In this document: positions 1-64,000 of the stretch, one piece after another
How positions within the stretch are numbered: position 1 is the stretch's first letter
Layout of the letters: every line of letters begins with the position of its first letter
From: Candidatus Shapirobacteria bacterium
GTDB taxonomy: Bacteria; Patescibacteriota; Microgenomatia; 0-14-0-10-38-17
Assembly: GCA_028695445.1 (NCBI GenBank)
Contig: JAQVIV010000001.1
Span: forward strand, 6,028-70,027
Reading direction: 5' to 3'
DNA: 64,000 nucleotides
Translations under genes and position numbers: made by a program
The notes under the pieces: generated by a model
Databases searched by the model: none
Told to the model about the DNA's origin: nothing
What the model saw: the letters and a program-made list of their open reading frames with translations, nothing else

Positions 1-24
1 GAATCGCTTCTGACCTTTTTTTAT

Positions 25-1173
25 TTGGCCATCGCTTATTGTTCCCTAAAAATCTACCAAGAAATAAAATTAATTAATTTTATTGCCAGCGGCTTGTTTT
101 TGGGTCTGGCCCTAGCCACTAAAATATCGGCTGGTCTTTTTTTTCTTTTGCCCCTAGCCGCCGTTTCACTTAATTTAAAAAAAGAGGGGGGATTAATTAA
201 GAATCGAATCGTTGGACTTGTTCTTCTGAGTCTATTGGCCCTTACGATAACTCTTGTTTTCTCCCCTTTCCTGATTATTAATTTCTCCCAAAGCCTGTCA
301 ACCCTAAAATATGAAATTGCTGTCGCCAAAGGTAAAATCATTCCTTTCTACACCCGACAATTCTTAACCACCGCTCCTTTTTGGTTTCATATCAAAAAAA
401 TTCTCCCCTTTTTGCTTGGCTGGCCGGCTTTTATTGTTTCTATTCGGGGAATAATTGGTTTTATCCAAGAAAAAAAGGGCCGATCTCTTTGGTTAGTTGT
501 TCTTTTTCCCAGCTTGATCTTTTTTCTTTATCAGGGACAGCTATTTGCCAAGTGGACTCGTTTCTTGGTGCCGATTACGCCAATCTTTTCATTATTATTT
601 GCTCAGGCGACCAGTAAAATTTCCAAACCACTACAATATATTGTAGTAATAATTTCCTGCCTTCCGGGGGTTTTTTTCTTTGATCTGGTTTATAATCAAT
701 CCGATACCCGCTACCAATTTTCTTCCTGGGCCAAAGAAAATCTTCCCCAAGCCTCTATTATCCTTTCTGAATCGGGTAATGTGGTCAATTTACCTATCGA
801 CGCCGATCGCCAAATAATTAATTTTGACTTTTATCAACTGGAAGAAGAGGGAAACCTGGATCTTCTCTGTCAACATCTTAAAATGGTCGACTATATTATA
901 GTCCCCAGCCGAAGAGTTTTTGCTAATCACCCCTCAAGTTCCTTTCCCGCTACTGCCAATTATTACCAAAAACTTTTTTCTGATCAATTGGGCTTTTCTC
1001 TAATAAAAATCTTTTCCCCTAATAGTCGTTATTATTGGGCTAATTATTATTACCGAAAAAGCGAACTTGAGGCTGAAGAAACCTGGACTGTTTTTGACCA
1101 CCCAACAATCAGGCTATACCAAAAAACTATTCCTTTTTCTACTAAAGACTATCAGAATATTCTTTCTCAATGA
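25..1173 (+). CDS. polytopic membrane protein, PMT/ArnT-like (GT39/GT83-type) glycosyltransferase family; possibly 5'-truncated at the window edge
   Basis: Many hydrophobic segments. C-terminal motif ANYYQKLFSDQLGF is shared with the downstream paralog. Stop overlaps the next start (ATGA). Confidence 0.45.
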   Translation: MAIAYCSLKIYQEIKLINFIASGLFLGLALATKISAGLFFLLPLAAVSLNLKKEGGLIKNRIVGLVLLSLLALTITLVFSPFLIINFSQSLSTLKYEIAVAKGKIIPFYTRQFLTTAPFWFHIKKILPFLLGWPAFIVSIRGIIGFIQEKKGRSLWLVVLFPSLIFFLYQGQLFAKWTRFLVPITPIFSLLFAQATSKISKPLQYIVVIISCLPGVFFFDLVYNQSDTRYQFSSWAKENLPQASIILSESGNVVNLPIDADRQIINFDFYQLEEEGNLDLLCQHLKMVDYIIVPSRRVFANHPSSSFPATANYYQKLFSDQLGFSLIKIFSPNSRYYWANYYYRKSELEAEETWTVFDHPTIRLYQKTIPFSTKDYQNILSQ

Positions 1174-2831
1174 AAATAAAAAAGAAACCGGGCCGTTATT
1201 CACCTCTTTTTTTAATAATAATCTTCGGGGCTGTCGCAATTCGTTTATTCGGTATTAACTGGGACCAAGGCTATTATCTTCACCCTGACGAAAGAATGAT
1301 TTTTTTTGTTGCCCATCGGCTCGATTGGCCTAAAGACTTAGCAGAATTTTTTCAAAAACAAAGTCCTTTAAACCCAAAATTTTTTGCCTATGGTTCCTGG
1401 CCGATTTATTTATTGAGAGGAGCCTTTTCTTTGGCCGGACTCTTCAATCCCAATTTAGCCACTTATTCCAAAAGCTATCTGGTTGGCCGAATCTTATCCG
1501 TCACTTTTGAATTAGGAATAATTATTTTCCTAATGAAGCTTGGTGCTCAGATGGCTAATAAAAAAGCGGCTCTATGGTCTGGTTTCTTTTACACCCTAAC
1601 CATCCTACCGGTTCAATTGGCTCACTTCTACACCGTCGACACACCACTAACATTCTTTATTATTGGTGCCATCTTTTTTTCTTGCCGTTTTATTGATCAA
1701 CCCAAGAAAAAATTCCTAATTTGGTCGGGAGTTTTTTTTGGTATGGCTCTGGCCAGTAAAATTGCCGCTCTCCCTTTTGGCTTGGTGGCTTTAGGGGCCA
1801 GCTTATTGGCTTACCAGCCAATTGGCAAAATAGCTTGGAGAAAAATTATTATTAGCCTCTTTGCCTTTGGCGGAACAGCTGTCCTAGTCTTTGTTTTCTT
1901 GTCTCCCTATGCCCTAATTGACGCCGATACTTTTATAAAACAAGTAAAAGAACAGCAGGTAATGACCAAAGACCCTTTTGTTTTTCCCTATACCCTGCAA
2001 TATGTTAATACTCCCCCCTATTGGTACCAATTAAAAAATTATTTCCTTTGGGGGGCGGGGCCATTTTTAGCCGGAGCCGCATGCTTTTCTTGGTTACTGC
2101 TGGCCGACAGAATGCTAAGAAAAAGAAAAACCCAAGCGAATCAAAACAAAAAAATTGCTCTTCTTCTGGGAATTAGTTTAATTTATTTTCTAATTGTCGG
2201 TCGTTTCAGCGTTAAATTTATGCGCTACTTATTACCCCTTTATCCGTTGATGGCACTTTTAACTGGCCTTTTTTTCTCAAAACAAAAACCCTGGACTCGC
2301 TGGCTGGTTAGCTTACCGTCAATGATTTGGCTTTTGGCTTTTTTATCAATTTATGCCAAACCCCATTCTCGAATTGAAGCTTCTTCTTGGATTAATCAAT
2401 CTATTCCTGCCGGCTCAACCATTGCCATTGAACACTGGGATGATCACCTGCCTCTTTTCGGCCAGGAAAATTATCAATTCCAAGTTTTGGAACTTTACCA
2501 GCCGGAAAGTTTTGCCAAGTGGGAAAAAATCGACCAACAGCTAGAAAGGGCCGATTATCTTATTATTGCCAGTCATCGTCTCTACCAACCCTTATCAAGG
2601 CTAACTGATTGTGCTCGCCTGCCAGCCAACCGCTGTTATTCCGAAACGGCTCAACATTACCAGAAATTATTCTCCGACCAATTACCCTTTCAGAAAGTGG
2701 CCGAGTTTTATCCCCAGCCAGAAATCAAAATTGGCTCCAAAACTATCCTCATCAATGATTTTGGCGCCGATGAATCTTTTATTGTTTATGATCACCCCCC
2801 AATAACAATCTTCAAAAAAAGCCTGCTATAA
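1170..2831 (+). CDS. ArnT/PMT-like membrane glycosyltransferase (GT39/GT83 family), tandem paralog of the upstream gene
   Basis: N-terminal loop motif 'YYLHPDER', >10 predicted TM helices, conserved C-terminal 'HYQKLFSDQLPF' block shared with ORF 25-1173. Confidence 0.5.
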   Translation: MKIKKKPGRYSPLFLIIIFGAVAIRLFGINWDQGYYLHPDERMIFFVAHRLDWPKDLAEFFQKQSPLNPKFFAYGSWPIYLLRGAFSLAGLFNPNLATYSKSYLVGRILSVTFELGIIIFLMKLGAQMANKKAALWSGFFYTLTILPVQLAHFYTVDTPLTFFIIGAIFFSCRFIDQPKKKFLIWSGVFFGMALASKIAALPFGLVALGASLLAYQPIGKIAWRKIIISLFAFGGTAVLVFVFLSPYALIDADTFIKQVKEQQVMTKDPFVFPYTLQYVNTPPYWYQLKNYFLWGAGPFLAGAACFSWLLLADRMLRKRKTQANQNKKIALLLGISLIYFLIVGRFSVKFMRYLLPLYPLMALLTGLFFSKQKPWTRWLVSLPSMIWLLAFLSIYAKPHSRIEASSWINQSIPAGSTIAIEHWDDHLPLFGQENYQFQVLELYQPESFAKWEKIDQQLERADYLIIASHRLYQPLSRLTDCARLPANRCYSETAQHYQKLFSDQLPFQKVAEFYPQPEIKIGSKTILINDFGADESFIVYDHPPITIFKKSLL

Positions 2832-2844
2832 TAAAATTCCAGCT

Positions 2845-3960
2845 ATGGCAACTGTTTTTATCAAAAAAGCCGCTCCTAAAACTGTTGTTGACGATTATCA
2901 AAATCTGTTGCGCCAATTCCGAAAACAACTTCCCTCGGGGGAGGCAATTATTATCAAGCTAAATTTATCCTGGACTAAGTTTTATCCGGCCTGCTCCTCG
3001 CCCCCTTGGCAATTAGAGGGAATAATTAAGGGTCTTTTATCACTGGGGTTTTCCCCAAAACAGATCATTCCAGTAGAAAATAAAACTGTCGTCACCAACG
3101 TTAAAAGGGGCGCCGTTAATCATGCTTGGAACAAGGTGTGCCAAAAATATGGGGTTCAAATTCACTTTTTAGACGATGAGCCATATCGTCTTTACCAACC
3201 CAAAGGTAAAATGTTAATCCTTGATAAAATCTTCCCTGCTGGTATTAGTCTACCAAAAATTGTTTTTAACAAACCCCTTATTAGTCTCTGCACACTAAAG
3301 ACCCATGTTTTTACCCAAAATACCGGAGCCATTAAAAATTATTTTGGTATGCTCGACACCAATCGCCACCACGCCCACCGTTTTATTCACCAGGCCATTA
3401 TCGATTTATTAACTATCCAAAAAGAGATTCACCCCCAAACAGTTGCCTTCATGGACGGAACAACCATTGGTTACGGCTCCGGCCCTCGAGCCATGAAACT
3501 AAAAAAAGCCGATCTTATTTTGGCTAGCACCGACCAGGTGGCTCTCGACTCAACAGCGGCCAAAATTATTGGCCTAAACAATAGCAAGATTAACTATCTT
3601 TGTTTAGGCGAAAAATTAAATCTTGGTGAAAACCGGTCCAAAAACATTCGCTTCCGCTTTTTTGGTCAAATCAATCAACTACCCAATTTTCGGCTCAAAG
3701 GAGCCGATAACGCCGCTTCTTGCGGACAAAAATTTATTTACCACCATTGCCCTTGGTGGCTAGAAAAATTATTATTACAAACTATTGTTGCCCCCTGGTC
3801 TTATCTGGCCTCACGTCTCTATTATGACTTCTATTGGTATCAGACAATAGGCAGAAAAAGGTTGAAAGCCTTTTTGGCATCCGATTGGGGAAAATTATTC
3901 CAAGAATACCAGCAAGAATCGCTTGGCAAAACTCAAAAATCTATTGGCCAATCAACTTGA
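2845..3960 (+). CDS. DUF362-family protein
   Basis: Recalled resemblance to DUF362 proteins (segment 'LCTLKTHVFTQNTGAIKNYFGML'). Family assignment from memory only. Confidence 0.4.
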   Translation: MATVFIKKAAPKTVVDDYQNLLRQFRKQLPSGEAIIIKLNLSWTKFYPACSSPPWQLEGIIKGLLSLGFSPKQIIPVENKTVVTNVKRGAVNHAWNKVCQKYGVQIHFLDDEPYRLYQPKGKMLILDKIFPAGISLPKIVFNKPLISLCTLKTHVFTQNTGAIKNYFGMLDTNRHHAHRFIHQAIIDLLTIQKEIHPQTVAFMDGTTIGYGSGPRAMKLKKADLILASTDQVALDSTAAKIIGLNNSKINYLCLGEKLNLGENRSKNIRFRFFGQINQLPNFRLKGADNAASCGQKFIYHHCPWWLEKLLLQTIVAPWSYLASRLYYDFYWYQTIGRKRLKAFLASDWGKLFQEYQQESLGKTQKSIGQST

Positions 3961-4477
3961 AGAAATCAAAATTTTTACTGTCCACCCGATAGATTTTAGT
4001 TTGGGGAATTTCTTTTCTTAAAAAGGAAACAATTTGGTTATCATCTTCAAAGTAAAAGTCTAACCCAAGCTTCTTAATTATTTTTTTCTTGAAAATATGA
4101 GGAAGCAAATCGGCCTCATTAATGAAAACCCCAGAAAGATTTCCCCCCAGCCCCTTTTTAGCCAGCCACTTGGCGGTTTCTTTTTCTAAAAAACTATAAC
4201 GGCCAGAAATTAAATAAACTTCAAAGTTGGGATCTTGGCTAATTTTTTTCAAGAAAGTCAAGTTTTTTCTTATCGGCGGACGAAAGAAAGAGTGATGCGA
4301 CAATTTCCTCAACCACTGGTGGCCTCTATTGGTAGGAAAATTGTAGACAAGGCCACAATCTTTTGTCCCCCGAAACAATCTTTCTAACCAAGTCTTTGGT
4401 ACCAAAGGCGGGCGATCAATAATCACCCCATCCAAATCAAAGCCAATTTTTATTCTTCTCTTTTTCATTAACTCCAA
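3941..4477 (-). CDS. HAD-superfamily hydrolase/phosphatase-like protein
   Basis: Motif I 'IGFDLDGVII' (DxDGV) near the N-terminus; acidic 'FEDD' motif IV near the C-terminus. Confidence 0.5.
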   Translation of the reverse strand: MELMKKRRIKIGFDLDGVIIDRPPLVPKTWLERLFRGTKDCGLVYNFPTNRGHQWLRKLSHHSFFRPPIRKNLTFLKKISQDPNFEVYLISGRYSFLEKETAKWLAKKGLGGNLSGVFINEADLLPHIFKKKIIKKLGLDFYFEDDNQIVSFLRKEIPQTKIYRVDSKNFDFFKLIGQ

Positions 4478-4680
4478 AACACTTTCAATAATTATAACAA
4501 GTTTCGGGGTCGCAGGCTGTTATCACTTTCACTTTTTTTAGCTTTCCAGGAGTCTATTAAATAACTGGCTCCATCAAAAGAACAACCATAAGGTTTTTCT
4601 GACTCAACAAAGATCCGGAACCGAAACTGTGAAAAAGGTTCCTCTTTATCTTGCCAGCCTAATCCACTAAAATAAAGCTC

Positions 4681-6699
4681 ATGATTAATCATTTTCTCAT
4701 AGTTTCCTACTGGTGGTTTTTATTGTTTTCTCTGGGGTTAATCTTTTTTCCTCTTAGTCAAAAATTATTTAAAAAATTTTTTGATCAAGGTTATCTATTG
4801 TCCAAAACCATCGCTTTGGCCTTGCTTTCTTGGCCAATATTTTTGCTTGCCCACCTTAGGCTTCTTCCTTTTACTCAAGCAGGGGCTTTATTTCTTTTAA
4901 TTTTGGCAATTCTGGTTAATGTTTTTTTGGCTAAAAGAAACCCCCTTTTAAAGAAAAGATTAGTCAAAGTAATTCTTCTTGAAGAAGCGCTTTTCTTAAT
5001 CGCTTTACTTTTGGGTTCTTATATCCGCGGTCTAAAACCCGATATTGCCGGCCTGGAAAAATTTATGGATTTTGGTTTTATGAAAAGCCTAGTCAATAGC
5101 CGCTTCTTGCCCCCGGCCGATATGTGGTTTGCCGGCCAAACAATCAACTACTATTACTATGGTCATTTTACAGCCGCCTTCTTGACTAAACTATCCGGCT
5201 TATCGCCCTTTATTACCTACAATCTAATGATTGCCACTCTCTTTGCTCTAACAACAACCGGAGTTTTCTCTTTAACGGCTAATCTGCTTTTAAAAACAAG
5301 CAAAAACAGCAAGGCAATTATCGCCGGTGCCCTAATTGGAGCCTTAATCATTGGTCTGGGAAGCAACCTTCATACTCCATATCATCTCCTAAAAGACGGT
5401 GGGCAAAATTATTGGTATCCCAACGCCACTCGCTATATTGGTTACGACCCGCCGACCAGTGATAAAACCATTCATGAATTTCCCGCCTATTCTTTTATCG
5501 TGGCTGACTTACACGGTCATGTTTCCGGATTGCCGCTGGTAATTTTATTTATCGGCACTGCCTGGTCGCTTTTTCAAAGGAAAAAAATTTCGTGGTTAAA
5601 AACAATTTTTTTGGGATTTTTTTTAGGATTGATCTATATGACTAACGCCTGGGATTTACCAATTTATCTATTGTTCCTGGGGCTAGTTCTGCTAATCAAA
5701 CAACTGGCCAATCAAAAAAACTGGCAAGGTAAAAAAACTCTTCTTGCTATCCTGTCAATCATATTACCCTTACTAATCATCATTGGTCTGTTTTTTTTGA
5801 CCTCCTTGCCATTTAATCTTAACTTTAACTCTATGTTTGGTGGTATCGACCTGGTCATTAGTCAAACACCGATCTTCCAGCTCGTTGTCCTGTGGGGAGC
5901 TTTTGGTTTTTGGGTAATCAGTTTTTTTATTTTTTTAAGAATTTTCCCCAATAAAAAACCAGGTGATCTTTTTGTTTTAGGGTTAATTTTAACTGCCGTT
6001 ATTCTAATCGCCCTGCCGGAAATAATTTACATCAAGGATATTTATGGGGCTGACTTCTATCGGGCCAATACGATGTTTAAATTCACCTTCCAGGCCTATT
6101 TGATTCTCACTATTGCCTCAGGTTACATTATTGTTCGTGTTGGTCAAAGATTAACTAAAATCGGTCGGTTTGCCTTTCTGATTGTCTGCTTTTTTTTGGT
6201 CTTGGGGATACTGGTTTATCCGGCCTTTTCTGTTTCCGGTTTTTACGGTTCGGTTCATCCCAAAAATTTTCAGGGCTTATCGGGGTTGGATTTTTGGGCC
6301 CAGCGCTATCCGGAAGATTATCAAGCCATTATCTTCGTCGATCAAAGCTTGCCCAAAGAAGCCATTGTTTTAGAAGCGGCTGGCGACAGTTATACTGATT
6401 ATGGCCGAGTTTCGGCCTTTACTGGCCGCCCAACCATTCAGGGCTGGCTCGTTCACGAATGGCTTTGGCGAAACGGTTATGATCTGCCGGCCAAAAGAGC
6501 CAACCAAGTCCAAACGGTTTATCAAGATACCGATCTTAACTTGGCCCGAGAGGTTTTAGACCAATATTCTGTTGACTATATTTTCTTTGGTAAATTAGAG
6601 AAAGAAAAATATCCTAACGCCAACCCCGAAAGACTTAGTCTTTTGGGAAGACCAATTTTTAAGGCCGGAGAAACAGTCGTCTTTGAAGTAGGAAAATAG
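4681..6699 (+). CDS. large polytopic membrane protein, Chlor_Arch_YYY/DUF2298-like (putative glycosyltransferase-like)
   Basis: 'DMWFAGQTINYYYYGHF' YYY motif; about 14 hydrophobic helices; soluble C-terminal domain. Confidence 0.45.
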   Translation: MINHFLIVSYWWFLLFSLGLIFFPLSQKLFKKFFDQGYLLSKTIALALLSWPIFLLAHLRLLPFTQAGALFLLILAILVNVFLAKRNPLLKKRLVKVILLEEALFLIALLLGSYIRGLKPDIAGLEKFMDFGFMKSLVNSRFLPPADMWFAGQTINYYYYGHFTAAFLTKLSGLSPFITYNLMIATLFALTTTGVFSLTANLLLKTSKNSKAIIAGALIGALIIGLGSNLHTPYHLLKDGGQNYWYPNATRYIGYDPPTSDKTIHEFPAYSFIVADLHGHVSGLPLVILFIGTAWSLFQRKKISWLKTIFLGFFLGLIYMTNAWDLPIYLLFLGLVLLIKQLANQKNWQGKKTLLAILSIILPLLIIIGLFFLTSLPFNLNFNSMFGGIDLVISQTPIFQLVVLWGAFGFWVISFFIFLRIFPNKKPGDLFVLGLILTAVILIALPEIIYIKDIYGADFYRANTMFKFTFQAYLILTIASGYIIVRVGQRLTKIGRFAFLIVCFFLVLGILVYPAFSVSGFYGSVHPKNFQGLSGLDFWAQRYPEDYQAIIFVDQSLPKEAIVLEAAGDSYTDYGRVSAFTGRPTIQGWLVHEWLWRNGYDLPAKRANQVQTVYQDTDLNLAREVLDQYSVDYIFFGKLEKEKYPNANPERLSLLGRPIFKAGETVVFEVGK

Positions 6700-6818
6700 T
6701 GTTCAAAATAAGTTCCGATTTCTAAACAAATCTTAAATCACAATTTATAAAAAATATTAGTCTGATTGGTCTTATTGGACCGATATTTATAAGAATTAAA
6801 AATTAGAAATTTATACCC

Positions 6819-8621
6819 GTGTCTTTGCTTGATTCTCTAAATCCCCAACAAAAGAAGGCCGTTTGCTTCAACCATGGTCCATTGTTAATTCTGGCTGGAG
6901 CCGGTTCGGGAAAAACTAGAGTCATCACCTACCGAACCGCCTACTTAATCAAAGAAAATTTAGCCAAACCCGAAGAAATCCTTTGTATTACCTTCACCAA
7001 TAAGGCCGCTCAAGAAATGAAGAGCCGACTAGAAGAACTGCTCTCCTTTTATCCCGGCCTTCCCTGGACCGGAACTTTCCACGCCTTCTGTGCTCGCCTT
7101 TTGCGCCTTGAGGGCCAGGCGATCGGGATCCCCTCAAATTATCTTATTTGGGACAGAACCGACCAACTATCAATCATTAAAAAAATCATATCAAGAAAAA
7201 GCAGTCAAAAACACTCTCCCACCACTATTATCAACAATATTTCTGGAGCCAAAAACGAACTTATCGGCCCGCTAGACTATGCTCGCTTTGCCCAAGGTTC
7301 TTTTCAGGAATTGGTCGCCGAAATTTACCTTGCCTACCAAAAAGAACTTCGTTTGTCGGGCGCTCTTGATTTCGATGATCTTTTGGTAAAGACGGTCAAC
7401 CTCTTTGACCAAATGCCAAAAATTCTAGAAAAATATCAGGAACACTATCGCTATCTTTTTGTTGATGAATATCAAGACACCAATCGAGCCCAATACCAAC
7501 TAACCAAAGGCTTAGCGCAAAAACATCACAATCTCTGTGTTGTTGCCGATGCCTCCCAGTCAATTTATAGTTGGCGAGGAGCCGATTATCGCAACATTAG
7601 CCGAATTCAGAAAGATTTTCCTGAAATTGGGGTAATTAATTTGGAACAAAATTATCGCTCTAGTCAAAATATCCTCGATACCGCCTATCATGTTATCAGC
7701 CAAAACCGATCTCACCCAATTCTTAACCTCTGGACAAAGAATAGCCGGGGCGAAAAAATTACCACCTATCAAGCTGAAAGCGCCCAAGATGAGGCCCAAT
7801 TCATTATCAAACATATTATTACCAGTAAAAATCAGGGCCGACCACTAAACGATTTCGCTATTCTCTATCGAACCAATGCTCAGTCAAGAATCTTAGAAGA
7901 AGCCCTGCTTCACTATAATATACCGTACCAGTTAGTTGGCGGTTTTCGTTTTTATGAGCGAAAAGAAATTAAAGATATCTTGGCGTTTTTAAAAATTATT
8001 GCCAACCCCAAAGATCTGGCCTCAACAGAGCGGGTGAGGAAAATTGGCAAAAAAATCCTAGCCACCGTAAAGACTTTAACCAAAAATAAAAAAAATCAAT
8101 CCTTAAAAACCCTTGAGGTTATTAATCTTGTTTTAAACAAAACCGGTTATCTGTCTCGTTTTCGGGTAGAAAACGAAGAAGACATGAGCCGACTAGAAAA
8201 CATCAGAGAACTTAAAAGTGTCGCCCTGGAGCTTCCCGACTTAAATCAATTTTTAGAAAATATCGCCCTAATGGAGCAAGAATATTTTCCTCAAGGAAAA
8301 ATAACCAAAGAGGGGCAAAAAAAGGAAAAAATTACCCTAATGACTCTTCACGCCGCCAAAGGAACAGAGTTTGGGGTGGTTTTCTTGGCCGGATTTGAAG
8401 AGGGTTTACTGCCCCACTCAAGATCCCTGTTTGATAAAGAATCCTTAGAAGAAGAAAGAAGACTGGCCTACGTGGGTATTACCCGAGCCAAAAATAAACT
8501 GTTTTTAACCTATGCTTCTTCCCGATTAATTTTTGGCCAAAATCAAACCAATGGATCATCAAGGTTTTTGGCTGATATTCCTGAAAATTTAATCGATCAA
8601 CAAACTATTTCGTGGCTTTAA
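6819..8621 (+). CDS. pcrA: ATP-dependent DNA helicase UvrD/PcrA (compact, 600 aa), GTG start
   Basis: Walker A 'AGAGSGKTRVIT', 'DEYQDTN' Walker B, UvrD motifs (YRSSQNIL, LMTLHAAKGTEF, VGITRAK). Confidence 0.85.
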   Translation: MSLLDSLNPQQKKAVCFNHGPLLILAGAGSGKTRVITYRTAYLIKENLAKPEEILCITFTNKAAQEMKSRLEELLSFYPGLPWTGTFHAFCARLLRLEGQAIGIPSNYLIWDRTDQLSIIKKIISRKSSQKHSPTTIINNISGAKNELIGPLDYARFAQGSFQELVAEIYLAYQKELRLSGALDFDDLLVKTVNLFDQMPKILEKYQEHYRYLFVDEYQDTNRAQYQLTKGLAQKHHNLCVVADASQSIYSWRGADYRNISRIQKDFPEIGVINLEQNYRSSQNILDTAYHVISQNRSHPILNLWTKNSRGEKITTYQAESAQDEAQFIIKHIITSKNQGRPLNDFAILYRTNAQSRILEEALLHYNIPYQLVGGFRFYERKEIKDILAFLKIIANPKDLASTERVRKIGKKILATVKTLTKNKKNQSLKTLEVINLVLNKTGYLSRFRVENEEDMSRLENIRELKSVALELPDLNQFLENIALMEQEYFPQGKITKEGQKKEKITLMTLHAAKGTEFGVVFLAGFEEGLLPHSRSLFDKESLEEERRLAYVGITRAKNKLFLTYASSRLIFGQNQTNGSSRFLADIPENLIDQQTISWL

Positions 8622-8889
8622 TTTGAAAATCGGTTAAAGAAACCTTTTTTATTTTAGACCGATCAACCACCTCAACATCATCAACTCTGGCCAGCGGTGA
8701 ACCTTGGTGAAACCAGACGAGCAGCTTGGCAATTTTTTCTTCCTCGCCGAAAACTTCAGTTTCGACTCGACCATCAAGACGGTTTCTAACCCAGCCAATC
8801 AAGCCCAACCGCTGGGCCTTTTGTTGAGCAAAAAAACGAAAACCAACCTTTTGTACTCGACCAGAAATAAAGACATGAACCCTAATCAT
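8605..8889 (-). CDS. acyP: acylphosphatase
   Basis: 'VHVFISGRVQKVGFRFF...GWVRNRLDGRVE' acylphosphatase signatures. Convergent with pcrA, 17-nt overlap. Confidence 0.7.
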   Translation of the reverse strand: MIRVHVFISGRVQKVGFRFFAQQKAQRLGLIGWVRNRLDGRVETEVFGEEEKIAKLLVWFHQGSPLARVDDVEVVDRSKIKKVSLTDFQIKATK

Positions 8890-9023
8890 CTAAAAAAAAT
8901 AAAATTAATTGCTATATTGCTAAGTTACTAATAAGTATTTCTTTCAAAAATAGGCCCAAAAGAACAATATAACAATTACTCTTTTTTTGAGTTTCTTTCA
9001 TCAGTAAGTTATTATAACAATTA

Positions 9024-10013
9024 ATGAGCCCTCAATTAAATTCTAATCCTCGACAGCAAGAATACGACCCGCTGGTTAATCATCCGATTCAGTCCTGGGC
9101 CTGGGGGGAGTTTAGAAAAAAAATGACCGCCCAGGTTGACCGTTTTATTATCAATCAAGAAGCGGGTCAAATTTTTTTTTATCAATTACCACTGTTTCCT
9201 TTTACTATTGGTCACTGCCCAAAAATTAATTTTATCAACCGACAACTAATCGATCATCTCACCCTCCTTGGCCAAAAAAGACAAGCCTTATTTATTAAAA
9301 TTGAGCCTCATATTCTGGCTAATCCCAAAAAAGAGAAAGAACTATCAGCTCTTGGCCTACACCGAGGAAGAGAAAATTTTTCCCAATACACTATGGTAAT
9401 TAACCTTAATCAAAGTCCCGATCAACTTCTGGCCAGCTTTGCCTCTAAAACCCGCTACAATATTCGCTTGGCCAAAAGAAAGGGAGTAAGGGTTATCAAA
9501 GACAATTCTACCGCCGCTTTTAACATTTACTGGCGATTGACAAAAAAAACCACTGCCCGACAGGGTTTCTACGCCCATAATCAAGACTATCATGAAAAAA
9601 TGTGGCAAACCATGAGCCGGGCCGGTATTGCTCATCTTTTTCGAGCCGAATACCAAAAAGAAACTCTGGCCGCCTGGATTCTTTTCAAGTTTGGGAACAC
9701 CCTTTACTACCCCTATGGGGCCTCATCCCGAAAACATCGCCAAGTTATGGCTTCCAATTTATTAATGTGGGAGGCAATTTTGTTTGGTCAAAAAAGTGGC
9801 TGTCAACAATTTGATCTTTGGGGAACGCCAGGACCAAACCCCGAAAAAACCAATCCCTGGTATGGTTTTCATCGTTTCAAAGCCGGCTATAATCCAGAAA
9901 CTATAAAGCTTCTGGGAGCCCACGACTTGATCATCAAACCAAGCCTATACCCCTTCTACCAAGCCCTTGACAGTCTTCGCCGCCAATATTTAAAGTTTAA
10001 AACTAAACTTTAG
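9024..10013 (+). CDS. FemAB-family peptidoglycan interpeptide-bridge aminoacyltransferase (FemX-like)
   Basis: N-terminal 'IQSWAWGEF' resembles the FemAB signature 'LQSWEWGEF'; 'KTRYNIRLAKRKGV' block; ~330 aa. Confidence 0.6.
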   Translation: MSPQLNSNPRQQEYDPLVNHPIQSWAWGEFRKKMTAQVDRFIINQEAGQIFFYQLPLFPFTIGHCPKINFINRQLIDHLTLLGQKRQALFIKIEPHILANPKKEKELSALGLHRGRENFSQYTMVINLNQSPDQLLASFASKTRYNIRLAKRKGVRVIKDNSTAAFNIYWRLTKKTTARQGFYAHNQDYHEKMWQTMSRAGIAHLFRAEYQKETLAAWILFKFGNTLYYPYGASSRKHRQVMASNLLMWEAILFGQKSGCQQFDLWGTPGPNPEKTNPWYGFHRFKAGYNPETIKLLGAHDLIIKPSLYPFYQALDSLRRQYLKFKTKL

Positions 10014-10107
10014 TTTTAAACAAAAAACCGATTTTGGACATTGATAATATCAATTCCGCTTGCGGTTTTGAGAGTGGCGATTTTCTTCTGCCTTGGTATA
10101 ATTGGTC

Positions 10108-10137
10108 AACACGGGCAAGAGGTGCCCGTGTTTTTTT
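10108..10137 (+). terminator. rho-independent terminator-like hairpin (CACGGGCA-agagg-TGCCCGTG + T7)
   Basis: Perfect 8-bp GC-rich stem followed by TTTTTTT. Member of the CACGGGC hairpin repeat family. Confidence 0.5.
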
Positions 10138-10160
10138 AGTCTAAAAAAATTTAAAAAATA

Positions 10161-10973
10161 ATGAAAATTGGCGTTTTTGATTCTGGCTTGGGAGGATTAT
10201 CAATTTTGAAATCCTTGAAAAAGTCTCTCCCTCAATACGACTATCTTTATTTGGGTGATAGCCTTCACGTCCCCTATGGCGATAAAGACCCTGAAAAAAT
10301 CACTACCTGGGCGAAAAAAATTATTCCCTTCTTTATTGAAAAAAACTGTTGTTTGATAATCTTTGCCTGCAACACCATCACTGCCACCTCGCTATCCCAA
10401 ATCCAAGAAAAATTTGACCACCAAATTAAGGTTTTGGGCATTATCAGGCCAACCAGCGAATTTTTGCTTGCCAATCCGGCCAGGAAAATCGGTATTATCG
10501 GCACTACCAATACCATTGTCTCAAACATTTTCACTCACGATCTTGAAAAGATTAGCCCCAAAAAAAGAATTAATTACCATCAACAAGCCTGTCCCGGCCT
10601 AGTAGAAGAAATCGAAAAGGGTCCACCCTATTCCAAAAAGATGAAAACGATTCTCTCTTCTTGCCTTGCTCTCTTAACAGAAAAAAAAGTTGACGTTCTG
10701 GTTTTGGGATGTACTCATTACAACTTAATTGCCGACCAAATCCAAACTCTACTTCCTAAAACTAAAATTATTACCCAAGGCGATATTGCCGCTCAAAAAC
10801 TGGCTGCCTATCTAAACCGTCATCTGGACTTGGCCCAAAAAATTACCTGCCAATCAAAACTAGAACTTTACTTTACTAAAATAAAGGTAAATTATTCTTT
10901 TCTGGTTAATTTCTTTCTGGATAACCGCGAACAATCAGTTGAGTTAAAATTAGCTAAAATCAACTTTTCTTAA
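10161..10973 (+). CDS. murI: glutamate racemase
   Basis: 'KIGVFDSGLGGLSI', 'ACNT', 'LGCTHY' catalytic motifs. Confidence 0.8.
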   Translation: MKIGVFDSGLGGLSILKSLKKSLPQYDYLYLGDSLHVPYGDKDPEKITTWAKKIIPFFIEKNCCLIIFACNTITATSLSQIQEKFDHQIKVLGIIRPTSEFLLANPARKIGIIGTTNTIVSNIFTHDLEKISPKKRINYHQQACPGLVEEIEKGPPYSKKMKTILSSCLALLTEKKVDVLVLGCTHYNLIADQIQTLLPKTKIITQGDIAAQKLAAYLNRHLDLAQKITCQSKLELYFTKIKVNYSFLVNFFLDNREQSVELKLAKINFS

Positions 10974-10983
10974 ACAAGAAGGC

Positions 10984-12021
10984 TTATTCTCCCAACAGGA
11001 TAATATTGGCCTGATAGTCCAAAGAAACCCTTTCGGCTGAAGTTACCAGAGTTTGGTGGTCAATAAAGCTGGCTACGACCAGTTTTTTATGCTCCCGATC
11101 AAGCTCAGAAAAAATATCATCCAACAATAAAACCGGCCGGCGGTTAGCCGCTTGCTCCAAAAACCTTAACTGGGCTAATTTCAACCATAAAACACTCAGG
11201 CGCTGTTCCCCTCGAGAACCAAAAATAGCTAAATCTTGATTATTGGCAAAAACTAGAAAATCATCGCGGTGAGGACCGGAAAGAGTTTGGCCGGCGGCAA
11301 CTTCAACTGCCTGCTGATCAGCTAATTTTTGAGGCGAAATAATGTTGGGCTGATAACTAATCTCGTATCCGGCCGCCGATTCCTGACAATTAATAAACTC
11401 TATTAGTTTTCTTCTTTTTTGACTAATTTCCTGGCCATTATCAAGCAAAAGCCGGTCCCAAAAAAACAGGGCTTTGGGGGTGGTCTGGCCGCTCCTGATC
11501 TGTTCCAAAACTTTATTTCGAGAGCGAAGACCTTTCTGGTAAGACCGTCTGGCCCGATAGTAGTCTTGATCGGCCTGGTCTAAAACATCATCCAAAAATC
11601 GCCGCCGAAAAGAGGGGGAATCAGTAACAATATCTAAATCTTGAGGAGCAAAAAGAACCGTCAGCAAACAACCAATAAATTTAGCCTGGCTTCTTTTTAT
11701 GCCATCAAGAGAAAACTGCCTTAGGGGCGTTTTCTTACCATTAATTTCTCCCCTTGATAAAGCTGATGCCAGTTTTTGTTGTTCTTGACCCTGCTCTATT
11801 AACCCTCCAATATGAGCAACAGGAGATTGGTAATTAATCATCTGGCTAATCTTGCTAGCCCGAAAGCTTCTTCCAGTAGAAAGCAAAACTATGGCTTCTA
11901 AAAGGTTGGTTTTTCCAGAAGCATTGGGACCCAAAATGAGATTAATACCATCAGAAAAAGAAAAGCTTCTTTCTTCTTCATAATTGCGAAAACCGGTTAA
12001 AGATAATTCCTTTAAAAACAC
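10984..12021 (-). CDS. recF: DNA replication and repair protein RecF
   Basis: 'LTGFRNYEE', Walker A 'GPNASGKTNLLEAI', C-terminal 'LLLDDIFSELD' signature. Confidence 0.85.
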   Translation of the reverse strand: MFLKELSLTGFRNYEEERSFSFSDGINLILGPNASGKTNLLEAIVLLSTGRSFRASKISQMINYQSPVAHIGGLIEQGQEQQKLASALSRGEINGKKTPLRQFSLDGIKRSQAKFIGCLLTVLFAPQDLDIVTDSPSFRRRFLDDVLDQADQDYYRARRSYQKGLRSRNKVLEQIRSGQTTPKALFFWDRLLLDNGQEISQKRRKLIEFINCQESAAGYEISYQPNIISPQKLADQQAVEVAAGQTLSGPHRDDFLVFANNQDLAIFGSRGEQRLSVLWLKLAQLRFLEQAANRRPVLLLDDIFSELDREHKKLVVASFIDHQTLVTSAERVSLDYQANIILLGE

Positions 12022-12120
12022 CCTGTTTAATTCCTAATTGTTCTAATTGATCTAAATAAACCCCAATTTTCAATTTTTAACTTTTAATTTTGAATTTTGA
12101 ATTTTGAATTGTTAATTATT

Positions 12121-12972
12121 CTATTTCTGGCACCCGGGACACCAAAAGGTACTACGATTATTTTGTTTGATTTTTTTTACTATCCCCCCACAGGAATAAC
12201 AAGGCTTGCCCTCTCTTTGATAAACCCCAAGCTTGTTCTGATATCGGCCCGGGGAGGCGTCAGGCCTAACATAGGCCTGATCGGCGGCGCTAGTGCCGCC
12301 ATAATCAATGGCTTCGGATAAAATTTCTTTTATGGCCCGATACAGCCTGCTAATCTCTTGGTCTGAGAGTGAGTTGGCCTGGCGGCGGGGGCTAACTCTT
12401 GCCGCAAATAAAACCTCGCTAGCATAGATATTGCCAATCCCCGCCACCAATCTTTGATCTAAAAGAGCCATTTTCACAACTCGCCTGGTCCGACCCAGAC
12501 TGTTAATAAAATACCTTAAAGTAAAATCTTTTCCTAATGGCTCCGGACCAAAGTCTGCCAGTTCTACCTCCGCCTGTTTTTTAGTTAAAAGCTTGAACCA
12601 GCCAAACTTTCTCAAGTCATTAAAAAATAGCCTTGAACTATCATCAAGGTTAATAACCAGCCTGGTTGTTTTGTTGGGCAATTGATTAAGAATAAACGGC
12701 AAGGGATGACCAACACTGACCAACCTCTTCTTGTTCGATAAATAGATAATCTGGCCGGTCATTTTAAGATGAACCAGCAAGATCAGACCGTTAATATCAA
12801 TAACCAATACTTTGGCCCGCCGCCAAATTGATTTAATCTCCCGGCCAACGACCTTTTTAGGATCACCCAAAAATTGTTTTTTTTCTAAGACCTCGATCTT
12901 GGCAATCTTTTTGCCAACAATTCTTTTTTCAAGTTCTCGCCTAACTGTTTCTACTTCCGGTAATTCGGGCAC
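12121..12972 (-). CDS. mutM: formamidopyrimidine-DNA glycosylase
   Basis: N-terminal 'MPELPEVETVRR', C-terminal zinc finger 'CYSCGG...FWCPGCQ'. Confidence 0.85.
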   Translation of the reverse strand: MPELPEVETVRRELEKRIVGKKIAKIEVLEKKQFLGDPKKVVGREIKSIWRRAKVLVIDINGLILLVHLKMTGQIIYLSNKKRLVSVGHPLPFILNQLPNKTTRLVINLDDSSRLFFNDLRKFGWFKLLTKKQAEVELADFGPEPLGKDFTLRYFINSLGRTRRVVKMALLDQRLVAGIGNIYASEVLFAARVSPRRQANSLSDQEISRLYRAIKEILSEAIDYGGTSAADQAYVRPDASPGRYQNKLGVYQREGKPCYSCGGIVKKIKQNNRSTFWCPGCQK

Positions 12973-13090
12973 AATGACAATTAAAAATTGATAATTAAAA
13001 GTTAAAAGTCGAAAATCAATTGACAGTTAAAAATTCAAAGTCCAAAGTAGGGGCACTCCCATGTGAGCGCCCGAATTCCAAAATTTTGGT

Positions 13091-13141
13091 CATTAAATCA
13101 TTAGGAATTGAATAGAAATTAAGAATTAGAAATTAGAAATT
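13091..13141. repeat. copy of dispersed AT-rich intergenic repeat (cattaaatcatta-gaatt-gaatagaaattaagaattagaaatt)
   Basis: About 90% identical to 51171-51213, and matches the reverse complement of 41451-41495. Confidence 0.5.
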
Positions 13142-13164
13142 TTTTATATTGTTTGGGAATTAGG

Positions 13165-14298
13165 TCAATTGGAAATTGGTAGCTTTGAAGAATTTATTTT
13201 TAAAATAAATTCTTCAATCTCTTTTTTGAACCTTTCTTCGCTAAAATTTTTGGCCCAAGATTGAAGGATTTTTTTATCCCAGTTTATTTTATTGAAACGC
13301 TCTATTGCTTGGCTGATGGTATCAACATCGGTATCGTTGATCAAAATCCCCGTTTTGCCATCCTTAACCGACTCTCTAAAACCGCCGCCATTAAAGGCAA
13401 TTACCGGCGTACCGGCCGCTTGAGCCTCAACCACAGTAATACCAAAATCTTCATCCCGGGCTAAGGCCAAAAAGCCCCTGCTTTCAGCATAATAAGAAGC
13501 CAGTTCCTCGTCAGAAACTCGACCTAAAAATTCAACCCTCCCCTGACCAATTTTTTCTAAACGCTTCTTAAGCGTTTCATATCCTGCCGTACCGCCAATA
13601 ATTTTTAGGCAAAAACCTAAGTTCTTGGCGGCCGCAACTGCCTCTTCCAAACCCTTGGCTCCAACCAAGCGGGAAACAATTAAAAAATAGGCCTCTTTTT
13701 TAGCTTTTTGGCTGGCCTTAATAAGGCGATCTACCGCTACCGGAGGATAAATAATCTTTGACTGGACCCGATAAAATTTTTCCACTCGTCTGGCAACATT
13801 GCCTGAATTAACCAGCCAATAATTAATCTGTTGGGCTGAACGATAATCAAACTGGCGCAAAAAATGATTAACAATCAAGGCGTAGAGCCGAACCGGCCAA
13901 TATTTTTGCCAGTCTCGACTAGTTTGATAGCCATATAAAAACCTGGGCGGGGTATGACAATAGGCCACCACCTTAGTTTTCCTCCCAACCCGAAAACCCC
14001 GAGCAAAATAACCCGAACAGGAAGTAATCACTAAATCATAATCCGATAAATCCAAACTTCCCCAAATTTGAGGCATCAAAAAACGCAGCGGGCTATAAAG
14101 ATTCTTTTTCTTCAACAGGGGTCCCCAGGCGCTTTCAATGACTTTTCGATCAACAAAAGCCTGAGCAGCATCAGAATTTGGATCAATAAAGGCAGTATAA
14201 ATCGGCGCCTGAGGAAAAATATCGGCCAAAGCTCGCAAAACCCTTTCCGCTCCACCAAACTCTTTTAAATAATCATGAACTAGGGCAATCTTAACCAT
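13165..14298 (-). CDS. glycosyltransferase family 4 (GT4)
   Basis: N-terminal 'KIALVHDYLKEFGGAERV' and 'EDFGITVVEAQAAGTPVIA' GT4 motifs. Confidence 0.7.
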   Translation of the reverse strand: MVKIALVHDYLKEFGGAERVLRALADIFPQAPIYTAFIDPNSDAAQAFVDRKVIESAWGPLLKKKNLYSPLRFLMPQIWGSLDLSDYDLVITSCSGYFARGFRVGRKTKVVAYCHTPPRFLYGYQTSRDWQKYWPVRLYALIVNHFLRQFDYRSAQQINYWLVNSGNVARRVEKFYRVQSKIIYPPVAVDRLIKASQKAKKEAYFLIVSRLVGAKGLEEAVAAAKNLGFCLKIIGGTAGYETLKKRLEKIGQGRVEFLGRVSDEELASYYAESRGFLALARDEDFGITVVEAQAAGTPVIAFNGGGFRESVKDGKTGILINDTDVDTISQAIERFNKINWDKKILQSWAKNFSEERFKKEIEEFILKINSSKLPISN

Positions 14299-14310
14299 AC
14301 CGTGATAACT

Positions 14311-15195
14311 TTAAAATAAATTCATCTGTTCGTTCTTCCTTTCCAGATCCGCCATAAGAGAGCGAAATCCCAAAGAAGAAAAGGCTGATTTCAACTCCTG
14401 GGCATTGACCCGATCAAGACGGTAATTGGTTAAATCAACCTTAATGGGTACCTGGCAGTTAATTTTAGCCAAATCGGCCGACAGGAAAACATCATCCTGA
14501 TAGGAAACCAGCTTTTCTCTTATCGCACAAGAATCAATTTTAGCCAGATTATCATAAATCGCCCCCAAGGTCCCAAAGCAATTTAATAACTTAACTCCGG
14601 TCTTGGGGCCAATTCCCAAAGCGCCTGGATAATTATCCGAATTGTCCCCCACCAACCCCTTATAATCAACTACCTGACCGGGCTTAATGCCCAGATCTTT
14701 TTTAACAAAGACAGAGTCAACAATTTGGCCGCCAGACAAACCGTTCCTTGGTAAAAATAAATTAATCCTCTCATCAACTAACTGCATTAAATCTCTATCG
14801 CCGGTAACAATTAACACCGGCAGTTTTTTGCTAACTCTTTTGGCTACCGTACCAATAACATCATCGGCCTCAAAGCCGGTTTTTTGCTTATTGGCGATTT
14901 TGGCTCGATTTAAAATCTCTCTTACCAAACCAATCTGGCTAGCCAATTTCGGGTCGGTTTTGGGCCTTTTGGCTTGGTAACCGACAAATTTTTCGTGACG
15001 AAAATTGGGCCCGGGGGCATCAAGAGCAACAAGAAAGTAGTCGGGAGAAAAATCGGCCCAAAGTTTAAAAATCATTTTGAAAAACCCATAAACGGCTCCG
15101 GTTGGCTGACCGCCGGGAGCCGTTAAGGCCGGTAGGGCGTGAAAGGCACGGTGCAAAACAGCATGGCCATCAACAATAATCAACTGCTTATTCAT
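14311..15195 (-). CDS. stand-alone 5'-3' exonuclease (Pol I N-terminal domain/FEN-like)
   Basis: 'LIIVDGHAVLHRAFHALP' with acidic metal-binding clusters; H3TH region 'GDNSDNYPGALGIGPKTG'. Start placed at the internal Met to avoid overlapping ftsH. Confidence 0.7.
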   Translation of the reverse strand: MNKQLIIVDGHAVLHRAFHALPALTAPGGQPTGAVYGFFKMIFKLWADFSPDYFLVALDAPGPNFRHEKFVGYQAKRPKTDPKLASQIGLVREILNRAKIANKQKTGFEADDVIGTVAKRVSKKLPVLIVTGDRDLMQLVDERINLFLPRNGLSGGQIVDSVFVKKDLGIKPGQVVDYKGLVGDNSDNYPGALGIGPKTGVKLLNCFGTLGAIYDNLAKIDSCAIREKLVSYQDDVFLSADLAKINCQVPIKVDLTNYRLDRVNAQELKSAFSSLGFRSLMADLERKNEQMNLF

Positions 15196-17056
15196 TGGAT
15201 TTCCTTTTTTTGCCAACCACCCTCTCAAACTCCGCCTGATCAAGAGTTTCTTTAACCAGCAGCTCTTTGGCCAATCTGATTAGGATTTTCTTATTCTCCT
15301 TTAATATTGTCTTGGCCTGACGATAAGCTTTTTTAATAATGGCTTCTATTTCTCCATCAATCCTGGCTTTCATTTTGGCCGATACTGAATCAACAACCAA
15401 CCATTCTTCTTCCCCGTCCTGACCATCCCAAGTAACTGGTCCCAAAGAACTCATACCAAAATCAACTACCATACTTCGGGCCAGCCGATTAGCCTTTTTA
15501 ATATCATCAGAAGCCCCGGTTGTCATCTCTGAAAAAACCAATTCTTCAGCGGCTCGTCCGCCCAATAGAACCGACAATCTTTCCATGAGTCGAGTTTTAG
15601 TCTCCTGGGTTCGATCTTGAATTGGAGAAATCATCGTATGACCCAGGGTTAAACCTCGGGCAACAATAGAAACTCGACCAATAGGATCAACATTAGGCAA
15701 AAGATGAGCAATTAAGGCATGTCCCGATTCGTGATAGGCGGCAATTTTCCGTTCTTGTTCTGATTGTAATCTTTTCTTTTGCGGTCCTAGTTTTACTTTA
15801 GTGGCCGCCTCTTCTAAATCCTCCATTTCGATTGCCTTTTTGTTAGCTCTGGCCGCCAAAATTGCTGCTTCATTGAGCATATTCTCTAGATCAGCCCCAG
15901 AAAAACCGACTGTTTGCTTGGCCGCCTTTTCCCAGTCAACGGATTTATCAAAAGGTTTCCCCTGAGCATGAATTTTCAAAATCGCCCCCCGCCCCTGAAT
16001 ATCAGGCATATCCAAAACCACCCGCCGGTCAAAACGACCAGGCCGAAGCAGAGCCGAATCCAAAAGATCGGGGCGATTTGAAGCTCCAATGACAATCACG
16101 TTATCGTTGGGGGAAAAACCATCCATCTCTACCAGCATCTGGTTTAAGGTTTGTTCTCTTTCGTCATGACCGCTGCTAACAGTCCGAGATCGCGATCGGC
16201 CAATGCTTTCAATTTCATCAATAAAAATAATGGCCGGGGCGTTCTTTTTGGCTGTTTCAAATAAATCGCGCATTCGGGCCGAACCAACCCCGACCAACAT
16301 TTCCATAAATTCTGAACCGGCCATAGAATAAAAGGGGACATTAGCTTCTCCGGCTACTGCCCGAGCCAACAGGGTCTTACCGGTTCCCGGCGGCCCAACT
16401 AACAGCACTCCTTTGGGTGTTCTGGCCCCTAAGCGGCGATATTTAGCAGGATGTTTCAAGAAATCTACCACTTCTTCCAGTTCATTTTTGGCCTCATCAA
16501 CACCAGCCACGTCCGCAAAAGTAGCATCTTGCTTGCCCTTAAAAAATTGCCTTGCTTTGGATTTGCCAAAAGAAAAAATCGAGTCTTGAGCTCCTCGGGC
16601 CTGTTTAAAAGTAAAGTAAAAAAAGGCTCCAATCAAAACGAGCGGAATAATGGTTAACAAAATGTCAATCCAAATTTGCGATAGGCTTTCGTCTTTAACC
16701 TTAATTTCTAATTCTGATGGATCAATCCCCTCCTGTTGCAAAAGACTCACCAGACTATCGCCAGATTCTTTTCTGGTGGTGGTAAAAGATTGATCTTGAT
16801 AGTAAAGATCAATCTGGTTGCCGGAAATTTCAATTTTCTCGACTTTTTCGTTTTTTATATCAGAAAGGGCCTGAGAGAAGGAAATCTCTTCTGGTGAAAT
16901 AGCAAAATTTGCCAAAGCCCCTAAAAGCCAAAAGATTAAAAAAATCGCCAAAACCCAAGTCAAAATCTTTTTAAGATCTATCTTTATCTCTACTTTTTTA
17001 AACTTCTTTTGGGATAATTCGGAGAAGGGGTTGGTTTTTTTGTCTTTTTCAGGCAT
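15188..17056 (-). CDS. ftsH: ATP-dependent zinc metalloprotease FtsH
   Basis: N-terminal TM, AAA Walker A '[17 protein letters not shown]', SRH region, 'HESGHAL' zinc site. Confidence 0.9.
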
Positions 17057-17259
17057 GGGTATATTGTATCAAATCAGCCACTAATAAAGTAGGGTTTCTC
17101 CCAAATATCTAATTCCAAGGGTCCGAAGCTATCCGACCCCAGGGGTCGAACGGCTTCGGACCTCTAAAAAATCTTAAAAAATGATAGGCATAAGCGTAAT
17201 TTACCCAAAAGTCGGATTTTCTCCTAAATACTGCATTATGCTATAATATTTTTTAAACG

Positions 17260-17329
17260 TGCGGGGTAGTGTACGGTGGCACGTGAGGCTCATAATCTCA
17301 CAGATCAGGTTCAACTCCTGACCCCGCAA
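17260..17329 (+). tRNA. tRNA with CAT anticodon (Met elongator or Ile2/lysidine type); no encoded CCA
   Basis: Hand-folded cloverleaf. Acceptor tgcgggg/ccccgca; D stem gtgt/gcac; anticodon stem tgagg/tctca; loop ctCATaa; T arm tcagg-ttcaact-cctga. A TATAAT -10 sits at 17242-17247. Confidence 0.55.
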
Positions 17330-17366
17330 CATTGGCCGTTAATTTTTAGCCATTGGTCGTTGGCAA
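17305..17366 (+). repeat. direct repeat copy 1 (tRNA 3' end plus ~35 nt downstream)
   Basis: 'ttcaactcctgaccccgcaacatt' plus 'gg/ccgtta..tttagcc.ttggtcgttgg' repeats at 17512-17567. Confidence 0.6.
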
Positions 17367-17511
17367 TTTGAAAAATAAATAATTAAAGACTGTTTGAGAT
17401 CTGGGGGGGTTGGGTGGTGAACCTGATAAAAGATTCCTCATTGATGATGCATCAACCGACAATCGTGGTGTTGTTACACCAACCAACAAAACAAGAAAAA
17501 GGCTGGTGTCA

Positions 17512-17567
17512 TCTTCAACTCCTGACCCCGCAACATTAGTCGTTAGTCTTTAGTCCTTGGTCGTTGG
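17512..17567 (+). repeat. direct repeat copy 2 (orphan tRNA 3'-end fragment + gtcgttag/ttggtcgttgg repeat); left arm of the inverted repeat flanking the 4HB gene
   Basis: 24/24 identity to the 3' end of tRNA 17260-17329. Reverse complement of 17537-17567 recurs at 17946-17979. Confidence 0.6.
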
Positions 17568-17594
17568 TTCCTGATACTTTTTCTCTTTCCGAAA

Positions 17595-17963
17595 ATGTAT
17601 AAATTCGAAAAATTAAGGGTTTGGCAATCGGCGATGGATTTGGTAGTTGAAGTTTACAAATTCACAAAACAGCTACCCAAAGAGGAAACTTATGGCCTAA
17701 GAGACCAAATAAGAAGAGCAAGCGTTTCTATTGCTTTAAACATTGCCGAAGGGACGGGAGATAAAAGCGACAAAGAATTAATAAGATATCTTTATTTATC
17801 TAAAAAGTCTCTTTTTGAAACAATAACCGGATTAAAGCTTACTCAAAGAATTTATCAACTAAAGCCAGAACAAATTTTAAAAAATTGCGATAACCTTGGT
17901 AGATCGCTTCAAGCTTTAATAAACTCTTTATCTAAAAGCCAAAAACTAAAGACTAACGACTAA
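17595..17963 (+). CDS. four-helix-bundle protein (TIGR02436-like, '23S rRNA intervening-sequence protein' family)
   Basis: 'KFEKLRVWQSAMDLVVEVYKFTKQLPKEE..GLRDQIRRASVSIALNIAEG' hallmark. Its C-terminal codons lie in the right inverted repeat. Confidence 0.7.
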   Translation: MYKFEKLRVWQSAMDLVVEVYKFTKQLPKEETYGLRDQIRRASVSIALNIAEGTGDKSDKELIRYLYLSKKSLFETITGLKLTQRIYQLKPEQILKNCDNLGRSLQALINSLSKSQKLKTND

Positions 17964-17979
17964 AGACCAAGGACTAACC
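17946..17979 (+). repeat. right arm of inverted repeat (gactaaagactaacgactaaagaccaaggactaac) bracketing the 4HB gene
   Basis: Shares 19-nt and 13-nt blocks with the reverse complement of 17537-17567, and directly abuts the second tRNA. Confidence 0.5.
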
Positions 17980-17980
17980 T

Positions 17981-18054
17981 GGCAGGGTAGCTCAGGTGGT
18001 TAGAGCAGGCGAATCATAACCGTCAGGTCGTCGGTTCAAATCCGACCCCTGCCA
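17981..18054 (+). tRNA. tRNA with CAT anticodon (D arm/anticodon stem 'gctcaggtggttagagcaggcga' resembles bacterial tRNA-Ile2 and elongator Met); no encoded CCA
   Basis: Acceptor ggcaggg/ccctgcc; D gctc/gagc; loop atCATaa; T arm gtcgg-ttcaaat-ccgac. Confidence 0.65.
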
Positions 18055-18166
18055 CTTTAGGCTATCAAAGAAATCGGGTTATTAAAGAAAAAAGTTATTT
18101 CTTCTTCCAGCCCGATCTCGTTTTTTAGCTTATAGGGATGGTGTGAACGATGTTCACACCATAGCC

Positions 18167-18529
18167 CTAAAAGATAATTCCCCTAAAAAATAATTCCCAC
18201 CATTGCCGCCAGGGGGGCAGCCAATCTTTAGAGTCAGCGGTCACTTTTTCTATTCCAAAAATATCTTCTGGCAAGATCAAGACTGTTTCGTCCTTAGTCA
18301 AGCCCAAGCTATTACGCGCTTCTTGTTCTAAAAATTGCTCCGTCTTAACATAATCGAGCTGTGCCCTGAGCTGTTCATTGCTTTCTCTTAGAGCTTCCAG
18401 ATCCTGTTTTTCTTTTCTGACTACCAGACCCCGATTGACAAGATTAACGGTGTTGCTGGATAAAGAAACAATAGCAAAAAGCAAAAACAACAATAGCAGA
18501 ATTTTAAAGACTTTCCCCATGGTTGACAT
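18167..18529 (-). CDS. FtsB/DivIC-like septum formation initiator (short TM + coiled coil)
   Basis: N-terminal TM 'ILLLLFLLFAIV', followed by a coiled-coil 'KQDLEALRESNEQLRAQLDYVKTEQFLEQEAR'. Start chosen at an internal Met. Confidence 0.4.
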   Translation of the reverse strand: MSTMGKVFKILLLLFLLFAIVSLSSNTVNLVNRGLVVRKEKQDLEALRESNEQLRAQLDYVKTEQFLEQEARNSLGLTKDETVLILPEDIFGIEKVTADSKDWLPPWRQWWELFFRGIIF

Positions 18530-18647
18530 AGAGGCCGATCCGGTGTTATTATAAGCTATAAATGAGCTTAATTTCTTCACTGGCAAGCTTTTCCTTAAAT
18601 AAAAAGGCTCCCACAATCAATAAAGTAGGCTATTTTTAAACAAACAA

Positions 18648-19520
18648 ATGAACAACAACCTAACCTCTCTTGATGGGGCCATAAGTAAATTCCTAACTCG
18701 CTTGAAAAACGAGAACCGTTCCAGCAACACTATCATAGCATACGAAAACGACCTTAAACAGCTAGTCGAATTCATTGGCCAAGATAATGTTGTCAACGCC
18801 AATCAAATCGGTACCGACCATATTAAAAATTTTAAAAATTACCTCCTAAAAGAAAAAAAATACACTAACAAAACCGTTTCCCGAAAATTAAATTCTATTA
18901 AGTCTCTTTTTCGTTTTTTGACCGCTTCCGGGGTGATTAGCCAAGATCCCGCCAACAATATCACTCATCCAAAAATCAGTCAAAAACCACCACGAATTCT
19001 TTCTCCCCTAGAATACCGCGCCCTAAGAGATGTTTGTCGAGACGACCCAAGAAGCTATGCCATTATCGAGCTTATGCTTCAAGCGGGTTTGCGAATTTCT
19101 GAGGCGGCCAACCTAGAAGTAACCGATATCCAAGAAGATAAAATTATTGTCCGCCCCTACGAATCCCACGGAGGGCGAGTCATTCCCTTAAATAGAGCGG
19201 CCAAAAAGGCGATTGAAGATTACTTGGAAGAACGACCCAAAACCAAAAAATCAACCAACTTGTTTATTACCAAAAACGGCAATCCTTTGCTGGTAAGAAA
19301 CATCAGAAACAGCATCAATCGCTATTTCAAAATTGCTGAAATTGCCGATGTTTATGTTAATAACCTGCGCGATACTTTTGTTGTCCAGCAATTAAAAGCC
19401 GGCGTTCCTCTAAACATTGTCTCCCAAATTATCGGCCATAAGCGAGTTTCTTCAACTGAAAAATATTTAGAGCTAGTCGAAGAAAGAGAAACTGATAATA
19501 TCAAACTAAAAGAGCTCTAG
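18648..19520 (+). CDS. tyrosine-type site-specific recombinase (XerC/XerD-like)
   Basis: N-terminal SAM-like core-binding domain; C-terminal 'GLRISE', 'IIGHKRVSSTEKYLEL' (HxxR...Y) catalytic motifs. Confidence 0.75.
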   Translation: MNNNLTSLDGAISKFLTRLKNENRSSNTIIAYENDLKQLVEFIGQDNVVNANQIGTDHIKNFKNYLLKEKKYTNKTVSRKLNSIKSLFRFLTASGVISQDPANNITHPKISQKPPRILSPLEYRALRDVCRDDPRSYAIIELMLQAGLRISEAANLEVTDIQEDKIIVRPYESHGGRVIPLNRAAKKAIEDYLEERPKTKKSTNLFITKNGNPLLVRNIRNSINRYFKIAEIADVYVNNLRDTFVVQQLKAGVPLNIVSQIIGHKRVSSTEKYLELVEERETDNIKLKEL

Positions 19521-20261
19521 CGCTATCCCTACCGGACAATGATCAGAGCCTAAAACTTTGGGTAAAATAAACGCTTCCTTAACTTTTTCTTTTAGGTCTT
19601 GGCTAACAAAACAATAGTCGATCCGCCAACCAATGTTTCTTTCTCTGGCCCTGGCAAAATAAGCCCAAAAAGAGTAATTGCCTCCCTCCTTATTAAAAAG
19701 TCGAAAAGTATCAACAAATCCTAAATCCAACAGCTGGTCGATCTTTTCTCTTTCTTTCGGGGTGAAACCGGTGTTATTTTTGTTCTCCACCGGCCTGGCC
19801 AAATCGATTGGCTGGTGGGCAATATTAAAATCGCCAATTAAAACTAAACTCTTCTTGTCCTTAATGTAAGAAAAAAGCCTATCATAAACTTTGAGCTTAT
19901 AGCCCATATCCTGCTTTTGCCGACCGCCGTTGGGTAAATATAAATTCATTATATTAAAGTTTTCAAATTCCAACTCTATTAACCGTCCCTCATTATCAAA
20001 ACGATCAAGGCCCAAGCTTTTGTTTGTTGACTTTGGCTCTTTTTTAGAATAAACGGCTGTACCGCTATAGCCGGCTCTTTTGGCCGGATTTAAAATTAAC
20101 TGATAGCCGGCCATTCGGAGAAGATTAGCTGGCAATTGATTTTCTTTGGCTTTAATTTCCTGAAGACCAATAATGTCTGGATTAATCGTCTTCAGGTTAG
20201 TTAAGAAGTCTTTTTGATAAATCGCCCGAAAACCATTAATGTTCCAAGAAATAATTTTCAT
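19506..20261 (-). CDS. xth: exodeoxyribonuclease III (AP endonuclease)
   Basis: 'MKIISWNINGFRA', 'LQEIK', C-terminal 'SDHCPV'. Confidence 0.85.
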   Translation of the reverse strand: MKIISWNINGFRAIYQKDFLTNLKTINPDIIGLQEIKAKENQLPANLLRMAGYQLILNPAKRAGYSGTAVYSKKEPKSTNKSLGLDRFDNEGRLIELEFENFNIMNLYLPNGGRQKQDMGYKLKVYDRLFSYIKDKKSLVLIGDFNIAHQPIDLARPVENKNNTGFTPKEREKIDQLLDLGFVDTFRLFNKEGGNYSFWAYFARARERNIGWRIDYCFVSQDLKEKVKEAFILPKVLGSDHCPVGIALELF

Positions 20262-20412
20262 GGGGATATTATATTCTCAGGATATTATGTTCGCTACGCT
20301 CATACCAGCCCCATCAGGCTGGAAGAAAATCAGTTACGATTTTCTTTGATGGCCTGAGTGGGTCAGGGTAGATTCGAACCGCCAAAACCTCGATTTTACC
20401 TGCCCGCCGTAC

Positions 20413-20487
20413 TGGTGCGCCTGCTTGGATTCGAACCAAGGACATCTACTTTATAAGAGTAGCGCTCTACCATTGAGCTACAGGCGC
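20413..20487 (-). tRNA. tRNA with TAT anticodon (predicted tRNA-Ile decoding AUA), CCA encoded
   Basis: Reverse-complement cloverleaf. Acceptor gcgcctg/caggcgc; D gctc/gagc; anticodon stem ctact/agtag; loop ctTATaa; T arm cttgg-ttcgaat-ccaag; terminal CCA. Confidence 0.6.
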
Positions 20488-20554
20488 GCTCTTGCCAACT
20501 AAAGTTACTGATCCCAAAAGATTAGTCCTTTATATTATACTCCACAAGATTGGA

Positions 20555-22897
20555 TCACAGCTTCGCCCGCCTGGCTACCTGGGCCTCTATTAGGGCCCTG
20601 TCTTGAGCATATTTGAGCCGAGATAACTCAGTAATATTTTTGGCCAATTCCCAATTATCAAGAGCCTTTTCTTTGGCCATATCTTTGGTCAAATCAAGAG
20701 AAAATGGCGGCACCGGCTCATTATTAACAATAGTTTTAACATAGGCATTAAATCTTTCGATATTTAAAAGGTCGTTTTCAGAAAAATCCGGTTGGAGCTC
20801 GTGTTGAAGATAAGAAGCATCGGCCACCCCTACTCGAAAAGAAACCAGAGTGCCGACATTGCCAAAAACAGCATTTTTAACCTCTTCGTCCATCTGGCCA
20901 ATAAATTGGTTGGCTACTGTCAGATTAAGGTGATACTTTCTAGCCTCAGATAAAATTTGGGCAAAATCGGGAGTAGCAAAATTCTGAAATTCATCAACAT
21001 AAAGATAAAAATCACGCCGGTTGTCTTCAGGAATATCCTGCCGACTCATGGCGGCAATTAACAATTTAGGAATTAATACCAAGCCCAAAAAGCTTGAATT
21101 TTCCTCACCGATTTTACCCTTAGCTAAATTAATCAACAAGATTTTACCCTCATCCATCACCTTTCTAAAATCAAAGGCTGATTGTGATTGGCCGATAATG
21201 TTGCGCATCATGCTGTCGGTAACAAAACGGCCAAATTTGGAAACAATATAATCTAAAACTTCACTCTTGTGAAAATCGCTAGTTTGGGCAATTTGATCAG
21301 TCCAATAGCGGCGAACCATCGGATCCTTAAGTTTGGGCAGTAATTCCCGAACATAAGAAGCGTCAGTCAGAGCACGAACCACCTCAACAAAAGTCGCTCC
21401 TGGCTCAGTCATCACCGTTAACATGGCATTTCTAATGGCATGTTCAAACCGAGGGCCAATAATACCAGTCTTATAAGGATCATAAAGCTTGTACATTAGG
21501 TTAATAATTGAAGAAACCACAAAGTTTTTTTGCTCCTCGGTGTAGGCCTCTAAAAGATTAAGGCCCATAGGGCGGCTGGTATCGGAAGGATCAAAATAAA
21601 TAACATCTTCTGCTCGTTCAGCCGGGATTCTCGGCAAAATCTTTTCGATAGTATCATGAGGATCAATAAAACAAACCCCCTTGCCTTCTTCGATGTCCTG
21701 AACGATCATTTGTTTTAATAACTCCGACTTACCGGTGCCGGTTTTACCAATAATATAAACATGGCGGCGGCGATCGTCTTCAGAAAGACAAACCGACCGG
21801 ATTTCGCCCCGATGAACGCTTTTCCCCAGATAAAGACCGCTTTTAGGTACTTCGGGCGGCACTGGAGCTCTTTTGGCATTAAGCCAAGCGATATTGGGTG
21901 TTTCCACCGTCTTATTGGGTAGATGAAAAATTGTTGCTAATTCTGCCGAATTAAGAATAATTCTATTTTTATTTAACGGCCAAAGCGGCCGATAGCGGTA
22001 AATAAAATCAATCATAAAGGTTCTTTTCCACCAAATTTTCTTACTGCTAAAACCGTTTTGATCAGAGCTAAACTGAGACAAGGCGCTTTTAATCGAAGAC
22101 AAATGAGCCTTGGCCTGCTCAATACTTTTCGAACAAACCACCACCCTTAACTCAACTTCAAAACCGGGCCTAGAACATTTTTCATCAATCTGCTCCAGGG
22201 TTTTACTATCAACTTTAAATTCGGCTTTTTCAGGATCAGCTTCCTTTTTCTTGGTCGATGATAAAAAAGACCGGCCCAGCTTTTGCCACTTGCTCCCGGT
22301 AGGGGCAATCAAAATTTGAATAGCAACCCCCTCCCCCTCAATAAGCTTGGATAGGGTTGAGGCTAAAGAAGAAAGAGGATCAACAGAAAAATCCTGATAG
22401 GTTTTAATGGGATAAAAGGGTGAATTTTTAAACTCAAAAACGGCATAGGCGACCTTACTGTCTTTGCTAAAAATATTGTATTCGTCTACCCTCTTAATCA
22501 CTGCCGTCGGGTAAAGACCATAAATCTGGCGCTCTAAAAGATCAACTTTTTTTTGAGGAATAGCAAAATAAAAGCGAATGCTGTCCTGAGTACCAACAAT
22601 TTCGGCGGTAAAAAAAAATTTAGGCTTTAAAAAGGCCAATTTGCCGCCAACTTTTAAGGAGTGTAGGTTGGTAAAGAGTTGTTCGGCGGCATCAATTTTA
22701 ATTTCATTGTCACGGGGCAAGATTACTTGCAGTAAAACCAAATCCAAGGAGTGTTGTTCCCGATTCCTTTCTCGCCAAAGCAAAAACAAGAAATAGATTA
22801 AAAATCCCAATAGAAACAAGAAAAAAACCGCCGCTCCTCCCAAGACAAAATAACGAATTAACAAATAAAATAAATCATTAAGGCTGTTAATAATCAT
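20555..22897 (-). CDS. membrane-anchored P-loop ATPase of the VirD4/TraD coupling-protein / HerA-FtsK (DUF87-like) type
   Basis: N-terminal TM segment. Walker A 'IIGKTGTGKSELL', Walker B 'FYLYVDEFQNF', and 'ARKYHLNLTVANQ' arginine-finger region typical of T4SS coupling ATPases. Confidence 0.5.
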   Translation of the reverse strand: MIINSLNDLFYLLIRYFVLGGAAVFFLFLLGFLIYFLFLLWRERNREQHSLDLVLLQVILPRDNEIKIDAAEQLFTNLHSLKVGGKLAFLKPKFFFTAEIVGTQDSIRFYFAIPQKKVDLLERQIYGLYPTAVIKRVDEYNIFSKDSKVAYAVFEFKNSPFYPIKTYQDFSVDPLSSLASTLSKLIEGEGVAIQILIAPTGSKWQKLGRSFLSSTKKKEADPEKAEFKVDSKTLEQIDEKCSRPGFEVELRVVVCSKSIEQAKAHLSSIKSALSQFSSDQNGFSSKKIWWKRTFMIDFIYRYRPLWPLNKNRIILNSAELATIFHLPNKTVETPNIAWLNAKRAPVPPEVPKSGLYLGKSVHRGEIRSVCLSEDDRRRHVYIIGKTGTGKSELLKQMIVQDIEEGKGVCFIDPHDTIEKILPRIPAERAEDVIYFDPSDTSRPMGLNLLEAYTEEQKNFVVSSIINLMYKLYDPYKTGIIGPRFEHAIRNAMLTVMTEPGATFVEVVRALTDASYVRELLPKLKDPMVRRYWTDQIAQTSDFHKSEVLDYIVSKFGRFVTDSMMRNIIGQSQSAFDFRKVMDEGKILLINLAKGKIGEENSSFLGLVLIPKLLIAAMSRQDIPEDNRRDFYLYVDEFQNFATPDFAQILSEARKYHLNLTVANQFIGQMDEEVKNAVFGNVGTLVSFRVGVADASYLQHELQPDFSENDLLNIERFNAYVKTIVNNEPVPPFSLDLTKDMAKEKALDNWELAKNITELSRLKYAQDRALIEAQVARRAKL

Positions 22898-23289
22898 AGC
22901 TCGCTTTTGAAATTAACCTGATGGCCTAACATTTTAGTTACCCTCTTTGACCATTCTGATAACCAGCGCCAAGCCGACTCAATTGATTCTTTTAAACCGG
23001 CTCGATATTCAGTTAAAGTTAGGGGCAAAATAATCTTGGGGGGTTGGGCCTGAGGAGAAGTTACTATAATTTGGCCGGTTTGGTCATCCAAAACTTGATT
23101 AGTCAAAAAGTGATCTTCTTTTTCAATTTTTTCTAAATAACCATCCAGCTCTGGGGAGAGTTTTGGAAAATGACCAATTTCAATAATATTGGCCTTCTCC
23201 TCCCCAAGACTTTCTTGAGACAATCTTTGAGGCTCTCTTTCCTTGCTGGCAAAACCGGTTGGGCTAGTATCACCTGATGCCATCTTCAC
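22894..23289 (-). CDS. small acidic hypothetical protein, translationally coupled to the downstream ATPase
   Basis: 131-aa ORF. Its stop overlaps the ATPase start (ATGA). No recognizable motifs. Confidence 0.35.
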   Translation of the reverse strand: MKMASGDTSPTGFASKEREPQRLSQESLGEEKANIIEIGHFPKLSPELDGYLEKIEKEDHFLTNQVLDDQTGQIIVTSPQAQPPKIILPLTLTEYRAGLKESIESAWRWLSEWSKRVTKMLGHQVNFKSEL

Positions 23290-23330
23290 CTCATTGTAGC
23301 TTATCTTCCCAAGAAGATAAAGGGAAGGGG

Positions 23331-24059
23331 TTAAAAATCACCGCCTGCCTGAGGAATAATTGACTGGGCCGCCGCCAGCAAAGATCCAAGTTCTTGACCG
23401 GTAAAGGGAGGCAAACGATTAAACTTCTCGTCAAGACAATTTTGAGGAAGAAATTTTTGCAAACGCCAAACCAGGCTCTTGGGATTAATCTTATTTTTTA
23501 AAGCAAGACTTTTTATCTCTTTGGCCAAAAGGGTCAAATTTTTTGAATTATGAATTGTCGGCACCAGAGTCGTTCGCAATTGATAATCAAGACCGCTGGT
23601 GATAATTAAAGCCAAAGATTGAATAATTCTTTCATAACTAATTTTAGTTAACAAGGAATAATTTTTTTTATCTACTTTAATATCCATGGCAATAAAATCA
23701 ATCAACCTTTTACTGATTAAATCCTCTACCACCTCAGGCCTTCCGCCATTGGTATCCAGTTTTATTAAAAGGCCTTTATTTTTAATTTTTTGGCAAAAAG
23801 AAGCTAAATCCGGTTGAATGGTTGGTTCCCCACCGGTTAGGCAAACCCCATCTAAAATTTTTTGCCGTTTGTCTAAAAAATTAAAAAAATCCTTTTCCTT
23901 AATTTCTGATAAGGAAGACTTTTTAAATTTTTTTTTGAGAACCAGATCTTTATTATGGCAATAAGGACAAGAGAAGTTGCAGCCAACCGTAAAAATAGTG
24001 CAAGCCACCTTGCCGGGATAGTCGATTAAGGTTGTTTTCTGAAGACCACCTAGTAGCAT
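23331..24059 (-). CDS. nrdG: anaerobic ribonucleoside-triphosphate reductase activating protein (radical SAM)
   Basis: 'GCNFSCPYCHNKD' CxxxCxxC, 'LTGGEPT'. Confidence 0.8.
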   Translation of the reverse strand: MLLGGLQKTTLIDYPGKVACTIFTVGCNFSCPYCHNKDLVLKKKFKKSSLSEIKEKDFFNFLDKRQKILDGVCLTGGEPTIQPDLASFCQKIKNKGLLIKLDTNGGRPEVVEDLISKRLIDFIAMDIKVDKKNYSLLTKISYERIIQSLALIITSGLDYQLRTTLVPTIHNSKNLTLLAKEIKSLALKNKINPKSLVWRLQKFLPQNCLDEKFNRLPPFTGQELGSLLAAAQSIIPQAGGDF

Positions 24060-24085
24060 GAATAGAATTTCTAATTAGAACAATT

Positions 24086-24235
24086 TTATTTTCCGCTGTA
24101 CTCTTTCCTCATCTGATACTCGGACGCTTTGCCTTCGTTCCATTGGCTAACCGGACGCAAATAACCAACAATCCGGGAATAAACCTCGCAGGGGGTGCGA
24201 TCTTTTGGAGTTGCCTTGTTTTTCTTTTTAACCAT
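24086..24235 (-). CDS. 49-aa ORF encoding the NrdD C-terminal glycyl-radical domain (MVKKKNKATPKDRTPCEVYSRIVGYLRPVSQWNEGKASEYQMRKEYSGK)
   Basis: Hand-translated; not in the ORF track (<60 aa). 'RIVGYL...WN.GK..E...R' matches the class III RNR glycyl-radical loop (E. coli 'RVCGYLG..WNKGK'). SD 'GGAGG' 7 nt upstream of the ATG. Lies between truncated nrdD and nrdG. Confidence 0.55.
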   Translation of the reverse strand: MVKKKNKATPKDRTPCEVYSRIVGYLRPVSQWNEGKASEYQMRKEYSGK

Positions 24236-24484
24236 AATTTCACCTCCTCGAAATTAGTATTTAGTATTTAGAATATAGTATATAGAGTTAAAAAAATTTT
24301 AATTTTTAATTCCTAATCTCTAACTTTCTGCCCAAAAAGAACAGGTGGTTCGCGCGATAAATTGCGCTATTCTATTAGAGAAAGATAAAATAGCGAATTT
24401 TAATTCGCGCATTTGACACGAACCGGAAATCCGCTACTACAAAACAATAAAGCAATTCAGCAATTTAACAGTTTAGCAATTTAG

Positions 24485-26545
24485 CTACTTCTCCTTATAC
24501 CCTATTTCTTCGTCGCACCTAGGACAAAATTGCCACTCGCCTGACAAATAACCATGCTTTGGACAAACAGAAAAGGTTGGGGTAATGGAAAAATAAGGCA
24601 GTTTATAATTGGCTGTTACTTTTTGGAGCAGATTTTTAACGCTTTCGGTATCAGGCAAACTTTCCCCTAAAAAGCCATGGATGACAGTGCCACCCGTATA
24701 CTTACATTGTAATTCATCCTGATGATCCAGGGCCTCAAAAAGGTCGGTGGTGTAATCGACCGGCAAATGAGTCGAGTTGGTATAAAAAGGCGCTTCTTTC
24801 TTTTCTTGGTAATTTTTTTCATTAGCACAAATAATTTTGGGAAATTGCTCTTTATCCAGCCTGGCGAAACGATAGGCGGTGCTTTCCGCCGGTGTGGCTT
24901 CAAGATTAAACATTTCCCCAGTTTCTTGCTGGTAAATTAAAATTTTTTCCCGCATATAATCCATTACCTCTAAAGCAAAAGCTTGCCCTTCGGGGTCGGC
25001 AATATTTTTCCCCATCAAGTTAACCAAGGCCTCATTCATACCGTTTAAGCCAATGGTGTTAAAGTGGTTGCGCCAGTAAACTTTATTGCGCTGATAAATA
25101 TCAGATAAATAATGGCGGCAGTAGGGGTACAGGCCGTCGTGGGTAAATTTTTCCACCGCCTCTCTTTTAATTATCAGCGAATCTTTGGCCAAATCCATTA
25201 GACGGCCAAGGAGAGTAAAGAATTTTCTTTTGGCAAATCCCTCGGTTTTAGAGCTTGCTTTGGCCAAATAACCAATTCGAGGCAAGTTGATGGTAACCAC
25301 CCCCAAGGAACCGGTTAGGGGATTGGCAGCAAACAACCCGCCTCGCCGCCTTAATTCCCGATTATCTAAGCGCAAACGACAACACATACTTCGAGCATCG
25401 TCAGGATCCATATCAGAATTAACAAAATTAGAAAAATAGGGAATACCATATTTTCTGGTCATTTCCCAAACCGGCTCCAAATTTTTATTATTCCAATCGA
25501 AGTCCTTGGTAATTGAATAGGTTGGAATTGGGAAGGTAAAGACTCGCCCTTGAGCATCGCCCTCCATCATGGTTTCGGCAAAAGCTCGATTAATCATATC
25601 CATTTCTTTTTGAAAATCTTCATACTTATCTTGGGTTGGCTGGCCGGCAATAACAACCGTTTCCTCGCCGACCATTTTGGTAGGATGAATATCCAAAGAA
25701 ATATTGGAAAAGGGGGTTTGGAAGCCCACTCTGGTAGGAACATTCATATTAAAAACAAACTCTTGAAGAGCCTGTTTAACCTGTTTATAGGTTAGGTTGT
25801 CATAACGAACAAAAGGAGCCAAATAGGTATCAAAATTGGAGACTGCTACTGCTCCAGCCACCTCGCCTTGAATGGTATACATAAAATTAACAATCTGCCC
25901 TAGAGCCGAAGAAAGGTGCCTTGGAGGAGCACTGTTAACCTTGCCGGAAACGCCGCCAAATCCCTTAATTAAAAAGTCTTTTAAGTCCCAGCCGGTACAA
26001 TAGGCCGAAAGGGAAGACAAATCATGAATGTGAAGATCGCCTTGGCGATGAGCCTTTCTTACCTCTCGAGAATAAATTTTATTAAGCCAAAAATTGGCCG
26101 AAATTATACTGGCCACATGATTATTCAAGCCCTGTAAAGAATAGGTCATGTTGGCATTCTCCTTTACTCGCCAGTCGCCCTGATTAAGATATTTTTCTGT
26201 TAACTCATCGGCATCGACCAAACTGCTAACGCTTCTTAATTTTTGGTGAAGCTGACGATAAAGGGTGTAGGCGCTATGGACTTCTTCGTGAGCACGCCTT
26301 AATAGAGTCTGCTCAACAATATCTTGAACCTGTTCTACCTCGGGAGTAATGGAAGAATTAAACCGCTTCTCAAGTTCTAAAACCACCTCTTTGGTTAGGC
26401 GGCGAACCTCTTGAACATCATCTTTACCGGCAGCCTTAAAAGCGGCCTTAATCGCCCTTCCAATCTTATTAGGACTAAAGGCCACTATCCGGCCATTTCT
26501 TTTTTTGATCCTGGTAATTTTTGATTTTATTCCTCCTCTAACCAT
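24485..26545 (-). CDS. nrdD: anaerobic ribonucleoside-triphosphate reductase large subunit (class III RNR), ending right after the Zn ribbon
   Basis: N-terminal ATP-cone ('KITRIKKRNGRIVAFSPNKIGRAIKAA'), conserved class III core, C-terminal 'CPKH...CPRC' Zn site; stops 9 residues later, before the 'RxxGY' glycyl-radical loop. Confidence 0.85.
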   Translation of the reverse strand: MVRGGIKSKITRIKKRNGRIVAFSPNKIGRAIKAAFKAAGKDDVQEVRRLTKEVVLELEKRFNSSITPEVEQVQDIVEQTLLRRAHEEVHSAYTLYRQLHQKLRSVSSLVDADELTEKYLNQGDWRVKENANMTYSLQGLNNHVASIISANFWLNKIYSREVRKAHRQGDLHIHDLSSLSAYCTGWDLKDFLIKGFGGVSGKVNSAPPRHLSSALGQIVNFMYTIQGEVAGAVAVSNFDTYLAPFVRYDNLTYKQVKQALQEFVFNMNVPTRVGFQTPFSNISLDIHPTKMVGEETVVIAGQPTQDKYEDFQKEMDMINRAFAETMMEGDAQGRVFTFPIPTYSITKDFDWNNKNLEPVWEMTRKYGIPYFSNFVNSDMDPDDARSMCCRLRLDNRELRRRGGLFAANPLTGSLGVVTINLPRIGYLAKASSKTEGFAKRKFFTLLGRLMDLAKDSLIIKREAVEKFTHDGLYPYCRHYLSDIYQRNKVYWRNHFNTIGLNGMNEALVNLMGKNIADPEGQAFALEVMDYMREKILIYQQETGEMFNLEATPAESTAYRFARLDKEQFPKIICANEKNYQEKKEAPFYTNSTHLPVDYTTDLFEALDHQDELQCKYTGGTVIHGFLGESLPDTESVKNLLQKVTANYKLPYFSITPTFSVCPKHGYLSGEWQFCPRCDEEIGYKEK

Positions 26546-26738
26546 CTATACCACCAAAAACACCCTTTCCAAAAATTAATAAGATAAAAAGGGCCAATTT
26601 ATGGCCTATTTTGCCGGGGCAGGCAACCTCTTGTCAGTTCCATTTACTAGCAGGAACTGATCTTTTGGGGTCTTTGATAATAATCATTAAAGATCATCTT
26701 CACCTCTTGTGTCAACCACCAATTTCTGTATCAAAATA

Positions 26739-29666
26739 TTACTCCCACTGATCACAAACCATCTTAAAAGGACAAAAGTCGCACCAAAAACCAGGCTTGG
26801 GGGTAAAGTCACTTTGATTAATTTGTTCTATTGTTTTAACCAAGTTTTTTCTTGCTTGGGCTAGCTCCTGTCGAGTTTTTTTAACCGAAACCTTTTGACC
26901 GGTGGCTAAAAAATAAAAAGTTCCGGTTAAATTCTTAGGATCGGCTCCTAAAATGCCCCGATCGGCCGCCGCTAAAAGGTAAAGGTTCATCTGAAGGCTT
27001 TTGTTGGCTTGTTTTTGATCCAAAGGCTGACCAGTTTTATAGTCAATAATTTCCCAAGCATTTTGCCTCTTGTCAACCCGGTCAAAAACACCAGCAATTT
27101 TAATTTTTTCTGTTAAGAAAAAATTGAATTTCCTTTCTAAAAAATGAGGAAGATTATCTTGATTAAAATCTTCCTGATAAAAACGCTCTAGCATTGCTCG
27201 GCCCTCTTTAAAAAGGCGCTTTTCATGATGGAAAGAAGCGTAGCCAAAGGAAAGCCAATTAGCCTGATACAAATTCAATAAATCTTTCAGACCAGTCTTT
27301 CCCTTTGGGGCAGTTTTAAAAAATTGATGCAGGGTCTGATGAATAGTAATACCAAAGCTCTGAACTCCGCTAGGAGCAATGGGAATTTTTTGTAAATACT
27401 GATGGCGATATTGGGCCGGACAGTGCTCAAAAGCAGTGATTTGAGAAAAGGAAAAATGATCAATTGGCTGTTTGGCAACAAGAGGAGTCTCCGGCTCGAT
27501 TTTGACTGTTTTAAACTTCAACAAGGATAATTGATTGGTTTTGGGCGGCTGATGATCAACCGCCTCCCGACCCAAAGATTCATAAACAAAGGGGGAAATT
27601 CTCAAAGAGCGCTTCCCTTCGCCATAAACCCGGGAGGCGGTTAAAAAAAGCCTTTCTTTGGCCCGGGTCATACCAACATAAAAAAGCCGCCGTTCCTCTT
27701 GCTGGTGATAGTCTCCCTGAGGCAAGATTTCTCGAATTAGTTGATCTGGAATAGGAATTTGCTCCCTTCGACGATGGGTGGGAAAACGGCCAGAAACCAA
27801 ATTAACCAGAAAAACCACCCCAAACTCTAACCCCTTAGCTGAATGAACAGTCAAAATGTTAACTTTATCTTCTAGAAACCAATCGTCATTATTGGCCGCT
27901 GGCGACTCGCCCAAATCAAGAGCCAACCTTAACCAGCTAACAACCGAACGAAGACTGGCATCATCATGGTTCATCTCATAGACAGATAAACGGTCAAAAA
28001 ACTTGGCAATGTTGGCTACCCTCTTTTCCTCTCGAGGAGAATTAGCCTGAGTCAAACTTTTGAGCAAGCCGGAATCTTCCAAAAAATAAAAAAGGAGCTG
28101 ACCGGCACTTTTTTCTTTCGCTAACTCCCAATGACGATTAACCATTGTCAATAACTGGTCCAGTTTTTCTTGGGTTTCAAGAGAAAGAGAGGGCAGTCTG
28201 ACCTTATTAGCCTTGTTTTCATCCTGATCCAAAACCAGGTTAACCGCCTTAAACAAACTAACGGCGGTTTTTCGGGAAAAACTACCCAAAAGAGCCAAAT
28301 CTCGGCCAGACAAATTAATCGGCTGATGAGCCAGCAGGCGATAAAAAGAGGCATCATCCCCCGGATCAGCTAAAAAAAATAGATAAGCGATCAAATTTTT
28401 AATTTCTTCCTGGCGAAAAAGCTGGCCCGGTCCCAAAAACTGATAGGGAATCCCCATCCAGGAAAGAGCTTTCATAAAAGGACCGGCATGGTTATTGGCC
28501 CGAACCAAAATGGCAAAATCTGACCAGGCAAGCTTTGGCCTTTTTTCCTTTAAGGACTCAATAATTTTAGCCACTTCTTCTGCCTCAGAATTAACTTGAG
28601 CAGTATAAACAAATTCGACTCCCTCCCCTGAACCGGTAAGACTTTGCAGATTTTTATCAATGCCAAGCCTTGCTTCTAGAGTATCGGGGTTATTGTGCTG
28701 AATCAGTCGATAGGCGGCGTCTAAAATCTTTTGACCTGACCGATAATTTTTAGTTAAAACTATTGACTTGGCCTGTTTATAGTCGGCCATAAACTGCAAA
28801 ACATTAGACACCGCCGCACCTCGAAACCGATAAATCGACTGAGAGTCATCAGCCACCACCGAAAGGCCGGAGTTTTTATCGGGCGGAACCAAAAGTTTAA
28901 TTAGATGGTATTGGGCGATGTTGGTATCCTGAAACTCGTCAACCAAAAAAAATTTAAACTTATTTTGATAACCGGCCAAAACATTGGGCCGCCGACGAAA
29001 TAGTTTTAATGTTTGGGTAATTAAATCACCAAAATCCATTAAGCTTTCTTTTTGCTTTAAAGATTCATAATCCCAATAAGCCTGAGCCAACTCCAGGTGT
29101 TTTTTACTTTCTATTTTCACTTCTTTTTCTTTTAATTTTAAATTTTTAGCTTCGAATTGTTTGGCCCAAGCAAAATATTGCTTGGGGGTAATATCCTCAT
29201 CTTGCAGCCGAGAAAAATGATTTAAAAGACCAGTGATGAATCGATTGGGGTTGCCAAGGGGACGAAAGTAATCTAGATTCAAGTCGAATAGGTGATCGGT
29301 TAAAAATTGGACAGTTTCCGATTGACTCATCAAAACAAAGCCCGGGTCTAAACCTATAGCGGCCGCCTCATCTTTTAAGATGCGATCACAAAAGGCATGA
29401 AAAGTCATAATCCAGGCATCGGTATAACCATAGGGAAGGGCAATATCAACTCGCTCTTCCATCTCAAGAGCAGCCTTTTCAGTGAAAGTAAGAGCTAAAA
29501 TTTCTTCGGGAGAAGCTTGCTTTTTAGCAATTAAATATTTAATTTTTTCAGTAATAACAGTGGTTTTTCCTGTTCCGGCCCCCGCCACGATCAGCAAGGG
29601 CGAAGACAAATGTTCAACTGCTTGTTTTTGAGCCGAATTTAATTTCTTCGCTTCTTTTAACATCAC
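26739..29666 (-). CDS. UvrD-family helicase fused to a C-terminal RecB/Cas4-like PD-(D/E)XK nuclease with Fe-S cysteines (AddA-like helicase-nuclease)
   Basis: Walker A 'AGAGTGKTTVIT', 'VDEFQDTN'. C-terminal 'HCPAQYRHQYL', 'IIDYKTGQ', 'WCDFCPFKMVCD' nuclease/4-Cys motifs. No addB partner in the window. Confidence 0.7.
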   Translation of the reverse strand: MMLKEAKKLNSAQKQAVEHLSSPLLIVAGAGTGKTTVITEKIKYLIAKKQASPEEILALTFTEKAALEMEERVDIALPYGYTDAWIMTFHAFCDRILKDEAAAIGLDPGFVLMSQSETVQFLTDHLFDLNLDYFRPLGNPNRFITGLLNHFSRLQDEDITPKQYFAWAKQFEAKNLKLKEKEVKIESKKHLELAQAYWDYESLKQKESLMDFGDLITQTLKLFRRRPNVLAGYQNKFKFFLVDEFQDTNIAQYHLIKLLVPPDKNSGLSVVADDSQSIYRFRGAAVSNVLQFMADYKQAKSIVLTKNYRSGQKILDAAYRLIQHNNPDTLEARLGIDKNLQSLTGSGEGVEFVYTAQVNSEAEEVAKIIESLKEKRPKLAWSDFAILVRANNHAGPFMKALSWMGIPYQFLGPGQLFRQEEIKNLIAYLFFLADPGDDASFYRLLAHQPINLSGRDLALLGSFSRKTAVSLFKAVNLVLDQDENKANKVRLPSLSLETQEKLDQLLTMVNRHWELAKEKSAGQLLFYFLEDSGLLKSLTQANSPREEKRVANIAKFFDRLSVYEMNHDDASLRSVVSWLRLALDLGESPAANNDDWFLEDKVNILTVHSAKGLEFGVVFLVNLVSGRFPTHRRREQIPIPDQLIREILPQGDYHQQEERRLFYVGMTRAKERLFLTASRVYGEGKRSLRISPFVYESLGREAVDHQPPKTNQLSLLKFKTVKIEPETPLVAKQPIDHFSFSQITAFEHCPAQYRHQYLQKIPIAPSGVQSFGITIHQTLHQFFKTAPKGKTGLKDLLNLYQANWLSFGYASFHHEKRLFKEGRAMLERFYQEDFNQDNLPHFLERKFNFFLTEKIKIAGVFDRVDKRQNAWEIIDYKTGQPLDQKQANKSLQMNLYLLAAADRGILGADPKNLTGTFYFLATGQKVSVKKTRQELAQARKNLVKTIEQINQSDFTPKPGFWCDFCPFKMVCDQWE

Positions 29667-29881
29667 AGTCTAAATTATAACAAGAAGGCCAAACAAATTT
29701 GTAATCCAAAAAAAGACAGTCTTAAACCGGCGCTTCTCTTCTTTTGTTTTCTTGGAATAAATACGGTAAAGTATTTATTGCCCAAAACATCTGGACAAAG
29801 TAAGCTTTTATTCTTTTTTTAAAAAATACGATATCGTATTTTTTAAGACAAAAAACAAGGAAATCGAAAAAAGAGATTAAA

Positions 29882-30646
29882 TTAAAGAAGAAAAAAGGCG
29901 GCCAATCCTAAAATAAGGCAATAAAAAGACAAATACCACATTTTATTGCTCAACAATAAGCGGTGAAGAGTTTTTAGAGCCACCAAGCCAGACAAAAAGG
30001 CAACTAATACCACCACTAAAGCCTCTCTAATTTGTCCATTATTAAAACGAACAATTTGGGGTGCTTCATAAATTACTGCCCCACCAATGGAGATTAACCC
30101 CAAGAAAAAAGAAAACTTAAAGGCCCCCTCCCTGCTTTCACCCAAGATTCGACCTGAGGCGATGGTGGTGGCTGAACGGGAAATTCCCGGAACAATCGCC
30201 AGAGCCTGACAAACACCGATCAAAAAAAACCGGCCTCGGTCAACCGGAAAACGCCAAAATCTTCCTAAAACAAGCAATAGGGCGGTACACCAAAAACCAA
30301 TCGCCAAAAACTTGGAATTAGCAAAAAACAAAGGCAACCGATGGCCCAAAAATAGCCCCACCACCATTATCGGCAAATTGGCCAAAATCAACCTAACTAA
30401 CAACCATCGCTGTTCTTTAGCAATCTTCTTGCTGGCTTTTCCCAATACCCCTCGAGCCAAAAAGAACAAATCGTGTCGAAAAAACCAAATAATTGCCATC
30501 AGGGTACCCAAATGAGCCAAAACATCAAGAGTTAAAACAGGATGATCCCCTAATAGCAGATGAAAAATAGCCAAATGGCCCGATGAAGAAATCGGTAAAA
30601 ATTCAGTAATTCCTTGAATAAAACCTAGTAGAATTATTTCCAACAT
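29882..30646 (-). CDS. uppP: undecaprenyl-diphosphatase
   Basis: 'GFIQGITEFLPISSSGHL' and 'PGISRSATTI' BacA/UppP motifs. Confidence 0.85.
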   Translation of the reverse strand: MLEIILLGFIQGITEFLPISSSGHLAIFHLLLGDHPVLTLDVLAHLGTLMAIIWFFRHDLFFLARGVLGKASKKIAKEQRWLLVRLILANLPIMVVGLFLGHRLPLFFANSKFLAIGFWCTALLLVLGRFWRFPVDRGRFFLIGVCQALAIVPGISRSATTIASGRILGESREGAFKFSFFLGLISIGGAVIYEAPQIVRFNNGQIREALVVVLVAFLSGLVALKTLHRLLLSNKMWYLSFYCLILGLAAFFLL

Positions 30647-30698
30647 TTGTTTTTAAAACAAAAATCATTTTGAAGCTAAAGAAAGCTTGTCCTAATTG

Positions 30699-31748
30699 TC
30701 ATTTTCCCTCCCCAAGAGCCTTACCATCAGAAGCCTCAATGCCAGACTCTAGTTGTTTAGCGCCAACTATTTTTTGGCCCAGCAAATTAAAACTGGCATT
30801 AACATTGTTCATCTGATTGTGAGCATTGGTTAAATGACGCGATAGGGTAGACAAATTATCAGCAATTTTCTCATAGTCTTTGCCAATTGCCCCAAGAGCG
30901 GCCAGAATTTGTTTAGCCCGCTCCTCAACTTTTTGCCCCTCAAAACTAGCCAAAATCGCCTTCATATAGGCATAAAAAGTGGTTGGTGACACTGGTAAAA
31001 CCTTGTTTTTACCAGCATAATCAAAAAGATCAGGATCATTGACAATCTCATAATAAACTGCTTCCGAGGGAATGTACATTAAAGCGTAATCGATTGTCCC
31101 CTCATCGGGAAGAATGTATTTTGCGGCAATAGTTCGAATGTGCTTCCGAACATCGTTAATAAAAATCTTTCGGACCGAATCCCTGTCCTTGTCTGTCTCG
31201 GCGGCTATCATTTTTCGAAAATTTTCCATAGGAAATTTTGAATCAATCGGCACTAAACCAGCCTCGGTTTGAATTGCCGCATCAACCGTCTCTCCGGATT
31301 TAAATGAATACTGCAAATTAAAAGTTTTTTTTGGCAGCATTTGACCTAATAATTCTTTCAAAATCATTTCTCCAATATTACCTCTTAATTTTGGAGAGCG
31401 TAAAAATTCTTGGATATCCTTCATGCCTCGACCAATTTCCGCCATCTGGCCAACCTCTTTCTTAACACCAGCAATAAATTCGGCCGCTTTATCTAGACGC
31501 TCATTCATGCTTTGCGTACTTTTTTGTAACGAATCAGCAACTGTTTTGTTAGATTCCCTCATGGCCTGATTTAGGCTTTCATTGGTTTTATCCAAAGACT
31601 GCTGCATAGACTTGAGCCATTCCGTCAAGGAATCGTCTTGTTTGCCGACAGACTCTAACCGATTTAGTTTTTGGACTAAAAAGTAACCTAAAACCGCCAT
31701 GACTAAAAATAAACTGCCAATCAAAAAATACAACATCATAAGAGTCAT
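30699..31748 (-). CDS. rmuC: DNA recombination protein RmuC-like
   Basis: N-terminal TM, long coiled coil, C-terminal RmuC-like region. Confidence 0.55.
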   Translation of the reverse strand: MTLMMLYFLIGSLFLVMAVLGYFLVQKLNRLESVGKQDDSLTEWLKSMQQSLDKTNESLNQAMRESNKTVADSLQKSTQSMNERLDKAAEFIAGVKKEVGQMAEIGRGMKDIQEFLRSPKLRGNIGEMILKELLGQMLPKKTFNLQYSFKSGETVDAAIQTEAGLVPIDSKFPMENFRKMIAAETDKDRDSVRKIFINDVRKHIRTIAAKYILPDEGTIDYALMYIPSEAVYYEIVNDPDLFDYAGKNKVLPVSPTTFYAYMKAILASFEGQKVEERAKQILAALGAIGKDYEKIADNLSTLSRHLTNAHNQMNNVNASFNLLGQKIVGAKQLESGIEASDGKALGEGK

Positions 31749-31806
31749 TATAAGACAAAACCCTCTGGTCCGCCAACAATTTTTACCAAATGATAAACTA
31801 TGAATA

Positions 31807-32178
31807 ATGACCAGGAGGTTAATTCGGATTCATCACCGGCCCCAAAAACTAAAACCAACCAGACAGGGACAAAAATCACCCATTAACCACTCCCTGTTAT
31901 TGCTAATTTTAGCCTGGATAACAGCAATCGGCTTTTTCTTAACGGTACCGCCGCAATTTTGGTGGCAAATAACCATCGGCCTATCTTTGGCTTTTGTCTG
32001 TTTTTTTTTAACTGCCAACATCACCAGCCACAAAACAACTCTTTCTTTGATTGCCGCTGGCCTGCTTACCATTTTACCAATCTTAAAAATAATCCGCTTT
32101 CTTACTTGGCCCATCGGTTTTTTGATTGGTTTTTTAATAATTCTTCTTGGCGCCTACTTTCTCCTAGAAAAAAAATAA
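31807..32178 (+). CDS. small hypothetical membrane protein
   Basis: 123-aa ORF with 3-4 hydrophobic helices. An antisense ORF on the opposite strand is non-hydrophobic, so the membrane-protein reading is preferred. Confidence 0.3.
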   Translation: MTRRLIRIHHRPQKLKPTRQGQKSPINHSLLLLILAWITAIGFFLTVPPQFWWQITIGLSLAFVCFFLTANITSHKTTLSLIAAGLLTILPILKIIRFLTWPIGFLIGFLIILLGAYFLLEKK

Positions 32179-32209
32179 CCCCTCGAAACAATCGTGTTAT
32201 TATAGTTTT

Positions 32210-33151
32210 ATGGAAAAGTACGATCTGATTATTATTGGTGCCGGCCCAGCTGGTTTGGCCGCCTCCATCTATGCCAGCCGTTACAATATCAACCATTTAG
32301 TCTTGGGGCAAAATTTAGGTGGTACTATTGCCTGGGCCCATAAGGTAGAAAACTATCCTGGTTTCCCCTCAATTTCCGGCTTCGAATTAGCTCAAAATTT
32401 CCTAAACCATGCCCAATCTCTGGGAGGAAAAATTGAAAACCAAGAGGTGGTTAACCTGGAGAAGATTAACGGTTTTCTAATCTTAACAGCCGGAAACCAA
32501 AAAAAATATCAGGCCAAAACATTGATTATTGCCACTGGCACTAAAAGAAGAAAGTTAAACGTTCCTGGCGAAAAAGATTATTTAGGCAAGGGTGTTTCGT
32601 ATTGCGCTACTTGCGACGCCGCCTTTTACAAAAATAAAGATGTTGTCGTTGTCGGCGGGGCTAACTCGGCCTGTTCCGGAGCTCTTCATTTGGCTCGTTT
32701 TGCTAATCGGGTTTATTTAATTTATCGAAAGGGCGACCTCAGGGCCGATCCTGCCTGGGTAACCGAAGCTAAACAAACCAAAAACATCACTATTATTTAT
32801 AATACTAATGTCACCGCCATTGAAGGTGATGGCCAAAAAGTAACCCTGGTCAAACTCGATCGGCCCTACCGGAAAAAAAACAATCTTAAAGCAGCCGGGG
32901 TTTTCGTTGAGATTGGCGGAGCTCCCATTATCGATCTGGCTAAAAAATTGGGCCTTAAAACTGACCGAGATGGTTTTGTTATCACCGACAACTTAATGGC
33001 CACCAATGTTTCGGGAGTGTTTTGTGCCGGCGATGTTAACGCCTGGCAAAAACAATGCCAACAGGCCATTATCGCCACCGCCGAAGGGGCCATTGCCACC
33101 CTGGGCGTTTATCAATACCTTGGCAAGGTTCCTCGTAAACCAGCTCCTTGA
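32210..33151 (+). CDS. trxB: thioredoxin-disulfide reductase
   Basis: FAD motif 'DLIIIGAGPAGLAA', redox 'CATCD', NADPH motif 'VVVGGANSA'. Confidence 0.85.
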   Translation: MEKYDLIIIGAGPAGLAASIYASRYNINHLVLGQNLGGTIAWAHKVENYPGFPSISGFELAQNFLNHAQSLGGKIENQEVVNLEKINGFLILTAGNQKKYQAKTLIIATGTKRRKLNVPGEKDYLGKGVSYCATCDAAFYKNKDVVVVGGANSACSGALHLARFANRVYLIYRKGDLRADPAWVTEAKQTKNITIIYNTNVTAIEGDGQKVTLVKLDRPYRKKNNLKAAGVFVEIGGAPIIDLAKKLGLKTDRDGFVITDNLMATNVSGVFCAGDVNAWQKQCQQAIIATAEGAIATLGVYQYLGKVPRKPAP

Positions 33152-33231
33152 CAAAACCAAAATTTTTTCTTATCCTTCTTGTCAGGAGCAAATGAAAACA
33201 ACTAAGTTTATTACCATTATTATTTCCTGAT

Positions 33232-33258
33232 AAAGAGCCGAAAGGCTCTTTTTTTTTG
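33232..33258 (+). terminator. rho-independent terminator (AGAGCC-gaaa-GGCTCT + T9)
   Basis: Perfect stem with a GNRA-like loop and a T-run, immediately after trxB. Confidence 0.6.
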
Positions 33259-33266
33259 CTTAAAAC

Positions 33267-34070
33267 ATGACTAAAATCATCAAAAGAGTCTTGCTTTGTC
33301 CGCCAGACTATTTCCAAATCCGCTATCAAATTAATCCTTGGATGAAAAATGGTCAAGTCAATAAGACCCGAGCCAAAAACCAGTGGCTAAATTTAGTCAA
33401 TCTTTGCCAAAAACTTTCTATCCGAACAGAAACCATTACCCCCCAAGCAAGTTTACCAGACATGGTTTTTGCCGCTGATCAGGGCTTGATTAAAGACAAC
33501 TCAGTAATTTTGGCCCGTTTTCACCACCAACAACGCCGGCCAGAAACAAAAATATATCAAGACTGGTTTAGAAAACAAGGGTTCCAGCTCCTAAGACTGC
33601 CTGCCAGTCTTTGCTTTGAAGGAGGAGATGCTCTCATAGTTAACAACAATATTTTTATCGGCCATGGTTTTCGTACCAGCCCTCAAAGCCCAAGAGCGAT
33701 AGAAAAATTAGCAAAATCACCCGTTATTGACCTTGGGCTAATTAATCCCCACTTTTACCACCTGGACACCTGTCTTTTCATTCTCAATCCTAAAACCGCT
33801 TTTTATTATCCACCGGCTTTTGATCAAACCTCCAGTGACAAGTTGGCTAAGTTCTTTTCTAAACTTATTCCCCTAACCAAAAAAGAAGCTTTTTCTTTGA
33901 CCGCCAACAGCCTCAACACCGATCACCAAGTCATTATCCAAAGAGGAGCGCCGATATTTGCCCAAAAACTAGCGCAACTTGGCTATCGGGTCCACCAGGT
34001 TAATGTTAGTGAATTTTTCCGATCTGGTGGCGGAATTCACTGCTTAACCTTAACTACTCAAACTAATTAA
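33267..34070 (+). CDS. amidinotransferase-superfamily hydrolase (DDAH / arginine deiminase-like, CtlX-like)
   Basis: 'LLCPPDYFQIRYQINPWM' N-terminus; C-terminal catalytic 'GGGIHCLTL' Cys motif. Confidence 0.5.
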   Translation: MTKIIKRVLLCPPDYFQIRYQINPWMKNGQVNKTRAKNQWLNLVNLCQKLSIRTETITPQASLPDMVFAADQGLIKDNSVILARFHHQQRRPETKIYQDWFRKQGFQLLRLPASLCFEGGDALIVNNNIFIGHGFRTSPQSPRAIEKLAKSPVIDLGLINPHFYHLDTCLFILNPKTAFYYPPAFDQTSSDKLAKFFSKLIPLTKKEAFSLTANSLNTDHQVIIQRGAPIFAQKLAQLGYRVHQVNVSEFFRSGGGIHCLTLTTQTN

Positions 34071-34149
34071 CCCAAATCCTATCGCTTCAGCGCTTACCCT
34101 CAAGGTCCCGGTAATTGAGAGTAAAATTATCCCAAAATCTGAGGTAATC

Positions 34150-34178
34150 TTGACATTATAGGCCTTCCGGGCTATAAT
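34150..34178 (+). promoter_or_regulatory. consensus sigma70-type promoter TTGACA-N17-TATAAT
   Basis: TTGACA at 34150-34155, 17-nt spacer, TATAAT at 34173-34178, upstream of the M23 peptidase gene. Confidence 0.5.
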
Positions 34179-34186
34179 AACTCTTA

Positions 34187-34218
34187 ATCTACACTAGTAA
34201 AGTGTAGATTTTTTAATG
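34187..34218 (+). promoter_or_regulatory. leader hairpin (ATCTACACT-agtaa-AGTGTAGAT) followed by TTTTTT, overlapping the first ATG of the M23 peptidase ORF
   Basis: Perfect 9-bp stem plus U-run between the promoter and the CDS; attenuator/terminator-like. Confidence 0.4.
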
Positions 34219-34911
34219 CCCGGGCCAATAACCCGTTTTATGATAAGTTTCAAAAACTTACTTGTTAAAGGCAAATTTTATTCTTCTCAACTCTCCCAGC
34301 ATAAGCTCATTGCGGGCTTTTTGCGGCTTAAAAACATCCGCAAAGGAAGTCGATTAAGTCGTATGGGACGGATTATTGCCCAAAAATTTCAGGCTAGTTT
34401 CTTGGCCGGAATGTTAATTGCCGGTCTTTCTTTGGGTGGCTTAAACAACCTGCCGATTCTCAATAATCGACCAGTAGAGGCCGCCTATAATCAAGTTGTC
34501 ATAGAAGAGCCGGTTAATATCACCGCCCACACTGAGACCACTACTCAACTGCCTTTGGCGGCGGATTCTTTTTCTCTAACTCAAAGGTTTCATCTTTTCC
34601 ACCCGGCTATTGATTTGGCTGCCCCAATCGGGACACCAGTAAAACCAATTGCGGCCGGAAAGGTGGTTCTTACCAACCACAACAGCTTTGGTTTGGGCAA
34701 TTATCTTGTTGTTAAACATGGGGCTGAATTTTACTCGGTTTATGCCCACTTAAACGAAATTCTAGTGAAGAAAGACCAGGAAATTACTAAAGAAGTCGTT
34801 ATCGGTACCGTTGGTAACACCGGTTTTTCCACTGGACCCCATTTACACCTAGAGGTAATTGTTGACAATCAAAAAATTAACCCTCTAACCATTTTGCCCG
34901 AAATCCACTAA
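34216..34911 (+). CDS. M23-family (LytM-domain) peptidoglycan endopeptidase; true start may be an internal Met (34363)
   Basis: 'HPAIDLAAPIGTPV', 'GNTGFSTGPHLHLEV' M23 motifs; signal-anchor-like TM. Confidence 0.75.
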   Translation: MPGPITRFMISFKNLLVKGKFYSSQLSQHKLIAGFLRLKNIRKGSRLSRMGRIIAQKFQASFLAGMLIAGLSLGGLNNLPILNNRPVEAAYNQVVIEEPVNITAHTETTTQLPLAADSFSLTQRFHLFHPAIDLAAPIGTPVKPIAAGKVVLTNHNSFGLGNYLVVKHGAEFYSVYAHLNEILVKKDQEITKEVVIGTVGNTGFSTGPHLHLEVIVDNQKINPLTILPEIH

Positions 34912-34936
34912 CCTCCTGGCTCCTGGCTCCTGGATA

Positions 34937-35000
34937 GATCCAGGATCCATCCAAAAATAGCTACACCTAAACTACTGATAGATCCTGGATCTATCTGGGC
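34937..35000. repeat. inverted repeat pair GATAGATCCAGGATCC ... GATAGATCCTGGATCTATC, between convergent gene ends (also 'TCCTGGCTCCTGGCTCCTGG' tandem)
   Basis: AGATCCnGGATC palindrome motif, also at 37213-37229 and 46664-46678. Confidence 0.5.
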
Positions 35001-35099
35001 CTAATCAATTAAAAAATAGCAAAACGGGGGGCTTACTTGGAATAAAAAGAAGGGGAGATTAACTACTAACGATCAACACCAAAAGACCAACAATTAATT

Positions 35100-36755
35100 T
35101 TACATTCCCATTCCGGACATATCACCCATACCGCCAGCACCAGGAGTGGCTTTTTCCTTTTCTTCCGGCTTGTCAACAATCATGGCTTCAGTAGTTAAGG
35201 CCATGATTCCCACTGAAACGGCATTTTGCAAGGCCAGGCGAGTAACTTTGAGAGGATCAATAATCCCGGCCCTAACCATATTAACAAACTCGCCGGTTAA
35301 AGCATTAAAACCATAATCGCCTTTCAGGCTCTTATCTTTAATCAATTCTTCTTCGGTTTTGGCCACCACGTAGCCGGCATCAGCTCCGGCGTTCTTGGCT
35401 AACCATCGGGCTGGTTGTTCCAGAGCCGAATAAAGAATTTTTACTCCCACTGCCTCTTCTTCATTGTCGGTTTTTAAATTATTTAAAACCTGCCGGGCAA
35501 AAATTAACGAAGAACCACCGCCCGGAATAACCCCTTCTTCAACTGCCGCCTTAGTCGCTTCCACCGCATCCTTAACTCGCTCTTTTTTCTCTGACAATTC
35601 AATCTCAGTGGCGGCGCCAACGTTAATCTGGGCTACTCCCCCGGCTAATTTTGCCAATCGCTCCTGCAATTTTTCTTTGTCAAAATCAGAGTCTGACTCT
35701 TCGATAGCTTGACGAATTTGGTTTACTCGTTTGGCAATATCAGCTTCTTTGCCTTGACCACCAATAATACGAGTATTTTCCTTATCGGCCCAAACCTTAT
35801 CGGCTCGGCCACAATCTTCAATATTAATTGAGTCTAGTTTGCGACCAGTTTCCTCAGAGATTACCGTCCCACCGGTTAAAATGGCAATATCAGATAACAT
35901 TTCTTTTTTTCGATCGCCAAAACCAGGCGCTTTAACAGCCAAGATATTAAAAGTACCGCGCAGTTTATTAACCACCAGCGTCGCCAGAGCTTCACCATCT
36001 AAATCATCGGCAATAATAACAATATTCTTAGAAGTCTGGATAATTCGCTCCAGCGAAGGCAAAATGTCAGCAATGGCCGAAATTTTTTGGTCGGTAATAA
36101 TAATGTAGGGCTCATCAATCTCGGCCTCCATCGCTTCTGAATCGGTGACAAAGTAAGGAGAAACGTAGCCCTCATCAAATTCCATGCCCTCTTTATACTC
36201 AATTTCCAGCTCTAAACCCTTCGATTCTTCCACGGTAACAATACCATCCGAACCAACCTTGTTTAACGCTTCAGCAATTTTTTGACCAATATCAGGATCG
36301 CCAGCGGAAATGGTAGCAATTTTTTCAATATCGGAGTTGTCTTTAATCTCTTTTTTAATCTTACCCAATTCTGCCACTACTGCAACCAAGCCCTTCTCCA
36401 GGCCCCGACGCAAAATCATCGGGTTAGTGCCGGCGGTAATATTTTTCATGCCTTCGGCGATAATGGAGTAAGCCAAAAGAGTAGCCGTAGTCGTACCATC
36501 ACCGGCATTATCATTAGTTTTTGAAGCCGCCTCTTTCACTAATTGAGCGCCCATGTTTTCAAACTTATCCTCTAACTCAACCTCCTTGGCAACTGTTACC
36601 CCATCGTGAACCACCTGTGGTGAACCCCAAGATTTTTCGATAGCGACATTGCGACCTCGAGGACCCAAGGTAGTCACCACCGCCTTTGAAAGAAGCTCGG
36701 CCCCTTTCAAAATTTTATTCCTGGCGTCTGATCCAAAAATAATTTGTTTGGCCAT
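35100..36755 (-). CDS. groL: chaperonin GroEL
   Basis: '[12 protein letters not shown]', C-terminal '[11 protein letters not shown]' tail, full-length similarity. Confidence 0.95.
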
Positions 36756-36791
36756 AATTTAATTAATTAAAAATTAAAGTAATAACAATTC

Positions 36792-37097
36792 TTATTTACC
36801 AACAACGGCAAGAATATCTTCAAACTTAATAAATAGATACTCTTCGTCGCCTTCCTTATACTCATTGCCGCCCCATTCTTTGTAAACGATTACATCACCC
36901 TTTTTGCAAGGAGCGCTAATTTTAACCCCTGATTCGCTAACTTGATCTGCCCCCACCGCCAAAACTTCGCCTTTTTGTGGTTTTTCCTCGTGAGAATCAG
37001 GCAAAACAATCCCCGAAGCGGTTTTTTTCTCACTTTCTTTTGGGAAAACTAAAACGTAACCAGGAGTGGGTTGCAGTTTAACAATTTTTGTTGTCAT
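36792..37097 (-). CDS. groS: co-chaperonin GroES
   Basis: 101 aa, 'KLQPTPGYVLV...EKTASGIVLPDS' mobile loop. Confidence 0.9.
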   Translation of the reverse strand: MTTKIVKLQPTPGYVLVFPKESEKKTASGIVLPDSHEEKPQKGEVLAVGADQVSESGVKISAPCKKGDVIVYKEWGGNEYKEGDEEYLFIKFEDILAVVGK

Positions 37098-37167
37098 AAT
37101 AATTGATTCGCTCTTTTCTTTCTAACTCCAAAAAAAATTATCACTTTTAAGAATGATAATTAATCAT

Positions 37168-37196
37168 ATTCTAACCACCGGGACTAGTCTTGTCAA
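37168..37196 (-). promoter_or_regulatory. candidate groES promoter (minus strand TTGACA-N17-TAGAAT), with the AGATCCGGGATCT palindrome just upstream of -35
   Basis: Reverse complement of 37191-37196 is TTGACA and of 37168-37173 is TAGAAT, spacer 17. No CIRCE element seen. Confidence 0.45.
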
Positions 37197-37227
37197 GGGG
37201 TTCTTCTGTTGACAGATCCGGGATCTA

Positions 37228-38118
37228 TCAAGACATTATTAGCTTTTGATAAGTTTTTTGAAAACGAACCAAAACTGGCTGTCGCTGATCTTGGGGATGA
37301 AAAAATAACTGCCGCTTATTATCGGCTACCAGTTGGCGTTGATGAGCCTTGGCATAAATCGACTGGCCAAACATGGCCATCCTTTCTAAAAAATCAACCT
37401 CATTTTTGAGAATCGGAGAAACAACAAGAGAGCCTTTTTCCAATCGCTTCCGATAGGCTTGGGGCAGATAATTAGCCAACCAGCTATTACTAAGCAAGAA
37501 CTGTTGATAAAGGTCATGATCGCCGGCAATTGGCAACAACTGTAGAGCCTCATGGGCAGTATAAAAGTCTTGTCTCGTTCGGGGCAGACTTAAGTTGTCT
37601 TTCTCCAAAAAAAGATTAAGGCAAATTTTATTGGCCGCCTCTTTTTCCCCGGGCCTTCGGCGCTGACCAAAAATTTCAGCTAATAAAACACTGGCTAACC
37701 TAGCCCGATAAAGACAGCCCGGTAAGGCGATGATGAAAAAATCAATATCGTCATTCTCTTCTGCCGCGCTAATAGCCAAGTTGCCGCTGATCGCCACCAG
37801 CCCCACCCAAGGAAGACAGGCTAGTTTTTGACCAAGCTTCTCAGCCCGAAACATTTTCTTTCTAGAAAAAGCCTGTTTCTTTTGACGCAAATCAATAACC
37901 GCCCGATCACTTAAAAAATAAAAGGGAGAAGAATAGTAAATTTTTCTTCTCTTAACTAATCGCGCCAACGACTGCCCTACTTCTTTTAGGGGCGCTTCTT
38001 TAGGCAACCAAAACCAAACCTCCTTAACCGTTAGGGGATGAGCAAAAAGATCAGAATAGGCTAGAGCCGCCAAAACCGCTTCTTCCAAGCTTAAGGCGGT
38101 GGGGATAAAGGGCTTCAT
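37228..38118 (-). CDS. hypothetical protein with nucleotidyltransferase-like motif
   Basis: 'GNLAISAAEENDDIDFFII' resembles the GS...DxD NTase signature. Start overlaps the stop of the upstream gene (ATGA). Confidence 0.3.
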   Translation of the reverse strand: MKPFIPTALSLEEAVLAALAYSDLFAHPLTVKEVWFWLPKEAPLKEVGQSLARLVKRRKIYYSSPFYFLSDRAVIDLRQKKQAFSRKKMFRAEKLGQKLACLPWVGLVAISGNLAISAAEENDDIDFFIIALPGCLYRARLASVLLAEIFGQRRRPGEKEAANKICLNLFLEKDNLSLPRTRQDFYTAHEALQLLPIAGDHDLYQQFLLSNSWLANYLPQAYRKRLEKGSLVVSPILKNEVDFLERMAMFGQSIYAKAHQRQLVADNKRQLFFHPQDQRQPVLVRFQKTYQKLIMS

Positions 38119-39587
38119 CGCTGACTGACTTGGTACTTGGACAAAACTGAGGCAACCCCCTGACTAACTGTGGTTTCCATTTCCGAATTTGCCCCCATTA
38201 GCGACCGATTCACTGCATCTTCGAAATATTTGATAATGGTATCGTTGAGACCATTATCGGCAGTTCGTGATGACAGATACCAGCTTCTGGCATAAGGCGC
38301 TTGCTCTAAAAATGGTGCCAGCAATGGGTCTTGTTTTAACTTGCCGGCCATATCAATTTTGGGATAAAGCTGACCAACATAATGAGCTTGTGAACCAGCT
38401 TTAAAAATCCGCTCCAAAGACTCTTCCTGAGACAAAAAATCCAAAAACTGCCAAGCGGCCGCCTGTTTTTCAGATCGAACCGAAACCCCCTCAACCCAAA
38501 ATGTCGCCCACGATATCGGCTCCCTTTCCGGCAATTGCGGCACCGGCACCACTCCAAAATCAAGGTTCGGATTAAGCTCATTGAGATTAATAATTCGCCA
38601 AGAAGGAGCAAAATAAAGAGCTAGCTTGCCGCCGGCAAAAGCCCGTGTTGACTCCGGTAAAGCCTGATCCCAAACTTGATCCTGTTTGGCAAAAATTAAG
38701 AAAAAATCCAAGGCTTGCTGAGCATCAATTCCATACGGACCCGCGATCGAGGCGCCATTTTGAATCGTCATCAAACCCAAAATATCACTCCAATGGTCAA
38801 CATTAGAAGCCGTTCCCATCGCCGCCCCTGATTGCAGAATTCGCCCCTTTTCATCGCGAATCGTTAACTGATTAGCCACCTGACGAAATTGATCCCAGTC
38901 TTGAGGTACCGACAATTGGTGCTGATTAAAAATTTCTTTATTATAAAATAGGGCCAAAGTATCAATCATCAAGGGGAGGCCGTAAAACCGGCCACCGACA
39001 AATAGAGACTCCTTAACCACCGGATAGTAGTTGGTCTCTAAAGATAATGATGAGGCCAATTCATTGGGCACGGGAGCTAGATCATTGGCAAACATTGGCA
39101 GCCAGGTATTGTGAATTCGAAAAATGTCCGGCCCTGAACCAGAAGCCAGGGCCGATTGAAGACGCTGACGATAATCAACGATATTTTGCTGAGTATAATT
39201 AACCTTAATTTTAGGATTTTCTTTCTCAAATTCTTCAATTAAACCAGCCATGACTGATTCTGGCTCCCATAAACCCCAATAGTCAATCCTCGTCTCTTGG
39301 CCCGGAGTAAATGAGGCGCTTTTATTTTGCCACCAATAATAACCAGCGCCAATCAAAAACAACAAGCCAACAACAATCAATAAAACCTTTTTTAGACCAA
39401 AGGAGCTTTTAGTAGCGGTTGGTTCATTGACCGGAATATCAACCGCCCGAGCCACAACGGCTCCTTCTTCCTGGGCAACAGGCTCAGGAGTAGTTGCTGG
39501 GGTTGGAATATCGCCAGCCGATTCTGAACGAGAAAAACTACCGGGCGAACGAGGCGGTCGATTGGGCAAAGACTCAGTGTCAACCAT
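38115..39587 (-). CDS. ABC transporter extracellular solute-binding protein (family 1, sugar/oligosaccharide type) with N-terminal disordered region and TM anchor
   Basis: TM 'VLLIVVGLLFLIGAGYYWW'; SBP-like fold motifs 'IDYWGLWE', 'LPMFANDLAPVP'. Confidence 0.6.
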   Translation of the reverse strand: MVDTESLPNRPPRSPGSFSRSESAGDIPTPATTPEPVAQEEGAVVARAVDIPVNEPTATKSSFGLKKVLLIVVGLLFLIGAGYYWWQNKSASFTPGQETRIDYWGLWEPESVMAGLIEEFEKENPKIKVNYTQQNIVDYRQRLQSALASGSGPDIFRIHNTWLPMFANDLAPVPNELASSLSLETNYYPVVKESLFVGGRFYGLPLMIDTLALFYNKEIFNQHQLSVPQDWDQFRQVANQLTIRDEKGRILQSGAAMGTASNVDHWSDILGLMTIQNGASIAGPYGIDAQQALDFFLIFAKQDQVWDQALPESTRAFAGGKLALYFAPSWRIINLNELNPNLDFGVVPVPQLPEREPISWATFWVEGVSVRSEKQAAAWQFLDFLSQEESLERIFKAGSQAHYVGQLYPKIDMAGKLKQDPLLAPFLEQAPYARSWYLSSRTADNGLNDTIIKYFEDAVNRSLMGANSEMETTVSQGVASVLSKYQVSQR

Positions 39588-39677
39588 AAAAATTTTCTAC
39601 TTTCTTCTATGGTTATCATATAATACAAACAAGCCAAGAGGCAAGAACAGATTTTTTAAGCTTGAAAAAATAAAAGA

Positions 39678-41441
39678 GTGACTAAAAAAATAAAAAAAAC
39701 TAAAACCGGTAAAAATTTTGGTTGGTTTATTTTTACTGGTCTAATAGCCTTGGGTCTGATGATTCCCGCCGTTTACGAACTGGCTTTTTATGGCCAAATT
39801 TATCCTGGCGTTAAAATTCAGGGAATAGTCTTGGGAAACCTAACTCCCCAAGAGGCCCAAAAAAAGTTGGAACAGCAAATCCGATCACAAACCCCAGAAA
39901 CAATCACTTTTCAATTCGAAGACCAACAATGGCGGCTGGCAATCATCGACCTCAATTTAAAATTCAGCGCCGACCAAGCCATTGCCGCCGCTTACCGAAT
40001 CGGCCGAAACGGAACAGCTATTAACCGACTAAAAGAAAAGATTACCGCTTGGCAAAAGGGTATTAATCTTAACCTTGATTGGTACTTCAACCAAGAGACA
40101 GTTGACAAACAAATTAATCTCATTGCCAAAAACCTTGATCGTCCAGGCCGGCCCACCCAGCTTCTCTACCAAGGAACCAATATCGTTGTTCACCCCGGCC
40201 AAGAAGGTTTGTCAGTTGATCAAAGAAGGCTAAAAGAACTGGCTATTAGCCAAATTGTCAATCTTGGCCAAGAACCAATTTTGATCCCAACTCGAACCAT
40301 CAATCCAGTTCCAAACCAAGAAACCATTACTAGGCTCCAAGAGCAATCCCAAAGCTTGCGGGGTAAAAAAATTATTTTAGAGCTAGAGGCAGAAAGCTTT
40401 GTTATCAACGATACTGATTTAGTTAGTTTTCTCCATTACAATCCGGCCGCCAGCCAAAATAACATTGCCAAATGGGTAGCCGATTTTGCCAACCAAGTTA
40501 ACCGTTCACCCAAGAATGCTCGTTTTTCATTCCAAAACGAAACCCTGCTGGTAACCGAACCCTCTTGGTCAGGACAAAAAGTAGAAGAAAAAGAGTTAAT
40601 TAACCTAATCGAAAAAAACTTAATTAGTCTTGCCGCTGGCAATGACAAAGAAATTATCTTTGATTTACCAGCCCAAATTGTCCCCGCCAAAACCAGGGCC
40701 GAAGATGCCAACTCTCTGGGTATTAAAGAAAGAATTGGTCAAGGCGAGTCTCACTATCGCGGTTCTTCTACCTCAAGAGTAAACAATATCAAAGTAGCCG
40801 CCCAAGAATTAAACGGCCAATTAGTGGCTCCGGAAGAAATTTTCTCTTTCAATAACGCTCTGGGCGAAGTCACTTTTCAGGCCGGTTATCAAACCGGCTA
40901 CATTATTAAGAACGGGCAAACTATTCCCGGTATCGGCGGCGGGGTTTGTCAAGTTTCAACCACCCTGTTTCGGGCGATTCTTGATGCCGGCTTGCCGGTT
41001 GAAGAAAGACACCCTCATGCCTATCGAGTTGGCGTTTATGAACAAGAATCTCAACCAGGTTTAGATGCCACCGTTTTTGCTCCTAGCCCAGATTTAAAAT
41101 TTAAAAATGATACCGGCCACTACCTATTGGTCCAAACTGTTTTCTTGCCCCAAGAATGGCGATTAATTATCGATTTTTACGGTACCAATGATGGCCGCCT
41201 TAGTAGTTTATCAAATTTTCGCCTTTGGGATGTTACTCCACCGCCACCCCCTCTTTACATTGACGATCCCTCTCTGCCAAAAGATGAAATCAAGCAAATT
41301 GACTGGGCCGCTTACGGAGCTAAGGCCGCCTTTGATTGGGAGGTTGTTCGTGATGGTAAAATCCTACAAAAGGAAACTTTCTATTCTTATTATCAACCCT
41401 GGCAAGCCAAATATCTGAAAGGTACCGGAGGAAACAATTGA
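39678..41441 (+). CDS. VanW-family protein
   Basis: 'GGGVCQVSTTLFRAILDAGLPVEERHPHAY' VanW signature; N-terminal TM. Confidence 0.7.
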   Translation: MTKKIKKTKTGKNFGWFIFTGLIALGLMIPAVYELAFYGQIYPGVKIQGIVLGNLTPQEAQKKLEQQIRSQTPETITFQFEDQQWRLAIIDLNLKFSADQAIAAAYRIGRNGTAINRLKEKITAWQKGINLNLDWYFNQETVDKQINLIAKNLDRPGRPTQLLYQGTNIVVHPGQEGLSVDQRRLKELAISQIVNLGQEPILIPTRTINPVPNQETITRLQEQSQSLRGKKIILELEAESFVINDTDLVSFLHYNPAASQNNIAKWVADFANQVNRSPKNARFSFQNETLLVTEPSWSGQKVEEKELINLIEKNLISLAAGNDKEIIFDLPAQIVPAKTRAEDANSLGIKERIGQGESHYRGSSTSRVNNIKVAAQELNGQLVAPEEIFSFNNALGEVTFQAGYQTGYIIKNGQTIPGIGGGVCQVSTTLFRAILDAGLPVEERHPHAYRVGVYEQESQPGLDATVFAPSPDLKFKNDTGHYLLVQTVFLPQEWRLIIDFYGTNDGRLSSLSNFRLWDVTPPPPPLYIDDPSLPKDEIKQIDWAAYGAKAAFDWEVVRDGKILQKETFYSYYQPWQAKYLKGTGGNN

Positions 41442-41450
41442 TAAAATTTC

Positions 41451-41553
41451 AAATTTCTAATTTTTAATTCTTATTGAATTTCTAATGATTTAATGTTTTA
41501 AGCATTTAGACAATAAAAATTGAATAGAAATTAGAAATTAAGAATTAGAAATT
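41451..41553. repeat. inverted pair of the dispersed AT-rich intergenic repeat (reverse-complement copy 41451-41495, ~25-nt spacer, direct copy 41520-41553)
   Basis: Reverse complement of 41451-41495 is 'cattaaatcattagaaattcaataagaattaaaaattagaaattt', near-identical to 51171-51213. Confidence 0.55.
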
Positions 41554-41573
41554 ATTTACCTAGATACTATACT

Positions 41574-42626
41574 ATGATTATCCTTGGTATCGAAACCTCT
41601 TGCGATGAAACCTCGGTGGCTATCGTTGAGAATGGCCGCCGGGTGCTATCGGTAGCCACGGCTTCATCAGAGGAACTGCACCAAAAAACCGGTGGTATTG
41701 TCCCGGAATCGGCCGCTCGAGAACAACTCTCCTGTATGATTCCGGTTCTAGAAGAAACTCTAATCCAATTCCAACCTAAAATAAAACCGCAAAAAGCTTT
41801 GGAAAAAATTGATGCTTTGGCAGTCACTTATGGGCCCGGATTAATCGGCTCGTTATTAGTCGGAATCGAAACCGCCAAAGCCCTAAGCTTGGTTACCGGT
41901 AAACCATTAGTGCCGGTTAATCACCTAGAAGCCCATATTTTTGGCAATTGGCTGGAGAAAAGACCTGATCAATTTCCGAATCTGCCAGGCTTGGCCTTAA
42001 TCGCCTCCGGCGGTCACACCGAACTGATTTTAGTCAATAAAAAGGATAAAAAATACCAGTTTACCTTCCTTGGCGGCACCAGAGACGACGCCTCAGGCGA
42101 ATGTTTTGATAAGTGTGCCCGTGTTTTGGGCTTGGACTATCCGGGAGGGCCGGCCATCGCCCAAAGCGCTCAAGGGGCTCCGGAAAAACTGATTGGTAAT
42201 CCTCCCCTTAGTCTGCCTCGGCCAATGGTTGATCAAAAAAATCTTGACTTTTCTTTTTCCGGATTAAAAACGGCCGTTATTAACCAGGTCCGGAAACTTA
42301 GAGAAGAGGGCTTTTTAAACGAGGAGACGAAAAACTTTTTTGCTTGGGAAATTCAAGAGGCCATTACCGACTGTTTGGTCAAAAAAACTATTCAGGCGGC
42401 GAAAAAATACCCGGTTGGGTCACTGCTCTTGGGCGGTGGGGTAACCGCTAATCAAGTATTGCGAGAAAAGCTTCAGGAAGAAGCCAATAAATTAAATTTT
42501 AATCTTTTTATCCCCGGAATTCGTTATTGCACCGATAATGCCACCATTGTTGCCGCCGCCGCTTATTTTAACTACCAACCCATCCCCTGGTCAAAAATTA
42601 CCCCCCAGCCAAGTCTTTCATTTTAA
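41574..42626 (+). CDS. tsaD: tRNA N6-adenosine threonylcarbamoyltransferase
   Basis: 'ILGIETSCDETSVAIV', 'HLEAHI', Kae1/TsaD family. Confidence 0.85.
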   Translation: MIILGIETSCDETSVAIVENGRRVLSVATASSEELHQKTGGIVPESAAREQLSCMIPVLEETLIQFQPKIKPQKALEKIDALAVTYGPGLIGSLLVGIETAKALSLVTGKPLVPVNHLEAHIFGNWLEKRPDQFPNLPGLALIASGGHTELILVNKKDKKYQFTFLGGTRDDASGECFDKCARVLGLDYPGGPAIAQSAQGAPEKLIGNPPLSLPRPMVDQKNLDFSFSGLKTAVINQVRKLREEGFLNEETKNFFAWEIQEAITDCLVKKTIQAAKKYPVGSLLLGGGVTANQVLREKLQEEANKLNFNLFIPGIRYCTDNATIVAAAAYFNYQPIPWSKITPQPSLSF

Positions 42627-42655
42627 CCACCTCGAGGGTGGAACACCCTAAGGTG

Positions 42656-43684
42656 TCACCAAACACCGCTAATTTCCTGACCGCAATTTGGGCATTGACC
42701 CTCTTTTAGGCTCGACCTAACCAAAAAATAACCGTCTCTTTTAACCAACTCTTGGCCACAGCCAGGACAATAAGTTGAGGCGTTTTTGGTGCTGGCAATA
42801 TTCCCCAAGTATACATAATTTAGACCAGCCTTTTGGCCAATTTGATAGGCTTTGATTAATTTTTCCCGAGAGGTTGGCTTCCTGTCCATCATCTGATAAT
42901 CGGGATGAAAGGCCGACAAGTGCCAGGGAATATCAGGCGAAACTTTTTTAATAAACTTGGCCATTTGGGTTAATTCTTTGACCGAATCATTTTCTCCCGA
43001 AATTACTAAGGTTGTCACCTCTGTCCAAATCCCGGCCTGATGATATTTTTTAATATTTTCCAAAACCGGAGCCAGTTTTGCCCCACCGCAAACTTCCCGA
43101 TAAAAATCATCTCGAAAACTCTTTAAGTCAATATTGACCGCATCAAGATGGTCTTTAGTTAACCGAAATGATTCCGGTGATTGATAACCGTTGGTAACGA
43201 AAATATTTTTTAAGCCCTTTAGGTGGGCTAGTCTCATCGTATCAAGAGCATAGTCAATAAAAACAGCCGGTTCATTATAGGTGTAGGCAATCGAGGCGCA
43301 ATTTTTCTTCAGGGCCAGGCTAGCCAATTGCTTGGGGGTAAATTTTTTTGAATATTGTTTAATTTGCCGTAGTGGTTCTTTTTCTTGTTTTACCCCCTGC
43401 GATTGAAACCAGTTCTGGCAAAACTGGCAGGCAAAGTTACACCCCAGGGTGCCAAAAGACAAGGCCTTACTTCCAGGCAAAAAATGAAATAAGGGCTTTT
43501 TTTCCACCGGATCAAGGCTTGGCCCAACCGCCCAACCATAAACCAAAGAATAAAGCTGACCATCTTTATTTTCCCTAACCGAACAAGCCCCTCTTTGACC
43601 ATTGGTAATTTGACAATAGCGCCAACAAGCCTGGCAAAGAACCCGATTATCTTCTAGCTTTTTAAATAGCTTTGCTTTTCTCAT
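42656..43684 (-). CDS. radical SAM enzyme of the AmmeMemoRadiSam system type (PflA-like) with C-terminal Zn ribbon
   Basis: 'GCNFACQFCQNW' CxxxCxxC, N-terminal Cys cluster, C-terminal 'CPGCG...CPNCG'. Confidence 0.6.
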   Translation of the reverse strand: MRKAKLFKKLEDNRVLCQACWRYCQITNGQRGACSVRENKDGQLYSLVYGWAVGPSLDPVEKKPLFHFLPGSKALSFGTLGCNFACQFCQNWFQSQGVKQEKEPLRQIKQYSKKFTPKQLASLALKKNCASIAYTYNEPAVFIDYALDTMRLAHLKGLKNIFVTNGYQSPESFRLTKDHLDAVNIDLKSFRDDFYREVCGGAKLAPVLENIKKYHQAGIWTEVTTLVISGENDSVKELTQMAKFIKKVSPDIPWHLSAFHPDYQMMDRKPTSREKLIKAYQIGQKAGLNYVYLGNIASTKNASTYCPGCGQELVKRDGYFLVRSSLKEGQCPNCGQEISGVW

Positions 43685-43697
43685 ACTAACAATGATT

Positions 43698-45095
43698 TCA
43701 AATATTTTTAACTGTTATTTTCGGCTTCCCTTGCCGCCAAGCTTTAATAATCGGCTCAACAAAACGCCATTGGGCCATGACTTCATCAGTGCTAACAAAC
43801 AAAGTTTGGTCACCGATTAAAATATCTAAAAGAAGTTTTTCATAGTCGCTAGCAAATTTTTCACCGTTAAAATTAGCCCGATAATCAAAGCTCATCTTGG
43901 CCTCTGAAAGACGATCGACCAGGCCTGGTTTTTTAACCAACAGCGTCAAAAAGATCGTTTCTTTAGGTTTGACTCGATAAACTAGAACATTCTGGCAAGA
44001 CGAACTTTGGTGAAAACACTTAGACGGTTGTTTAAAAAAAATTTTGGCTTCAACTAAATTTTTCTTCATTGCCTTGCCGGCCTCCAAAATTAAAGGAACA
44101 CCAGCTAAATTACCATCAGAAAAAGAAGTACTAATTTTAAAATAGGTTTCGGTCGAAGAATTCTTCTTTACCCCCAGCTGGTTCCGATAACCATCGTATT
44201 GGGCTCGAACGGTTTTTTTCTCTACTTGACCAGGAGACAAAATCGCCAAATTTTTTAAAGCCTTGGCTCGGGTTTTTCTGATTGCCCCTGAAGAAGAATC
44301 TTGGGGTTGATCCATCGTCAAAAGGGCCAAAAATTGCAGTAAATGGTTTTGGCCCACGTCCCTCAGGGCCCCCAAACCGTCATAAAAAGCCGTCCTGCCA
44401 TCGGCTACTTTTTCTTTCTCCCAAAGCCTAACCTCAACTTTATCAATAAATTGCTTATTCCAAATTGGGGTTAAAAAAGTATTATCAAACCTTAAAGCCA
44501 AAATATTTCTCAAGTTCTCTTTGGCCAAGTAGTGATCAATTCGATAAACCTGATTTTCGGCAAAAAGACTACCTAATAGTTGATCTAGCTTTTTAGCGGT
44601 AGGCAAATCCTGGCCAAAAGGTTTTTCTAGAGCTATCCTAGTCCAAGAACTATTATTACAAGTAACCACCAAATTATTCTCTTTTAAACCGACCAAAATT
44701 GTCTGATAAAAATGGGGGGAAACGGCCAAATAATAAAGTTTGTTGGTGCAACTACTTGCCTGTCGATCAATTTTTCTTACTCTCTTGGCCAAATCAACAA
44801 ATGAGGAAGGACAAGTAAAATCGGCCTTAAAATAAGAAAAAATGGCTAAAAAATCATTCCAAAGACTCTTTCGGGGGAAACCCTCTTCGATCATAATTTT
44901 TTCCAAATGAGCCCGCAGGTCGTTATCATCCCAATCACGCCGGGAAAGACCAAGAACCAAAAAATCTTTTTTGGGTAATTTCCCCTGGAGAAACAAATTA
45001 AATAAAGCCCATAATAATTTAGTTTTAACTAAATCACCGGTAATACCAAAAACAATCAAGGTGGTTGGTCTTTTAGTCATCAAATTATTCGGCAA
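43698..45095 (-). CDS. zwf: glucose-6-phosphate 1-dehydrogenase-like
   Basis: 'VFGITGDLVKTKL' NADP motif, 'RIDHYLAKE' G6PD active-site signature, 'EKPFG'. Confidence 0.65.
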   Translation of the reverse strand: MPNNLMTKRPTTLIVFGITGDLVKTKLLWALFNLFLQGKLPKKDFLVLGLSRRDWDDNDLRAHLEKIMIEEGFPRKSLWNDFLAIFSYFKADFTCPSSFVDLAKRVRKIDRQASSCTNKLYYLAVSPHFYQTILVGLKENNLVVTCNNSSWTRIALEKPFGQDLPTAKKLDQLLGSLFAENQVYRIDHYLAKENLRNILALRFDNTFLTPIWNKQFIDKVEVRLWEKEKVADGRTAFYDGLGALRDVGQNHLLQFLALLTMDQPQDSSSGAIRKTRAKALKNLAILSPGQVEKKTVRAQYDGYRNQLGVKKNSSTETYFKISTSFSDGNLAGVPLILEAGKAMKKNLVEAKIFFKQPSKCFHQSSSCQNVLVYRVKPKETIFLTLLVKKPGLVDRLSEAKMSFDYRANFNGEKFASDYEKLLLDILIGDQTLFVSTDEVMAQWRFVEPIIKAWRQGKPKITVKNI

Positions 45096-46602
45096 AAGAT
45101 TCCACAGTATAAATGAAAATTTCTGTCGCTGGATCTAAATAACAATCTCTATTAAGGCCCATTTTTTGAGCGCAAATCTCTCCCAAAAAGTCCTCTTTAG
45201 TCCAATCGCCTTCTTGGGCCACTTGAGGAAGAAATGTCCCCGTTAAGGTATCCTGCTTTAAATAAACACCATGCTTGCCAAGTTCAACTTCTTCCCAAGA
45301 GGTCACTTTTTTAAGCGGAGAAAGAAGAGAAATTTCAATAGTAATTTCTTCTAATTCATCTTTGGTAACGGGCGAAAAGCGGGGATCATTGGCGGCCGCG
45401 GCAATAGCCATATTGGCCACTGCTTGCCAAACCGGCTCCTTAGCCTCAAAACCGCCAAGACAACCCCGAAGCTGACCATTTTTTTTGAGAGTAACAAAAA
45501 CAGCCCTTTTGGTTTCCAAAGAAGCCTTGGGGGCTTTTTTTAGGGGGATTTGGCCGGTAGCCAAATAACCAGTTAAAGCTTCTCTGGCCCAAGAGAGTAA
45601 TATTTGTTTCTCTTCCTGGTCAATTCCAACAAAGTCTTGTTCCTGTTTTAGCCAAAAAGCCACTGCCCCATAACCAACCACCTGTTCTGTCTGACCAGAA
45701 ACTACCCCCGAATCGCCTTGAGCCAAAATTTTGGCCTCTTTTAGACCAATTTTACTGGCAACCAACAAACCCACTCTAATGGCATCAGCCCCGCAGGCAA
45801 AAGTATCAACCGCCGGATATTGATTGGCCAAATTGGCCAGTGTTTGGCCAAACCTTTCCCTACTACCGGAGGCAATCGCCGCCAGGGTTTTAGTATCAAC
45901 CTTTTGGGCCGTGATTTGATCGGGATAATGAGACAAATCAGAAGAAATTACCAGCAAGGTTTTTGGGTCATTGGCCAAAACTTGAGTTAATTTTTGAGCC
46001 AAAGCCAAAAGATCAGAATCTTTAACCTGACCGATTAAAATTGGAACAATGCTAAAATCAGATAAAACCGTTTGTAAAAAAGGCAACTCCACTTCAAGAA
46101 CATGATCATCCTGATGAGTCCGACGATTAACAACAATTACTCCTTGATCAACCAAATTAGCAATCAAATTTTTATCTGTCGACACCTGACCCAAGGGGGT
46201 CTGCCAAAAATCATGATCATCCAAAACAATTTTGTCAGTTGATGATCGGTGAGTGGTTCCCAATAAAATTACCCGATTAAAACCGCTACTTTTGAGAAGA
46301 TTAAAACCGTAAGCGGCCACTGGGCCAGAATACGACCAGCCGGCATGAGGGACAATAATTATTTGCGGTGGCAAAGAAAAGGCAAAGTTAGCCTCAGCCA
46401 AAAAAGTCTTTATTTGTTTCCTGGCTTCCCCCTCTTCTTCAGGATAAAATTGTCCGGCTACTGCCGGCAAGCGAACCAAAAAATCTTTCTCATTATTCAT
46501 GATGGCACCCTTCTCTAATTTTAGCAAAACTGCCAAAGTTACCAAAAACAAAGCCACGGCCCCGAAAACAAAGAAACCCAACACTCTTCGCTTATTTTTC
46601 AT
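45085..46602 (-). CDS. fused MEMO1-family / AMMECR1-domain protein with N-terminal TM
   Basis: MEMO1 'AGQFYPEEE...IIVPHAGWSYSGPVAAYGF'; AMMECR1 'RAVFVTLKKNGQLRGCLGGF...NDPRFSPV'. Confidence 0.65.
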   Translation of the reverse strand: MKNKRRVLGFFVFGAVALFLVTLAVLLKLEKGAIMNNEKDFLVRLPAVAGQFYPEEEGEARKQIKTFLAEANFAFSLPPQIIIVPHAGWSYSGPVAAYGFNLLKSSGFNRVILLGTTHRSSTDKIVLDDHDFWQTPLGQVSTDKNLIANLVDQGVIVVNRRTHQDDHVLEVELPFLQTVLSDFSIVPILIGQVKDSDLLALAQKLTQVLANDPKTLLVISSDLSHYPDQITAQKVDTKTLAAIASGSRERFGQTLANLANQYPAVDTFACGADAIRVGLLVASKIGLKEAKILAQGDSGVVSGQTEQVVGYGAVAFWLKQEQDFVGIDQEEKQILLSWAREALTGYLATGQIPLKKAPKASLETKRAVFVTLKKNGQLRGCLGGFEAKEPVWQAVANMAIAAAANDPRFSPVTKDELEEITIEISLLSPLKKVTSWEEVELGKHGVYLKQDTLTGTFLPQVAQEGDWTKEDFLGEICAQKMGLNRDCYLDPATEIFIYTVESFAE

Positions 46603-46718
46603 AAACCAATTTTAACAGTTCTTGCCTTCCAGCACCGGAATCTAGAGGATAATAATAGTTTATCGTTCTGTTGGATCCCGGATCCGGCAGAAGCTGATTT
46701 TCCGATCAATTTATTTGT

Positions 46719-46724
46719 TGCTAT
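46719..46724 (+). promoter_or_regulatory. candidate extended -10 (TGcTATAAT) for valS
   Basis: TATAAT 16 nt upstream of the valS ATG, preceded by TG. Confidence 0.35.
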
Positions 46725-46739
46725 AATAAATTAATTATC

Positions 46740-48836
46740 ATGGATAAACGCTACCAACCCGAAAAAACTGAAAAAGAGATTAGCGCTCTTTGGGAAAAGA
46801 GTGATTGCTTTACTCCTAAAGTTGATCCCAAAAAAGAGCCTTTTGTTATTACCCTGCCTCCCCCCAATGTTACCGGCGGCCTTCACGCCGGCCATGCTAT
46901 GTACACAATTGAGGATATTATGGCCCGCTTTAATCGAATGAAAGGAATACCAACCCTGTTTCTGCCCGGTTTTGACCATGCCTCAATTGCAGTAGAATAT
47001 TTAGTTAGTAAACAGATTAGAAAAAAAGGAAAGACAAAGTTTGATCTTGGCAAAGAAGAATTCCTAAAACAGGCCCACCAATTTGCCGATCAGTCTCGGG
47101 ATTACATAAAAAAACAGTTAAAACTGTTAGGCTTTTCTTTAGACTGGTCGCGAGAGGCCTACACCATGAGCCAGGATTACTCTGAAGCAGTCAAGACTGC
47201 TTTTAATCACCTAAAAGAAAGGGGGCTGATTTATCAGGGGGAAACTATTGTCAATTGGTGCCCCGATTGTCAAACGGTTCTTTCCGATCTAGAAAATGAA
47301 CATCTTGAAAAAAGAGGTCAACTTTATTACCTTAAATACGGCCCCGTTACCATCGCTACCACCCGACCAGAAACCATGTTTGCCGATGTGGCGGTGGCCG
47401 TTCATCCTGATAACAAGCAATATAAATCCCTGATTGGCCAAAAAATTCCCCTTCCTTTAACAAAACGAAAGATTCCGATTATTACTGATGAGACAGTTGA
47501 CCCGGAATTTGGCACCGGGGCCTTAAAAATTACCCCCGCCCATGACGAGTTAGATTTTCAAATCGGCAAGCGCCACCACCTCAAAACCCTAATTGCCATC
47601 GACAAAGAGGGCAGACTAACTAAAATCACCGGTCCCTTCCAGGGCTTGACTGCTCAAGAAGCCAGAAAGAGGGTGATCGAAAAGCTAGAGAAACAAGGCC
47701 TGTTGGTTAAAACCGAAACCATCACCCACTCGGTTGGCCATTGCCAGCGTTGCGGAACAACAACCGAACCGCAAATTTCCCTTCAGTGGTTTGTCAGGAC
47801 CAAGCCTTTGGCCAAAAGGGCTATTCAAGCGGTTAAAAAAGGCCAGATTAAAATCGTTCCCGATCATTTTGCTAAAATTTATTTTCATTGGCTAGGAAAT
47901 ATTCATGATTGGTGTATTTCCCGACAGCTCTGGTGGGGCCACCCAATTCCGGTTAAGGGGGAATCGGCCATTTTAGACACTTGGTTTTCTTCTTCTCTTT
48001 GGCCAATGGCTACCTTGGGCTGGCCAAAAAAAACAGCTGATTTTGCCTACTTTTATCCCAATACTATTCGAGAAACCGGTTACGACATCATCTTCTTTTG
48101 GGTCGCCCGAGAAATTATGATGTGTCTGGAATTAACAGGTAAGATCCCTTTCAAAACCGTTTATCTTCACGGTTTGGTCCGCGATGAAAAAGGCCGTAAA
48201 TTTTCCAAAACCAAAGGCATTGGTTTTGATCCGGTAGAAACCATTGCTAAAAACGGGGCCGACGCCCTAAGAATGGCCTTGGTTTTAGGCAATGCTCCCG
48301 GAGCCGACGTCTCCCTGCCGGAAGAAAAAGTAATCAGCATGCGCAATTTTACCAACAAAATTTGGAATGCCACCCGATTCATTATAATGAACCAGAACAA
48401 TTTTAATTTAAAGATTAAAAGTCCGAAGTTAAATTTGCCTTCTTTTGGTAAAAATAATGAGGATGATCAAAAAATTTTAAAATCACTGGAAAAAACTATT
48501 GACAGCGTTACCAACCATATTGATAACTATCGTTTTGGCCAAGCCGCCGAAGATATTTACGGCTTTTTCTGGCATAAATTTTGTGATATTTATATTGAAC
48601 AAACCAAAGACCGGCTTTATGATCAAGATAATCCTGGTGGCCAGCAAGAAGCTCTATTAGTATTGCTCTTCGTCTTAAAAAAAAGCCTAAAACTACTTCA
48701 TCCTTTTATGCCCTTTGTCACCGAGGAGATTTGGACTAATCAGCTAGGAGAAAAAACCCCTTTAGCAATTTCACCCTGGCCGAAAATAACAGTTAAAAAT
48801 TCAAAGTCAAAAATTAAAAATCCTAATAGAAATTAG
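46740..48836 (+). CDS. valS: valine--tRNA ligase (compact form, 698 aa, no long C-terminal coiled coil)
   Basis: 'PPPNVTGGLHAGHA' HIGH motif, editing-domain 'TTRPETMFADVAVAVHP', 'KFSKTKG' KMSKS. Confidence 0.8.
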   Translation: MDKRYQPEKTEKEISALWEKSDCFTPKVDPKKEPFVITLPPPNVTGGLHAGHAMYTIEDIMARFNRMKGIPTLFLPGFDHASIAVEYLVSKQIRKKGKTKFDLGKEEFLKQAHQFADQSRDYIKKQLKLLGFSLDWSREAYTMSQDYSEAVKTAFNHLKERGLIYQGETIVNWCPDCQTVLSDLENEHLEKRGQLYYLKYGPVTIATTRPETMFADVAVAVHPDNKQYKSLIGQKIPLPLTKRKIPIITDETVDPEFGTGALKITPAHDELDFQIGKRHHLKTLIAIDKEGRLTKITGPFQGLTAQEARKRVIEKLEKQGLLVKTETITHSVGHCQRCGTTTEPQISLQWFVRTKPLAKRAIQAVKKGQIKIVPDHFAKIYFHWLGNIHDWCISRQLWWGHPIPVKGESAILDTWFSSSLWPMATLGWPKKTADFAYFYPNTIRETGYDIIFFWVAREIMMCLELTGKIPFKTVYLHGLVRDEKGRKFSKTKGIGFDPVETIAKNGADALRMALVLGNAPGADVSLPEEKVISMRNFTNKIWNATRFIIMNQNNFNLKIKSPKLNLPSFGKNNEDDQKILKSLEKTIDSVTNHIDNYRFGQAAEDIYGFFWHKFCDIYIEQTKDRLYDQDNPGGQQEALLVLLFVLKKSLKLLHPFMPFVTEEIWTNQLGEKTPLAISPWPKITVKNSKSKIKNPNRN

Positions 48837-48992
48837 AAATTAAAAACAAATTGCTAAATTGCTACATTGTCTAATTGCTTTTTTAGGCTTGTTTTTAATA
48901 GCAAAAACATCGCCAACAATTTAACAATTCAGCAGTGTAACAATGTTCTTTTCATTAAAAATTAGAAATTAGAAATTTTTAAGGAAAGGGGG

Positions 48993-49262
48993 GTGAGGAA
49001 AATGAAAAAGGTCAAAATTCAAAAAAAAGATGGCCGCATCGAAGATTTTGATAAGGAGAAATTAGAAAGAAGCGTTTTTTCTGCCGGAGCCACTAAGGGT
49101 CAATCCCAACTAGTTACTCAAGAGGTAGAAGAGTGGCTTTACAACGTTGCCCTAGAAGAAATCGTTAACACTCAGGAAATTCGTAATAAGATCATTGGCT
49201 CTCTAACAGAAAAAAACCCCAGGGCGGCTAAGAGCTACCAAGAGTACCAAAAAAAAGGTTAA
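48993..49262 (+). CDS. stand-alone ATP-cone domain protein
   Basis: 'VKIQKKDGRIEDFDKEKLERSV' matches the ATP-cone N-terminal signature; 89 aa. Strong RBS 'AAGGAAAGGGGGGTGAGG'. Confidence 0.5.
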   Translation: MRKMKKVKIQKKDGRIEDFDKEKLERSVFSAGATKGQSQLVTQEVEEWLYNVALEEIVNTQEIRNKIIGSLTEKNPRAAKSYQEYQKKG

Positions 49263-49323
49263 ACCGGTTTTCCGTTCTCAAAAAATAGTTGCCTAAAATC
49301 CTTAAGTATTAGGTAATATTGTT

Positions 49324-50034
49324 TTGTTTCTTATTGGGCGAATATTAAAGTCAAAACTTATGATTAAGGTAAACGTTTTCTCTCAAATTATTGTTACTAT
49401 TGAAGAAAAAAAGAAAACTCTCCAGCAATTGTTTTGCCAAAAACAAAAACAACTCCAAATTAAAATTGGTTGTTGGGTTTCTTCGGGAAAACAAGGTTTC
49501 AAAAAGCTTAGAAAATTACCGCAAAATTACCGCAATATCGCCGCAAAGATTGTTGATCCGGTAATGCTGGTAATTTTTACGACTGCATTCACCATCAGCC
49601 TCATCCTCCCCACCAATCAAGCCGAAAAAATAAGGCAGGTCTTTTTGGCTTCTCCTAAAAACTTCAACAACCAAATGAACATTGTCCAGGTTCTTATTGC
49701 CAATGGCTATTTAAAAACCGCTAAAAAGGAACTGGATAAAATTGGCAATCCGGAGTTCTTGACTAAAGAAGAAAAAGAAGTTTGGCAGAAAAATTACCTA
49801 ACTTGGGGTCTGCACTCGCCGGAAGGCCAAGACAGATTAATTGACAACTGGGAAAAATTTTTAGAAAAATTTTCTAATTACAAAATCGGCTGGGTCTATT
49901 TGGGCTATTTCCAATCGTTGCGAAACAAAGAGCAAGAAGCCCAAGAATCTTTCCATAAAGCTGAAAAAATCGACCCAGGATTAGAAGAAGAGATAAAAAA
50001 AATTACCAATTTTCAAATTCCAATTAACCAATAA
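49324..50034 (+). CDS. hypothetical membrane-anchored protein with TPR-like helical region (start probably internal)
   Basis: TM 'VMLVIFTTAFTISLIL'; helical repeats. No catalytic motifs. Confidence 0.3.
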   Translation: MFLIGRILKSKLMIKVNVFSQIIVTIEEKKKTLQQLFCQKQKQLQIKIGCWVSSGKQGFKKLRKLPQNYRNIAAKIVDPVMLVIFTTAFTISLILPTNQAEKIRQVFLASPKNFNNQMNIVQVLIANGYLKTAKKELDKIGNPEFLTKEEKEVWQKNYLTWGLHSPEGQDRLIDNWEKFLEKFSNYKIGWVYLGYFQSLRNKEQEAQESFHKAEKIDPGLEEEIKKITNFQIPINQ

Positions 50035-50102
50035 AACTTTTAACGTCAATTCACCCAAAACATTTCAGTTATTTCAATAAATCCAATTCCTAAAATAGAT
50101 AC

Positions 50103-50200
50103 CCACGGGCAAAGCCCGTGGTCCTCGCGTTTCGCCCCGTTCACTCGCCTACGGCGAGTGAGCTATTAATATCGGTTTCATCCACGGCCTACGGCCGTGG
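50103..50200. repeat. three consecutive GC-rich perfect hairpins (CCACGGGC-aaa-GCCCGTGG; TCACTCGCC-tac-GGCGAGTGA; CCACGGCC-tac-GGCCGTGG)
   Basis: GC-rich palindromes in an AT-rich intergenic region. The first is near-identical to the hairpin at 10108-10130. Confidence 0.55.
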
Positions 50201-50361
50201 TTTTCACCTATCTTGAAATAAAGCACCTTCTTTACCCCAACAAATTCTAATTATTTTTCTAAAGGTCTGAGGCTGTTTCACGCTAGGGGTCCGGGTTTAT
50301 GGCAAAGTCTGAGCGTCCGATGAACGGGTTGGGAACTGGGTTAATTGAAAATTGGAAATTT

Positions 50362-51063
50362 TTATTTGTCTTCTTTTGAAGCGGCTTCCTTTGGTTTTGT
50401 TTCGGACTGACCTTCTTTGGATTGTTCTTCTTGGCCCTCTTCTTCCTTACCCTCCTTACCAATAACCTCCGGTTCTTCAGCCAGAGCCGGTTTTTCCTCC
50501 TCCTCGGCTGGAGCTTCAAGTTTGGCTACAACTTCTTCTTTATCTGCCATGATAACGACTCCATCATTGACCTTAAGATCGGCCACCCTAATAACATCAC
50601 TTATTTCTTTTAATGAAGAGACATCGGCCTCTAGATGATCAGGTAATTCTTCCGGCAGAGCCTCAACCTCAATTTCTAATAAAGGCTGAATCAGAATTCC
50701 TTCCCCACTTTCGGCCCCTGGAGCCTCGCCAACCAACTCAATTGGCACTGAAACTTGAGTTTTTTTGGCCAAATCAACCTGGCGGAAATCAACATGAAGA
50801 ATTTTATCGGTCACCGGGTCAACTTGGATATCGCCAACCAAAACCGGATGAGAGGTTTTAGTCTTGCCAATGACCAAATCAATCAAACCGCTTTCGCCAG
50901 TTTTTTCAAAAACGGATAAAAAATCTTGGTAACCAAGCTGAAGAGCCTGTGATTTAATAGCTTGACCGTAGAGGTTGACCGGCAATAAACCTTCACGGCG
51001 CAAATTTTTAACCTTGCGGCCAGTAACCGTTCTTTTATCAACGACTAATTTTGGTCTTGCCAT
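50362..51063 (-). CDS. rplY: 50S ribosomal protein L25 (general stress protein Ctc form) with acidic/lysine-rich C-terminal tail
   Basis: 'RTVTGRKVKNLRREGLLPVNLYGQ' L25 N-terminus; beta-barrel domain; low-complexity tail. Confidence 0.8.
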   Translation of the reverse strand: MARPKLVVDKRTVTGRKVKNLRREGLLPVNLYGQAIKSQALQLGYQDFLSVFEKTGESGLIDLVIGKTKTSHPVLVGDIQVDPVTDKILHVDFRQVDLAKKTQVSVPIELVGEAPGAESGEGILIQPLLEIEVEALPEELPDHLEADVSSLKEISDVIRVADLKVNDGVVIMADKEEVVAKLEAPAEEEEKPALAEEPEVIGKEGKEEEGQEEQSKEGQSETKPKEAASKEDK

Positions 51064-51125
51064 AACGAAAGTATTTTAACTAAAAAGGTTAAAGAAAGCA
51101 AATACTAATAAAATTTTTAATTCTC

Positions 51126-51213
51126 AATTCCCAATTTCTATTCAATTTTTAATTATCTAAATTTTTAGAACATTAAATCATTAGAAATTCAATAAGAATT
51201 AAGAATTAGAAAT
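51126..51213. repeat. inverted pair of the dispersed AT-rich repeat (partial reverse-complement copy 51126-51165 + direct copy 51171-51213)
   Basis: 51171-51213 'cattaaatcattagaaattcaataagaattaagaattagaaatt'. Matches 13091-13141 and the reverse complement of 41451-41495. Confidence 0.55.
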
Positions 51214-51240
51214 TTAAAATTCCTTGTCTTTTAGACAAGG

Positions 51241-54183
51241 TCAGGGTTCTCCCCACTCAAACTCAAACAGGCGATCCTGGTTTAAAACGTTGCGGTAGGT
51301 AATCGCCCCTGAGGCAATATCTGTTTCCGGAGAAACTATTAAAGGCAACCAATTGGCCGGATAAGAAACTAGAGTTACATCCTCATCCCAAACTGATCCC
51401 GCCTGTTTTTGAATCAAAAAAATCAGTCTTTTACGACCTTTGCTAAACTGATTCTTAATCTGATAATTGATTTCTAAAGTAACTTGAGAGTTAATTGGAA
51501 CCTCAATTAAATAGCTCCAGACCGTTTTCCCCATTTCCTGATTAACAGCCAAATTAATTGCTTGTCTTTGGCCGGCATTATTTTCTAAAAAGGCTTCTTG
51601 CAAAATCGCCGAACCAGGTACATAAAGACGCCAGTAATTCTTATAGGTTCCGGCGGGCCAGCTTTGGGTTTGGGCAGTATTTTGCCAAGTCAATCTCAGA
51701 GAATGATTAACCTGGGTATCGCTTACCCCCAGTCGCTGAATCAGTCTTTTTTTAACAAAAAAATTGGCTTTATTAGCACCAATATTGGTATCAATCGCCC
51801 AAAGATAAGAGGATAAACAACTTTCCTTTTGGCAAACTGCCTCTTTAATGCCACCATCAAAACCTAGGGCCATCACTTGCCCTTCTAGTTTGGGATCAGT
51901 AAAGTACATCATTATTTCTCCTTCCAGAAAAGACTGCTGAAAAGCCGTTAATAGCGAAACCGGCAGATTATTTTCCCGTTTTAAAACCGCTAAAATCTCA
52001 AAAACCAGGCTCCCCAAGAAATCCTTCTTCTGAGTTGAACCGGGGAAAAAACCAACTTCAGAATGATATTCGGCTCGTTCAAACAAATTTTGAGCCGTAA
52101 TTTTTTCCTGATAATCGGGTAAATAAATTTCGCCCAAAGCTGATAAAATTTCTTGGGCTACCCGAAGATTAATTGCCACCACGGCATCGGCATCTTGATC
52201 TAATTGTTTTTGCCAAAACCACAACACCTGACGAGCCGTAGTAGGAAAATCCGGCGACCAATTAGAGTCTCTCAAATACCAGGTTTCCTCACCTAAATAT
52301 TCCTTCAGGTCTTGAGGGGGATCAACCTGGCCTTTTAACTGACCATCGGCTTCGTAAACATCTTTGACAGTAAAATCAACTAATCGACCGGAAGAAAAGT
52401 TCATCAGAGCCAAAGAACCAATAAAACCACCGGTAGGGCGCAATTCCATATTATTTTGTAAGAGCAAAATTATCTTTTGCTCATCGTGGCTTAAAAAATT
52501 AGCCAAAAAAGGTAGAGAATCTAGTGTTAGTTTGGTTGCCTCGACAATTGCTGGTAATTGACTTAGGGCTTGTTTAGCAAAACTACCCGACAGGCTTTTA
52601 CCAGTAGCAGAAACATTAGTCAGTTTAAAATAGGCTCTTTGAGCGGTTTGCTCACTAGTCTCAATTAAGCTAGAAAAATTTGCCTCTTTCTCCGCTTCTG
52701 GGTTAATAACAGCGCCAAAAACCCGATTTAGTTGATAAGCAGAATCAGAAAAATAACTCAAAGCTTCAGCCGCCTCCTGACCCAAGACAGCCATTTTGAC
52801 AATTTCAGAAAGGTTATTATGACCCACCAGGGGCAGCAATATAGGAGTTAACTTTTCTATTGTGTTCTTGGCCAAATAAAAATGACTCTGGGCACTTTCC
52901 GCCTGTTTCCGACAAAAAGATAGCTGGCCGGACAAGCAGGATTCTTGACTTTTATTAAGGTTAATAAACGCCCAAGCCAAATCCTTAACCAAAAAAAGAA
53001 ACGGTGATAAGAAAAAAAACAAAACCAGCAAAATTAAACCAAACCGGTGCTTATTTTTACTAACCAGCTGGGGTTTTTTCGGAGAAGATTGAGATGGCAA
53101 GTTGGTTTGGGGCAAACGGCTATCCTGAAGCAACCGACTAATATTAATTTTGTGAATCAGCAGTTCACGATCTTCCTTTGGCTGATCTTGGGGAGATCGT
53201 GACAACCATAAACCCTCATTTGGGGTTTTTAAATTTCTCTTACTATCGTCTTTGGATTTTCCCAAAGAGGGGGCGACAAAAGAAGCCTTTTCCAAGTCAG
53301 AAATCTGTTCATCGGGCGTTAGTTTGTCAGGTTTATCAGCCGGTTTAATTGTAGTCTCATCAGAAACTACCCCAGCACTAGATAATAAGCGGCTAACATC
53401 GGGGCGATTCAGCCAATTCATTGTTATTTCAACTGCCTCAGAAGAAGAAAAATTCACCTTCCAACCCAGTTCTTTTCCAGATAATTCAATTTCCCTTTGG
53501 TAGTTAATCGTTGGCGAATTTTTCTGTTCATCAAATTCAATCTTGACTTGTCCGACCTGGTCAGACCATAATTTAGCAAAAGAAAAGAGGGTAATTTCCT
53601 CACCGGCAAAATAAAAAACCCGACCCTCTGATTGAGGCATAAACAGGGCCGAAGTCAAACCAGTGGTCAAATCTTTAACAAACAAGGGATAAACTAAACT
53701 GGAACCATCACCAGCCAACCTTATTCGCCGACGGAAAAAAACATCGCTTATTAATTTGGCCGTCCAAGAATCGGAGTCTAAATTCATCCGCGGACCAAAA
53801 ACGCCATCGGCACAAACAAAACGACAATTAACACCCAACTCTTGAGCCTTATCAAAAACCATATCACTAAATTTCGATCCCAAAAACAACCAGCGGGCGT
53901 TTTGAAGCTGATTATTATCCAAATAATCAAACCATTTGGCGTCTAAGCAAAAAACATAATCCACTTCGCCGAAGTTGTCGGGAAGCTTTTCCACCATCTC
54001 AAAATTACGGTTGCCAACAAGATGAGCAATGTTATTCTCTTTTAGAGGGCTTGGTTGATCAAAACAAACCACTCGACAATCTTGGGCCAAGAGCGAATCG
54101 GCTAAATACGAGCCAACAGCGCCGGCGCCAGCCAAAATTACCGCTAAAGGGTTGTTAGGAGTTTGGGAAGATAACAGGCTCAT
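51241..54183 (-). CDS. fusion of an N-terminal NAD-dependent epimerase/dehydratase-like Rossmann domain, Ser/Pro-rich linker, TM helix and a C-terminal DUF4012-like domain
   Basis: 'VILAGAGAVGSYLADSLL' GxGxxG; central TM 'FGLILLVLFFFLSPFLFLV'; 'ELRPTGGFIGSLALMNFSSGRL' block recalled as DUF4012-like. Confidence 0.45.
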   Translation of the reverse strand: MSLLSSQTPNNPLAVILAGAGAVGSYLADSLLAQDCRVVCFDQPSPLKENNIAHLVGNRNFEMVEKLPDNFGEVDYVFCLDAKWFDYLDNNQLQNARWLFLGSKFSDMVFDKAQELGVNCRFVCADGVFGPRMNLDSDSWTAKLISDVFFRRRIRLAGDGSSLVYPLFVKDLTTGLTSALFMPQSEGRVFYFAGEEITLFSFAKLWSDQVGQVKIEFDEQKNSPTINYQREIELSGKELGWKVNFSSSEAVEITMNWLNRPDVSRLLSSAGVVSDETTIKPADKPDKLTPDEQISDLEKASFVAPSLGKSKDDSKRNLKTPNEGLWLSRSPQDQPKEDRELLIHKINISRLLQDSRLPQTNLPSQSSPKKPQLVSKNKHRFGLILLVLFFFLSPFLFLVKDLAWAFINLNKSQESCLSGQLSFCRKQAESAQSHFYLAKNTIEKLTPILLPLVGHNNLSEIVKMAVLGQEAAEALSYFSDSAYQLNRVFGAVINPEAEKEANFSSLIETSEQTAQRAYFKLTNVSATGKSLSGSFAKQALSQLPAIVEATKLTLDSLPFLANFLSHDEQKIILLLQNNMELRPTGGFIGSLALMNFSSGRLVDFTVKDVYEADGQLKGQVDPPQDLKEYLGEETWYLRDSNWSPDFPTTARQVLWFWQKQLDQDADAVVAINLRVAQEILSALGEIYLPDYQEKITAQNLFERAEYHSEVGFFPGSTQKKDFLGSLVFEILAVLKRENNLPVSLLTAFQQSFLEGEIMMYFTDPKLEGQVMALGFDGGIKEAVCQKESCLSSYLWAIDTNIGANKANFFVKKRLIQRLGVSDTQVNHSLRLTWQNTAQTQSWPAGTYKNYWRLYVPGSAILQEAFLENNAGQRQAINLAVNQEMGKTVWSYLIEVPINSQVTLEINYQIKNQFSKGRKRLIFLIQKQAGSVWDEDVTLVSYPANWLPLIVSPETDIASGAITYRNVLNQDRLFEFEWGEP

Positions 54184-54354
54184 TAACCTTAATGATAACA
54201 GAAAAGGATAGTCTTTTTAATTTTCAATTAACCCAATTGATCCAAAAATGACCAATTTTCAAATATTGATCTTGTCAGGGTCAATCCAGGGTAACCAACG
54301 ATTCGGTAACTGAATCTAGCCATCACTATAAGGCAATTTAATCTTTGGTGTAAA

Positions 54355-55626
54355 ATGAAATCCATGAATAAGGAAACCGCTTCTTTGGCTAAAAACACCC
54401 TCTGGCAAGCCCTAGGACGAATAGTGATGTTGGCTTGCTCTTTGGCAACTGCTCATTTCCTGACTAGGTTTTTAGGCGTTGAGGCTTGGGGAAACTACAT
54501 TTTTATCACCACTGTTGTTTTAATGGTCTTTAACTTGGCCGACTTTGGCACTGGCACAATCACCGTTAAAAAGCTGGCCGGTAATCAAGTTAACTCCAAA
54601 GAAAAAAGGACTATTCTCAACCAGGCCTTGACTCTAAAGATAATCTTCTCGCTAATCACCCTGCTTCTTCTGGTCGGGCCGGTATTAACCCTAAATCAAT
54701 TCGAAAACATCAGGATTATAACTTTGTTGTCTAGTTTAGTAGTCATTTTTTTAAGCCTAAGAACCCTGGCCGAAGCCTTTTTTATGGCCAACCTTGATTT
54801 TATCGCCAAAACAATTTTCGAAACCGGCGCCTCATTAATATCGGTTTTGGGCATCGCCTTAATAATCTTGGTCAGCCAGCAAATAAGTCTATCTCAGGCT
54901 TTACTTATTTGGCTGTTGTCGGCAGCCATCAGCGCCGTATCAGCAATAATTTGCCTAAAAAAGAGGACAGCCTTTTCTTTTAAACCGGTCAGGGACGGAC
55001 TAAAAAGTTTTTTAAAACAATCGGCACCAGTGGGAGTCAGACAGCTAGTCTTTGCCCTTTATGATGCCGGCATTGATAGTTTTTTCTTAAAAACCATAAT
55101 TGGCTCAAATGCTGTGGGTCTTTACGGCCTGTCTTACAAAATCTATACCAATCTTATACTGGGAGCGGCTTTTTTCATGAACAGTCTCTTCCCGATTATC
55201 GTCAAAAAACCTTCTCGTCATTTACCAAATACCCTAAAACAAGGAGGGCTATTTTTGCTAGGTTTCGGAGTTGTTATTAGTTTAACCATGGTTATTTTAG
55301 CGCCAGTTATTATTAATCTAATTGGCGGCGAAGCTTTTGGTCCGGCGATTGAAGTTTTGCGGATATTATCGCTGGCGCTAATTTTTGGCTATTTAAATCA
55401 TTTAACCGGCTACACGATGATTGCTTTGGGAGCTCAAAAACAACTTCTTCATTTGTCTTTGCTGGCTCTGGCGATCAATTTGGCCGGCAACTGGTTGTTT
55501 ATTCCCAAGTTTGGTATTAGTGGTGCCGCCTGGGTAACTGTCGCCACTGAAGGATCAATTCTGATAACCACTGGTGTTTTTTTAATCAAAAGGCTAAAAT
55601 CAAACCCTGGCAAACAAATAACATGA
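54355..55626 (+). CDS. oligosaccharide/polysaccharide flippase (Wzx-like, MOP superfamily)
   Basis: About 12-14 TM helices. Composition and length match the Wzx/MOP family. Confidence 0.6.
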   Translation: MKSMNKETASLAKNTLWQALGRIVMLACSLATAHFLTRFLGVEAWGNYIFITTVVLMVFNLADFGTGTITVKKLAGNQVNSKEKRTILNQALTLKIIFSLITLLLLVGPVLTLNQFENIRIITLLSSLVVIFLSLRTLAEAFFMANLDFIAKTIFETGASLISVLGIALIILVSQQISLSQALLIWLLSAAISAVSAIICLKKRTAFSFKPVRDGLKSFLKQSAPVGVRQLVFALYDAGIDSFFLKTIIGSNAVGLYGLSYKIYTNLILGAAFFMNSLFPIIVKKPSRHLPNTLKQGGLFLLGFGVVISLTMVILAPVIINLIGGEAFGPAIEVLRILSLALIFGYLNHLTGYTMIALGAQKQLLHLSLLALAINLAGNWLFIPKFGISGAAWVTVATEGSILITTGVFLIKRLKSNPGKQIT

Positions 55627-56045
55627 AAATTCTAAATATTTTTACTGATGGCGGAGCCCGTGGTAATCCCGGACCGGCGGGAATCGGCGTGGTTGTTAAA
55701 GATGGCAAAAAAACTATTTTTTCCTGCTCAACCTACCTTGGTCAAACCACCAATAATGAAGCCGAGTACCACGCCCTAAAAAGAGCTTTTGAATGGCTAA
55801 ATAAAAACCAGACTTTAGTTAAAAGCTTTGACCAGATTAATTGCTACCTTGACTCATTGCTGGTTGTTTCCCAAATGTCCGGCCGCTACAAGGTTAAGGC
55901 CGCCAACCTCATGGGCTTTATAACCAAAATCAAAAACACTGAAAAAATTTTACCTGTTAAAGTTGTCTATCATCATATTGGCCGAAACAAAAACCAAGAA
56001 GCCGACGCTTTAGTTAACCAAGCCCTAGATAGAGCCGCCGAATAG
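55623..56045 (+). CDS. rnhA: ribonuclease HI
   Basis: 'IFTDGGARGNPGPAGIGVVV', 'TNNEAEYHAL', C-terminal 'NQEADALVNQAL'. Confidence 0.8.
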   Translation: MKILNIFTDGGARGNPGPAGIGVVVKDGKKTIFSCSTYLGQTTNNEAEYHALKRAFEWLNKNQTLVKSFDQINCYLDSLLVVSQMSGRYKVKAANLMGFITKIKNTEKILPVKVVYHHIGRNKNQEADALVNQALDRAAE

Positions 56046-56052
56046 AAATTAT

Positions 56053-57321
56053 CTAACACCTTCCTCTTTTCACCTTAAGGGTGTAAGACGGGGAAGTGGA
56101 AAGAGCGATAGCCATTACCACTCCCAAAAGCAAAAAATTTTGTTGTAGTGTTAGCCAATAATGATCAAAAAATCCTAAAAAAATGATCACCAAAAATAAC
56201 TGGCGCCAATAACGGCCAACTAAAAACCACCACCTGGTCAGCCAATAAACAAGCCAGAATAATCCCAACAGGCCGGCTTCAGCCAAAATCAACAAAAAAA
56301 GATTATGAACCGGTTGATAAAAATTAAGACCGGCTCGAGAGAAACCTAATTGGCCCTGGGCCGGAATAAAGCTTCCCAAACCCCAACCCAAAAGTGGTCG
56401 CTCCATAAACAGCTGTCCAGCATTTCTAGTTAAAAAAAGCCGCTCACGAATTGACAATTCTTCAATTAAACCAAAGTGGCCAACAAGAAAAACAAAAACC
56501 CCAAAAAACAAGCCGGCCAAAACCAAACCCAAAAAACGATTGCTAAAATTTTTGACCAAATAGGCCAAGCCCAGCAAAAAGATTACCAGCCAAACGGCTC
56601 CTGAAAAAGTAATCACTAACACGGTCGACATCAGCGCCAAACCAAAATAAAAAAAAATCCCCAGCTTTTTGGCTAAAAACGGTTTGAAAAACCAAAAAAT
56701 AATTAAAGCAATCAACATGAAACCTGCCAAACTGTTGGGGTGAGAAAAAACGGCCATCGGCCGAACGAACAAACGACCAAAGAGACTCATTTTGGCCACC
56801 CCCAAAGTGCTGGAATTAAAAAAACGCTCACCGACCCACCAAAAGATGCCCTGAACAGAACCTTGAAGCAAGAACTGGCCCCAAGCTAAAAAAACCGTTA
56901 AGGTAAGACTAAAAAACAACGGTATTAATAAACCAGGAGAGAAATTAACGGAAAAGTAACCAATTAAGAAAGCCAACTGGCACCATTTTAGAGCTCGATA
57001 ACCAGACAAGGCGGGTAAAAAAGAAAACAGCAGGTTAATAGCAAAAAAAACCATTGTTCCCCCGATCAACCAAAACCAGGCCTTGTTTTCCCTAAAGGAC
57101 AAAGAATGGGGCAATCTGAAAAAATCAAAAAACCAAACCAACGCCAACGCCAGCAAAATAAGATCAGTTAAGAAAATAACCGGTGATAAAAAATCAATTT
57201 TTATCCCCCAAAAGTAAGACCAGGCGGGCCAAAAGAAATAACCTAATTGGGTGGGCAAAAAAAAGAAGAACAGTCCGGCAGGAATTTTTTTTATCTTACT
57301 TAAAGTAATAGGGGTTAACAC
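56053..57321 (-). CDS. O-antigen ligase/polymerase-like (Wzy/WaaL family) membrane protein
   Basis: About 10-12 TM helices with a large periplasmic loop, adjacent to the flippase. Confidence 0.45.
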   Translation of the reverse strand: MLTPITLSKIKKIPAGLFFFFLPTQLGYFFWPAWSYFWGIKIDFLSPVIFLTDLILLALALVWFFDFFRLPHSLSFRENKAWFWLIGGTMVFFAINLLFSFLPALSGYRALKWCQLAFLIGYFSVNFSPGLLIPLFFSLTLTVFLAWGQFLLQGSVQGIFWWVGERFFNSSTLGVAKMSLFGRLFVRPMAVFSHPNSLAGFMLIALIIFWFFKPFLAKKLGIFFYFGLALMSTVLVITFSGAVWLVIFLLGLAYLVKNFSNRFLGLVLAGLFFGVFVFLVGHFGLIEELSIRERLFLTRNAGQLFMERPLLGWGLGSFIPAQGQLGFSRAGLNFYQPVHNLFLLILAEAGLLGLFWLVYWLTRWWFLVGRYWRQLFLVIIFLGFFDHYWLTLQQNFLLLGVVMAIALSTSPSYTLKVKRGRC

Positions 57322-57354
57322 CTTCGCCTTACTATTAAAAACTCAAATCAATTC

Positions 57355-57816
57355 TTATTTGAGACTTATAATTAACTGACGGCCGCGACCTTCGCCCTCA
57401 GAATGGGTTTTAACATCGGAATCATCCTTAAAGAATAGGTGAACCTGGCGCCTTTCTCTGGAAGAAAGATTGGCAATGGCAATTGATTGACCGGTAGCTT
57501 TGGCTTGATCAAGAGCCCGACGAGCCATTTCTTCAACCTGAGCTTGACGTTTTTGACGATAACCGTCAACATCAATAATAATATGAAACCACTGACCGGT
57601 TTTTTTAAAAACCATTAGGCCCAAAATGGTCTGAAGAGCCGATAGGTTTTGACCATGATAACCAACCAGAAGGGCATTATCAGCCTCAGAGGACAGCTCA
57701 ACCAAAATGGCGGCTTCTTCTTCGCCGGGACCAATTTTAGCCTGAGCTAAAACACCCAAATTTTCCATTAATTCCTTCAGGGTTTTATCAATAATGGTTA
57801 GAATTTTTTTATCCAT
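57355..57816 (-). CDS. jag: Jag/KhpB-like RNA-binding protein (KH + R3H domains)
   Basis: C-terminal R3H 'RRQVHLFF'; conserved position next to yidC. Confidence 0.6.
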   Translation of the reverse strand: MDKKILTIIDKTLKELMENLGVLAQAKIGPGEEEAAILVELSSEADNALLVGYHGQNLSALQTILGLMVFKKTGQWFHIIIDVDGYRQKRQAQVEEMARRALDQAKATGQSIAIANLSSRERRQVHLFFKDDSDVKTHSEGEGRGRQLIISLK

Positions 57817-58582
57817 GCTTCACCTGCCTTTTGCTGGCTGTCAAATCGGTATTTCTTTTAATGATATATTGTTGAACTAGGCCGGCCAAAGAAAAAACAA
57901 ACCAATAGAGGGTTAGGCCAGAAGGAAAACGAAAACCAATAATAATGGTCATTAGGGGCATTAAAAAAGTCATCTGTTTCTGCATCGACACCATCATGTC
58001 ATCACCCTTTGAGGGGGTTTTTTGAGCACTAACTTTGGCCCCTTTAATGGTGGGAGACGATAGCCGGGCAGTTAAAATTTGAGCCACAGCCGACAAAGCC
58101 AAAAAGACCCCAGGCAAACGACCGGCGATGACGTCAGGACTGGTTAAATCAAGATACCAAAAGGAAAAATTGATTCCCCCTGGGGGTAGAGAGATCCCAG
58201 AATAGAGCATTTTGGCCAACTGATCGATTGACTCGGGATTAAGTACTCGATTAAAAACTTGAAATAAGGCCAGCAGGATTACCAACTGGATAATGGAAGG
58301 TAAACAACCAGCGGCCGGATTAACACCCTCAGATCGATAAAGAGCCATCTGGGCCTGGGCCAACTTTTCCTTGTCACCTTCATGTTTTTTCTTTAATTTT
58401 TCTAATTTCGGCGCCAACTGTTTCATTTTTTCACCCGATTTTAAACTCGGAATCATAACCGGAATCAGAAGAATTTTAATAAGCAGGGTAATAACAATTA
58501 TCCCCCAGCCTAAAGAACCAAAAATATTAGTGAATATAACTAGCAAATTAGCTAATGGCTGGATAAAAATTGTTTCGAACAT
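57809..58582 (-). CDS. yidC: membrane protein insertase YidC (short form)
   Basis: YidC/Oxa1 core TM helices, 257 aa, synteny with yidD-rnpA-rpmH. Confidence 0.8.
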   Translation of the reverse strand: MFETIFIQPLANLLVIFTNIFGSLGWGIIVITLLIKILLIPVMIPSLKSGEKMKQLAPKLEKLKKKHEGDKEKLAQAQMALYRSEGVNPAAGCLPSIIQLVILLALFQVFNRVLNPESIDQLAKMLYSGISLPPGGINFSFWYLDLTSPDVIAGRLPGVFLALSAVAQILTARLSSPTIKGAKVSAQKTPSKGDDMMVSMQKQMTFLMPLMTIIIGFRFPSGLTLYWFVFSLAGLVQQYIIKRNTDLTASKRQVKHG

Positions 58583-58701
58583 AATTAAAAACTCAAAACT
58601 TAAAGTTCAAAGCTCAAAACCAAAACTAAAAACCTTTAAGCCAAAAATTTTTTGACATTTATGCTTTGATTTTGAGTTTAAAAGACCCTTTTTGGGGGTT
58701 T

Positions 58702-58905
58702 TTAAGGTAAATCCACTCCTCCCTTACTAAAAGGATGGCAGCGAAAAACACGCCCCAATCCCATCAAACTGCCCTGTAGTATACCATGATCGCAAATTGC
58801 CTGATAACAGTATTCCGAACAAGAAGGAATAAATCGGCAGGGTCGACCCCAAAGGGCCGGCAGAGCCTGATAACAACGAATAATTTTAAGAATCAGCTTT
58901 TTCAT
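58702..58905 (-). CDS. yidD: membrane protein insertion efficiency factor YidD
   Basis: 'RFIPSCSEYCYQAICDHG', 'RCHPFSKGGVD' conserved YidD motifs. Confidence 0.8.
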   Translation of the reverse strand: MKKLILKIIRCYQALPALWGRPCRFIPSCSEYCYQAICDHGILQGSLMGLGRVFRCHPFSKGGVDLP

Positions 58906-59251
58906 CTTCGGTCAACAAGCCAACTTTATTAAAAGAGTCTCGAACCACCTCAGACAAAACTTCTTTGCCTTGGTCCAAAGCGGCTCTCTTAACTAAAAAA
59001 ACCGCCCAAAAACCACTCTTTAAATCAGTCATAATTTCACGAACCGATCCGGCAATTAAGCGTTTGGTTTTGTTTCTAATAGTGGCCTTTTTACTGACTC
59101 TTTTAGAGAGAACAAAAGCAAATTGACTGGCGGTTCTTCGCCCGGAAAGATAAACCAAAGTAAAAAACGGTGTTTGAAAGTAACGTCCGCCGCCCTTAAC
59201 TTGCTCAATCCTTTTTTTAGGCAATCGGTGCTTCTTAGTTAGCATAGCCAT
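58886..59251 (-). CDS. rnpA: ribonuclease P protein component
   Basis: Basic 121-aa protein 'KKHRLPKKRIEQV'; downstream of rpmH. Confidence 0.75.
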   Translation of the reverse strand: MAMLTKKHRLPKKRIEQVKGGGRYFQTPFFTLVYLSGRRTASQFAFVLSKRVSKKATIRNKTKRLIAGSVREIMTDLKSGFWAVFLVKRAALDQGKEVLSEVVRDSFNKVGLLTEDEKADS

Positions 59252-59279
59252 AGCGCTTCTTTTCCTTAAAAAGGGGTTT

Positions 59280-59426
59280 TTAAGAAGAAACTGTTAATTT
59301 GCTCCGTCCCTTTTTCCGTCGTCTCTTTAAGGTTTTCCGGCCAGAAACACTGCTGATTCTCTTTAAAAAACCATGTTTTCTAACTCGACGCTTCTTTTTC
59401 GGCTGGTAAGTTCTTTTTGTCGCCAT
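59280..59426 (-). CDS. rpmH: 50S ribosomal protein L34 ([48 protein letters not shown])
   Basis: Hand-translated; not in the ORF track. Classic L34 sequence, immediately upstream of rnpA. Confidence 0.8.
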
Positions 59427-59479
59427 ACCTTTTTCCAGTTTATACCACAGTTAAGGCTAAGACACAAGCAGGGTTCCTT

Positions 59480-60631
59480 CTAAAAACGACTTGCCCGACG
59501 AGCAAAGCTGGAAAAGTTCCCTCTTTTAATTGCCTGACGAATATCTTTCATCAGAGAGGCATAAAAGGTTAAATTGTGAATCGTTGCCAAGCGGAAAGCT
59601 AGGGGTTGGCCAACGGAAAAAAGATGTCTTAAATAGGCTCGAGAATAATTTTGACAGGCCAAGCAAGAACAACCAGCCTCAATCGGTCTAAAATCGGCGG
59701 CAAATTCTTTTTTGCGAAGATTAAGTCGTCCTTGACGAGTAAAAAGGCTGGCATGACGAGCATTACGAGTGGGAATAACGCAATCAAACAAATCAACCCC
59801 CTCAGAAACAGCTCTTAAAATTTCTTTCGGATAGCCAATTCCCAGCATATAGCGAGGTTTATCTTCGGGTAGGTGAGCCACTGAGTGGCCAATAACCTCA
59901 TGAAGCTTGGTTTTCTCTAAGCCAACCGCCACGCCGCCAAGAGCATAACCATCAAAACCAATGGCTACCGTTTCTTTAGCGCTTTTGGCTAGCAAATCAG
60001 GAAATATACCGCCCTGAACGATGCCAAAAAGCAGTCGGTCTTTCGTGGTATTTAATTTTAAAAACTGCGCCTTGGAACGAGCCGCCCAACGAACGGTTAA
60101 GGGCACTGATCGCTCAAAATAAGTTCGAGGCGCCGTAGCCGGAACGCTTTCATCCAAGGTCAACAAAATATCTGATCCCATTTGATACTGCATCCTAATC
60201 GACTCCTCTGGGGTTAACACTTTTCTGGCCCCATCAAGATGAGAATTAAAAAAAGCGCCTCTTTCCCTAATCTTGCCCCCCAACCTGCCTTTATGAATTA
60301 ATGAATACACTTGAAAACCGCCCGAATCAGTCACGATTGGCCCCGGCCAATTCATAAACTTATGCAAACCTCCAGCCTGAGAAATTATTTCAGACCCTGG
60401 CCGTAACCATAAATGATAAAGATTACCCAAAACAATTTGAATACCGGTAGCGGCCACCTCCTGGGCAGTTAAATGTTTTACCGAAGCTAGGGTGGCGTCA
60501 GGAATAAAAGCCGGGGTATCAATCTTACCGCAAGCAGTGCTTAAACAGCCCGCTCTGGCCCTAGACTTACTATCTTTTCCCAGGATAGAAAAATAAAAAA
60601 TCGGCCCAGGTACCGGAGTTTTTTGTTCCAT
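59480..60631 (-). CDS. tgt: queuine tRNA-ribosyltransferase
   Basis: 'ARAGCLSTACGKIDTPAFIP', 'DSGGFQV', Zn site 'CSCLACQNYSRAYLRHL'. Start set at the internal Met (ORF extends to 60685). Confidence 0.8.
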   Translation of the reverse strand: MEQKTPVPGPIFYFSILGKDSKSRARAGCLSTACGKIDTPAFIPDATLASVKHLTAQEVAATGIQIVLGNLYHLWLRPGSEIISQAGGLHKFMNWPGPIVTDSGGFQVYSLIHKGRLGGKIRERGAFFNSHLDGARKVLTPEESIRMQYQMGSDILLTLDESVPATAPRTYFERSVPLTVRWAARSKAQFLKLNTTKDRLLFGIVQGGIFPDLLAKSAKETVAIGFDGYALGGVAVGLEKTKLHEVIGHSVAHLPEDKPRYMLGIGYPKEILRAVSEGVDLFDCVIPTRNARHASLFTRQGRLNLRKKEFAADFRPIEAGCSCLACQNYSRAYLRHLFSVGQPLAFRLATIHNLTFYASLMKDIRQAIKRGNFSSFARRASRF

Positions 60632-60716
60632 TTTAACGGACTTCGTCCGACCATTACCACACTTCATTCTCAATTTAAAAATCAATAATTTTGTCTTTGT
60701 AAAATAAGAAGGAACA

Positions 60717-61250
60717 TCACTGGCTTTTCGAAGATTTACTTTCCTGAAGAACTGACCTTTTTAACAAATTTTCAATTCCGGTTAATTTATTAATTCCGCC
60801 TCGATAGTCAAAGGGAGAATTTTGACAAATTGCCCAAACATGACCTCTAAGCATCGTCTTTAGGGTTTTTTGCCAGCCGCCAGCCGCCGTTCCTTTGGCC
60901 TCGGTAGTTAAAAACCCGACCTGCTCTTCCAAAAGAGAACGTCTCTCTTCAAGCGGATAATTCTCTCTTGAGGAGGAACTGTTTCTTTCCGATTGAGTCT
61001 TGGCCGCCCAATCTAAGGCTATCACCGCCTGATCCAAAAAATCAGAGCCAATTTCTTCTTCTCTGGCTTCCATTTCCAGCAGTCGGACATAGGCGCTGGC
61101 CAATAATTCCTCCGTCGGTCGGGGGTTGTTGGGCAATAAAAAACCACCCGGCCGAGACAAGGCCTGACCATTTTTCGTTTGGGGTCGGAAAAACTCTTGA
61201 GCCTGATAAAGCTCCCAGGCACCAGTAAAAATATCCTTGCCTTTAATCAT
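60717..61250 (-). CDS. hypothetical protein
   Basis: 177-aa ORF with no recognizable motifs. Confidence 0.3.
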   Translation of the reverse strand: MIKGKDIFTGAWELYQAQEFFRPQTKNGQALSRPGGFLLPNNPRPTEELLASAYVRLLEMEAREEEIGSDFLDQAVIALDWAAKTQSERNSSSSRENYPLEERRSLLEEQVGFLTTEAKGTAAGGWQKTLKTMLRGHVWAICQNSPFDYRGGINKLTGIENLLKRSVLQESKSSKSQ

Positions 61251-61332
61251 AGCCTGTATTATACCCTTATTATATCTTAAAAATCACACTTATCCTCTTG
61301 AAGTGGCCAAGGCAATAATCTATTATTAGAAA

Positions 61333-62760
61333 ATGCCAGTGTTTGAATCAAAAGAAAAAAGCCCAAAGCCAAAAATCTTCAACCCAAAAAGAAGGTGGCC
61401 CATTAACCCAGTAATCTTTTTGGCTGTTATTATTACTGCTTTGGTTTTGGGCGGCCTAGGGGGCTATTATTTCCAAACCAAAAACCAATTCCAGCAATCG
61501 GCTATTTTAGGCGAAGAAAGCAATCCCTACTTAGTCTTTACCAGTGAAATTTATGACAAAATTAAAGAAAACCACTGGAAAAAAATCAGCGATGAAGATT
61601 TGGTCTCTCTATTCTTTCTGGCGACTGAAAAACTAACTGGCCAACCCCAAAACCCCAAAGAAAAAAACCGCCAAAGCCTGTTAGTTTCCTTAAGAGAAAT
61701 CTTAAAACAAATTGATGATCAGGAAACAAAAGAAGAATTTATCATCCAGCTTAATAATTTAGTTTTAAATAATCTAGAGCCGTTTGGACGCAGTCATCTT
61801 TATAGTCAAGCCGAAGAACAAGAGCTAAACGACATTGTTCGCAACGTAGCCGACCAAGATCACTACCAGATGTTGGGAATCGACCAAAAAGCCTCTCAAG
61901 AAAAGATTGCCCAGGTCTATCAAAGCCAGATTCAAGAACTGGCCCAAGACAACACTCCCCAGGCCCAAGAAAAACTTGACCAAATTAATCGAGCCTATGA
62001 AATATTAAAAGACGAAGAAGCCCGCCAGATTTACGATGTTTCAGGAATAGAGCCAACCATGAGTTATCGGTTAATCAATAACAGTATTTTTCATATTCAT
62101 TTAAAAAAATTCTCTCCTACCACGTTCGATGAATTACAAAGAATAACCCAAAAAGTCCAAGACCAGCCCGGAGTTGATACTCTGATTTTTGATCTTCGTG
62201 ATAATATCGGTGGCGCCATTGATGGTCTACCCTATTTTCTCGGCCCCTTTATCGGTCAGGATCAATATGCTTACCAATTTTTTCACCAAGACGAAAAGAG
62301 CGATTACAAAACTCGAACCGGCTGGCTGCCCAGTCTAGTTCAATATAAAAAAGTGGTAATTTTAATTAATGAAAATTCCCAAAGCTCGGCCGAAGTGATG
62401 GCTTCAGTTTTAAAAAAATATAATGTTGGTGTCTTGGTGGGCAACACTACCCGCGGTTGGGGAACAGTAGAAAAAGTCTTCAAGCTCGACAACCAAATTA
62501 ACCAAAACCAAACCTATTCCGCCTTTCTTGTTCATAGCCTCACTCTAAGAGAAGATGGTCAGCCTATCGAAGGCTTGGGGGTTGATCCCCACGTTTTTAT
62601 TGCCCAAAATAATTGGCAAAAAGAACTCTACTCTTATCTGCCCGACCAAAATATTATCGGCGTGGTAGCTAATTTATTTTCTGAGGATAAAAATAGTTTA
62701 ATTAACGAGTCTCAAGGCCAAGAGGCAGCCGAAAAATCCCAACCAGAAACAACACAGTAA
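61333..62760 (+). CDS. S41-family (C-terminal processing/tail-specific) peptidase with N-terminal TM and an internal degenerate J-like domain lacking HPD
   Basis: 'FDLRDNIGGAIDG' S41 motif and Ser nucleophile region. 'DHYQMLGIDQKASQEKIAQVYQ...INRAYEILKDEEARQIYDVSG' resembles DnaJ J-domain helices II-IV, with 'AQDNTP' in place of HPD. Confidence 0.55.
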   Translation: MPVFESKEKSPKPKIFNPKRRWPINPVIFLAVIITALVLGGLGGYYFQTKNQFQQSAILGEESNPYLVFTSEIYDKIKENHWKKISDEDLVSLFFLATEKLTGQPQNPKEKNRQSLLVSLREILKQIDDQETKEEFIIQLNNLVLNNLEPFGRSHLYSQAEEQELNDIVRNVADQDHYQMLGIDQKASQEKIAQVYQSQIQELAQDNTPQAQEKLDQINRAYEILKDEEARQIYDVSGIEPTMSYRLINNSIFHIHLKKFSPTTFDELQRITQKVQDQPGVDTLIFDLRDNIGGAIDGLPYFLGPFIGQDQYAYQFFHQDEKSDYKTRTGWLPSLVQYKKVVILINENSQSSAEVMASVLKKYNVGVLVGNTTRGWGTVEKVFKLDNQINQNQTYSAFLVHSLTLREDGQPIEGLGVDPHVFIAQNNWQKELYSYLPDQNIIGVVANLFSEDKNSLINESQGQEAAEKSQPETTQ

Positions 62761-62764
62761 GAAA

Positions 62765-63895
62765 CTAAATTAAAACTCTCCTGGTGATTGGAGCCAAACC
62801 AACCAAAAGGTCGTAAGGGATGGTTTTGGCCAGAGCCGATAAGCTAACCAGGTTGTTTTTGGCCTCCTGATTATCATCAATTACCACCACTTCCTGACCA
62901 ACCGCTGGGTTTTTAACATCAGACAAGTCAATCATGGCAATATTCATGCAAATATCGCCCACCAAAGGACAATATTGATCACCAACCAGAACTTTTCCCC
63001 GACCAGATAAGCGCCGATCAAGGCCATCATAATAGCCAATCGGCAAAACCCCCATCGTCATCTTCTTGGGGGCCCGAAACTGGCCGTTGTAACTGACAAT
63101 CTCGCCCCGGCTAACCGACTTAATCTGAGCAGTGTGGGTTATCAATTTCAGAGCCGGCCTAACAGCCGACGGGGCCGATCGAGAAGGAAAATAACCATAA
63201 AAGCCTAAACCTAATCGAATCAAATTAAACTCCGAATCTTTAACCGCCAAACCACCGGCGGTGGCAGCAATATGCTTCCAGGCAAAAGAAAAACCTGCCC
63301 GTTCAAACTGTTTAATAATTTTTTTAAAAAGTGTTACTTGCTTTTGGGTAAAGTTATCATTGCTATTGGCACAGGCCAAGTGAGAATAAATCCCGACTAT
63401 TTGGCTTTCCAGATGACGATCTTTTAAAAAAGTAATAAAGCGATTAACCTGGTTGGGTTTAATACCTAAGCGGTTCATGCCGGTGTCGATTTTAAGATGA
63501 AGCTTGGTTCGGGGCTGATAACGACCCAGGACCAGGGCCGTTTCTTGGTCAAAAACCGGTAAATGAAATTTTAACTTTTTTGGGTTTTTAAAATTCTCCG
63601 GCAAGGTATAACCAATCACCAAAATTGGTTTTCCCACTCCCGCTTTTTCTAGCTTCCAGGCCTCATACAAACTATCCACAGCTACGAAAGGAGCGGCAGA
63701 AAGCTTACGATCAACGAAGCGGCCAATCAACTCTAAACCATGACCATAGGCATTACTTTTCAAAACCGGGGCAATACCGGCCTGAGGATTTTCTTTTTGC
63801 CAAAAAGAAAAATTATCAATAAGAGCCTTAGAGTCAACAATAATTAGGTTTAGGGTCTGGTAAGAGTGGCGAAACAGTTTGAACATTTTTGTCAA
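62765..63895 (-). CDS. alr: alanine racemase
   Basis: PLP-lysine motif 'VLKSNAYGHGL', C-terminal catalytic region. Confidence 0.8.
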   Translation of the reverse strand: MTKMFKLFRHSYQTLNLIIVDSKALIDNFSFWQKENPQAGIAPVLKSNAYGHGLELIGRFVDRKLSAAPFVAVDSLYEAWKLEKAGVGKPILVIGYTLPENFKNPKKLKFHLPVFDQETALVLGRYQPRTKLHLKIDTGMNRLGIKPNQVNRFITFLKDRHLESQIVGIYSHLACANSNDNFTQKQVTLFKKIIKQFERAGFSFAWKHIAATAGGLAVKDSEFNLIRLGLGFYGYFPSRSAPSAVRPALKLITHTAQIKSVSRGEIVSYNGQFRAPKKMTMGVLPIGYYDGLDRRLSGRGKVLVGDQYCPLVGDICMNIAMIDLSDVKNPAVGQEVVVIDDNQEAKNNLVSLSALAKTIPYDLLVGLAPITRRVLI

Positions 63896-64000
63896 TAATT
63901 AAATTATATCAATAGTGATCATGGTCGTTATCAAATCATGAAAAACCTTGAAATTTTGGTCTAATTTTGTTTATAATAAAGACTGAGAAGAGGGGCCAAC

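Follow-up and report, generated by a model that had tools for sequence, protein, structure and literature searches.

Correia elements (NEMIS/CREE) and other MITEs such as RUP, ERIC/IRU and Nezha are ~100-150-bp non-coding near-palindromes that are intergenic, dispersed, polymorphic among strains and co-transcribable as long hairpins. RNase III acts on the Correia hairpins, and Correia elements are able to provide a promoter or a terminator. The BIMEs, or REP mosaics, of enterobacteria are extragenic and modular, with alternating arms and accessory motifs at the 3' ends of transcription units; a REP unit is a short palindrome, rich in GC and ~35 nt long, that is associated with RAYT transposases. 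STRR sequences of heterocystous cyanobacteria are tandem heptanucleotide arrays, intergenic only, with several array families per genome. Classical intervening sequences (IVS) are located in the apical parts of 23S helices 9/10, 25 and 45 and are removed by RNase III. For CPR 23S rRNA genes, one report describes many short (<200 bp), ORF-less insertions at IVS-type sites and, at 23IS2 and 23IS4, short insertions other than introns (PMC11270868). A term search of that paper and searches of other literature gave no report that ties CPR rRNA insertions to an intergenic repeat family.

The window analysed here, a 64,000-nucleotide stretch of a MAG of the very small, uncultured Candidatus Shapirobacteria, contains two full copies of a ~110-nt near-palindrome, one half element and several short AATTNNN heptamer arrays. 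We place the core-bearing repeats as a new, lineage-restricted family in the MITE/BIME/Correia-like class of small palindromic repeats.

41445-41553, unstranded: full composite element between the stop of a VanW-domain gene (41441) and the tsaD start (41574); core arm 41445-41495 (reverse orientation), centre ~41496-41505, partner arm 41506-41553
51112-51221, unstranded: full composite element, reverse complement of 41445-41553; partner arm 51112-51160, core arm 51171-51221
13078-13145, plus strand: half element, core arm only (CATTAAATCATTAGGAATTGAATAGAAATT plus heptamers); nhmmer E 7.2e-10, model positions 61-130 only

Like Correia elements and similar MITEs, the family is non-coding, near-palindromic, intergenic and strain-polymorphic, and would form long hairpins if co-transcribed; it has the length (under ~600 bp), terminal inverted repeats and dispersed, insertion-polymorphic copies of a MITE, but not a target-site duplication at each copy. 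It differs from these elements in having no sequence similarity to them, no TA or other target duplication, variable-length tandem heptamer arrays in place of fixed terminal inverted repeats, a low copy number (3 in ~82 kb) and common half elements. As in BIMEs, units in alternating orientation join accessory motifs in an extragenic mosaic at the 3' ends of transcription units; the arms, however, are AT-rich, ~50 nt long and based on tandem heptamers, unlike the short GC-rich palindrome (~20-40 nt) of REP. Many different 7-, 8- and 9-nt arrays occupy the spacers of this genome, which recalls STRR, but those belong to another phylum and have other sequences, whereas the arrays in the window adjoin a conserved core that is itself non-repetitive, and they pair up into palindromes. 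The window has no HIP1 site.

Each arm (~50-60 nt) consists of the non-repetitive core TTTAAAA-CATTAAATCATTAG-AAATTSAATA followed by AATTNNN heptamers in varying number. Two inverted arms make a near-palindrome of ~110-125 nt, with stop codons in every frame and no ORF, and lone arms exist too. The two ~100-bp palindromic loci recognised in an earlier note on this DNA proved to be one ~110-nt composite present twice, in opposite orientations on the plus strand. The copies are mutual reverse complements with 90-91% identity (pairs I1, 75 nt, 91% complementarity, and I6, 40 nt, 90%), and the arms inside the 41.4k copy are 71% complementary (pair I10). An nhmmer search returned 41565-41443 (E 4.5e-27) and 51103-51227 (E 6.8e-25), and 3 copies in all in the 81.6-kb source contig. 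Of the three sites given earlier for a ~45-nt element, 51171-51214 is exact, 13091-13141 is more diverged, and 41520-41553 is instead a diverged partner arm; the reverse-complement copy placed at 41451-41495 is present at 41452-41495, minus strand, with one mismatch. These exact and one-mismatch matches to the 44-nt element compare with 0.00 expected from shuffles at ≤3 mismatches, and AATTAGAAATTAGAAATT at the same threshold has 19 matches in the window against 0.62 expected. The spacers that hold elements have a GC content of 16-19%. The bare heptamer motif is unspecific, being common in AT-rich viral contigs (>120 matches); the family is defined only by the core-bearing element. An Rfam search of the window found three tRNAs and no family match for the repeats, and phage and plasmid collections gave zero matches to the element.

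Closely related strains differ through gain, loss or exchange of copies. At the orthologous VanW-tsaD site the element is kept in L133 (a 94% strain) and L149 (a 77% relative), is missing in L162, L163 and L165, and is partial in L164, which retains only the tsaD-proximal arm. Heptamer number differs among orthologous copies, that of L149 having two heptamers fewer than the window copy. The Logan contigs L002 and L003 each begin at 41511, the palindrome centre. The 51.1k copy lies between the terminator hairpin of a DUF4012 gene and the core promoter of the L25 gene, both genes being on the minus strand.

51222-51240, minus strand: GC hairpin CCTTGTCTAAAAGACAAGG, intrinsic-terminator stem of the DUF4012 gene (terminator-like scan match)
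51064-51103, minus strand: predicted L25 core promoter and leader; conserved sequence with a putative promoter role

Strain L002 matches the window at 98.9% over 11 kb and has nearly the same flanking genes; there, an unrelated ~113-nt cassette substitutes for window positions 51104-51216, as judged from a single short-read contig; part of that cassette recurs at 94% in L132 and L138. The predicted L25 promoter comprises a -35 TTGCTT (51101-51096), a 17-nt spacer, a -10 TAAAAT (51078-51073) and 9 nt to the ATG, and the variable cassette begins 2 nt upstream of the -35. The promoter/leader sequence is common to all relatives (L155-L161, L163, L165), and everything upstream of the -35 differs.

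Copies also enter unrelated intergenic spacers and, in relatives, 23S rRNA hairpins at their apical loops. Exact matches to the 23-nt core come from 24 metagenome contigs, representing ~20 unrelated contexts with differing flanks, and from one other MAG among 185,579 species genomes. The 41.4k copy is 93.6% identical over 109 nt to a copy in L153 that adjoins the start of a GAPDH-like gene (N-terminus identified by eye), and the two loci are otherwise without similarity. Composite, half and nested forms combine with the D1 module, GC hairpins and octamer/9-mer arrays into locus-specific mosaics. Rfam places the copies of L134, L135, L141 and L145 inside LSU rRNA. The L135 23S gene has three copies (positions 155-311, 726-869 and 1520-1683), two of them identical over ~115 nt, and that of L134, 87% identical over the aligned 5' ~1,500 nt, has one copy only (1235-1379). 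Of the L135 inserts, the first two fall in the hairpins near model positions 163 and 583, and we take the L134 and L135 inserts to lie at or near the classical IVS helices, with helix numbers assigned from the E. coli sequence. Like IVS, these inserts sit in apical hairpin loops and are predicted to form extended stem-loops; the likeness is confined to the copies of relatives, those in the window being intergenic and outside rRNA. The 'empty' rRNA sites differ across the whole helix tip, so these are not clean insertions.

The orientation of the repeats relative to flanking genes had been described as mixed, but in all three core-bearing copies of the window the core arm lies right after the upstream stop, and both composites and the half copy are oriented alike to their co-directional neighbours. 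Of 67 AATT-period-7 arrays across the clade, 61 are intergenic. In 40 of 55 (40:15), the T-rich strand comes after a stop, frequently tailing a GC-hairpin terminator, or the A-rich strand comes before a start; this count takes both arms of each palindrome, relies on ORFs that we called ourselves, and includes loci that were partly chosen for having the element. Counter-examples lie at 12062-12127, 12972-13046, 48824-48848 and 58583-58640. T-rich heptamers immediately follow the VanW stop in 5/6 lineages. At the 51.1k copy the first element heptamers (AATTTTAAATTTCTAATT...) form the T-rich tail of the DUF4012 terminator hairpin, and this hairpin with AATTTC heptamers is kept in five further lineages (L002, L165, L159, L160 and L161). 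The service of T-rich arrays as the tail of a conserved GC-hairpin terminator in five lineages is compatible with a possible role at transcription-unit boundaries. A GC stem plus T-tract of the intrinsic-terminator type, fitting the consensus scan, was found only at 51240-51222 with its tail and at its orthologues, and the scan had no match at the 41.4k and 13k copies. The element itself differs from an intrinsic terminator: it has no GC stem, its tail is an interrupted U-rich heptamer array and not a U run, and most of it lies beyond any plausible termination point. The T-rich strand tends to come after the upstream gene and the A-rich strand before the next promoter or start, which is the probable reason that copies are tolerated at transcription-unit boundaries.

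The full copies are predicted to fold into stable hairpins (z -3.7 to -5.8, with 0/200 shuffles as stable). For the 41.4k copy, both strands would give an AU hairpin of ~50 bp (z -4.3 and -3.7), values for the 51.1k copy are -5.8 and -4.3, and the 13k half element has no self-structure (0 kcal/mol). RNAalifold gave no covariation support (term +0.27; double changes in only 2/23 pairs), and the hairpin may be a by-product of inverted duplication.

Shorter arrays and a second, octamer-based family occupy further spacers.

6788-6814, plus strand: short array (AAGAATTAAAAATTAGAAATT) before pcrA, 8 nt from its annotated start; D3, I18
12062-12127, minus strand: heptamer array (AATTCAAAATTCAAAATT... 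on that strand) filling the spacer from the fpg stop to the recF-like start; D4, I7
24294-24325, minus strand: heptamer array (AGTTAGAGATTAGGAATTAAAAATTAAAATT on that strand) upstream of the 49-aa nrdD C-terminal ORF (24086..24235)
24446-24485, plus strand: octamer array (AGCAATTT)n directly 3' of the nrdD main ORF stop, (AAATTGCT)n in gene sense; I8, I9
48824-48848, plus strand: heptamer array overlapping the LeuRS stop codon
48848-48944, unstranded: inverted octamer pair in the spacer from LeuRS to the ATP-cone gene, with (AAATTGCT)n at 48848-48884 facing (AACAATTT)n at 48915-48944
48953-48977, plus strand: truncated arm (CATTAAAAATTAGAAATTAGAAATT) before the ATP-cone gene, 24 nt from its ATG and just 5' of the Shine-Dalgarno; D3 96%, I13 96%
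50343-50360, plus strand: short array AATTGAAAATTGGAAATT abutting the L25 stop, T-rich in L25 sense

Short cores had been noticed upstream of pcrA and of the ATP-cone gene, and both are there (6794-6811, 1 mismatch, and 48960-48977, exact). So is the second family seen at 24448-24484 and 48846-48945, which lies far above shuffle expectation: AGCAATTT octamers have 4 matches against 0.00 expected, at 24451-24485, 48848-48879 and 48915-48944. The array at 24446-24482 is inverted relative to 48848-48884 (I8, 37 nt, 81%), the nrdD array (24446-24485) matches L124 3406-3461 at 81%, and L167 has a similar octamer array in the same nrdD spacer. The hairpin at 48848-48944 is weak (z -1.9; 15/200 shuffles equally good). 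Octamer arrays of the same type stand at the LeuRS/ATP-cone site in L159 and L155 and at unrelated sites in L162, L165 and L148. The array before pcrA closes, at the 3' side, a module that has TATTGGTCT/GACCGATA 9-mers (6749-6812). Spacers preceding the ATP-cone gene of L155, and a stretch of L150, match this module at 78% identity. In L167, the nrdD C-terminal ORF is preceded by an L155-type cassette and by an array equivalent to that at 24294-24325. The array at 12062-12127 is A-rich in the sense of both fpg and the recF-like gene.

What kind of element is this? The earlier note preferred a MITE-like or REP-like repeat to a promoter motif; the ~20 contexts, the L002 replacement and the 23S copies bear out that preference, and the target-site duplications and autonomous partner of a MITE did not appear. 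The element behaves like a miniature mobile or recombining repeat, unlike a simple promoter motif. That it is a true MITE, an IS deletion derivative moved in trans by a transposase that recognises terminal inverted repeats in the heptamer arrays, would account for small, non-coding units with inverted-repeat ends, for numerous unrelated contexts that are polymorphic among strains, and for several identical copies in one rRNA gene. We nevertheless think it unlikely. The best flanking direct repeats (4-7 nt) fall within the element's own AAATT arrays and do not exceed mismatched-flank controls (4-8 nt), so that the duplications sought at the inverted pairs are not seen; the ends are ragged, with variable heptamer number, and lone arms occur as often as full copies. 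Among called genes of the compared relatives' loci, an unsystematic look at ~290 kb of clade sequence revealed no transposase and no autonomous element whose ends match; the lack of matches in phage and plasmid collections and the modest copy number also speak against such mobility.

A regulatory or punctuation module selected in place, with the similarity between loci reflecting shared function and not copying, strikes us as quite improbable. T-rich arrays would then serve as tails of terminators; A-rich arrays would be promoter-upstream or UP-like DNA, or would be bound by a DNA-binding protein. The orientation bias, the conserved terminator design, the heptamers trailing the VanW stop, the recurrence in three lineages (the window, L155 and L159) of TTAGAAATT at ~24 nt before the ATP-cone ATG and the contact with the conserved L25 -35 all agree with this, but copies in 23S hairpin loops cannot act as promoters or terminators, the 51.1k copy is dispensable in the near-identical L002, and relatives, which have no AT-rich DNA at that place, carry unrelated, even GC-rich sequence before the same predicted -35. 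Copies occur beyond the first-noted loci and keep no fixed distance from gene starts, being 20 nt from tsaD and 48 nt from L25, with the 13k copy facing a gene end; overall, distances to starts run from 7 to >50 nt, and sigma-70-like promoter matches show no enrichment at elements. Moreover, 90-94% identity over >100 nt between unlinked loci is more than a degenerate AT-rich signal needs. Local replication slippage, arising independently in each spacer as in cyanobacterial STRR, fits the many different arrays, their variable heptamer number and the commonness of the bare motif in any AT-rich DNA, and it is a possible origin for the short arrays at 6788, 12062, 24294, 48824 and 50343. For core-bearing copies it is very improbable and largely refuted by the recurrence of the non-repetitive core (24 nt exact, ~45 nt with ≤1 mismatch, 0.00 expected) and by the 91-94% identity of the whole 75-109-nt element across unlinked loci and across genomes.

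We consider it fairly likely that these are lineage-restricted non-coding repeats of Shapirobacteria and close Patescibacteria that spread by a recombination-type process and are tolerated at gene boundaries. Elements end within arrays that pre-exist at empty sites, and together with the lack of target-site duplications this points to array recombination as a route, which we regard as at least as likely as transposition. Spread would then proceed from array to array, through recombination, template switching or gene conversion, rather than by classical cut-and-paste transposition. Beside a GC hairpin the T-rich strand would supply a U-rich terminator tail, and a transcribed full copy would form a ~50-bp A-U hairpin, the type of duplex that RNase III removes from rRNA intervening sequences.

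A broader reading, which we find rather unlikely, is that Shapirobacteria spacers draw on a small set of portable cassettes, recombined from locus to locus via their tandem-array ends; heptamer arms with the core, arrays of octamers and 9-mers, and small GC palindromes would be among them. The AT palindrome could then have two roles: between genes, as a terminator tail and a spacer upstream of promoters; in 23S rRNA, as an IVS that RNase III excises. If true, a streamlined CPR genome would have a mobile-element system that is driven by recombination and needs no transposase.

The 13k half element, whose heptamer end points to the stop of a GT4 glycosyltransferase gene (13165..14298, minus strand), has further modules beside it.

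13018-13073, unstranded: companion modules of the 13k copy, a AATTGACAGTTAAAAATTCAAAGTCCAAAGT module (family D1, also at 48784-48812) and a GC hairpin
13051-13073: the GC hairpin, GGGGCACTC..GAGCGCCC, -17.8 kcal/mol, z -2.6

The ~130-nt module 13017-13144, which includes the 13k copy, recurs at 82% identity in another Patescibacteria MAG (L124 745-892), there preceding a pilin-like gene on the opposite strand. The hairpin stem at 13051-13073 is perfect in L124 and has a compensatory change in L131 (GGGACACTC..GAGTGTCC).

The window has a GC content of ~41% and a high coding density, and its longer spacers have a GC content of 16-28% and many tandem arrays with units of 7, 8 and 9 nt. The heptamer core AATTAGAAATTAGAAATT occurs 19 times in the window with ≤3 mismatches (0.62 expected), and a 44-nt element has an exact copy at 51171-51214 and a minus-strand copy with a single mismatch at 41452-41495 (0.00 expected). 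Two loci had been described as inverted pairs. Their repeats are real, but they are not separate elements: the repeat finder pairs 41445-41519 with 51147-51221 (75 nt, 91%) and 41514-41553 with 51112-51151 (40 nt, 90%), which makes 41445-41553 and 51112-51221 reverse complements of each other, two copies of one composite. Every composite has two arms that are related yet distinguishable, a core arm (CATTAAATCATTAGAAATTCAATAAGAATT plus heptamers) and a partner arm (TTAGACAATAAAAATTGAATAGAAATT plus heptamers), which are ~71% complementary to each other (repeat-finder pair I10). The copy proposed at 13091-13141 is present as a lone core arm, which nhmmer places at 13078-13145 and matches to model positions 61-130 only.

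Core-bearing copies in the window, with the upstream gene from whose stop the core arm is read
41445-41553, 44-nt element on the minus strand: composite; VanW-domain gene
51112-51221, reverse complement of the former: composite; DUF4012 gene
13078-13145: lone core arm; GT4 glycosyltransferase gene

The three window copies are arranged identically with respect to transcription, with the core arm first after the upstream stop, as the T-rich strand. The mixed orientation claimed in the earlier note is therefore untrue of the window's core-bearing copies. Its second, octamer family is real, as judged by the repeat finder and by array and motif counts. Both composites are predicted to form ~50-bp imperfect A-U hairpins in either strand (MFE -19.5 to -27.5 kcal/mol; z = -3.7 to -5.8; 0 of 200 shuffles as stable), a strong predicted hairpin potential, and the half copy is predicted to lack structure. 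Nine distinct composites were aligned (A1), and their pairing had no support from covariation; covariation is unusable here because the heptamer arrays leave the pairing register ambiguous. No family in Rfam matches the element, so a known RNA family was dismissed.

A collection scan with the bare heptamer core gave nothing useful. AT-rich DNA contains this motif too often, so searches used the non-repetitive core instead. Across 185,579 species-representative genomes, a 24-mer of this core found one contig, L124, from another Patescibacteria MAG. It carries a ~130-nt module that is 82% identical to window positions 13017-13144 and comprises the D1 repeat, a GC hairpin, CCAAAATTTTGG and the core arm; the module lies upstream of a pilin-like gene, with different flanking genes and the opposite orientation to them. 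In JGI metagenomes a 23-mer of the core matched 24 contigs. One of them, L154, is a chance match that lacks element-like flanks, and several more are duplicates. Counting the window and L124 along with the rest, the family is seen in ~20 different contexts, both as full composites and as lone arms. For example, the copy in L153 is 93.6% identical to 41445-41553 over 109 nt and adjoins the start of a GAPDH-like gene (read by eye), and the two loci have nothing else in common. The family is real and dispersed, and its non-repetitive core is conserved.

The source contig (81.6 kb as reconstructed) holds three copies only, and this number is far too low for a DNA uptake sequence. A phage or plasmid origin was rejected, as blastn found no matches in the phage and plasmid collections; the single match among viral contigs (L166) is attributed to chance, lying in coding sequence of a GC-rich phage and lacking element-like flanks. 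A cyanobacterial origin, or identity with STRRs, was likewise set aside, given no HIP1 site in the window and proteins that are named Candidatus Shapirobacteria.

Copies in L134, L135, L141 and L145 lie inside LSU rRNA genes (Rfam). L135 has three, at 23S positions 155-311, 726-869 and 1520-1683, the first two identical over ~115 nt. The 23S gene of L134, 87% identical to that of L135 over the aligned 5' ~1,500 nt, has the third copy only. According to cmscan, the first L135 insert (144 nt) occupies the apical loop of a hairpin at model positions 151-178, and the second starts within a hairpin, at model position 583. By comparison with the E. coli sequence, we take the three insertion sites to be helices 10, 25 and 45. 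Helices 25 and 45 are classical IVS sites. The presumed helix-45 copy of L135 has a perfect 20-nt GC palindrome at its palindrome centre, which L134 lacks at the orthologous site. Palindromes of this type (CCTGYCTGCCGRCAGGCAGG and variants) are nested in AT-rich elements in L135 (1059-1078), L131 (52-71), L124 (~848-867) and L142, and in the last three they interrupt copies at a shared position in the array; the window has none. Tsurumaki et al. describe many short, ORF-less, non-intron insertions in CPR 23S genes, at the IVS-type sites 23IS2 and 23IS4, and suggest that these are excised by RNase III (PMC11270868). In the literature searched, including PMC11270868, no report tying CPR 23S insertions to intergenic repeats was found.

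Turnover occurs at the level of strains. The Logan contig L002 matches window positions 41511-52631 at 98.9% identity, and, SNP tracts aside, all indels and ~50 substitutions are confined to 51104-51216, where an unrelated 113-nt AT-rich cassette stands in place of the composite. One cassette breakpoint falls 2 nt upstream of the L25 -35 hexamer and the other at the terminator hairpin, and the 3' part of the cassette has 94% copies in L132 and L138. In the VanW-tsaD spacer, the composite is retained in a 94% strain (L133) and, two heptamers shorter, in a 77% relative (L149); L164 has the tsaD-proximal arm only, and L162, L163 and L165 have other cassettes. Contigs L002 and L003 both start at 41511, the palindrome centre. 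Relative to these two contigs, the window also has dense substitution clusters at 44495-44721, 47546-47559 and 48302-48320, in otherwise near-identical G6PD and LeuRS genes, and these look like recombination tracts.

The GC hairpin at 51240-51222, together with the first bases of the element, scores as an intrinsic terminator, and a GC hairpin with AATTTC-type heptamers after the DUF4012 gene is found again in L002, L165, L159, L160 and L161. The predicted core promoter and leader of L25 (TTGCTT, 17 nt, TAAAAT, 9 nt, ATG) are conserved in all relatives. The DNA upstream of the -35 differs between lineages throughout, and the composite thus appears to fill free spacer and not an essential UP site. 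Consensus sigma-70 promoter matches at the three copy loci do not exceed shuffles, and a sigma-70 promoter inside the arrays is not supported, since matches are not enriched; hand-drawn hexamer readings, such as a heptamer periodicity yielding a 16-nt spacer, are speculation. Clade sequence totalling 289 kb has 67 AATT-period-7 arrays, of which 61 lie between genes. Among the 55 that are flanked by two genes, 40 present a T-rich sense strand behind the closest stop or an A-rich sense strand ahead of the closest start, and 15 do neither, a count in which palindromes enter twice, ORF calls were made for this analysis and loci were partly selected. The orientation tendency is suggestive. A counter-example of opposite polarity is the YidD-YidC spacer (58583-58701), where two AAAACTC-type heptamer arrays form an inverted pair whose A-rich arm comes first in sense.

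The octamer family and other modules behave like the core-bearing element: octamers, the D1 module, the GACCGATA 9-mers upstream of pcrA and GC palindromes all turn up again in unlinked spacers and other genomes. Because octamers flank nrdD and the ATP-cone gene, an nrd-specific operator or NrdR box was considered, and was discarded on finding the same arrays upstream of tsaD (L162), L25 (L165) and a pilin gene (L148). A ~200-nt cassette is common to L155 (1895-2140, LeuRS to ATP-cone spacer) and L167 (4638-4849, nrdD split spacer), at ~79% identity with indels. It contains octamers, GC hairpins, GACCGATA 9-mers and heptamers, and its 3' part has a 78% match to the pcrA upstream region (window 6749-6812). 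The GC-rich palindrome GGTCCGAAGC...GCTTCGGACC is a further dispersed repeat family, with copies at window 17115-17163, L124 2399-2447 and L159 ~9920-9960, the last just upstream of the L25 promoter.

Copies have been pasted into unrelated spacers and rRNA loops. We infer that they spread through the heptamer arrays, via recombination or template switching. The ends of the element are embedded in pre-existing arrays: at empty sites, which lack the composite, AATTTC-type heptamers still stand directly after the VanW stop and the DUF4012 hairpin. Copies would be tolerated because a T-rich arm suits the position behind a terminator hairpin and an A-rich arm the position ahead of a promoter, and full copies, once transcribed, would be processed by RNase III.

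Three other explanations were weighed against spread through arrays. The best supported of them is a classical transposon-derived MITE. The earlier note had favoured a MITE-like or REP-like repeat, and dispersal, the number of contexts and strain-level turnover all agree with this; a MITE in the strict sense fails, since the target-site duplications that the note had proposed to look for around the inverted pairs were sought at the element ends and none was found beyond controls. Second in support is a regulatory module selected in place, and pure slippage has the least support of the three.

The family thus joins a known class, small palindromic dispersed repeats, and is specific to a CPR lineage. 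Its closest analogues in behaviour are Correia-type MITEs and BIMEs, and the whole module picture resembles BIME-like mosaics; rRNA IVSs are closest to its 23S copies and cyanobacterial STRRs to its arrays. CPR genomes are small and usually held to be repeat-poor, and to our knowledge their gene-boundary signals are essentially unstudied. As a lineage-specific example that adds no new principle, the family is useful for CPR genomics and for the biology of rRNA insertions. It is a searchable marker of rearrangements between strains and of breaks in assemblies (a palindrome centre is where L002 and L003 end), of the layout of CPR terminators and promoters and, since the same element occurs in intergenic DNA, of the origin of short ORF-less CPR 23S insertions.

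Several other loci deserve mention. On the minus strand, nrdD is split (24086-26545): a 686-aa ORF (24485..26545) covers Pfam NRDD positions 1-529 of 562, and a separate 49-aa ORF (24086..24235), preceded by a GGAGGTG Shine-Dalgarno of its own, accounts for positions 531-562 at the C-terminal end of the profile, presumably where the glycyl-radical site lies. The 249-nt spacer between them holds octamer and heptamer arrays. The split is kept in L167 (NrdD identity 91%), and in protein P0292 (731 aa) both parts are fused.

The L25 gene with its promoter (50362-51063) is inverted in the window, L002 and L155-L158 relative to L159-L161, where L25 converges on the DUF4012 gene across a gap of 32-38 nt. 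Both inversion breakpoints lie in array-bearing spacers. An inversion caused by the repeat was not upheld, as L163 and L165 have the orientation of the window. The adjacent 327-nt spacer (50035-50361; 44% GC) has several GC hairpins and is conserved with L159, with changes that look compensatory; it may be a structured RNA, although Rfam gives no match with E as high as 1. In L162, between the Memo/AMMECR1 gene and LeuRS, 16260-20574 encodes a reverse transcriptase, a bAvd-like gene and a Laminin_G_3 target protein, a set that looks like a diversity-generating retroelement and is absent from the window.

Two tRNA genes also stand out. ARAGORN predicts a tRNA-Ile with anticodon UAU on the minus strand (20413-20487), which Rfam also scores as a tRNA; such an anticodon is uncommon in bacteria. 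A second copy of the 3' part of tRNA-Met (17260-17330) lies ~200 nt downstream (17305-17363 and 17509-17567, 86%), and TTAGTCG-type heptamers follow both copies; the arrangement may be what remains of an attachment site, or may have arisen by repeat-mediated duplication.

Follow-up and report, generated by a model that had tools for sequence, protein, structure and literature searches.

A four-helix-bundle gene with inverted heptamer arms between two methionine tRNA genes of Candidatus Shapirobacteria

How does a gene of the protein family found in intervening sequences (IVSs) of 23S rRNA come to lie between two tRNA genes, close to a duplicated tRNA end and a tyrosine recombinase? The question is raised by a locus in the window, i.e., the whole stretch of 64,000 nts that was analysed, to which all positions refer (features lie on the plus strand unless stated otherwise). 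The host of the cassette is Candidatus Shapirobacteria (CPR) and its site is the gap between two methionine tRNA genes. The first-pass annotation had described an IVS-like or mobile insert between tRNAs, had read the duplicated end as an att-like footprint of integration and had linked both to the recombinase.

The tRNA pair, the gene and its arms

The first tRNA-CAT gene (tRNA#1) is located at 17260-17330 and the second (tRNA#2) at 17981-18055. ARAGORN and Rfam agree on both, the Rfam scores being 52.3 and 59.9 bits, respectively (threshold 29). The U1-A72 pair of tRNA#1, replaced by a C1xA72 mismatch in the L010 and L206 orthologues, suggests from the 1:72 position that this tRNA is initiator-like. 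Because a tRNA-Ile(UAU) exists in the genome, tRNA#2 is taken to be an elongator tRNA-Met; the corresponding tRNA-Ile(TAT) gene (20413-20487, minus strand) is the only tRNA gene in the window besides the tRNA-CAT pair. Rfam, at both gathering and relaxed thresholds, matched the tRNAs alone, giving no hit to the spacer or arms described below and no rRNA in the 64-kb window.

The gene between the tRNAs (17595-17963) encodes a four-helix-bundle (4HB) protein of 122 aa, and its assignment to TIGR02436, first made from the sequence by eye, is borne out by HMM matches to TIGR02436 (112.2 bits, cut-off 24) and PF05635 (110.7 bits, cut-off 33.8). The protein also matches PDB entry 2GSC (Xcc0516) with E = 4e-16. 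Its AlphaFold2 model (pLDDT 92; helices 3-24, 35-54, 59-87 and 92-120) superposes on the five 2GSC chains with query-normalised TM-scores of 0.76-0.82 and an rmsd of 1.6-1.9 Å. The RxxxSxxxNxxE motif conserved in PF05635/TIGR02436 proteins (Zhang and Ye 2013) is present, with R41, S45, N49 and E52 invariant in the alignment, and the leading G of the published motif corresponds to Q38. The fold is plain, without a catalytic domain, and is related to the RNA-binding Avd. The 4HB protein is under purifying selection (dN/dS of 0.05-0.11 for the gene).

The gene is bracketed by two arms. The left arm (17536-17570) reads TTAGTCG, TTAGTCT, TTAGTCC, TTGGTCG and TTGGTTC, and the right arm (17943-17979) reads AAACTAA, AGACTAA, CGACTAA, AGACCAA and GGACTAA followed by CC. 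Both consist of some five tandem heptamers, of the form TTRGTCN in the left arm and of its complement in the right one; the best period of the left arm is 7, and it fits the consensus C-N-W-Y-A-G-H. The right arm overlaps the final codons and the stop of the ORF and ends 1-2 nts 5′ of tRNA#2. The inverted repeat as a whole pairs 17525-17569 with 17944-17988 (45 nts, 78% complementary), with a core pairing 17536-17560 with 17939-17963 (25 nts, 92%). The early observation of inverted repeats around the ORF, the right one beside tRNA#2, is strengthened by an arm-pairing score of z = 10 in the window and by a duplex energy of -38.3 kcal/mol (z = -6.2), whereas 200 shuffles gave -16.4 ± 3.5 kcal/mol and, at best, -26.9 kcal/mol. 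In a fold of the whole region, proposed as a check at the outset, the arms are paired and the tRNA#2 cloverleaf is intact. Arm pairing is also significant in all testable orthologous loci despite their divergent sequences (z of 9.5 in L002, 8.8 in L124, 6.3 in L009, 5.7 in L125 and 5.1 in L013).

Across the family, 34 of 73 distinct 4HB loci have arms with z of at least 5. A period of 7 is the best in all 34 left arms and in 32 of the 34 right arms, and the units phase to C-N-W-Y-A-G-H with 5.84 bits (controls 3.27 ± 0.25) and an invariant G across the 34 loci. Heptamer arms are a family-wide trait, with a motif in common with the 23S IVS of Coxiella. Some 4HB genes have arms abutting same-strand tRNAs, in Phe/Gly, Leu/Pro, Cys/Ser and Met/Met pairs, and the left arm begins 1-10 nts 3′ of the tRNA end in all tRNA-flanked loci. 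About 68 of 80 family loci are not adjacent to a tRNA, and the 20 loci with the best arms are all outside rRNA; a stable-RNA context is therefore not required.

Insertion of the cassette and its exchange between species

The comparison with related genomes, which had been named as the way to find an empty site, revealed that the tRNA pair is contiguous there. Among 109 species genomes having tRNA#1, a 4HB gene is found downstream of it in L046 only. In 37 gap-free genomes, tRNA#2 lies within ~300 nts of tRNA#1, and in the close relative L020 (FtsH 83% aa identity, equal gene order) the two tRNAs are ~65 nts apart with no insert. The gap is a hot spot in which GIY-YIG, LAGLIDADG-like and Bro-N genes are found across relatives; in L035 (Xer 89% aa identity), for example, it is occupied by a GIY-YIG gene. 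In the minority of lineages that have the cassette, it is an insertion.

A block of 483 nts (17557-18039) matches a second species (L002/L003/L046) at 100% identity, against a background of ~79% identity in the flanks of the block and in the two genomes overall; the next-longest perfect runs beyond it measure 75 and 44 nts. Independent assemblies of both species contain the block (L003 and L046 in one case, L006-L008 in the other). For the 4HB gene, dS between L001 and L002 is 0, and the next alleles are at 0.33-0.50. The cassette was recently exchanged between species. The left edge of the block falls within the left arm and not beyond it, which fits better with allelic replacement by homologous recombination than with a fresh insertion of the complete element. 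The proposal of an IVS-like insertion between tRNAs is upheld by both the empty sites and this identical cassette.

The insertion also bears on transcription. An extended -10 promoter-like motif, TGCTATAAT (17239-17247), lies 12 nts 5′ of tRNA#1 and is the sole motif of its type from FtsH to tRNA#2. No TATAAT match of at least 5/6 was found in 17331-17980, and a consensus scan for -35/-10 promoters found none in 17000-18500. Among the 37 empty gaps, 29 have a terminator-like T-run after tRNA#1 and 26 have a TGnTATAAT within 60 nts of tRNA#2; a promoter of this type near tRNA#2 is found in 0 of 5 filled loci. Because the cassette occupies the place of the T-run and promoter seen in most empty gaps, tRNA#1, the ORF and tRNA#2 are predicted to be co-transcribed from the tRNA#1 promoter. 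No RNase III gene or motif was found within the 64-kb window.

The duplicated tRNA end and the neighbouring recombinase

The duplication of the tRNA-CAT 3′ end and its downstream sequence, as first reported, is real: 17305-17363 and 17509-17567 form a direct repeat of 59 nts with 86% identity. Its exact core of 24 nts (17310-17333 = 17514-17537) starts with the first base of the T loop and reaches the tRNA#1 3′ end. Copy 1 (17310-17363) consists of the T loop to 3′ end of tRNA#1 (17310-17331) and a degenerate heptamer trailer (17332-17363), which is similar to the left arm of locus L124. The second copy contains the orphan, a copy of the tRNA#1 3′ end (TTCAACTCCTGACCCCGCAACA, 17514-17535) whose junction is the first T-loop base. 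Between them, a spacer (17364-17513) is homologous in L002 and L010, and part of it (17399-17427) is complementary, over 29 nts and at 76%, to the T arm and acceptor 3′ strand of both tRNA#1 and the orphan. The orphan repeat is found in 4 of 9 cassette lineages and always starts at one T-loop base, the junction GTGTCRTY followed by TTCAACTCC being common to L002, L010 and L124; it is missing from four lineages with a cassette and from a fifth, lineage-level pair of loci (L206, L013, L012/L125 and L009). Because cassette-bearing lineages exist without the repeat, it is an event separate from the cassette insertion, and the orphan and spacer (17332-17535) probably record an independent recombination at the T loop of tRNA#1.

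No second copy of the spacer was found in the window, in ~200 loci or in viral contigs, and when the spacer was aligned locally with terminators and promoters from the empty gaps, only the orphan itself came up. The lone viral match to the tRNA 3′ end proved to be an unrelated high-GC phage tRNA array, and seeming orphan repeats in L035 and L065 are 100-N scaffold gaps.

The Xer-like tyrosine recombinase (18648-19520) is located outside the element. XerD and XerC are its best matches, still below their equivalog cut-offs (161.8 vs 329.6 and 155 vs 335, respectively). It lies within 3 kb of tRNA#1 in 88 of 109 species genomes, all but a few of which lack cassette and repeat, and is for this reason a conserved neighbour, unrelated to the cassette. 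Its position beside DivIC, kept in these 88 genomes, suggests a housekeeping Xer-like role. The link between the insert and this recombinase, drawn at first sight, finds no support. An integron cassette with attC was considered as well and dropped: the integron-integrase models were far below cut-off and the recombinase is a conserved neighbour.

Repeats and crossovers located between the T loop and the 3′ end are typical of tRNA-targeting integrases. Like tRNA-targeting integrative elements, the locus combines such a repeat with an intact tRNA and an orphan copy, and a tyrosine recombinase lies 600 bp away, so that the 59-nt repeats could be read as attL and attR of a mobile element integrated by this recombinase with the 4HB gene as cargo. 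We regard this as very improbable. The 4HB gene lies outside the repeat-bounded segment, which measures just ~180 bp and, unlike those elements, contains no integrase and no ORF having homologues; the tRNA 3′ half occurs here in inverted orientation as well; the recombinase is kept in many genomes that have neither cassette nor repeat; four sets of cassette loci have no repeat; and the spacer is in no viral contig. The att-like footprint is only partly borne out: a repeat of the expected extent exists, but it encloses ~180 bp without a gene and is absent from other cassette lineages. A narrower explanation, limited to the orphan and spacer, is that they were left behind by an old site-specific integration, or by the repair of a double-strand break, at the T loop of tRNA#1; most of the original sequence would have been deleted later, and gene conversion would keep the rest similar to tRNA#1. 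The identical junction in four lineages, the restriction of the L010 repeat to 23 nts from the T loop to the 3′ end, the identity of the L002 copies over 53 nts (86% in the window) and the hot-spot nature of the gap make this a serious possibility, if somewhat short of a probable one, as the intact element was not found, a simple integration leaves the inverted tRNA 3′-half unexplained and the case is built on three full sequences and one partial one. This remnant would cover 17332-17535 only and is compatible with an IVS-type passenger next to it. Alternatively, the spacer and orphan could form a functional tRNA-like minihelix, in which 17402-17414 would pair with the 3′ strand of the orphan and keep an RNase P/RNase Z-type processing site immediately 5′ of the left arm. 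The complementary segment is kept in L001, L002 and L010 with two differences that pair as G.U, the left arm follows closely on the tRNA 3′ end in all tRNA-flanked loci, and ARAGORN finds a tRNA-like fold, at relaxed thresholds only (with introns) and with poor models. However, the fold z is weak (-1.0 and -1.2, with -3.5 for L010 alone), the spacer has no Rfam match, the two G.U-compatible changes are not significant and five cassette lineages have no spacer, which makes a minihelix unlikely.

A probable IVS-type passenger and its relatives

The explanation that we find reasonably likely is that a tRNA operon here contains a passenger cassette of the IVS type, excised from the precursor at the stem. 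The arms would form an imperfect stem of ~30-34 bp in which the variable repeat position is mismatched, and the base of this stem would adjoin the 3′ end of a tRNA on the left and the 5′ end of tRNA#2 on the right. A double-strand-specific RNase (RNase III, as in rRNA IVSs) would cut the stem, and RNase P together with 3′-end trimming would complete the removal of the insert. Both tRNAs would then mature normally and the excised hairpin would bear the 4HB mRNA.

Two other readings address the cassette itself. The 4HB gene could be an ancestral resident of the tRNA-Met operon, the empty sites being losses, as the order tRNA#1-4HB-tRNA#2 occurs in lineages on either side of a local inversion. 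This is hardly probable: 108 of the 109 species genomes have no 4HB gene there, most empty gaps carry the T-run and promoter described above, 4HB similarity ignores gene order (84% for L013 with another arrangement, 77% for L010 with the same one) and the 483-nt block argues for recent exchange. The arms could also act as DNA, with the 4HB protein or a host factor binding to their terminal inverted arrays in a small DNA transposon-like unit, RNA processing being incidental. Among the arm mismatches on the coding strand, G.U is not significantly commoner than A.C (75 vs 59, p = 0.19), and selection on the arms could therefore be at the DNA rather than the RNA level; the single motif with its invariant G in 34 loci, the presence/absence polymorphism and the several target sites also agree with this. 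On the other hand, the protein is a plain bundle related to an RNA-binding one and has no catalytic domain, tRNA-flanked loci have no target-site duplication, the arms vary among loci, unlike copies of one transposon, and RNase III has been proven to cut the Coxiella stem, and we consider DNA-level arms doubtful. Nor does the locus have the features of a MITE or insertion sequence: besides the varying arms and the lack of a target-site duplication at tRNA-flanked loci, the window contains one 4HB copy and no further spacer copy.

The closest parallel to the IVS-type passenger is the 23S IVS of Coxiella burnetii and Leptospira, which shares the S23p/PF05635 ORF family, tandem heptamers before the ORF, inverted repeats forming a long stem, a stable-RNA transcription unit as host and a patchy distribution. 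In the Coxiella burnetii 23S IVS, GACAGAT heptamers upstream of the PF05635-family ORF form a stem that RNase III cleaves in vitro, the ends having been mapped by RACE, and the ORF was argued to be decaying (PMC4990558). The GACAGAT unit fits the C-N-W-Y-A-G-H found here. Unlike the 23S IVSs, the cassette lies between two tRNA genes and not in 23S helix 25 or 45, its excision need fragment no mature RNA and its protein is under strong purifying selection; cleavage by RNase III, proven for Coxiella, is inferred for the cassette. A survey of CPR rRNA genes described inserts with GIY-YIG, LAGLIDADG and 23S_rRNA_IVP ORFs (J Bacteriol 2024, doi 10.1128/jb.00074-24). It concerns the same host group, and the three gene kinds also fill the tRNA gap of different Shapirobacteria, but the survey dealt with rRNA genes only, without tRNA operons or heptamer arms.

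Avd, of the diversity-generating retroelements (DGRs), has the same 4HB fold (TM 0.70-0.76 to 4DWL, 8UB7 and 8UB8) and a distant sequence relationship to the 4HB protein, which nevertheless stays below the Avd cut-offs (PF22296, 17.3 vs 40; NF033474, 21.2 vs 80). No Pfam reverse-transcriptase domain was found in the genes called within 10 kb, and heptamer arms are not known as a DGR feature. Tandem heptamers also occur as the STRR repeats of cyanobacteria. Those of Xanthomonas and Nostoc, often arranged as convergent inverted pairs in Xanthomonas (PMC4692102), resemble the arms in their 7-nt tandem units but are G-rich and have no PF05635 link in that paper. Besides the Coxiella heptamers and the CPR rRNA-insert survey, an association of the family with cas loci has been published; the open-access literature yielded nothing on tRNA-flanked 4HB genes or family-wide heptamer arms.

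For annotation, the locus teaches that a recombinase next to a duplicated tRNA end need not have caused the duplication, and that CPR tRNA spacers are insertion hot spots. The origin of rRNA IVSs, and the role of the ORF that some contain, have been puzzles since the early 1990s. The module of ORF and heptamer arms is not bound to rRNA, occurring with at least four kinds of tRNA pair and in many further contexts; it moves across species while its protein keeps purifying selection, and one 7-nt arm motif extends from Coxiella through CPR bacteria. Whether the 4HB protein binds heptamer arrays, and whether the stem serves generally as a signal for excision from the host transcript, can now be tested. 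A bolder and, at present, rather improbable idea is that the PF05635 ORF and the inverted C-N-W-Y-A-G-H arrays constitute one self-contained unit, in which a pentameric Avd-like protein would recognise the arrays, either in RNA or in DNA form, and help the unit to persist or to spread into highly transcribed operons (i.e., rRNA, tRNA and cas). If true, this would define a class of mobile or selfish elements without a recognisable transposase, integrase or reverse transcriptase, of which the classical rRNA IVSs would be merely the best-known landing site.

The four-helix-bundle cassette and its heptamer arms

ARAGORN and Rfam both place two tRNA-CAT genes on the forward strand of the window, the initiator-like tRNA#1 (17260-17330) and tRNA#2 (17981-18055), as well as a tRNA-Ile(TAT) on the reverse strand (20413-20487). 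The gap between tRNA#1 and tRNA#2 contains an ORF (17595-17963) encoding a 122-aa four-helix-bundle (4HB) protein, which far exceeds the cut-offs of PF05635 and TIGR02436 in profile searches and matches Xcc0516 (PDB 2GSC) with E = 4e-16. Its predicted structure (pLDDT 92) has four helices and superposes on 2GSC and 2RLD and, more distantly, on the Avd protein of DGRs. Across the whole allele set, the dN/dS of the 4HB gene lies between 0.05 and 0.11, which indicates that the protein is functional. At locus L012 (3923-4291), the N-terminal part of the gene is interrupted by stop codons and a frameshift, and the called gene begins at residue 47; at L125, which is near-identical to L012, the match extends over query residues 1-122. 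L012 is a case of decay of the cassette ORF.

The left arm of the cassette (17536-17570) is made of the tandem heptamers TTAGTCG, TTAGTCT, TTAGTCC, TTGGTCG and TTGGTTC. The right arm (17943-17979), composed of complementary units, overlaps the last codons and the stop codon of the 4HB gene and ends 1-2 nt before tRNA#2. As RNA, the arm duplex reaches -38.3 kcal/mol vs -16.4 +/- 3.5 in shuffles, and in a fold of the whole segment the arms are paired and tRNA#2 is kept as a cloverleaf. Hence the tRNA pair, the repeated tRNA end, the 4HB ORF and the inverted arms described in the first-pass annotation are all real.

A metagenome scan with a 4HB protein alignment recovered 80 loci (37-100% identity), 12 of which have a tRNA adjoining the 4HB gene. 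In seven of these 12, same-strand tRNAs are found on both sides (Phe/Gly, Leu/Pro, Cys/Ser at two loci, Met/Met), with a heptamer arm beginning 1-10 nt past the upstream tRNA and a complementary arm before the downstream one. Combined with six further loci, the scan gave 73 distinct loci, and 34 have flanking complementary arms with z of at least 5. The majority of the armed loci are far from any tRNA, and of 20 tested, none is located in rRNA. All 34 left arms and 32 of the 34 right arms have 7 as their best period. The units vary between loci (TTAGTCN, CAGCTNT, AGTCGTC, GACGATG and others) and all phase to C-N-W-Y-A-G-H, in which the G is invariant, with an information content of 5.84 bits vs 3.27 +/- 0.25 in shuffled controls (maximum 3.86). 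Heptamer arms are a trait of the 4HB family.

In Coxiella burnetii, the 23S rRNA intervening sequence (IVS) contains, upstream of the S23p ORF, two to four GACAGAT heptamers, which form a 28-bp stem cut by RNase III at the first repeat (PMC4990558). Rotated to TGACAGA, the Coxiella unit fits C-N-W-Y-A-G-H, which argues that the module of the window is the IVS module at a different host site: both combine an ORF with a heptamer stem of the same motif, whereas the host is 23S rRNA in Coxiella and the window cassette lies between tRNA genes. The IVS-like interpretation proposed earlier is therefore largely upheld, and also extended. PF05635 genes were also reported inside cas operons (PMC3936711) and in 16S and 23S inserts of CPR bacteria (doi 10.1128/jb.00074-24). 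About 1.2 kb separate the heptamer-armed 4HB gene of L177 (4077-4331) from a CRISPR array in which Rfam detects four CRISPR-DR7 repeats, which agrees with the cas-locus association published for PF05635 genes (PMC3936711). A literature search of incomplete coverage, in which absence is weak evidence, returned no description of PF05635 genes between tRNA genes or of family-wide heptamer arms.

Occupancy of the tRNA gap and exchange between species

Among 109 genomes scanned for tRNA#1, one per species and mostly Shapirobacteria, only L046 has a 4HB gene downstream of it, and in 37 gap-free genomes tRNA#2 follows within ~300 nt. The empty site that the first-pass annotation proposed to seek in relatives is provided by the close relative L020, in which ~65 nt separate the tRNAs, FtsH is 83% identical (aa) and the order FtsH-tRNA-tRNA-DivIC-Xer is that of the window. 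At L035, where the Xer-like recombinase is 89% identical (aa) to that of the window, a GIY-YIG gene occupies the gap. The anatomy of the cassette and its nature as an insertion can jointly be held with high confidence. The same two tRNAs flank its distant relatives (L206, L013, L204, L010, L012/L125 and L009; 72-95% aa), among which 4HB similarity does not track the local gene arrangement.

The exact 4HB protein is encoded on eight contigs. L002, L003 and L046 represent a second species with the gene order of the window, and the arrangement of each species is backed by independent assemblies. The two species are ~79% identical over 20 kb, FtsH included, and share a perfect run of 483 nt (17557-18039), the next longest being 75 nt (tRNA#1) and 44 nt. 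Such a run on this background indicates that the cassette was recently exchanged between the species; dS to the next 4HB alleles is 0.33 (L124) and 0.50 (L206). The block starts inside the left arm and ends in the T loop of tRNA#2, and the exchange looks like an allelic replacement in which homologous recombination used conserved flanks as anchors. L005 (Logan SRR27676593 contig, 3368 nt) is identical to the window downstream of a junction in the D loop of tRNA#1, which separates this part from an upstream context (Xer, DivIC) unlike that of the window, so that DivIC is present on both sides; L004 follows the window as far as the T loop of tRNA#2, after which the two sequences diverge. Such junctions reflect recombination breakpoints at tRNAs or else chimeric assembly of the metagenomes.

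In other genomes (L050, L035, L054, L099/L106/L021 and L115), the gap holds GIY-YIG genes (one or two), an HTH gene whose C-terminus resembles LAGLIDADG by eye (Pfam gave HTH families only) or a Bro-N gene. Small selfish genes thus have a hot spot in the gap between tRNA#1 and tRNA#2. In L054, two GIY-YIG copies lie in tandem, and the promoter and first bases of tRNA#2 are repeated after each. The 45-nt gap of L118 contains a hairpin with two TTAGTCT heptamers, and in that of L025 an extra tRNA comes after a hairpin with repeat-like arms and no ORF; both hairpins could be what is left of the cassette, or relatives of it that lack the ORF. Just past tRNA#2 in the window (18074-18170), a stem, AAAGAAAA, a small hairpin, TTTCTTCC and a closing stem precede a hairpin formed by GGGATGGTGTGAACG...CACACC. 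This motif aligns with the leader directly 5′ of the gap GIY-YIG genes (L050, L054 and L035), as well as with sequence downstream of tRNA#2 in L004; in the window it is not followed by a GIY-YIG ORF, and L002 lacks it. The motif may derive from a former GIY-YIG element or be terminator-like.

The orphan tRNA end and the neighbouring recombinase

The 3′ part of tRNA#1 and the next 30 nt recur 204 nt downstream as a direct repeat (17305-17363 vs 17509-17567; 59 nt, 86% identity). Its exact 24-nt core (17310-17333 = 17514-17537) begins at the first T-loop base and ends slightly beyond the tRNA. Not mentioned in the first-pass annotation, the segment 17399-17427 shows complementarity to tRNA#1 (T arm and 3′ strand of the acceptor), hence also to this orphan copy. 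Spacer and orphan occur in four of nine cassette lineages (L001, the window locus, L002, L124 and L010), with a constant junction at the first T-loop base, GTGTCRTY followed by TTCAACTCC. In L206 (95% aa), L013, L012/L125 and L009, the left arm comes directly after tRNA#1 and no orphan is present; the contig of the ninth lineage, L204, begins 15 nt before the ORF, leaving the orphan region outside. The lineages lacking it indicate that the orphan is independent of the cassette. The repeat is only 23 nt in L010 (T loop to 3′ end), and those of L001 and L002 extend into the heptamer trailer. Identity between the two copies is complete over 53 nt in L002, suggesting gene conversion.

The att-like footprint proposed for this repeat consequently stands for a small separate scar, and not for the cassette. 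Spacer and orphan are regarded as a recombination scar at the T loop, left by an old integration since largely deleted or by break repair at the hot spot. A functional tRNA-like minihelix is the minority alternative, and evidence for a conserved fold of the spacer is weak. The spacer has no Rfam match, no viral relative, no significant similarity to empty-gap sequences and none of the further copies that were sought.

The recombinase ORF (18648-19520) matches XerD, XerA and XerC best, with all scores below the equivalog cut-offs. Its suggested link to the repeats is rejected: the Xer-like gene is a conserved neighbour, lying <3 kb from tRNA#1 in 88 of the 109 genomes, in most cases together with DivIC and irrespective of any insert. 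The pair is upstream of tRNA#1 in most genomes, as Xer(-) DivIC(+) (loci L014-L122), and in the clade of the window (L020, L025, L035, L040, L046, L053, L071) it is downstream, as DivIC(-) Xer(+) (18167-19520 in the window), the tRNA block of this clade being inverted relative to its neighbours.

Several observations concern the surrounding DNA. A near-consensus promoter (TTGACA, 18 nt, TG-TATTAT; 18523-18552) upstream of the Xer-like gene is contained in the 5′ end of DivIC, a gene of divergent orientation. A near-perfect 21-nt palindrome, GGTCCGAAGCTATCCGACCCC / GGGGTCGAACGGCTTCGGACC, is located between tRNA#1 and the start of FtsH (17120-17162); L002 has a related, rearranged version of it. 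The anaerobic ribonucleotide reductase NrdD has 686 aa in the window (24485-26545) vs 1094 aa in L002 (16610-19894); the extra part, a ~1.2 kb alignment gap with weak intein and LAGLIDADG Pfam matches, looks like an intein present in one species only. A 49-aa NRDD-fragment ORF (about 24086-24235 in the window) adjoins NrdD.

A favoured role of the arms in RNA

A T-run soon after tRNA#1 is found in 29 of the 37 gap-free genomes, and 26 have an extended -10 motif, TGnTATAAT, at most 60 nt from tRNA#2. Promoter motifs near tRNA#2 are absent from all five filled loci, and 17331-17980 of the window contains no TATAAT match of 5/6 or better; a TGCTATAAT motif is located 12 nt upstream of tRNA#1. In the simplest reading, a single transcript would cover tRNA#1, the ORF and tRNA#2, in which the arms would form a stem whose base adjoins the tRNA 3′ end and the 5′ end of tRNA#2. 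Excision of the insert from such a precursor at the stem is the predicted processing mechanism, whose chances of being correct are judged about even. Selection on the stem only in the mRNA-sense transcript would favour G.U over A.C mismatches; the counts in the arms, 75 G.U vs 59 A.C, do not differ significantly (p = 0.19). A role of the arms in RNA is favoured because RNase III cleavage is proven in Coxiella, the arms abut tRNA ends and no promoter lies near tRNA#2. The common motif suggests that a protein recognizes the arms, and the Avd-like 4HB protein would, speculatively, be the obvious candidate. The feature is an IVS-type PF05635 cassette in a tRNA operon.

Follow-up and report, generated by a model that had tools for sequence, protein, structure and literature searches.

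A putative Ile2-type tRNA-Ile(UAU), probably reading AUA, at a conserved chromosomal locus of Candidatus Shapirobacteria and related CPR bacteria

The window analyzed here, a stretch of 64,000 nucleotides, belongs to the chromosome of a Candidatus Shapirobacteria bacterium (CPR) and not to a phage. The best homologues of its proteins were found in Shapirobacteria, Microgenomates, Gottesmanbacteria and MAGs designated 'Patescibacteria group'. It contains housekeeping genes typical of CPR bacteria (ftsH, a stand-alone 5'-3' exonuclease gene, nrdDG, groEL, valS, tgt, tsaD, yidC-rnpA-rpmH and genes for DUF4012, DUF2298 and a four-helix-bundle '23S rRNA IVP' protein) and, in addition, xth. The G+C content is uniform at about 41%. 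A megablast search with the region between 15 and 24 kb against a phage collection gave no match, thus the region is not a known phage. Locally, the genes are arranged in the order VirD4-like ATPase, tRNA(UAU), XerD-like recombinase, DivIC, tRNA-fMet/tRNA-Met and ftsH. The features on which the analysis is based are:

20413..20487, minus strand: tRNA-Ile(UAU) with encoded CCA, presumed AUA decoder (ARAGORN, Rfam, minimum-free-energy fold, 43-sequence alignment, log-odds of +43 bits)
17260..17330, plus strand: initiator-type tRNA(CAU), homologue of tRNA-fMet, without encoded CCA (ARAGORN; Rfam, 52.3 bits)
17981..18055, plus strand: elongator Met-type tRNA(CAU), without encoded CCA (ARAGORN; Rfam, 59.9 bits)
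41574..42626, plus strand: TsaD (t6A37 synthesis), an inferred accessory (Pfam PF00814, 2.7e-75)

Directly upstream of the UAU tRNA gene lies an ORF (20555-22897, minus strand) for a DUF8128/DUF87/TraD-like ATPase of 780 amino acids, named at NCBI a type IV secretion system DNA-binding (VirD4-like coupling) protein. Thousands of CPR contigs encode this ATPase with an identity of 40-100%, which makes it a handy synteny anchor, and it probably belongs to the type IV secretion system of Patescibacteria described in PMC12102498. Farther away, nrdD (24485-26545) encodes a protein of 686 amino acids and is followed downstream, at about 24086-24235 on the minus strand, by a separate ORF of 49 amino acids with a match to NRDD (PF13597). 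The split recurs in relatives, with an ORF of 46 amino acids in loci L336 and L337, and suggests that the C-terminal glycyl-radical segment has become a gene of its own or that a conserved frameshift or recoding takes place.

In the first-pass annotation of this DNA, a minus-strand cloverleaf with the anticodon loop ctTATaa and an encoded CCA had been described, and this description was borne out by ARAGORN, Rfam and the minimum-free-energy structure. Within the window, ARAGORN called tRNA-Ile(tat) at 20413-20487 on the minus strand, confirming both the anticodon and the folded region. The Rfam model RF00005 matched positions 20416-20487 of the same strand over its full length (77.6 bits, E=2.5e-15) with zero non-canonical pairs; all three tRNAs of the window lie above its gathering score of 29. 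The structure of minimum free energy is the cloverleaf. Read from the 5' end, it is composed of the acceptor strand GCGCCUG, the linker UA, the D arm GCUC AAUGGUA GAGC, a single G, the anticodon arm CUACU CUUAUAA AGUAG, the variable region AUGUC, the T arm CUUGG UUCGAAU CCAAG, the acceptor strand CAGGCGC, the discriminator A73 and CCA, the latter being part of the gene. Stems of 7, 4, 5 and 5 bp, U8, A14, G18-G19 and a GTTCRA T loop are present as in a regular tRNA, and UAU is encoded in a 7-nt loop (CUUAUAA) together with U33 and A37, as is to be expected of an AUA decoder. Three independent Logan/ENA assemblies contain the same 75-nt gene as the NCBI MAG contig, an assembly artefact is therefore excluded. 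A scan of the flanks for promoters and terminators revealed no signal beyond chance. Just 3' of the gene, at about 20350-20405 on the minus strand, a stem GGGCAGGUA...UACCCUGACCC encloses GGCGGUUCGAAUC and has the look of a 'minihelix' made up of acceptor and T arm, or of what is left of a second tRNA. This element was not called by Rfam and is missing in a relative of 85% identity (L335); it may have been left as a scar by a lost tRNA, or it may be an attachment site.

To 43 distinct homologues of the UAU tRNA, C32-U33-U34-A35-U36-A37 and A73 are common without exception. In their alignment, 99.6% of the stem cells are paired and compensatory (double) changes occur at 20 of the 21 pairs. The covariation score amounts to 0.80 compared to 0.19 in shuffles (0 of 500 reached the observed value), and slid controls were paired to 37-43%. 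The invariant anticodon and the covariation of the stems thus indicate a functional tRNA which is kept by selection with UAU.

The distribution of the gene was followed in two sets of data. A scan of GTDB species genomes allowed Y at position 34, and among the 120 matches listed 116 were CAU tRNAs. The four TAT tRNAs among these matches are all of CPR type and belong to Candidatus Jorgensenbacteria, to two 'Patescibacteria group' MAGs and to one contig labelled Bathyarchaeia. The latter (L033; DATKWK010000039.1, labelled Candidatus Bathyarchaeia archaeon; 99.6 kb) harbors a CPR ATPase that is 66% identical, the tRNA(UAU) and a XerD-like gene in the order of the window. Since its tRNA is identical at 66 of 72 positions and syntenic with that of the window, the contig really is a CPR contig, most likely one that was mis-binned into an archaeal MAG. 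The second set consists of 80 metagenome loci with 40-76% ATPase identity, fetched with an alignment of three ATPases (those of the window, L033 and L041). A tRNA(tat) gene within 5 kb downstream of the ATPase was detected in 40 of the 80 loci, and in 24 of the 30 loci in which the ATPase identity is 54% or higher and the downstream sequence 2.5 kb or longer. Its position is kept in loci with as little as 44% ATPase identity. Usually, one or two tRNA(cat) genes follow about 2 kb beyond the tRNA(UAU), several loci include ftsH, and L041 shares with L033 the order ATPase, tRNA(UAU), XerD-like recombinase. The longer order of the window, continuing with DivIC, tRNA-fMet/Met and ftsH, recurs in L033, in L041 and in relatives from metagenomes. 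By its position in this syntenic context, the UAU tRNA gene is to be regarded as chromosomal and vertically inherited. The assertion of the first-pass annotation that tRNA-Ile(UAU) occurs in a few reduced genomes only could not be upheld, as the gene is syntenic across Microgenomates, present in Parcubacteria and very common in phage contigs.

In the relative L335 (85% ATPase identity), the same tRNA with CCA is followed by an 8.8-kb insertion. This block of about 8.8 kb (12552-20990 of L335) encodes a beta-lactamase-fold protein, a protein of 1074 amino acids and a dockerin-like protein; it separates the UAU tRNA from xth and has no counterpart in the window. Immediately 3' of the tRNA there appears to be a hot spot for insertions.

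In E. coli, the isoleucine identity set comprises A73, C4:G69, U12:A23, C29:G41, A37 and A38, and TilS recognises tRNA-Ile2 via the acceptor pairs C4:G69 and C5:G68. The UAU tRNA carries A73, C4:G69, C5:G68, U12:A23, A37 and A38. Hence, five of the six identity elements are present, while C29:G41 is replaced by A29:U41. Within the clade, C29:G41 was counted in 2, C4:G69 in 27 and U12:A23 in 37 of the 43 homologues. For comparison, about 100 CAU tRNAs of diverse bacteria were used as references, 41 of Ile2 type and 60 of Met type. Ile2-type references have a GGGCC acceptor and mostly C29:G41 (35 of 41), Met-type references mostly G29:C41 (52 of 60). The isotype test was a position-specific log-odds of Ile2 type versus Met type, the labels being assigned in-house by an acceptor-stem rule. 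With these self-assigned labels, the UAU tRNA reached +43.3 bits, which lies in the leave-one-out range of the Ile2 type (28-102), and still +19.3 bits when the acceptor columns were left out. On the same scale the genuine tRNA-Ile2 of E. coli has a weak score of +9.1, which drops to -5.7 once the acceptor stem is omitted. By identities taken from the multiple alignment, 43 of 44 UAU tRNAs of the clade are nearer to Ile2-type than to Met-type references, and the consensus acceptor of the clade, GGGCCnG, is the classical Ile2 acceptor. By these comparisons, body and acceptor stem of the UAU tRNA are probably of the Ile2 type. The antisense strand of the gene matched the Rfam family Plastid-ycf2 5'UTR with 36.1 bits (E=4e-5), below the gathering score of 65.7; this element lies antisense to plastid trnI-CAU. 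A BLAST comparison with E. coli, whose top match was a tRNA-Arg (74%, E=0.2), was non-significant and was discarded as uninformative.

The codon AUA, whose usage the first-pass annotation had proposed to check, is indeed in use. It occurs 139 times (7.25 per 1000, 10% of the Ile codons) in 46 of the 50 ORFs and aligns with I, V and L. Five AUA sites of FtsH align with I/V in 12 homologues. At 12 AUA sites of five proteins with orthologues, the frequencies were 0.41 for I, 0.19 for V, 0.12 for L and 0.11 for M in a small sample (12-17 sites); AUU sites were alike, and at AUG sites M reached 0.60. These values fit a reading of AUA as isoleucine.

The two tRNAs with CAT anticodon had been reported to lack an encoded CCA, which proved to be correct, as the discriminator A is followed by CAT in the tRNA at 17260 and by CTT in the tRNA at 17981. 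The acceptor of the former (UGCGGGG...CCCCGCA-A) matches that of initiators (CGCGGGG...CCCCGCAA) in L014, L048 and L098 except for U1, by which a U1-A72 pair takes the place of the C1xA72 mismatch. The anticodon stem of this tRNA consists of A29:U41, G30:C40 and G31.U39 and does not contain GGG:CCC (three G:C pairs, 29-31:39-41). The D arm is unusual (GUGU/GCAC) and the T loop reads UUCAACU. Orthologues occur in L041, L272, L277, L288, L290 and L317. In relatives, orthologues possess C1 or U1 and adjoin tRNA-Met. An initiator tRNA next to an elongator tRNA-Met is a frequent arrangement in unrelated bacteria too. The tRNA at 17260 is read as an initiator homologue, though an atypical one, and its oddities may matter for formylation and for proofreading by IF3 in the lineage.

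One of the CAT tRNAs had also been suspected to resemble tRNA-Ile2 in its D arm and anticodon stem. This is true of the tRNA at 17981, whose best E. coli matches are tRNA-Ile genes annotated by PGAP with the anticodon CAU (86-89% identity, positions 8-66), but the likeness is limited to those arms, since acceptor stem, nearest neighbors and orthologues are Met-type. Its D arm and its anticodon stem, GGCGA, are those of E. coli tRNA-Ile2, and C29:G41 and U12:A23 are present. By contrast, A4:U69 and G5:C68 are found where the TilS handle, C4:G69 and C5:G68, would be located. The log-odds of -50.6 bits falls within the Met leave-one-out range (-103 to -12), whereas the anticodon arm alone leans towards Ile2 (+8.1). 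Its nearest references are Met-type (0.78-0.81 identity, compared to 0.73 for E. coli Ile2), and the 17 clade orthologues, whose anticodon stems vary and whose loops read UUCAUAA, are all nearer to the Met type. We conclude from these characters that the tRNA at 17981 is to be classified as an elongator tRNA-Met; because of the arms shared with E. coli tRNA-Ile2, there is a residual possibility that it serves as a TilS substrate. An Ile2-type CAU tRNA was found neither in the window nor in the 80 loci of relatives.

Some peculiarities were noticed between the two CAU tRNAs. The sequence 17305-17363, which comprises the 3'-terminal 26 nt of the initiator tRNA and the next approximately 30 nt, is repeated directly at 17509-17567, i.e. 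204 nt downstream (59 nt, 86% identical). An ORF for a four-helix-bundle '23S rRNA intervening sequence' protein (IVP; 17595-17963) is located between inverted repeats of 45 nt (17525-17569 and 17944-17988), the right arm of which abuts the tRNA-Met. In relatives possessing both genes, the tRNAs for fMet and Met are usually about 30-150 nt apart, in a few loci more widely. Judging from this spacing, the IVP gene looks like a small insertion between the two tRNAs, and the element may have inserted twice, duplicating the 3' end of the initiator tRNA.

Telling AUA from AUG is a classic difficulty of the genetic code, for which lysidine, introduced by TilS, is the textbook solution of bacteria. 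TilS is an essential enzyme that has been considered as an antibacterial target and as a phylogenetic marker. Neither tilS nor ileS was found in 84 kb of the contig (the window and about 10 kb beyond each end, corresponding to about 10% of the genome). With E. coli TilS as the probe, phmmer (E<=10) detected no homologue in about 0.95 Mb, made up of the 84 kb and related CPR loci. As a control, the same probe was applied to 0.84 Mb of non-CPR loci, where it picked up eight tilS genes (E 1e-19 to 1e-25), often in the arrangement tRNA-Met, tilS, ftsH. A search of CPR loci for the PP-loop motif SGGxDS yielded NadE, GuaA and an unrelated serine hydroxymethyltransferase and no TilS, and a profile search of a 5.8-billion-protein database with 7 TilS sequences returned solely Chloroflexota-like TilS among the matches listed. 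IleRS was found neither in the window nor in the loci of relatives; the window encodes ValRS as its sole large enzyme of class I. From these searches we infer with about even confidence, or slightly better, that tilS was lost in the lineage. An argument for the loss of tilS from the position before ftsH was not upheld. Both arrangements, tRNA-Met-tilS-ftsH and tRNA-Met-ftsH, occur in non-CPR bacteria, and a missing tilS at this position therefore says little. In Chloroflexota-type loci (L025, L047, L091, L105, also L035, L064, L118), an elongator tRNA-Met is situated directly upstream of tilS, which is followed by ftsH, a widespread linkage. Among the TilS proteins of such loci, there are fusions to Hpt as well as short forms (about 280-330 amino acids, PF01171 only).

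Taken together, the overall explanation that we consider probable is a functional, vertically inherited chromosomal tRNA-Ile(UAU), derived from Ile2 and reading AUA. An AUA-decoding tRNA-Ile(UAU), as put forward in the first-pass annotation, is supported by the invariant anticodon and the covariation in 43 homologues, by the probably Ile2-type body and acceptor, by the use of AUA as Ile and by the host, a CPR bacterium with a reduced genome. According to this model, the body would have arisen from the tRNA-Ile2(CAU) type by a change of C34 to U in an ancestor of the CPR lineage. The tRNA would be charged by IleRS and would read AUA by direct U34-A pairing. Together with the initiator tRNA and the elongator tRNA-Met, it would complete the set of AUR decoders. 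Candidates for the means by which misreading of AUG is avoided are an unmodified or pseudouridylated U34 and discrimination by the ribosome. As a general rule, tRNAs reading ANN codons are expected to carry t6A37. The invariant A37 beside U36 would be the expected site, so that A37 of the UAU tRNA is probably t6A. In keeping with this rule, a link to TsaD is conceivable; a Sua5/TsaC gene is located on the same contig, just beyond the window.

Whether the UAU tRNA acts alone is a separate question. We lean slightly towards its being the only AUA decoder, replacing the lysidine system of TilS and tRNA-Ile2(CAU). A redundant stage, in which TilS and a lysidine-containing tRNA-Ile2(CAU) are retained (encoded elsewhere or represented by the tRNA at 17981) and the UAU tRNA is a parallel AUA decoder, is considered less probable though a serious candidate. 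The readable DNA covers about 84 kb of the genome, some bacteria have both LAU and UAU tRNAs (PMC3575796), and tilS exists in nearly all bacterial genomes (PMC11947777). The tRNA at 17981 would be the obvious substrate, given its 86-89% identity to E. coli tRNA-Ile2 over positions 8-66 with C29:G41 and U12:A23. However, it has neither C4:G69 nor C5:G68, it is Met-type in its acceptor, variable and T regions and in its neighbors, and its 17 clade orthologues, with varied anticodon stems, keep UUCAUAA loops. Moreover, the clade loci yielded zero Ile2-type tRNAs and zero tilS genes, and the UAU tRNA, being retained almost universally and with an unchanged anticodon throughout a deep clade, is arguably indispensable.

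It is very improbable that the gene is a recently acquired tRNA of a phage or mobile element and not a core gene. Such an origin could be suspected from at least 120 matches of tRNA(UAU) with the same D arm on IMG/VR viral contigs, from the tyrosine recombinase and the VirD4-like ATPase nearby and from the tRNA-like acceptor/T-arm remnant after the gene. On the other hand, the best viral match among those listed agrees at 57 of 72 positions, compared to 66 of 72 for the syntenic CPR relative, phage genomes gave no megablast match, and the G+C content is uniform. The gene is flanked by xth, nrdDG and ftsH, all of them housekeeping genes, and its site is kept down to 44% ATPase identity; a phage or island context was not observed, and relatives carry the tRNA at the syntenic site. 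Least probable of all is that the tRNA is not specific for Ile, i.e. that it accepts another amino acid or that AUA has been reassigned (for instance to Met, as in mitochondria). The identity of the tRNA is deduced from sequence only and C29:G41 is missing, but MetRS is known to depend on C34, A73 and the acceptor stem are Ile2-like, and the residues aligned with AUA sites (I 0.41, V 0.19, L 0.12, M 0.11) resemble those of AUU and not those of AUG (M 0.60). The preferred explanation remains a tRNA-Ile(UAU) that probably reads AUA.

At a still larger scale, it is an evenly balanced proposition that a large part of the CPR (Microgenomates, e.g. Shapirobacteria and Gottesmanbacteria, and at least some Parcubacteria, e.g. 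Jorgensenbacteria) abandoned TilS and lysidine and decodes AUA by an Ile2-derived tRNA-Ile(UAU). If this is true, UAU-based AUA decoding would be a major bacterial strategy and not the 'rare case' of reviews, and IleRS and/or the ribosome would have to be adapted throughout the lineage so as to keep U34 off AUG. The syntenic UAU tRNA of a deep clade points to a far wider natural use of an alternative to lysidine and offers dozens of natural variants for studying how U34 is handled by IleRS and the ribosome. In practice, marker sets based on TilS and completeness checks for a 'missing tRNA-Ile2' may mislead for CPR genomes. For the annotation of the locus, probable identities can be given to its three AUR tRNAs.

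In the literature searched, no paper linked lysidine or tilS with CPR or Patescibacteria. Bacterial tRNAs with the anticodon TAT have been listed for 19 species in tRNADB-CE (PMC4013482) and for 17 genomes by tRNAscan-SE 2.0 (PMC8450103), the UAU tRNA being treated as rare in papers from 2021 to 2026, and papers of 2025-2026 regard it as rare and tilS as nearly universal (PMC11947777; bioRxiv 10.64898/2026.02.03.703510). Compared with the canonical tRNA-Ile2(CAU), the UAU tRNA reads the same codon, AUA, and has in common C4:G69, C5:G68, U12:A23, A73, the loop C32-U33-N-A35-U36-A37-A38 and, in the clade consensus, the GGGCCnG acceptor. What separates them is C29:G41, which is not kept, and T34 in the gene, by which lysidine is neither needed nor possible. 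The tRNA-Ile(UAU) genes of phages (IMG/VR) possess the same anticodon and D arm with an identity of at most 57/72 among the matches listed, while the gene described here occupies a conserved chromosomal locus. In the archaea Nanoarchaeum equitans and Korarchaeum cryptofilum, a UAU tRNA likewise replaces the C34-modification system in ultra-small or reduced lineages (PMC8450103), but they belong to another domain and the system replaced there is TiaS/agmatidine. Among bacteria, Bifidobacterium and Neorickettsia lack tilS and have a tRNA-Ile(UAU) along with a eukaryote-type IleRS (PMC3575796, PMC8450103). The putative CPR system is similar to theirs as to the UAU tRNA in place of tRNA-Ile2(CAU), the eukaryote-type IleRS being a feature of those genera. 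The IleRS adaptation expected of a system with U34 is either an Arg at the position of E. coli W905 (R865 in Mycoplasma mobile) or a eukaryote-type IleRS. The closest parallel is M. mobile, for which Taniguchi et al. (2013, PMC3575796) showed by experiment a tRNA-Ile2(UAU) with an unmodified U34, an IleRS with Arg865, a ribosome that avoids AUG and the absence of tilS. Both systems feature an encoded UAU, A37 (in the CPR tRNA probably t6A) and a reduced genome, the body of the CPR tRNA is putatively Ile2-derived like that of M. mobile, and in both the proposed origin is a duplication/mutation of a CAT gene, C34 being changed to T. The mechanism is therefore already known; new are the host lineage and the breadth, i.e. 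a syntenic tRNA with an invariant anticodon in Microgenomates and some Parcubacteria. Unlike the gene of M. mobile, the one described here is kept not in one species but across a whole deep lineage.
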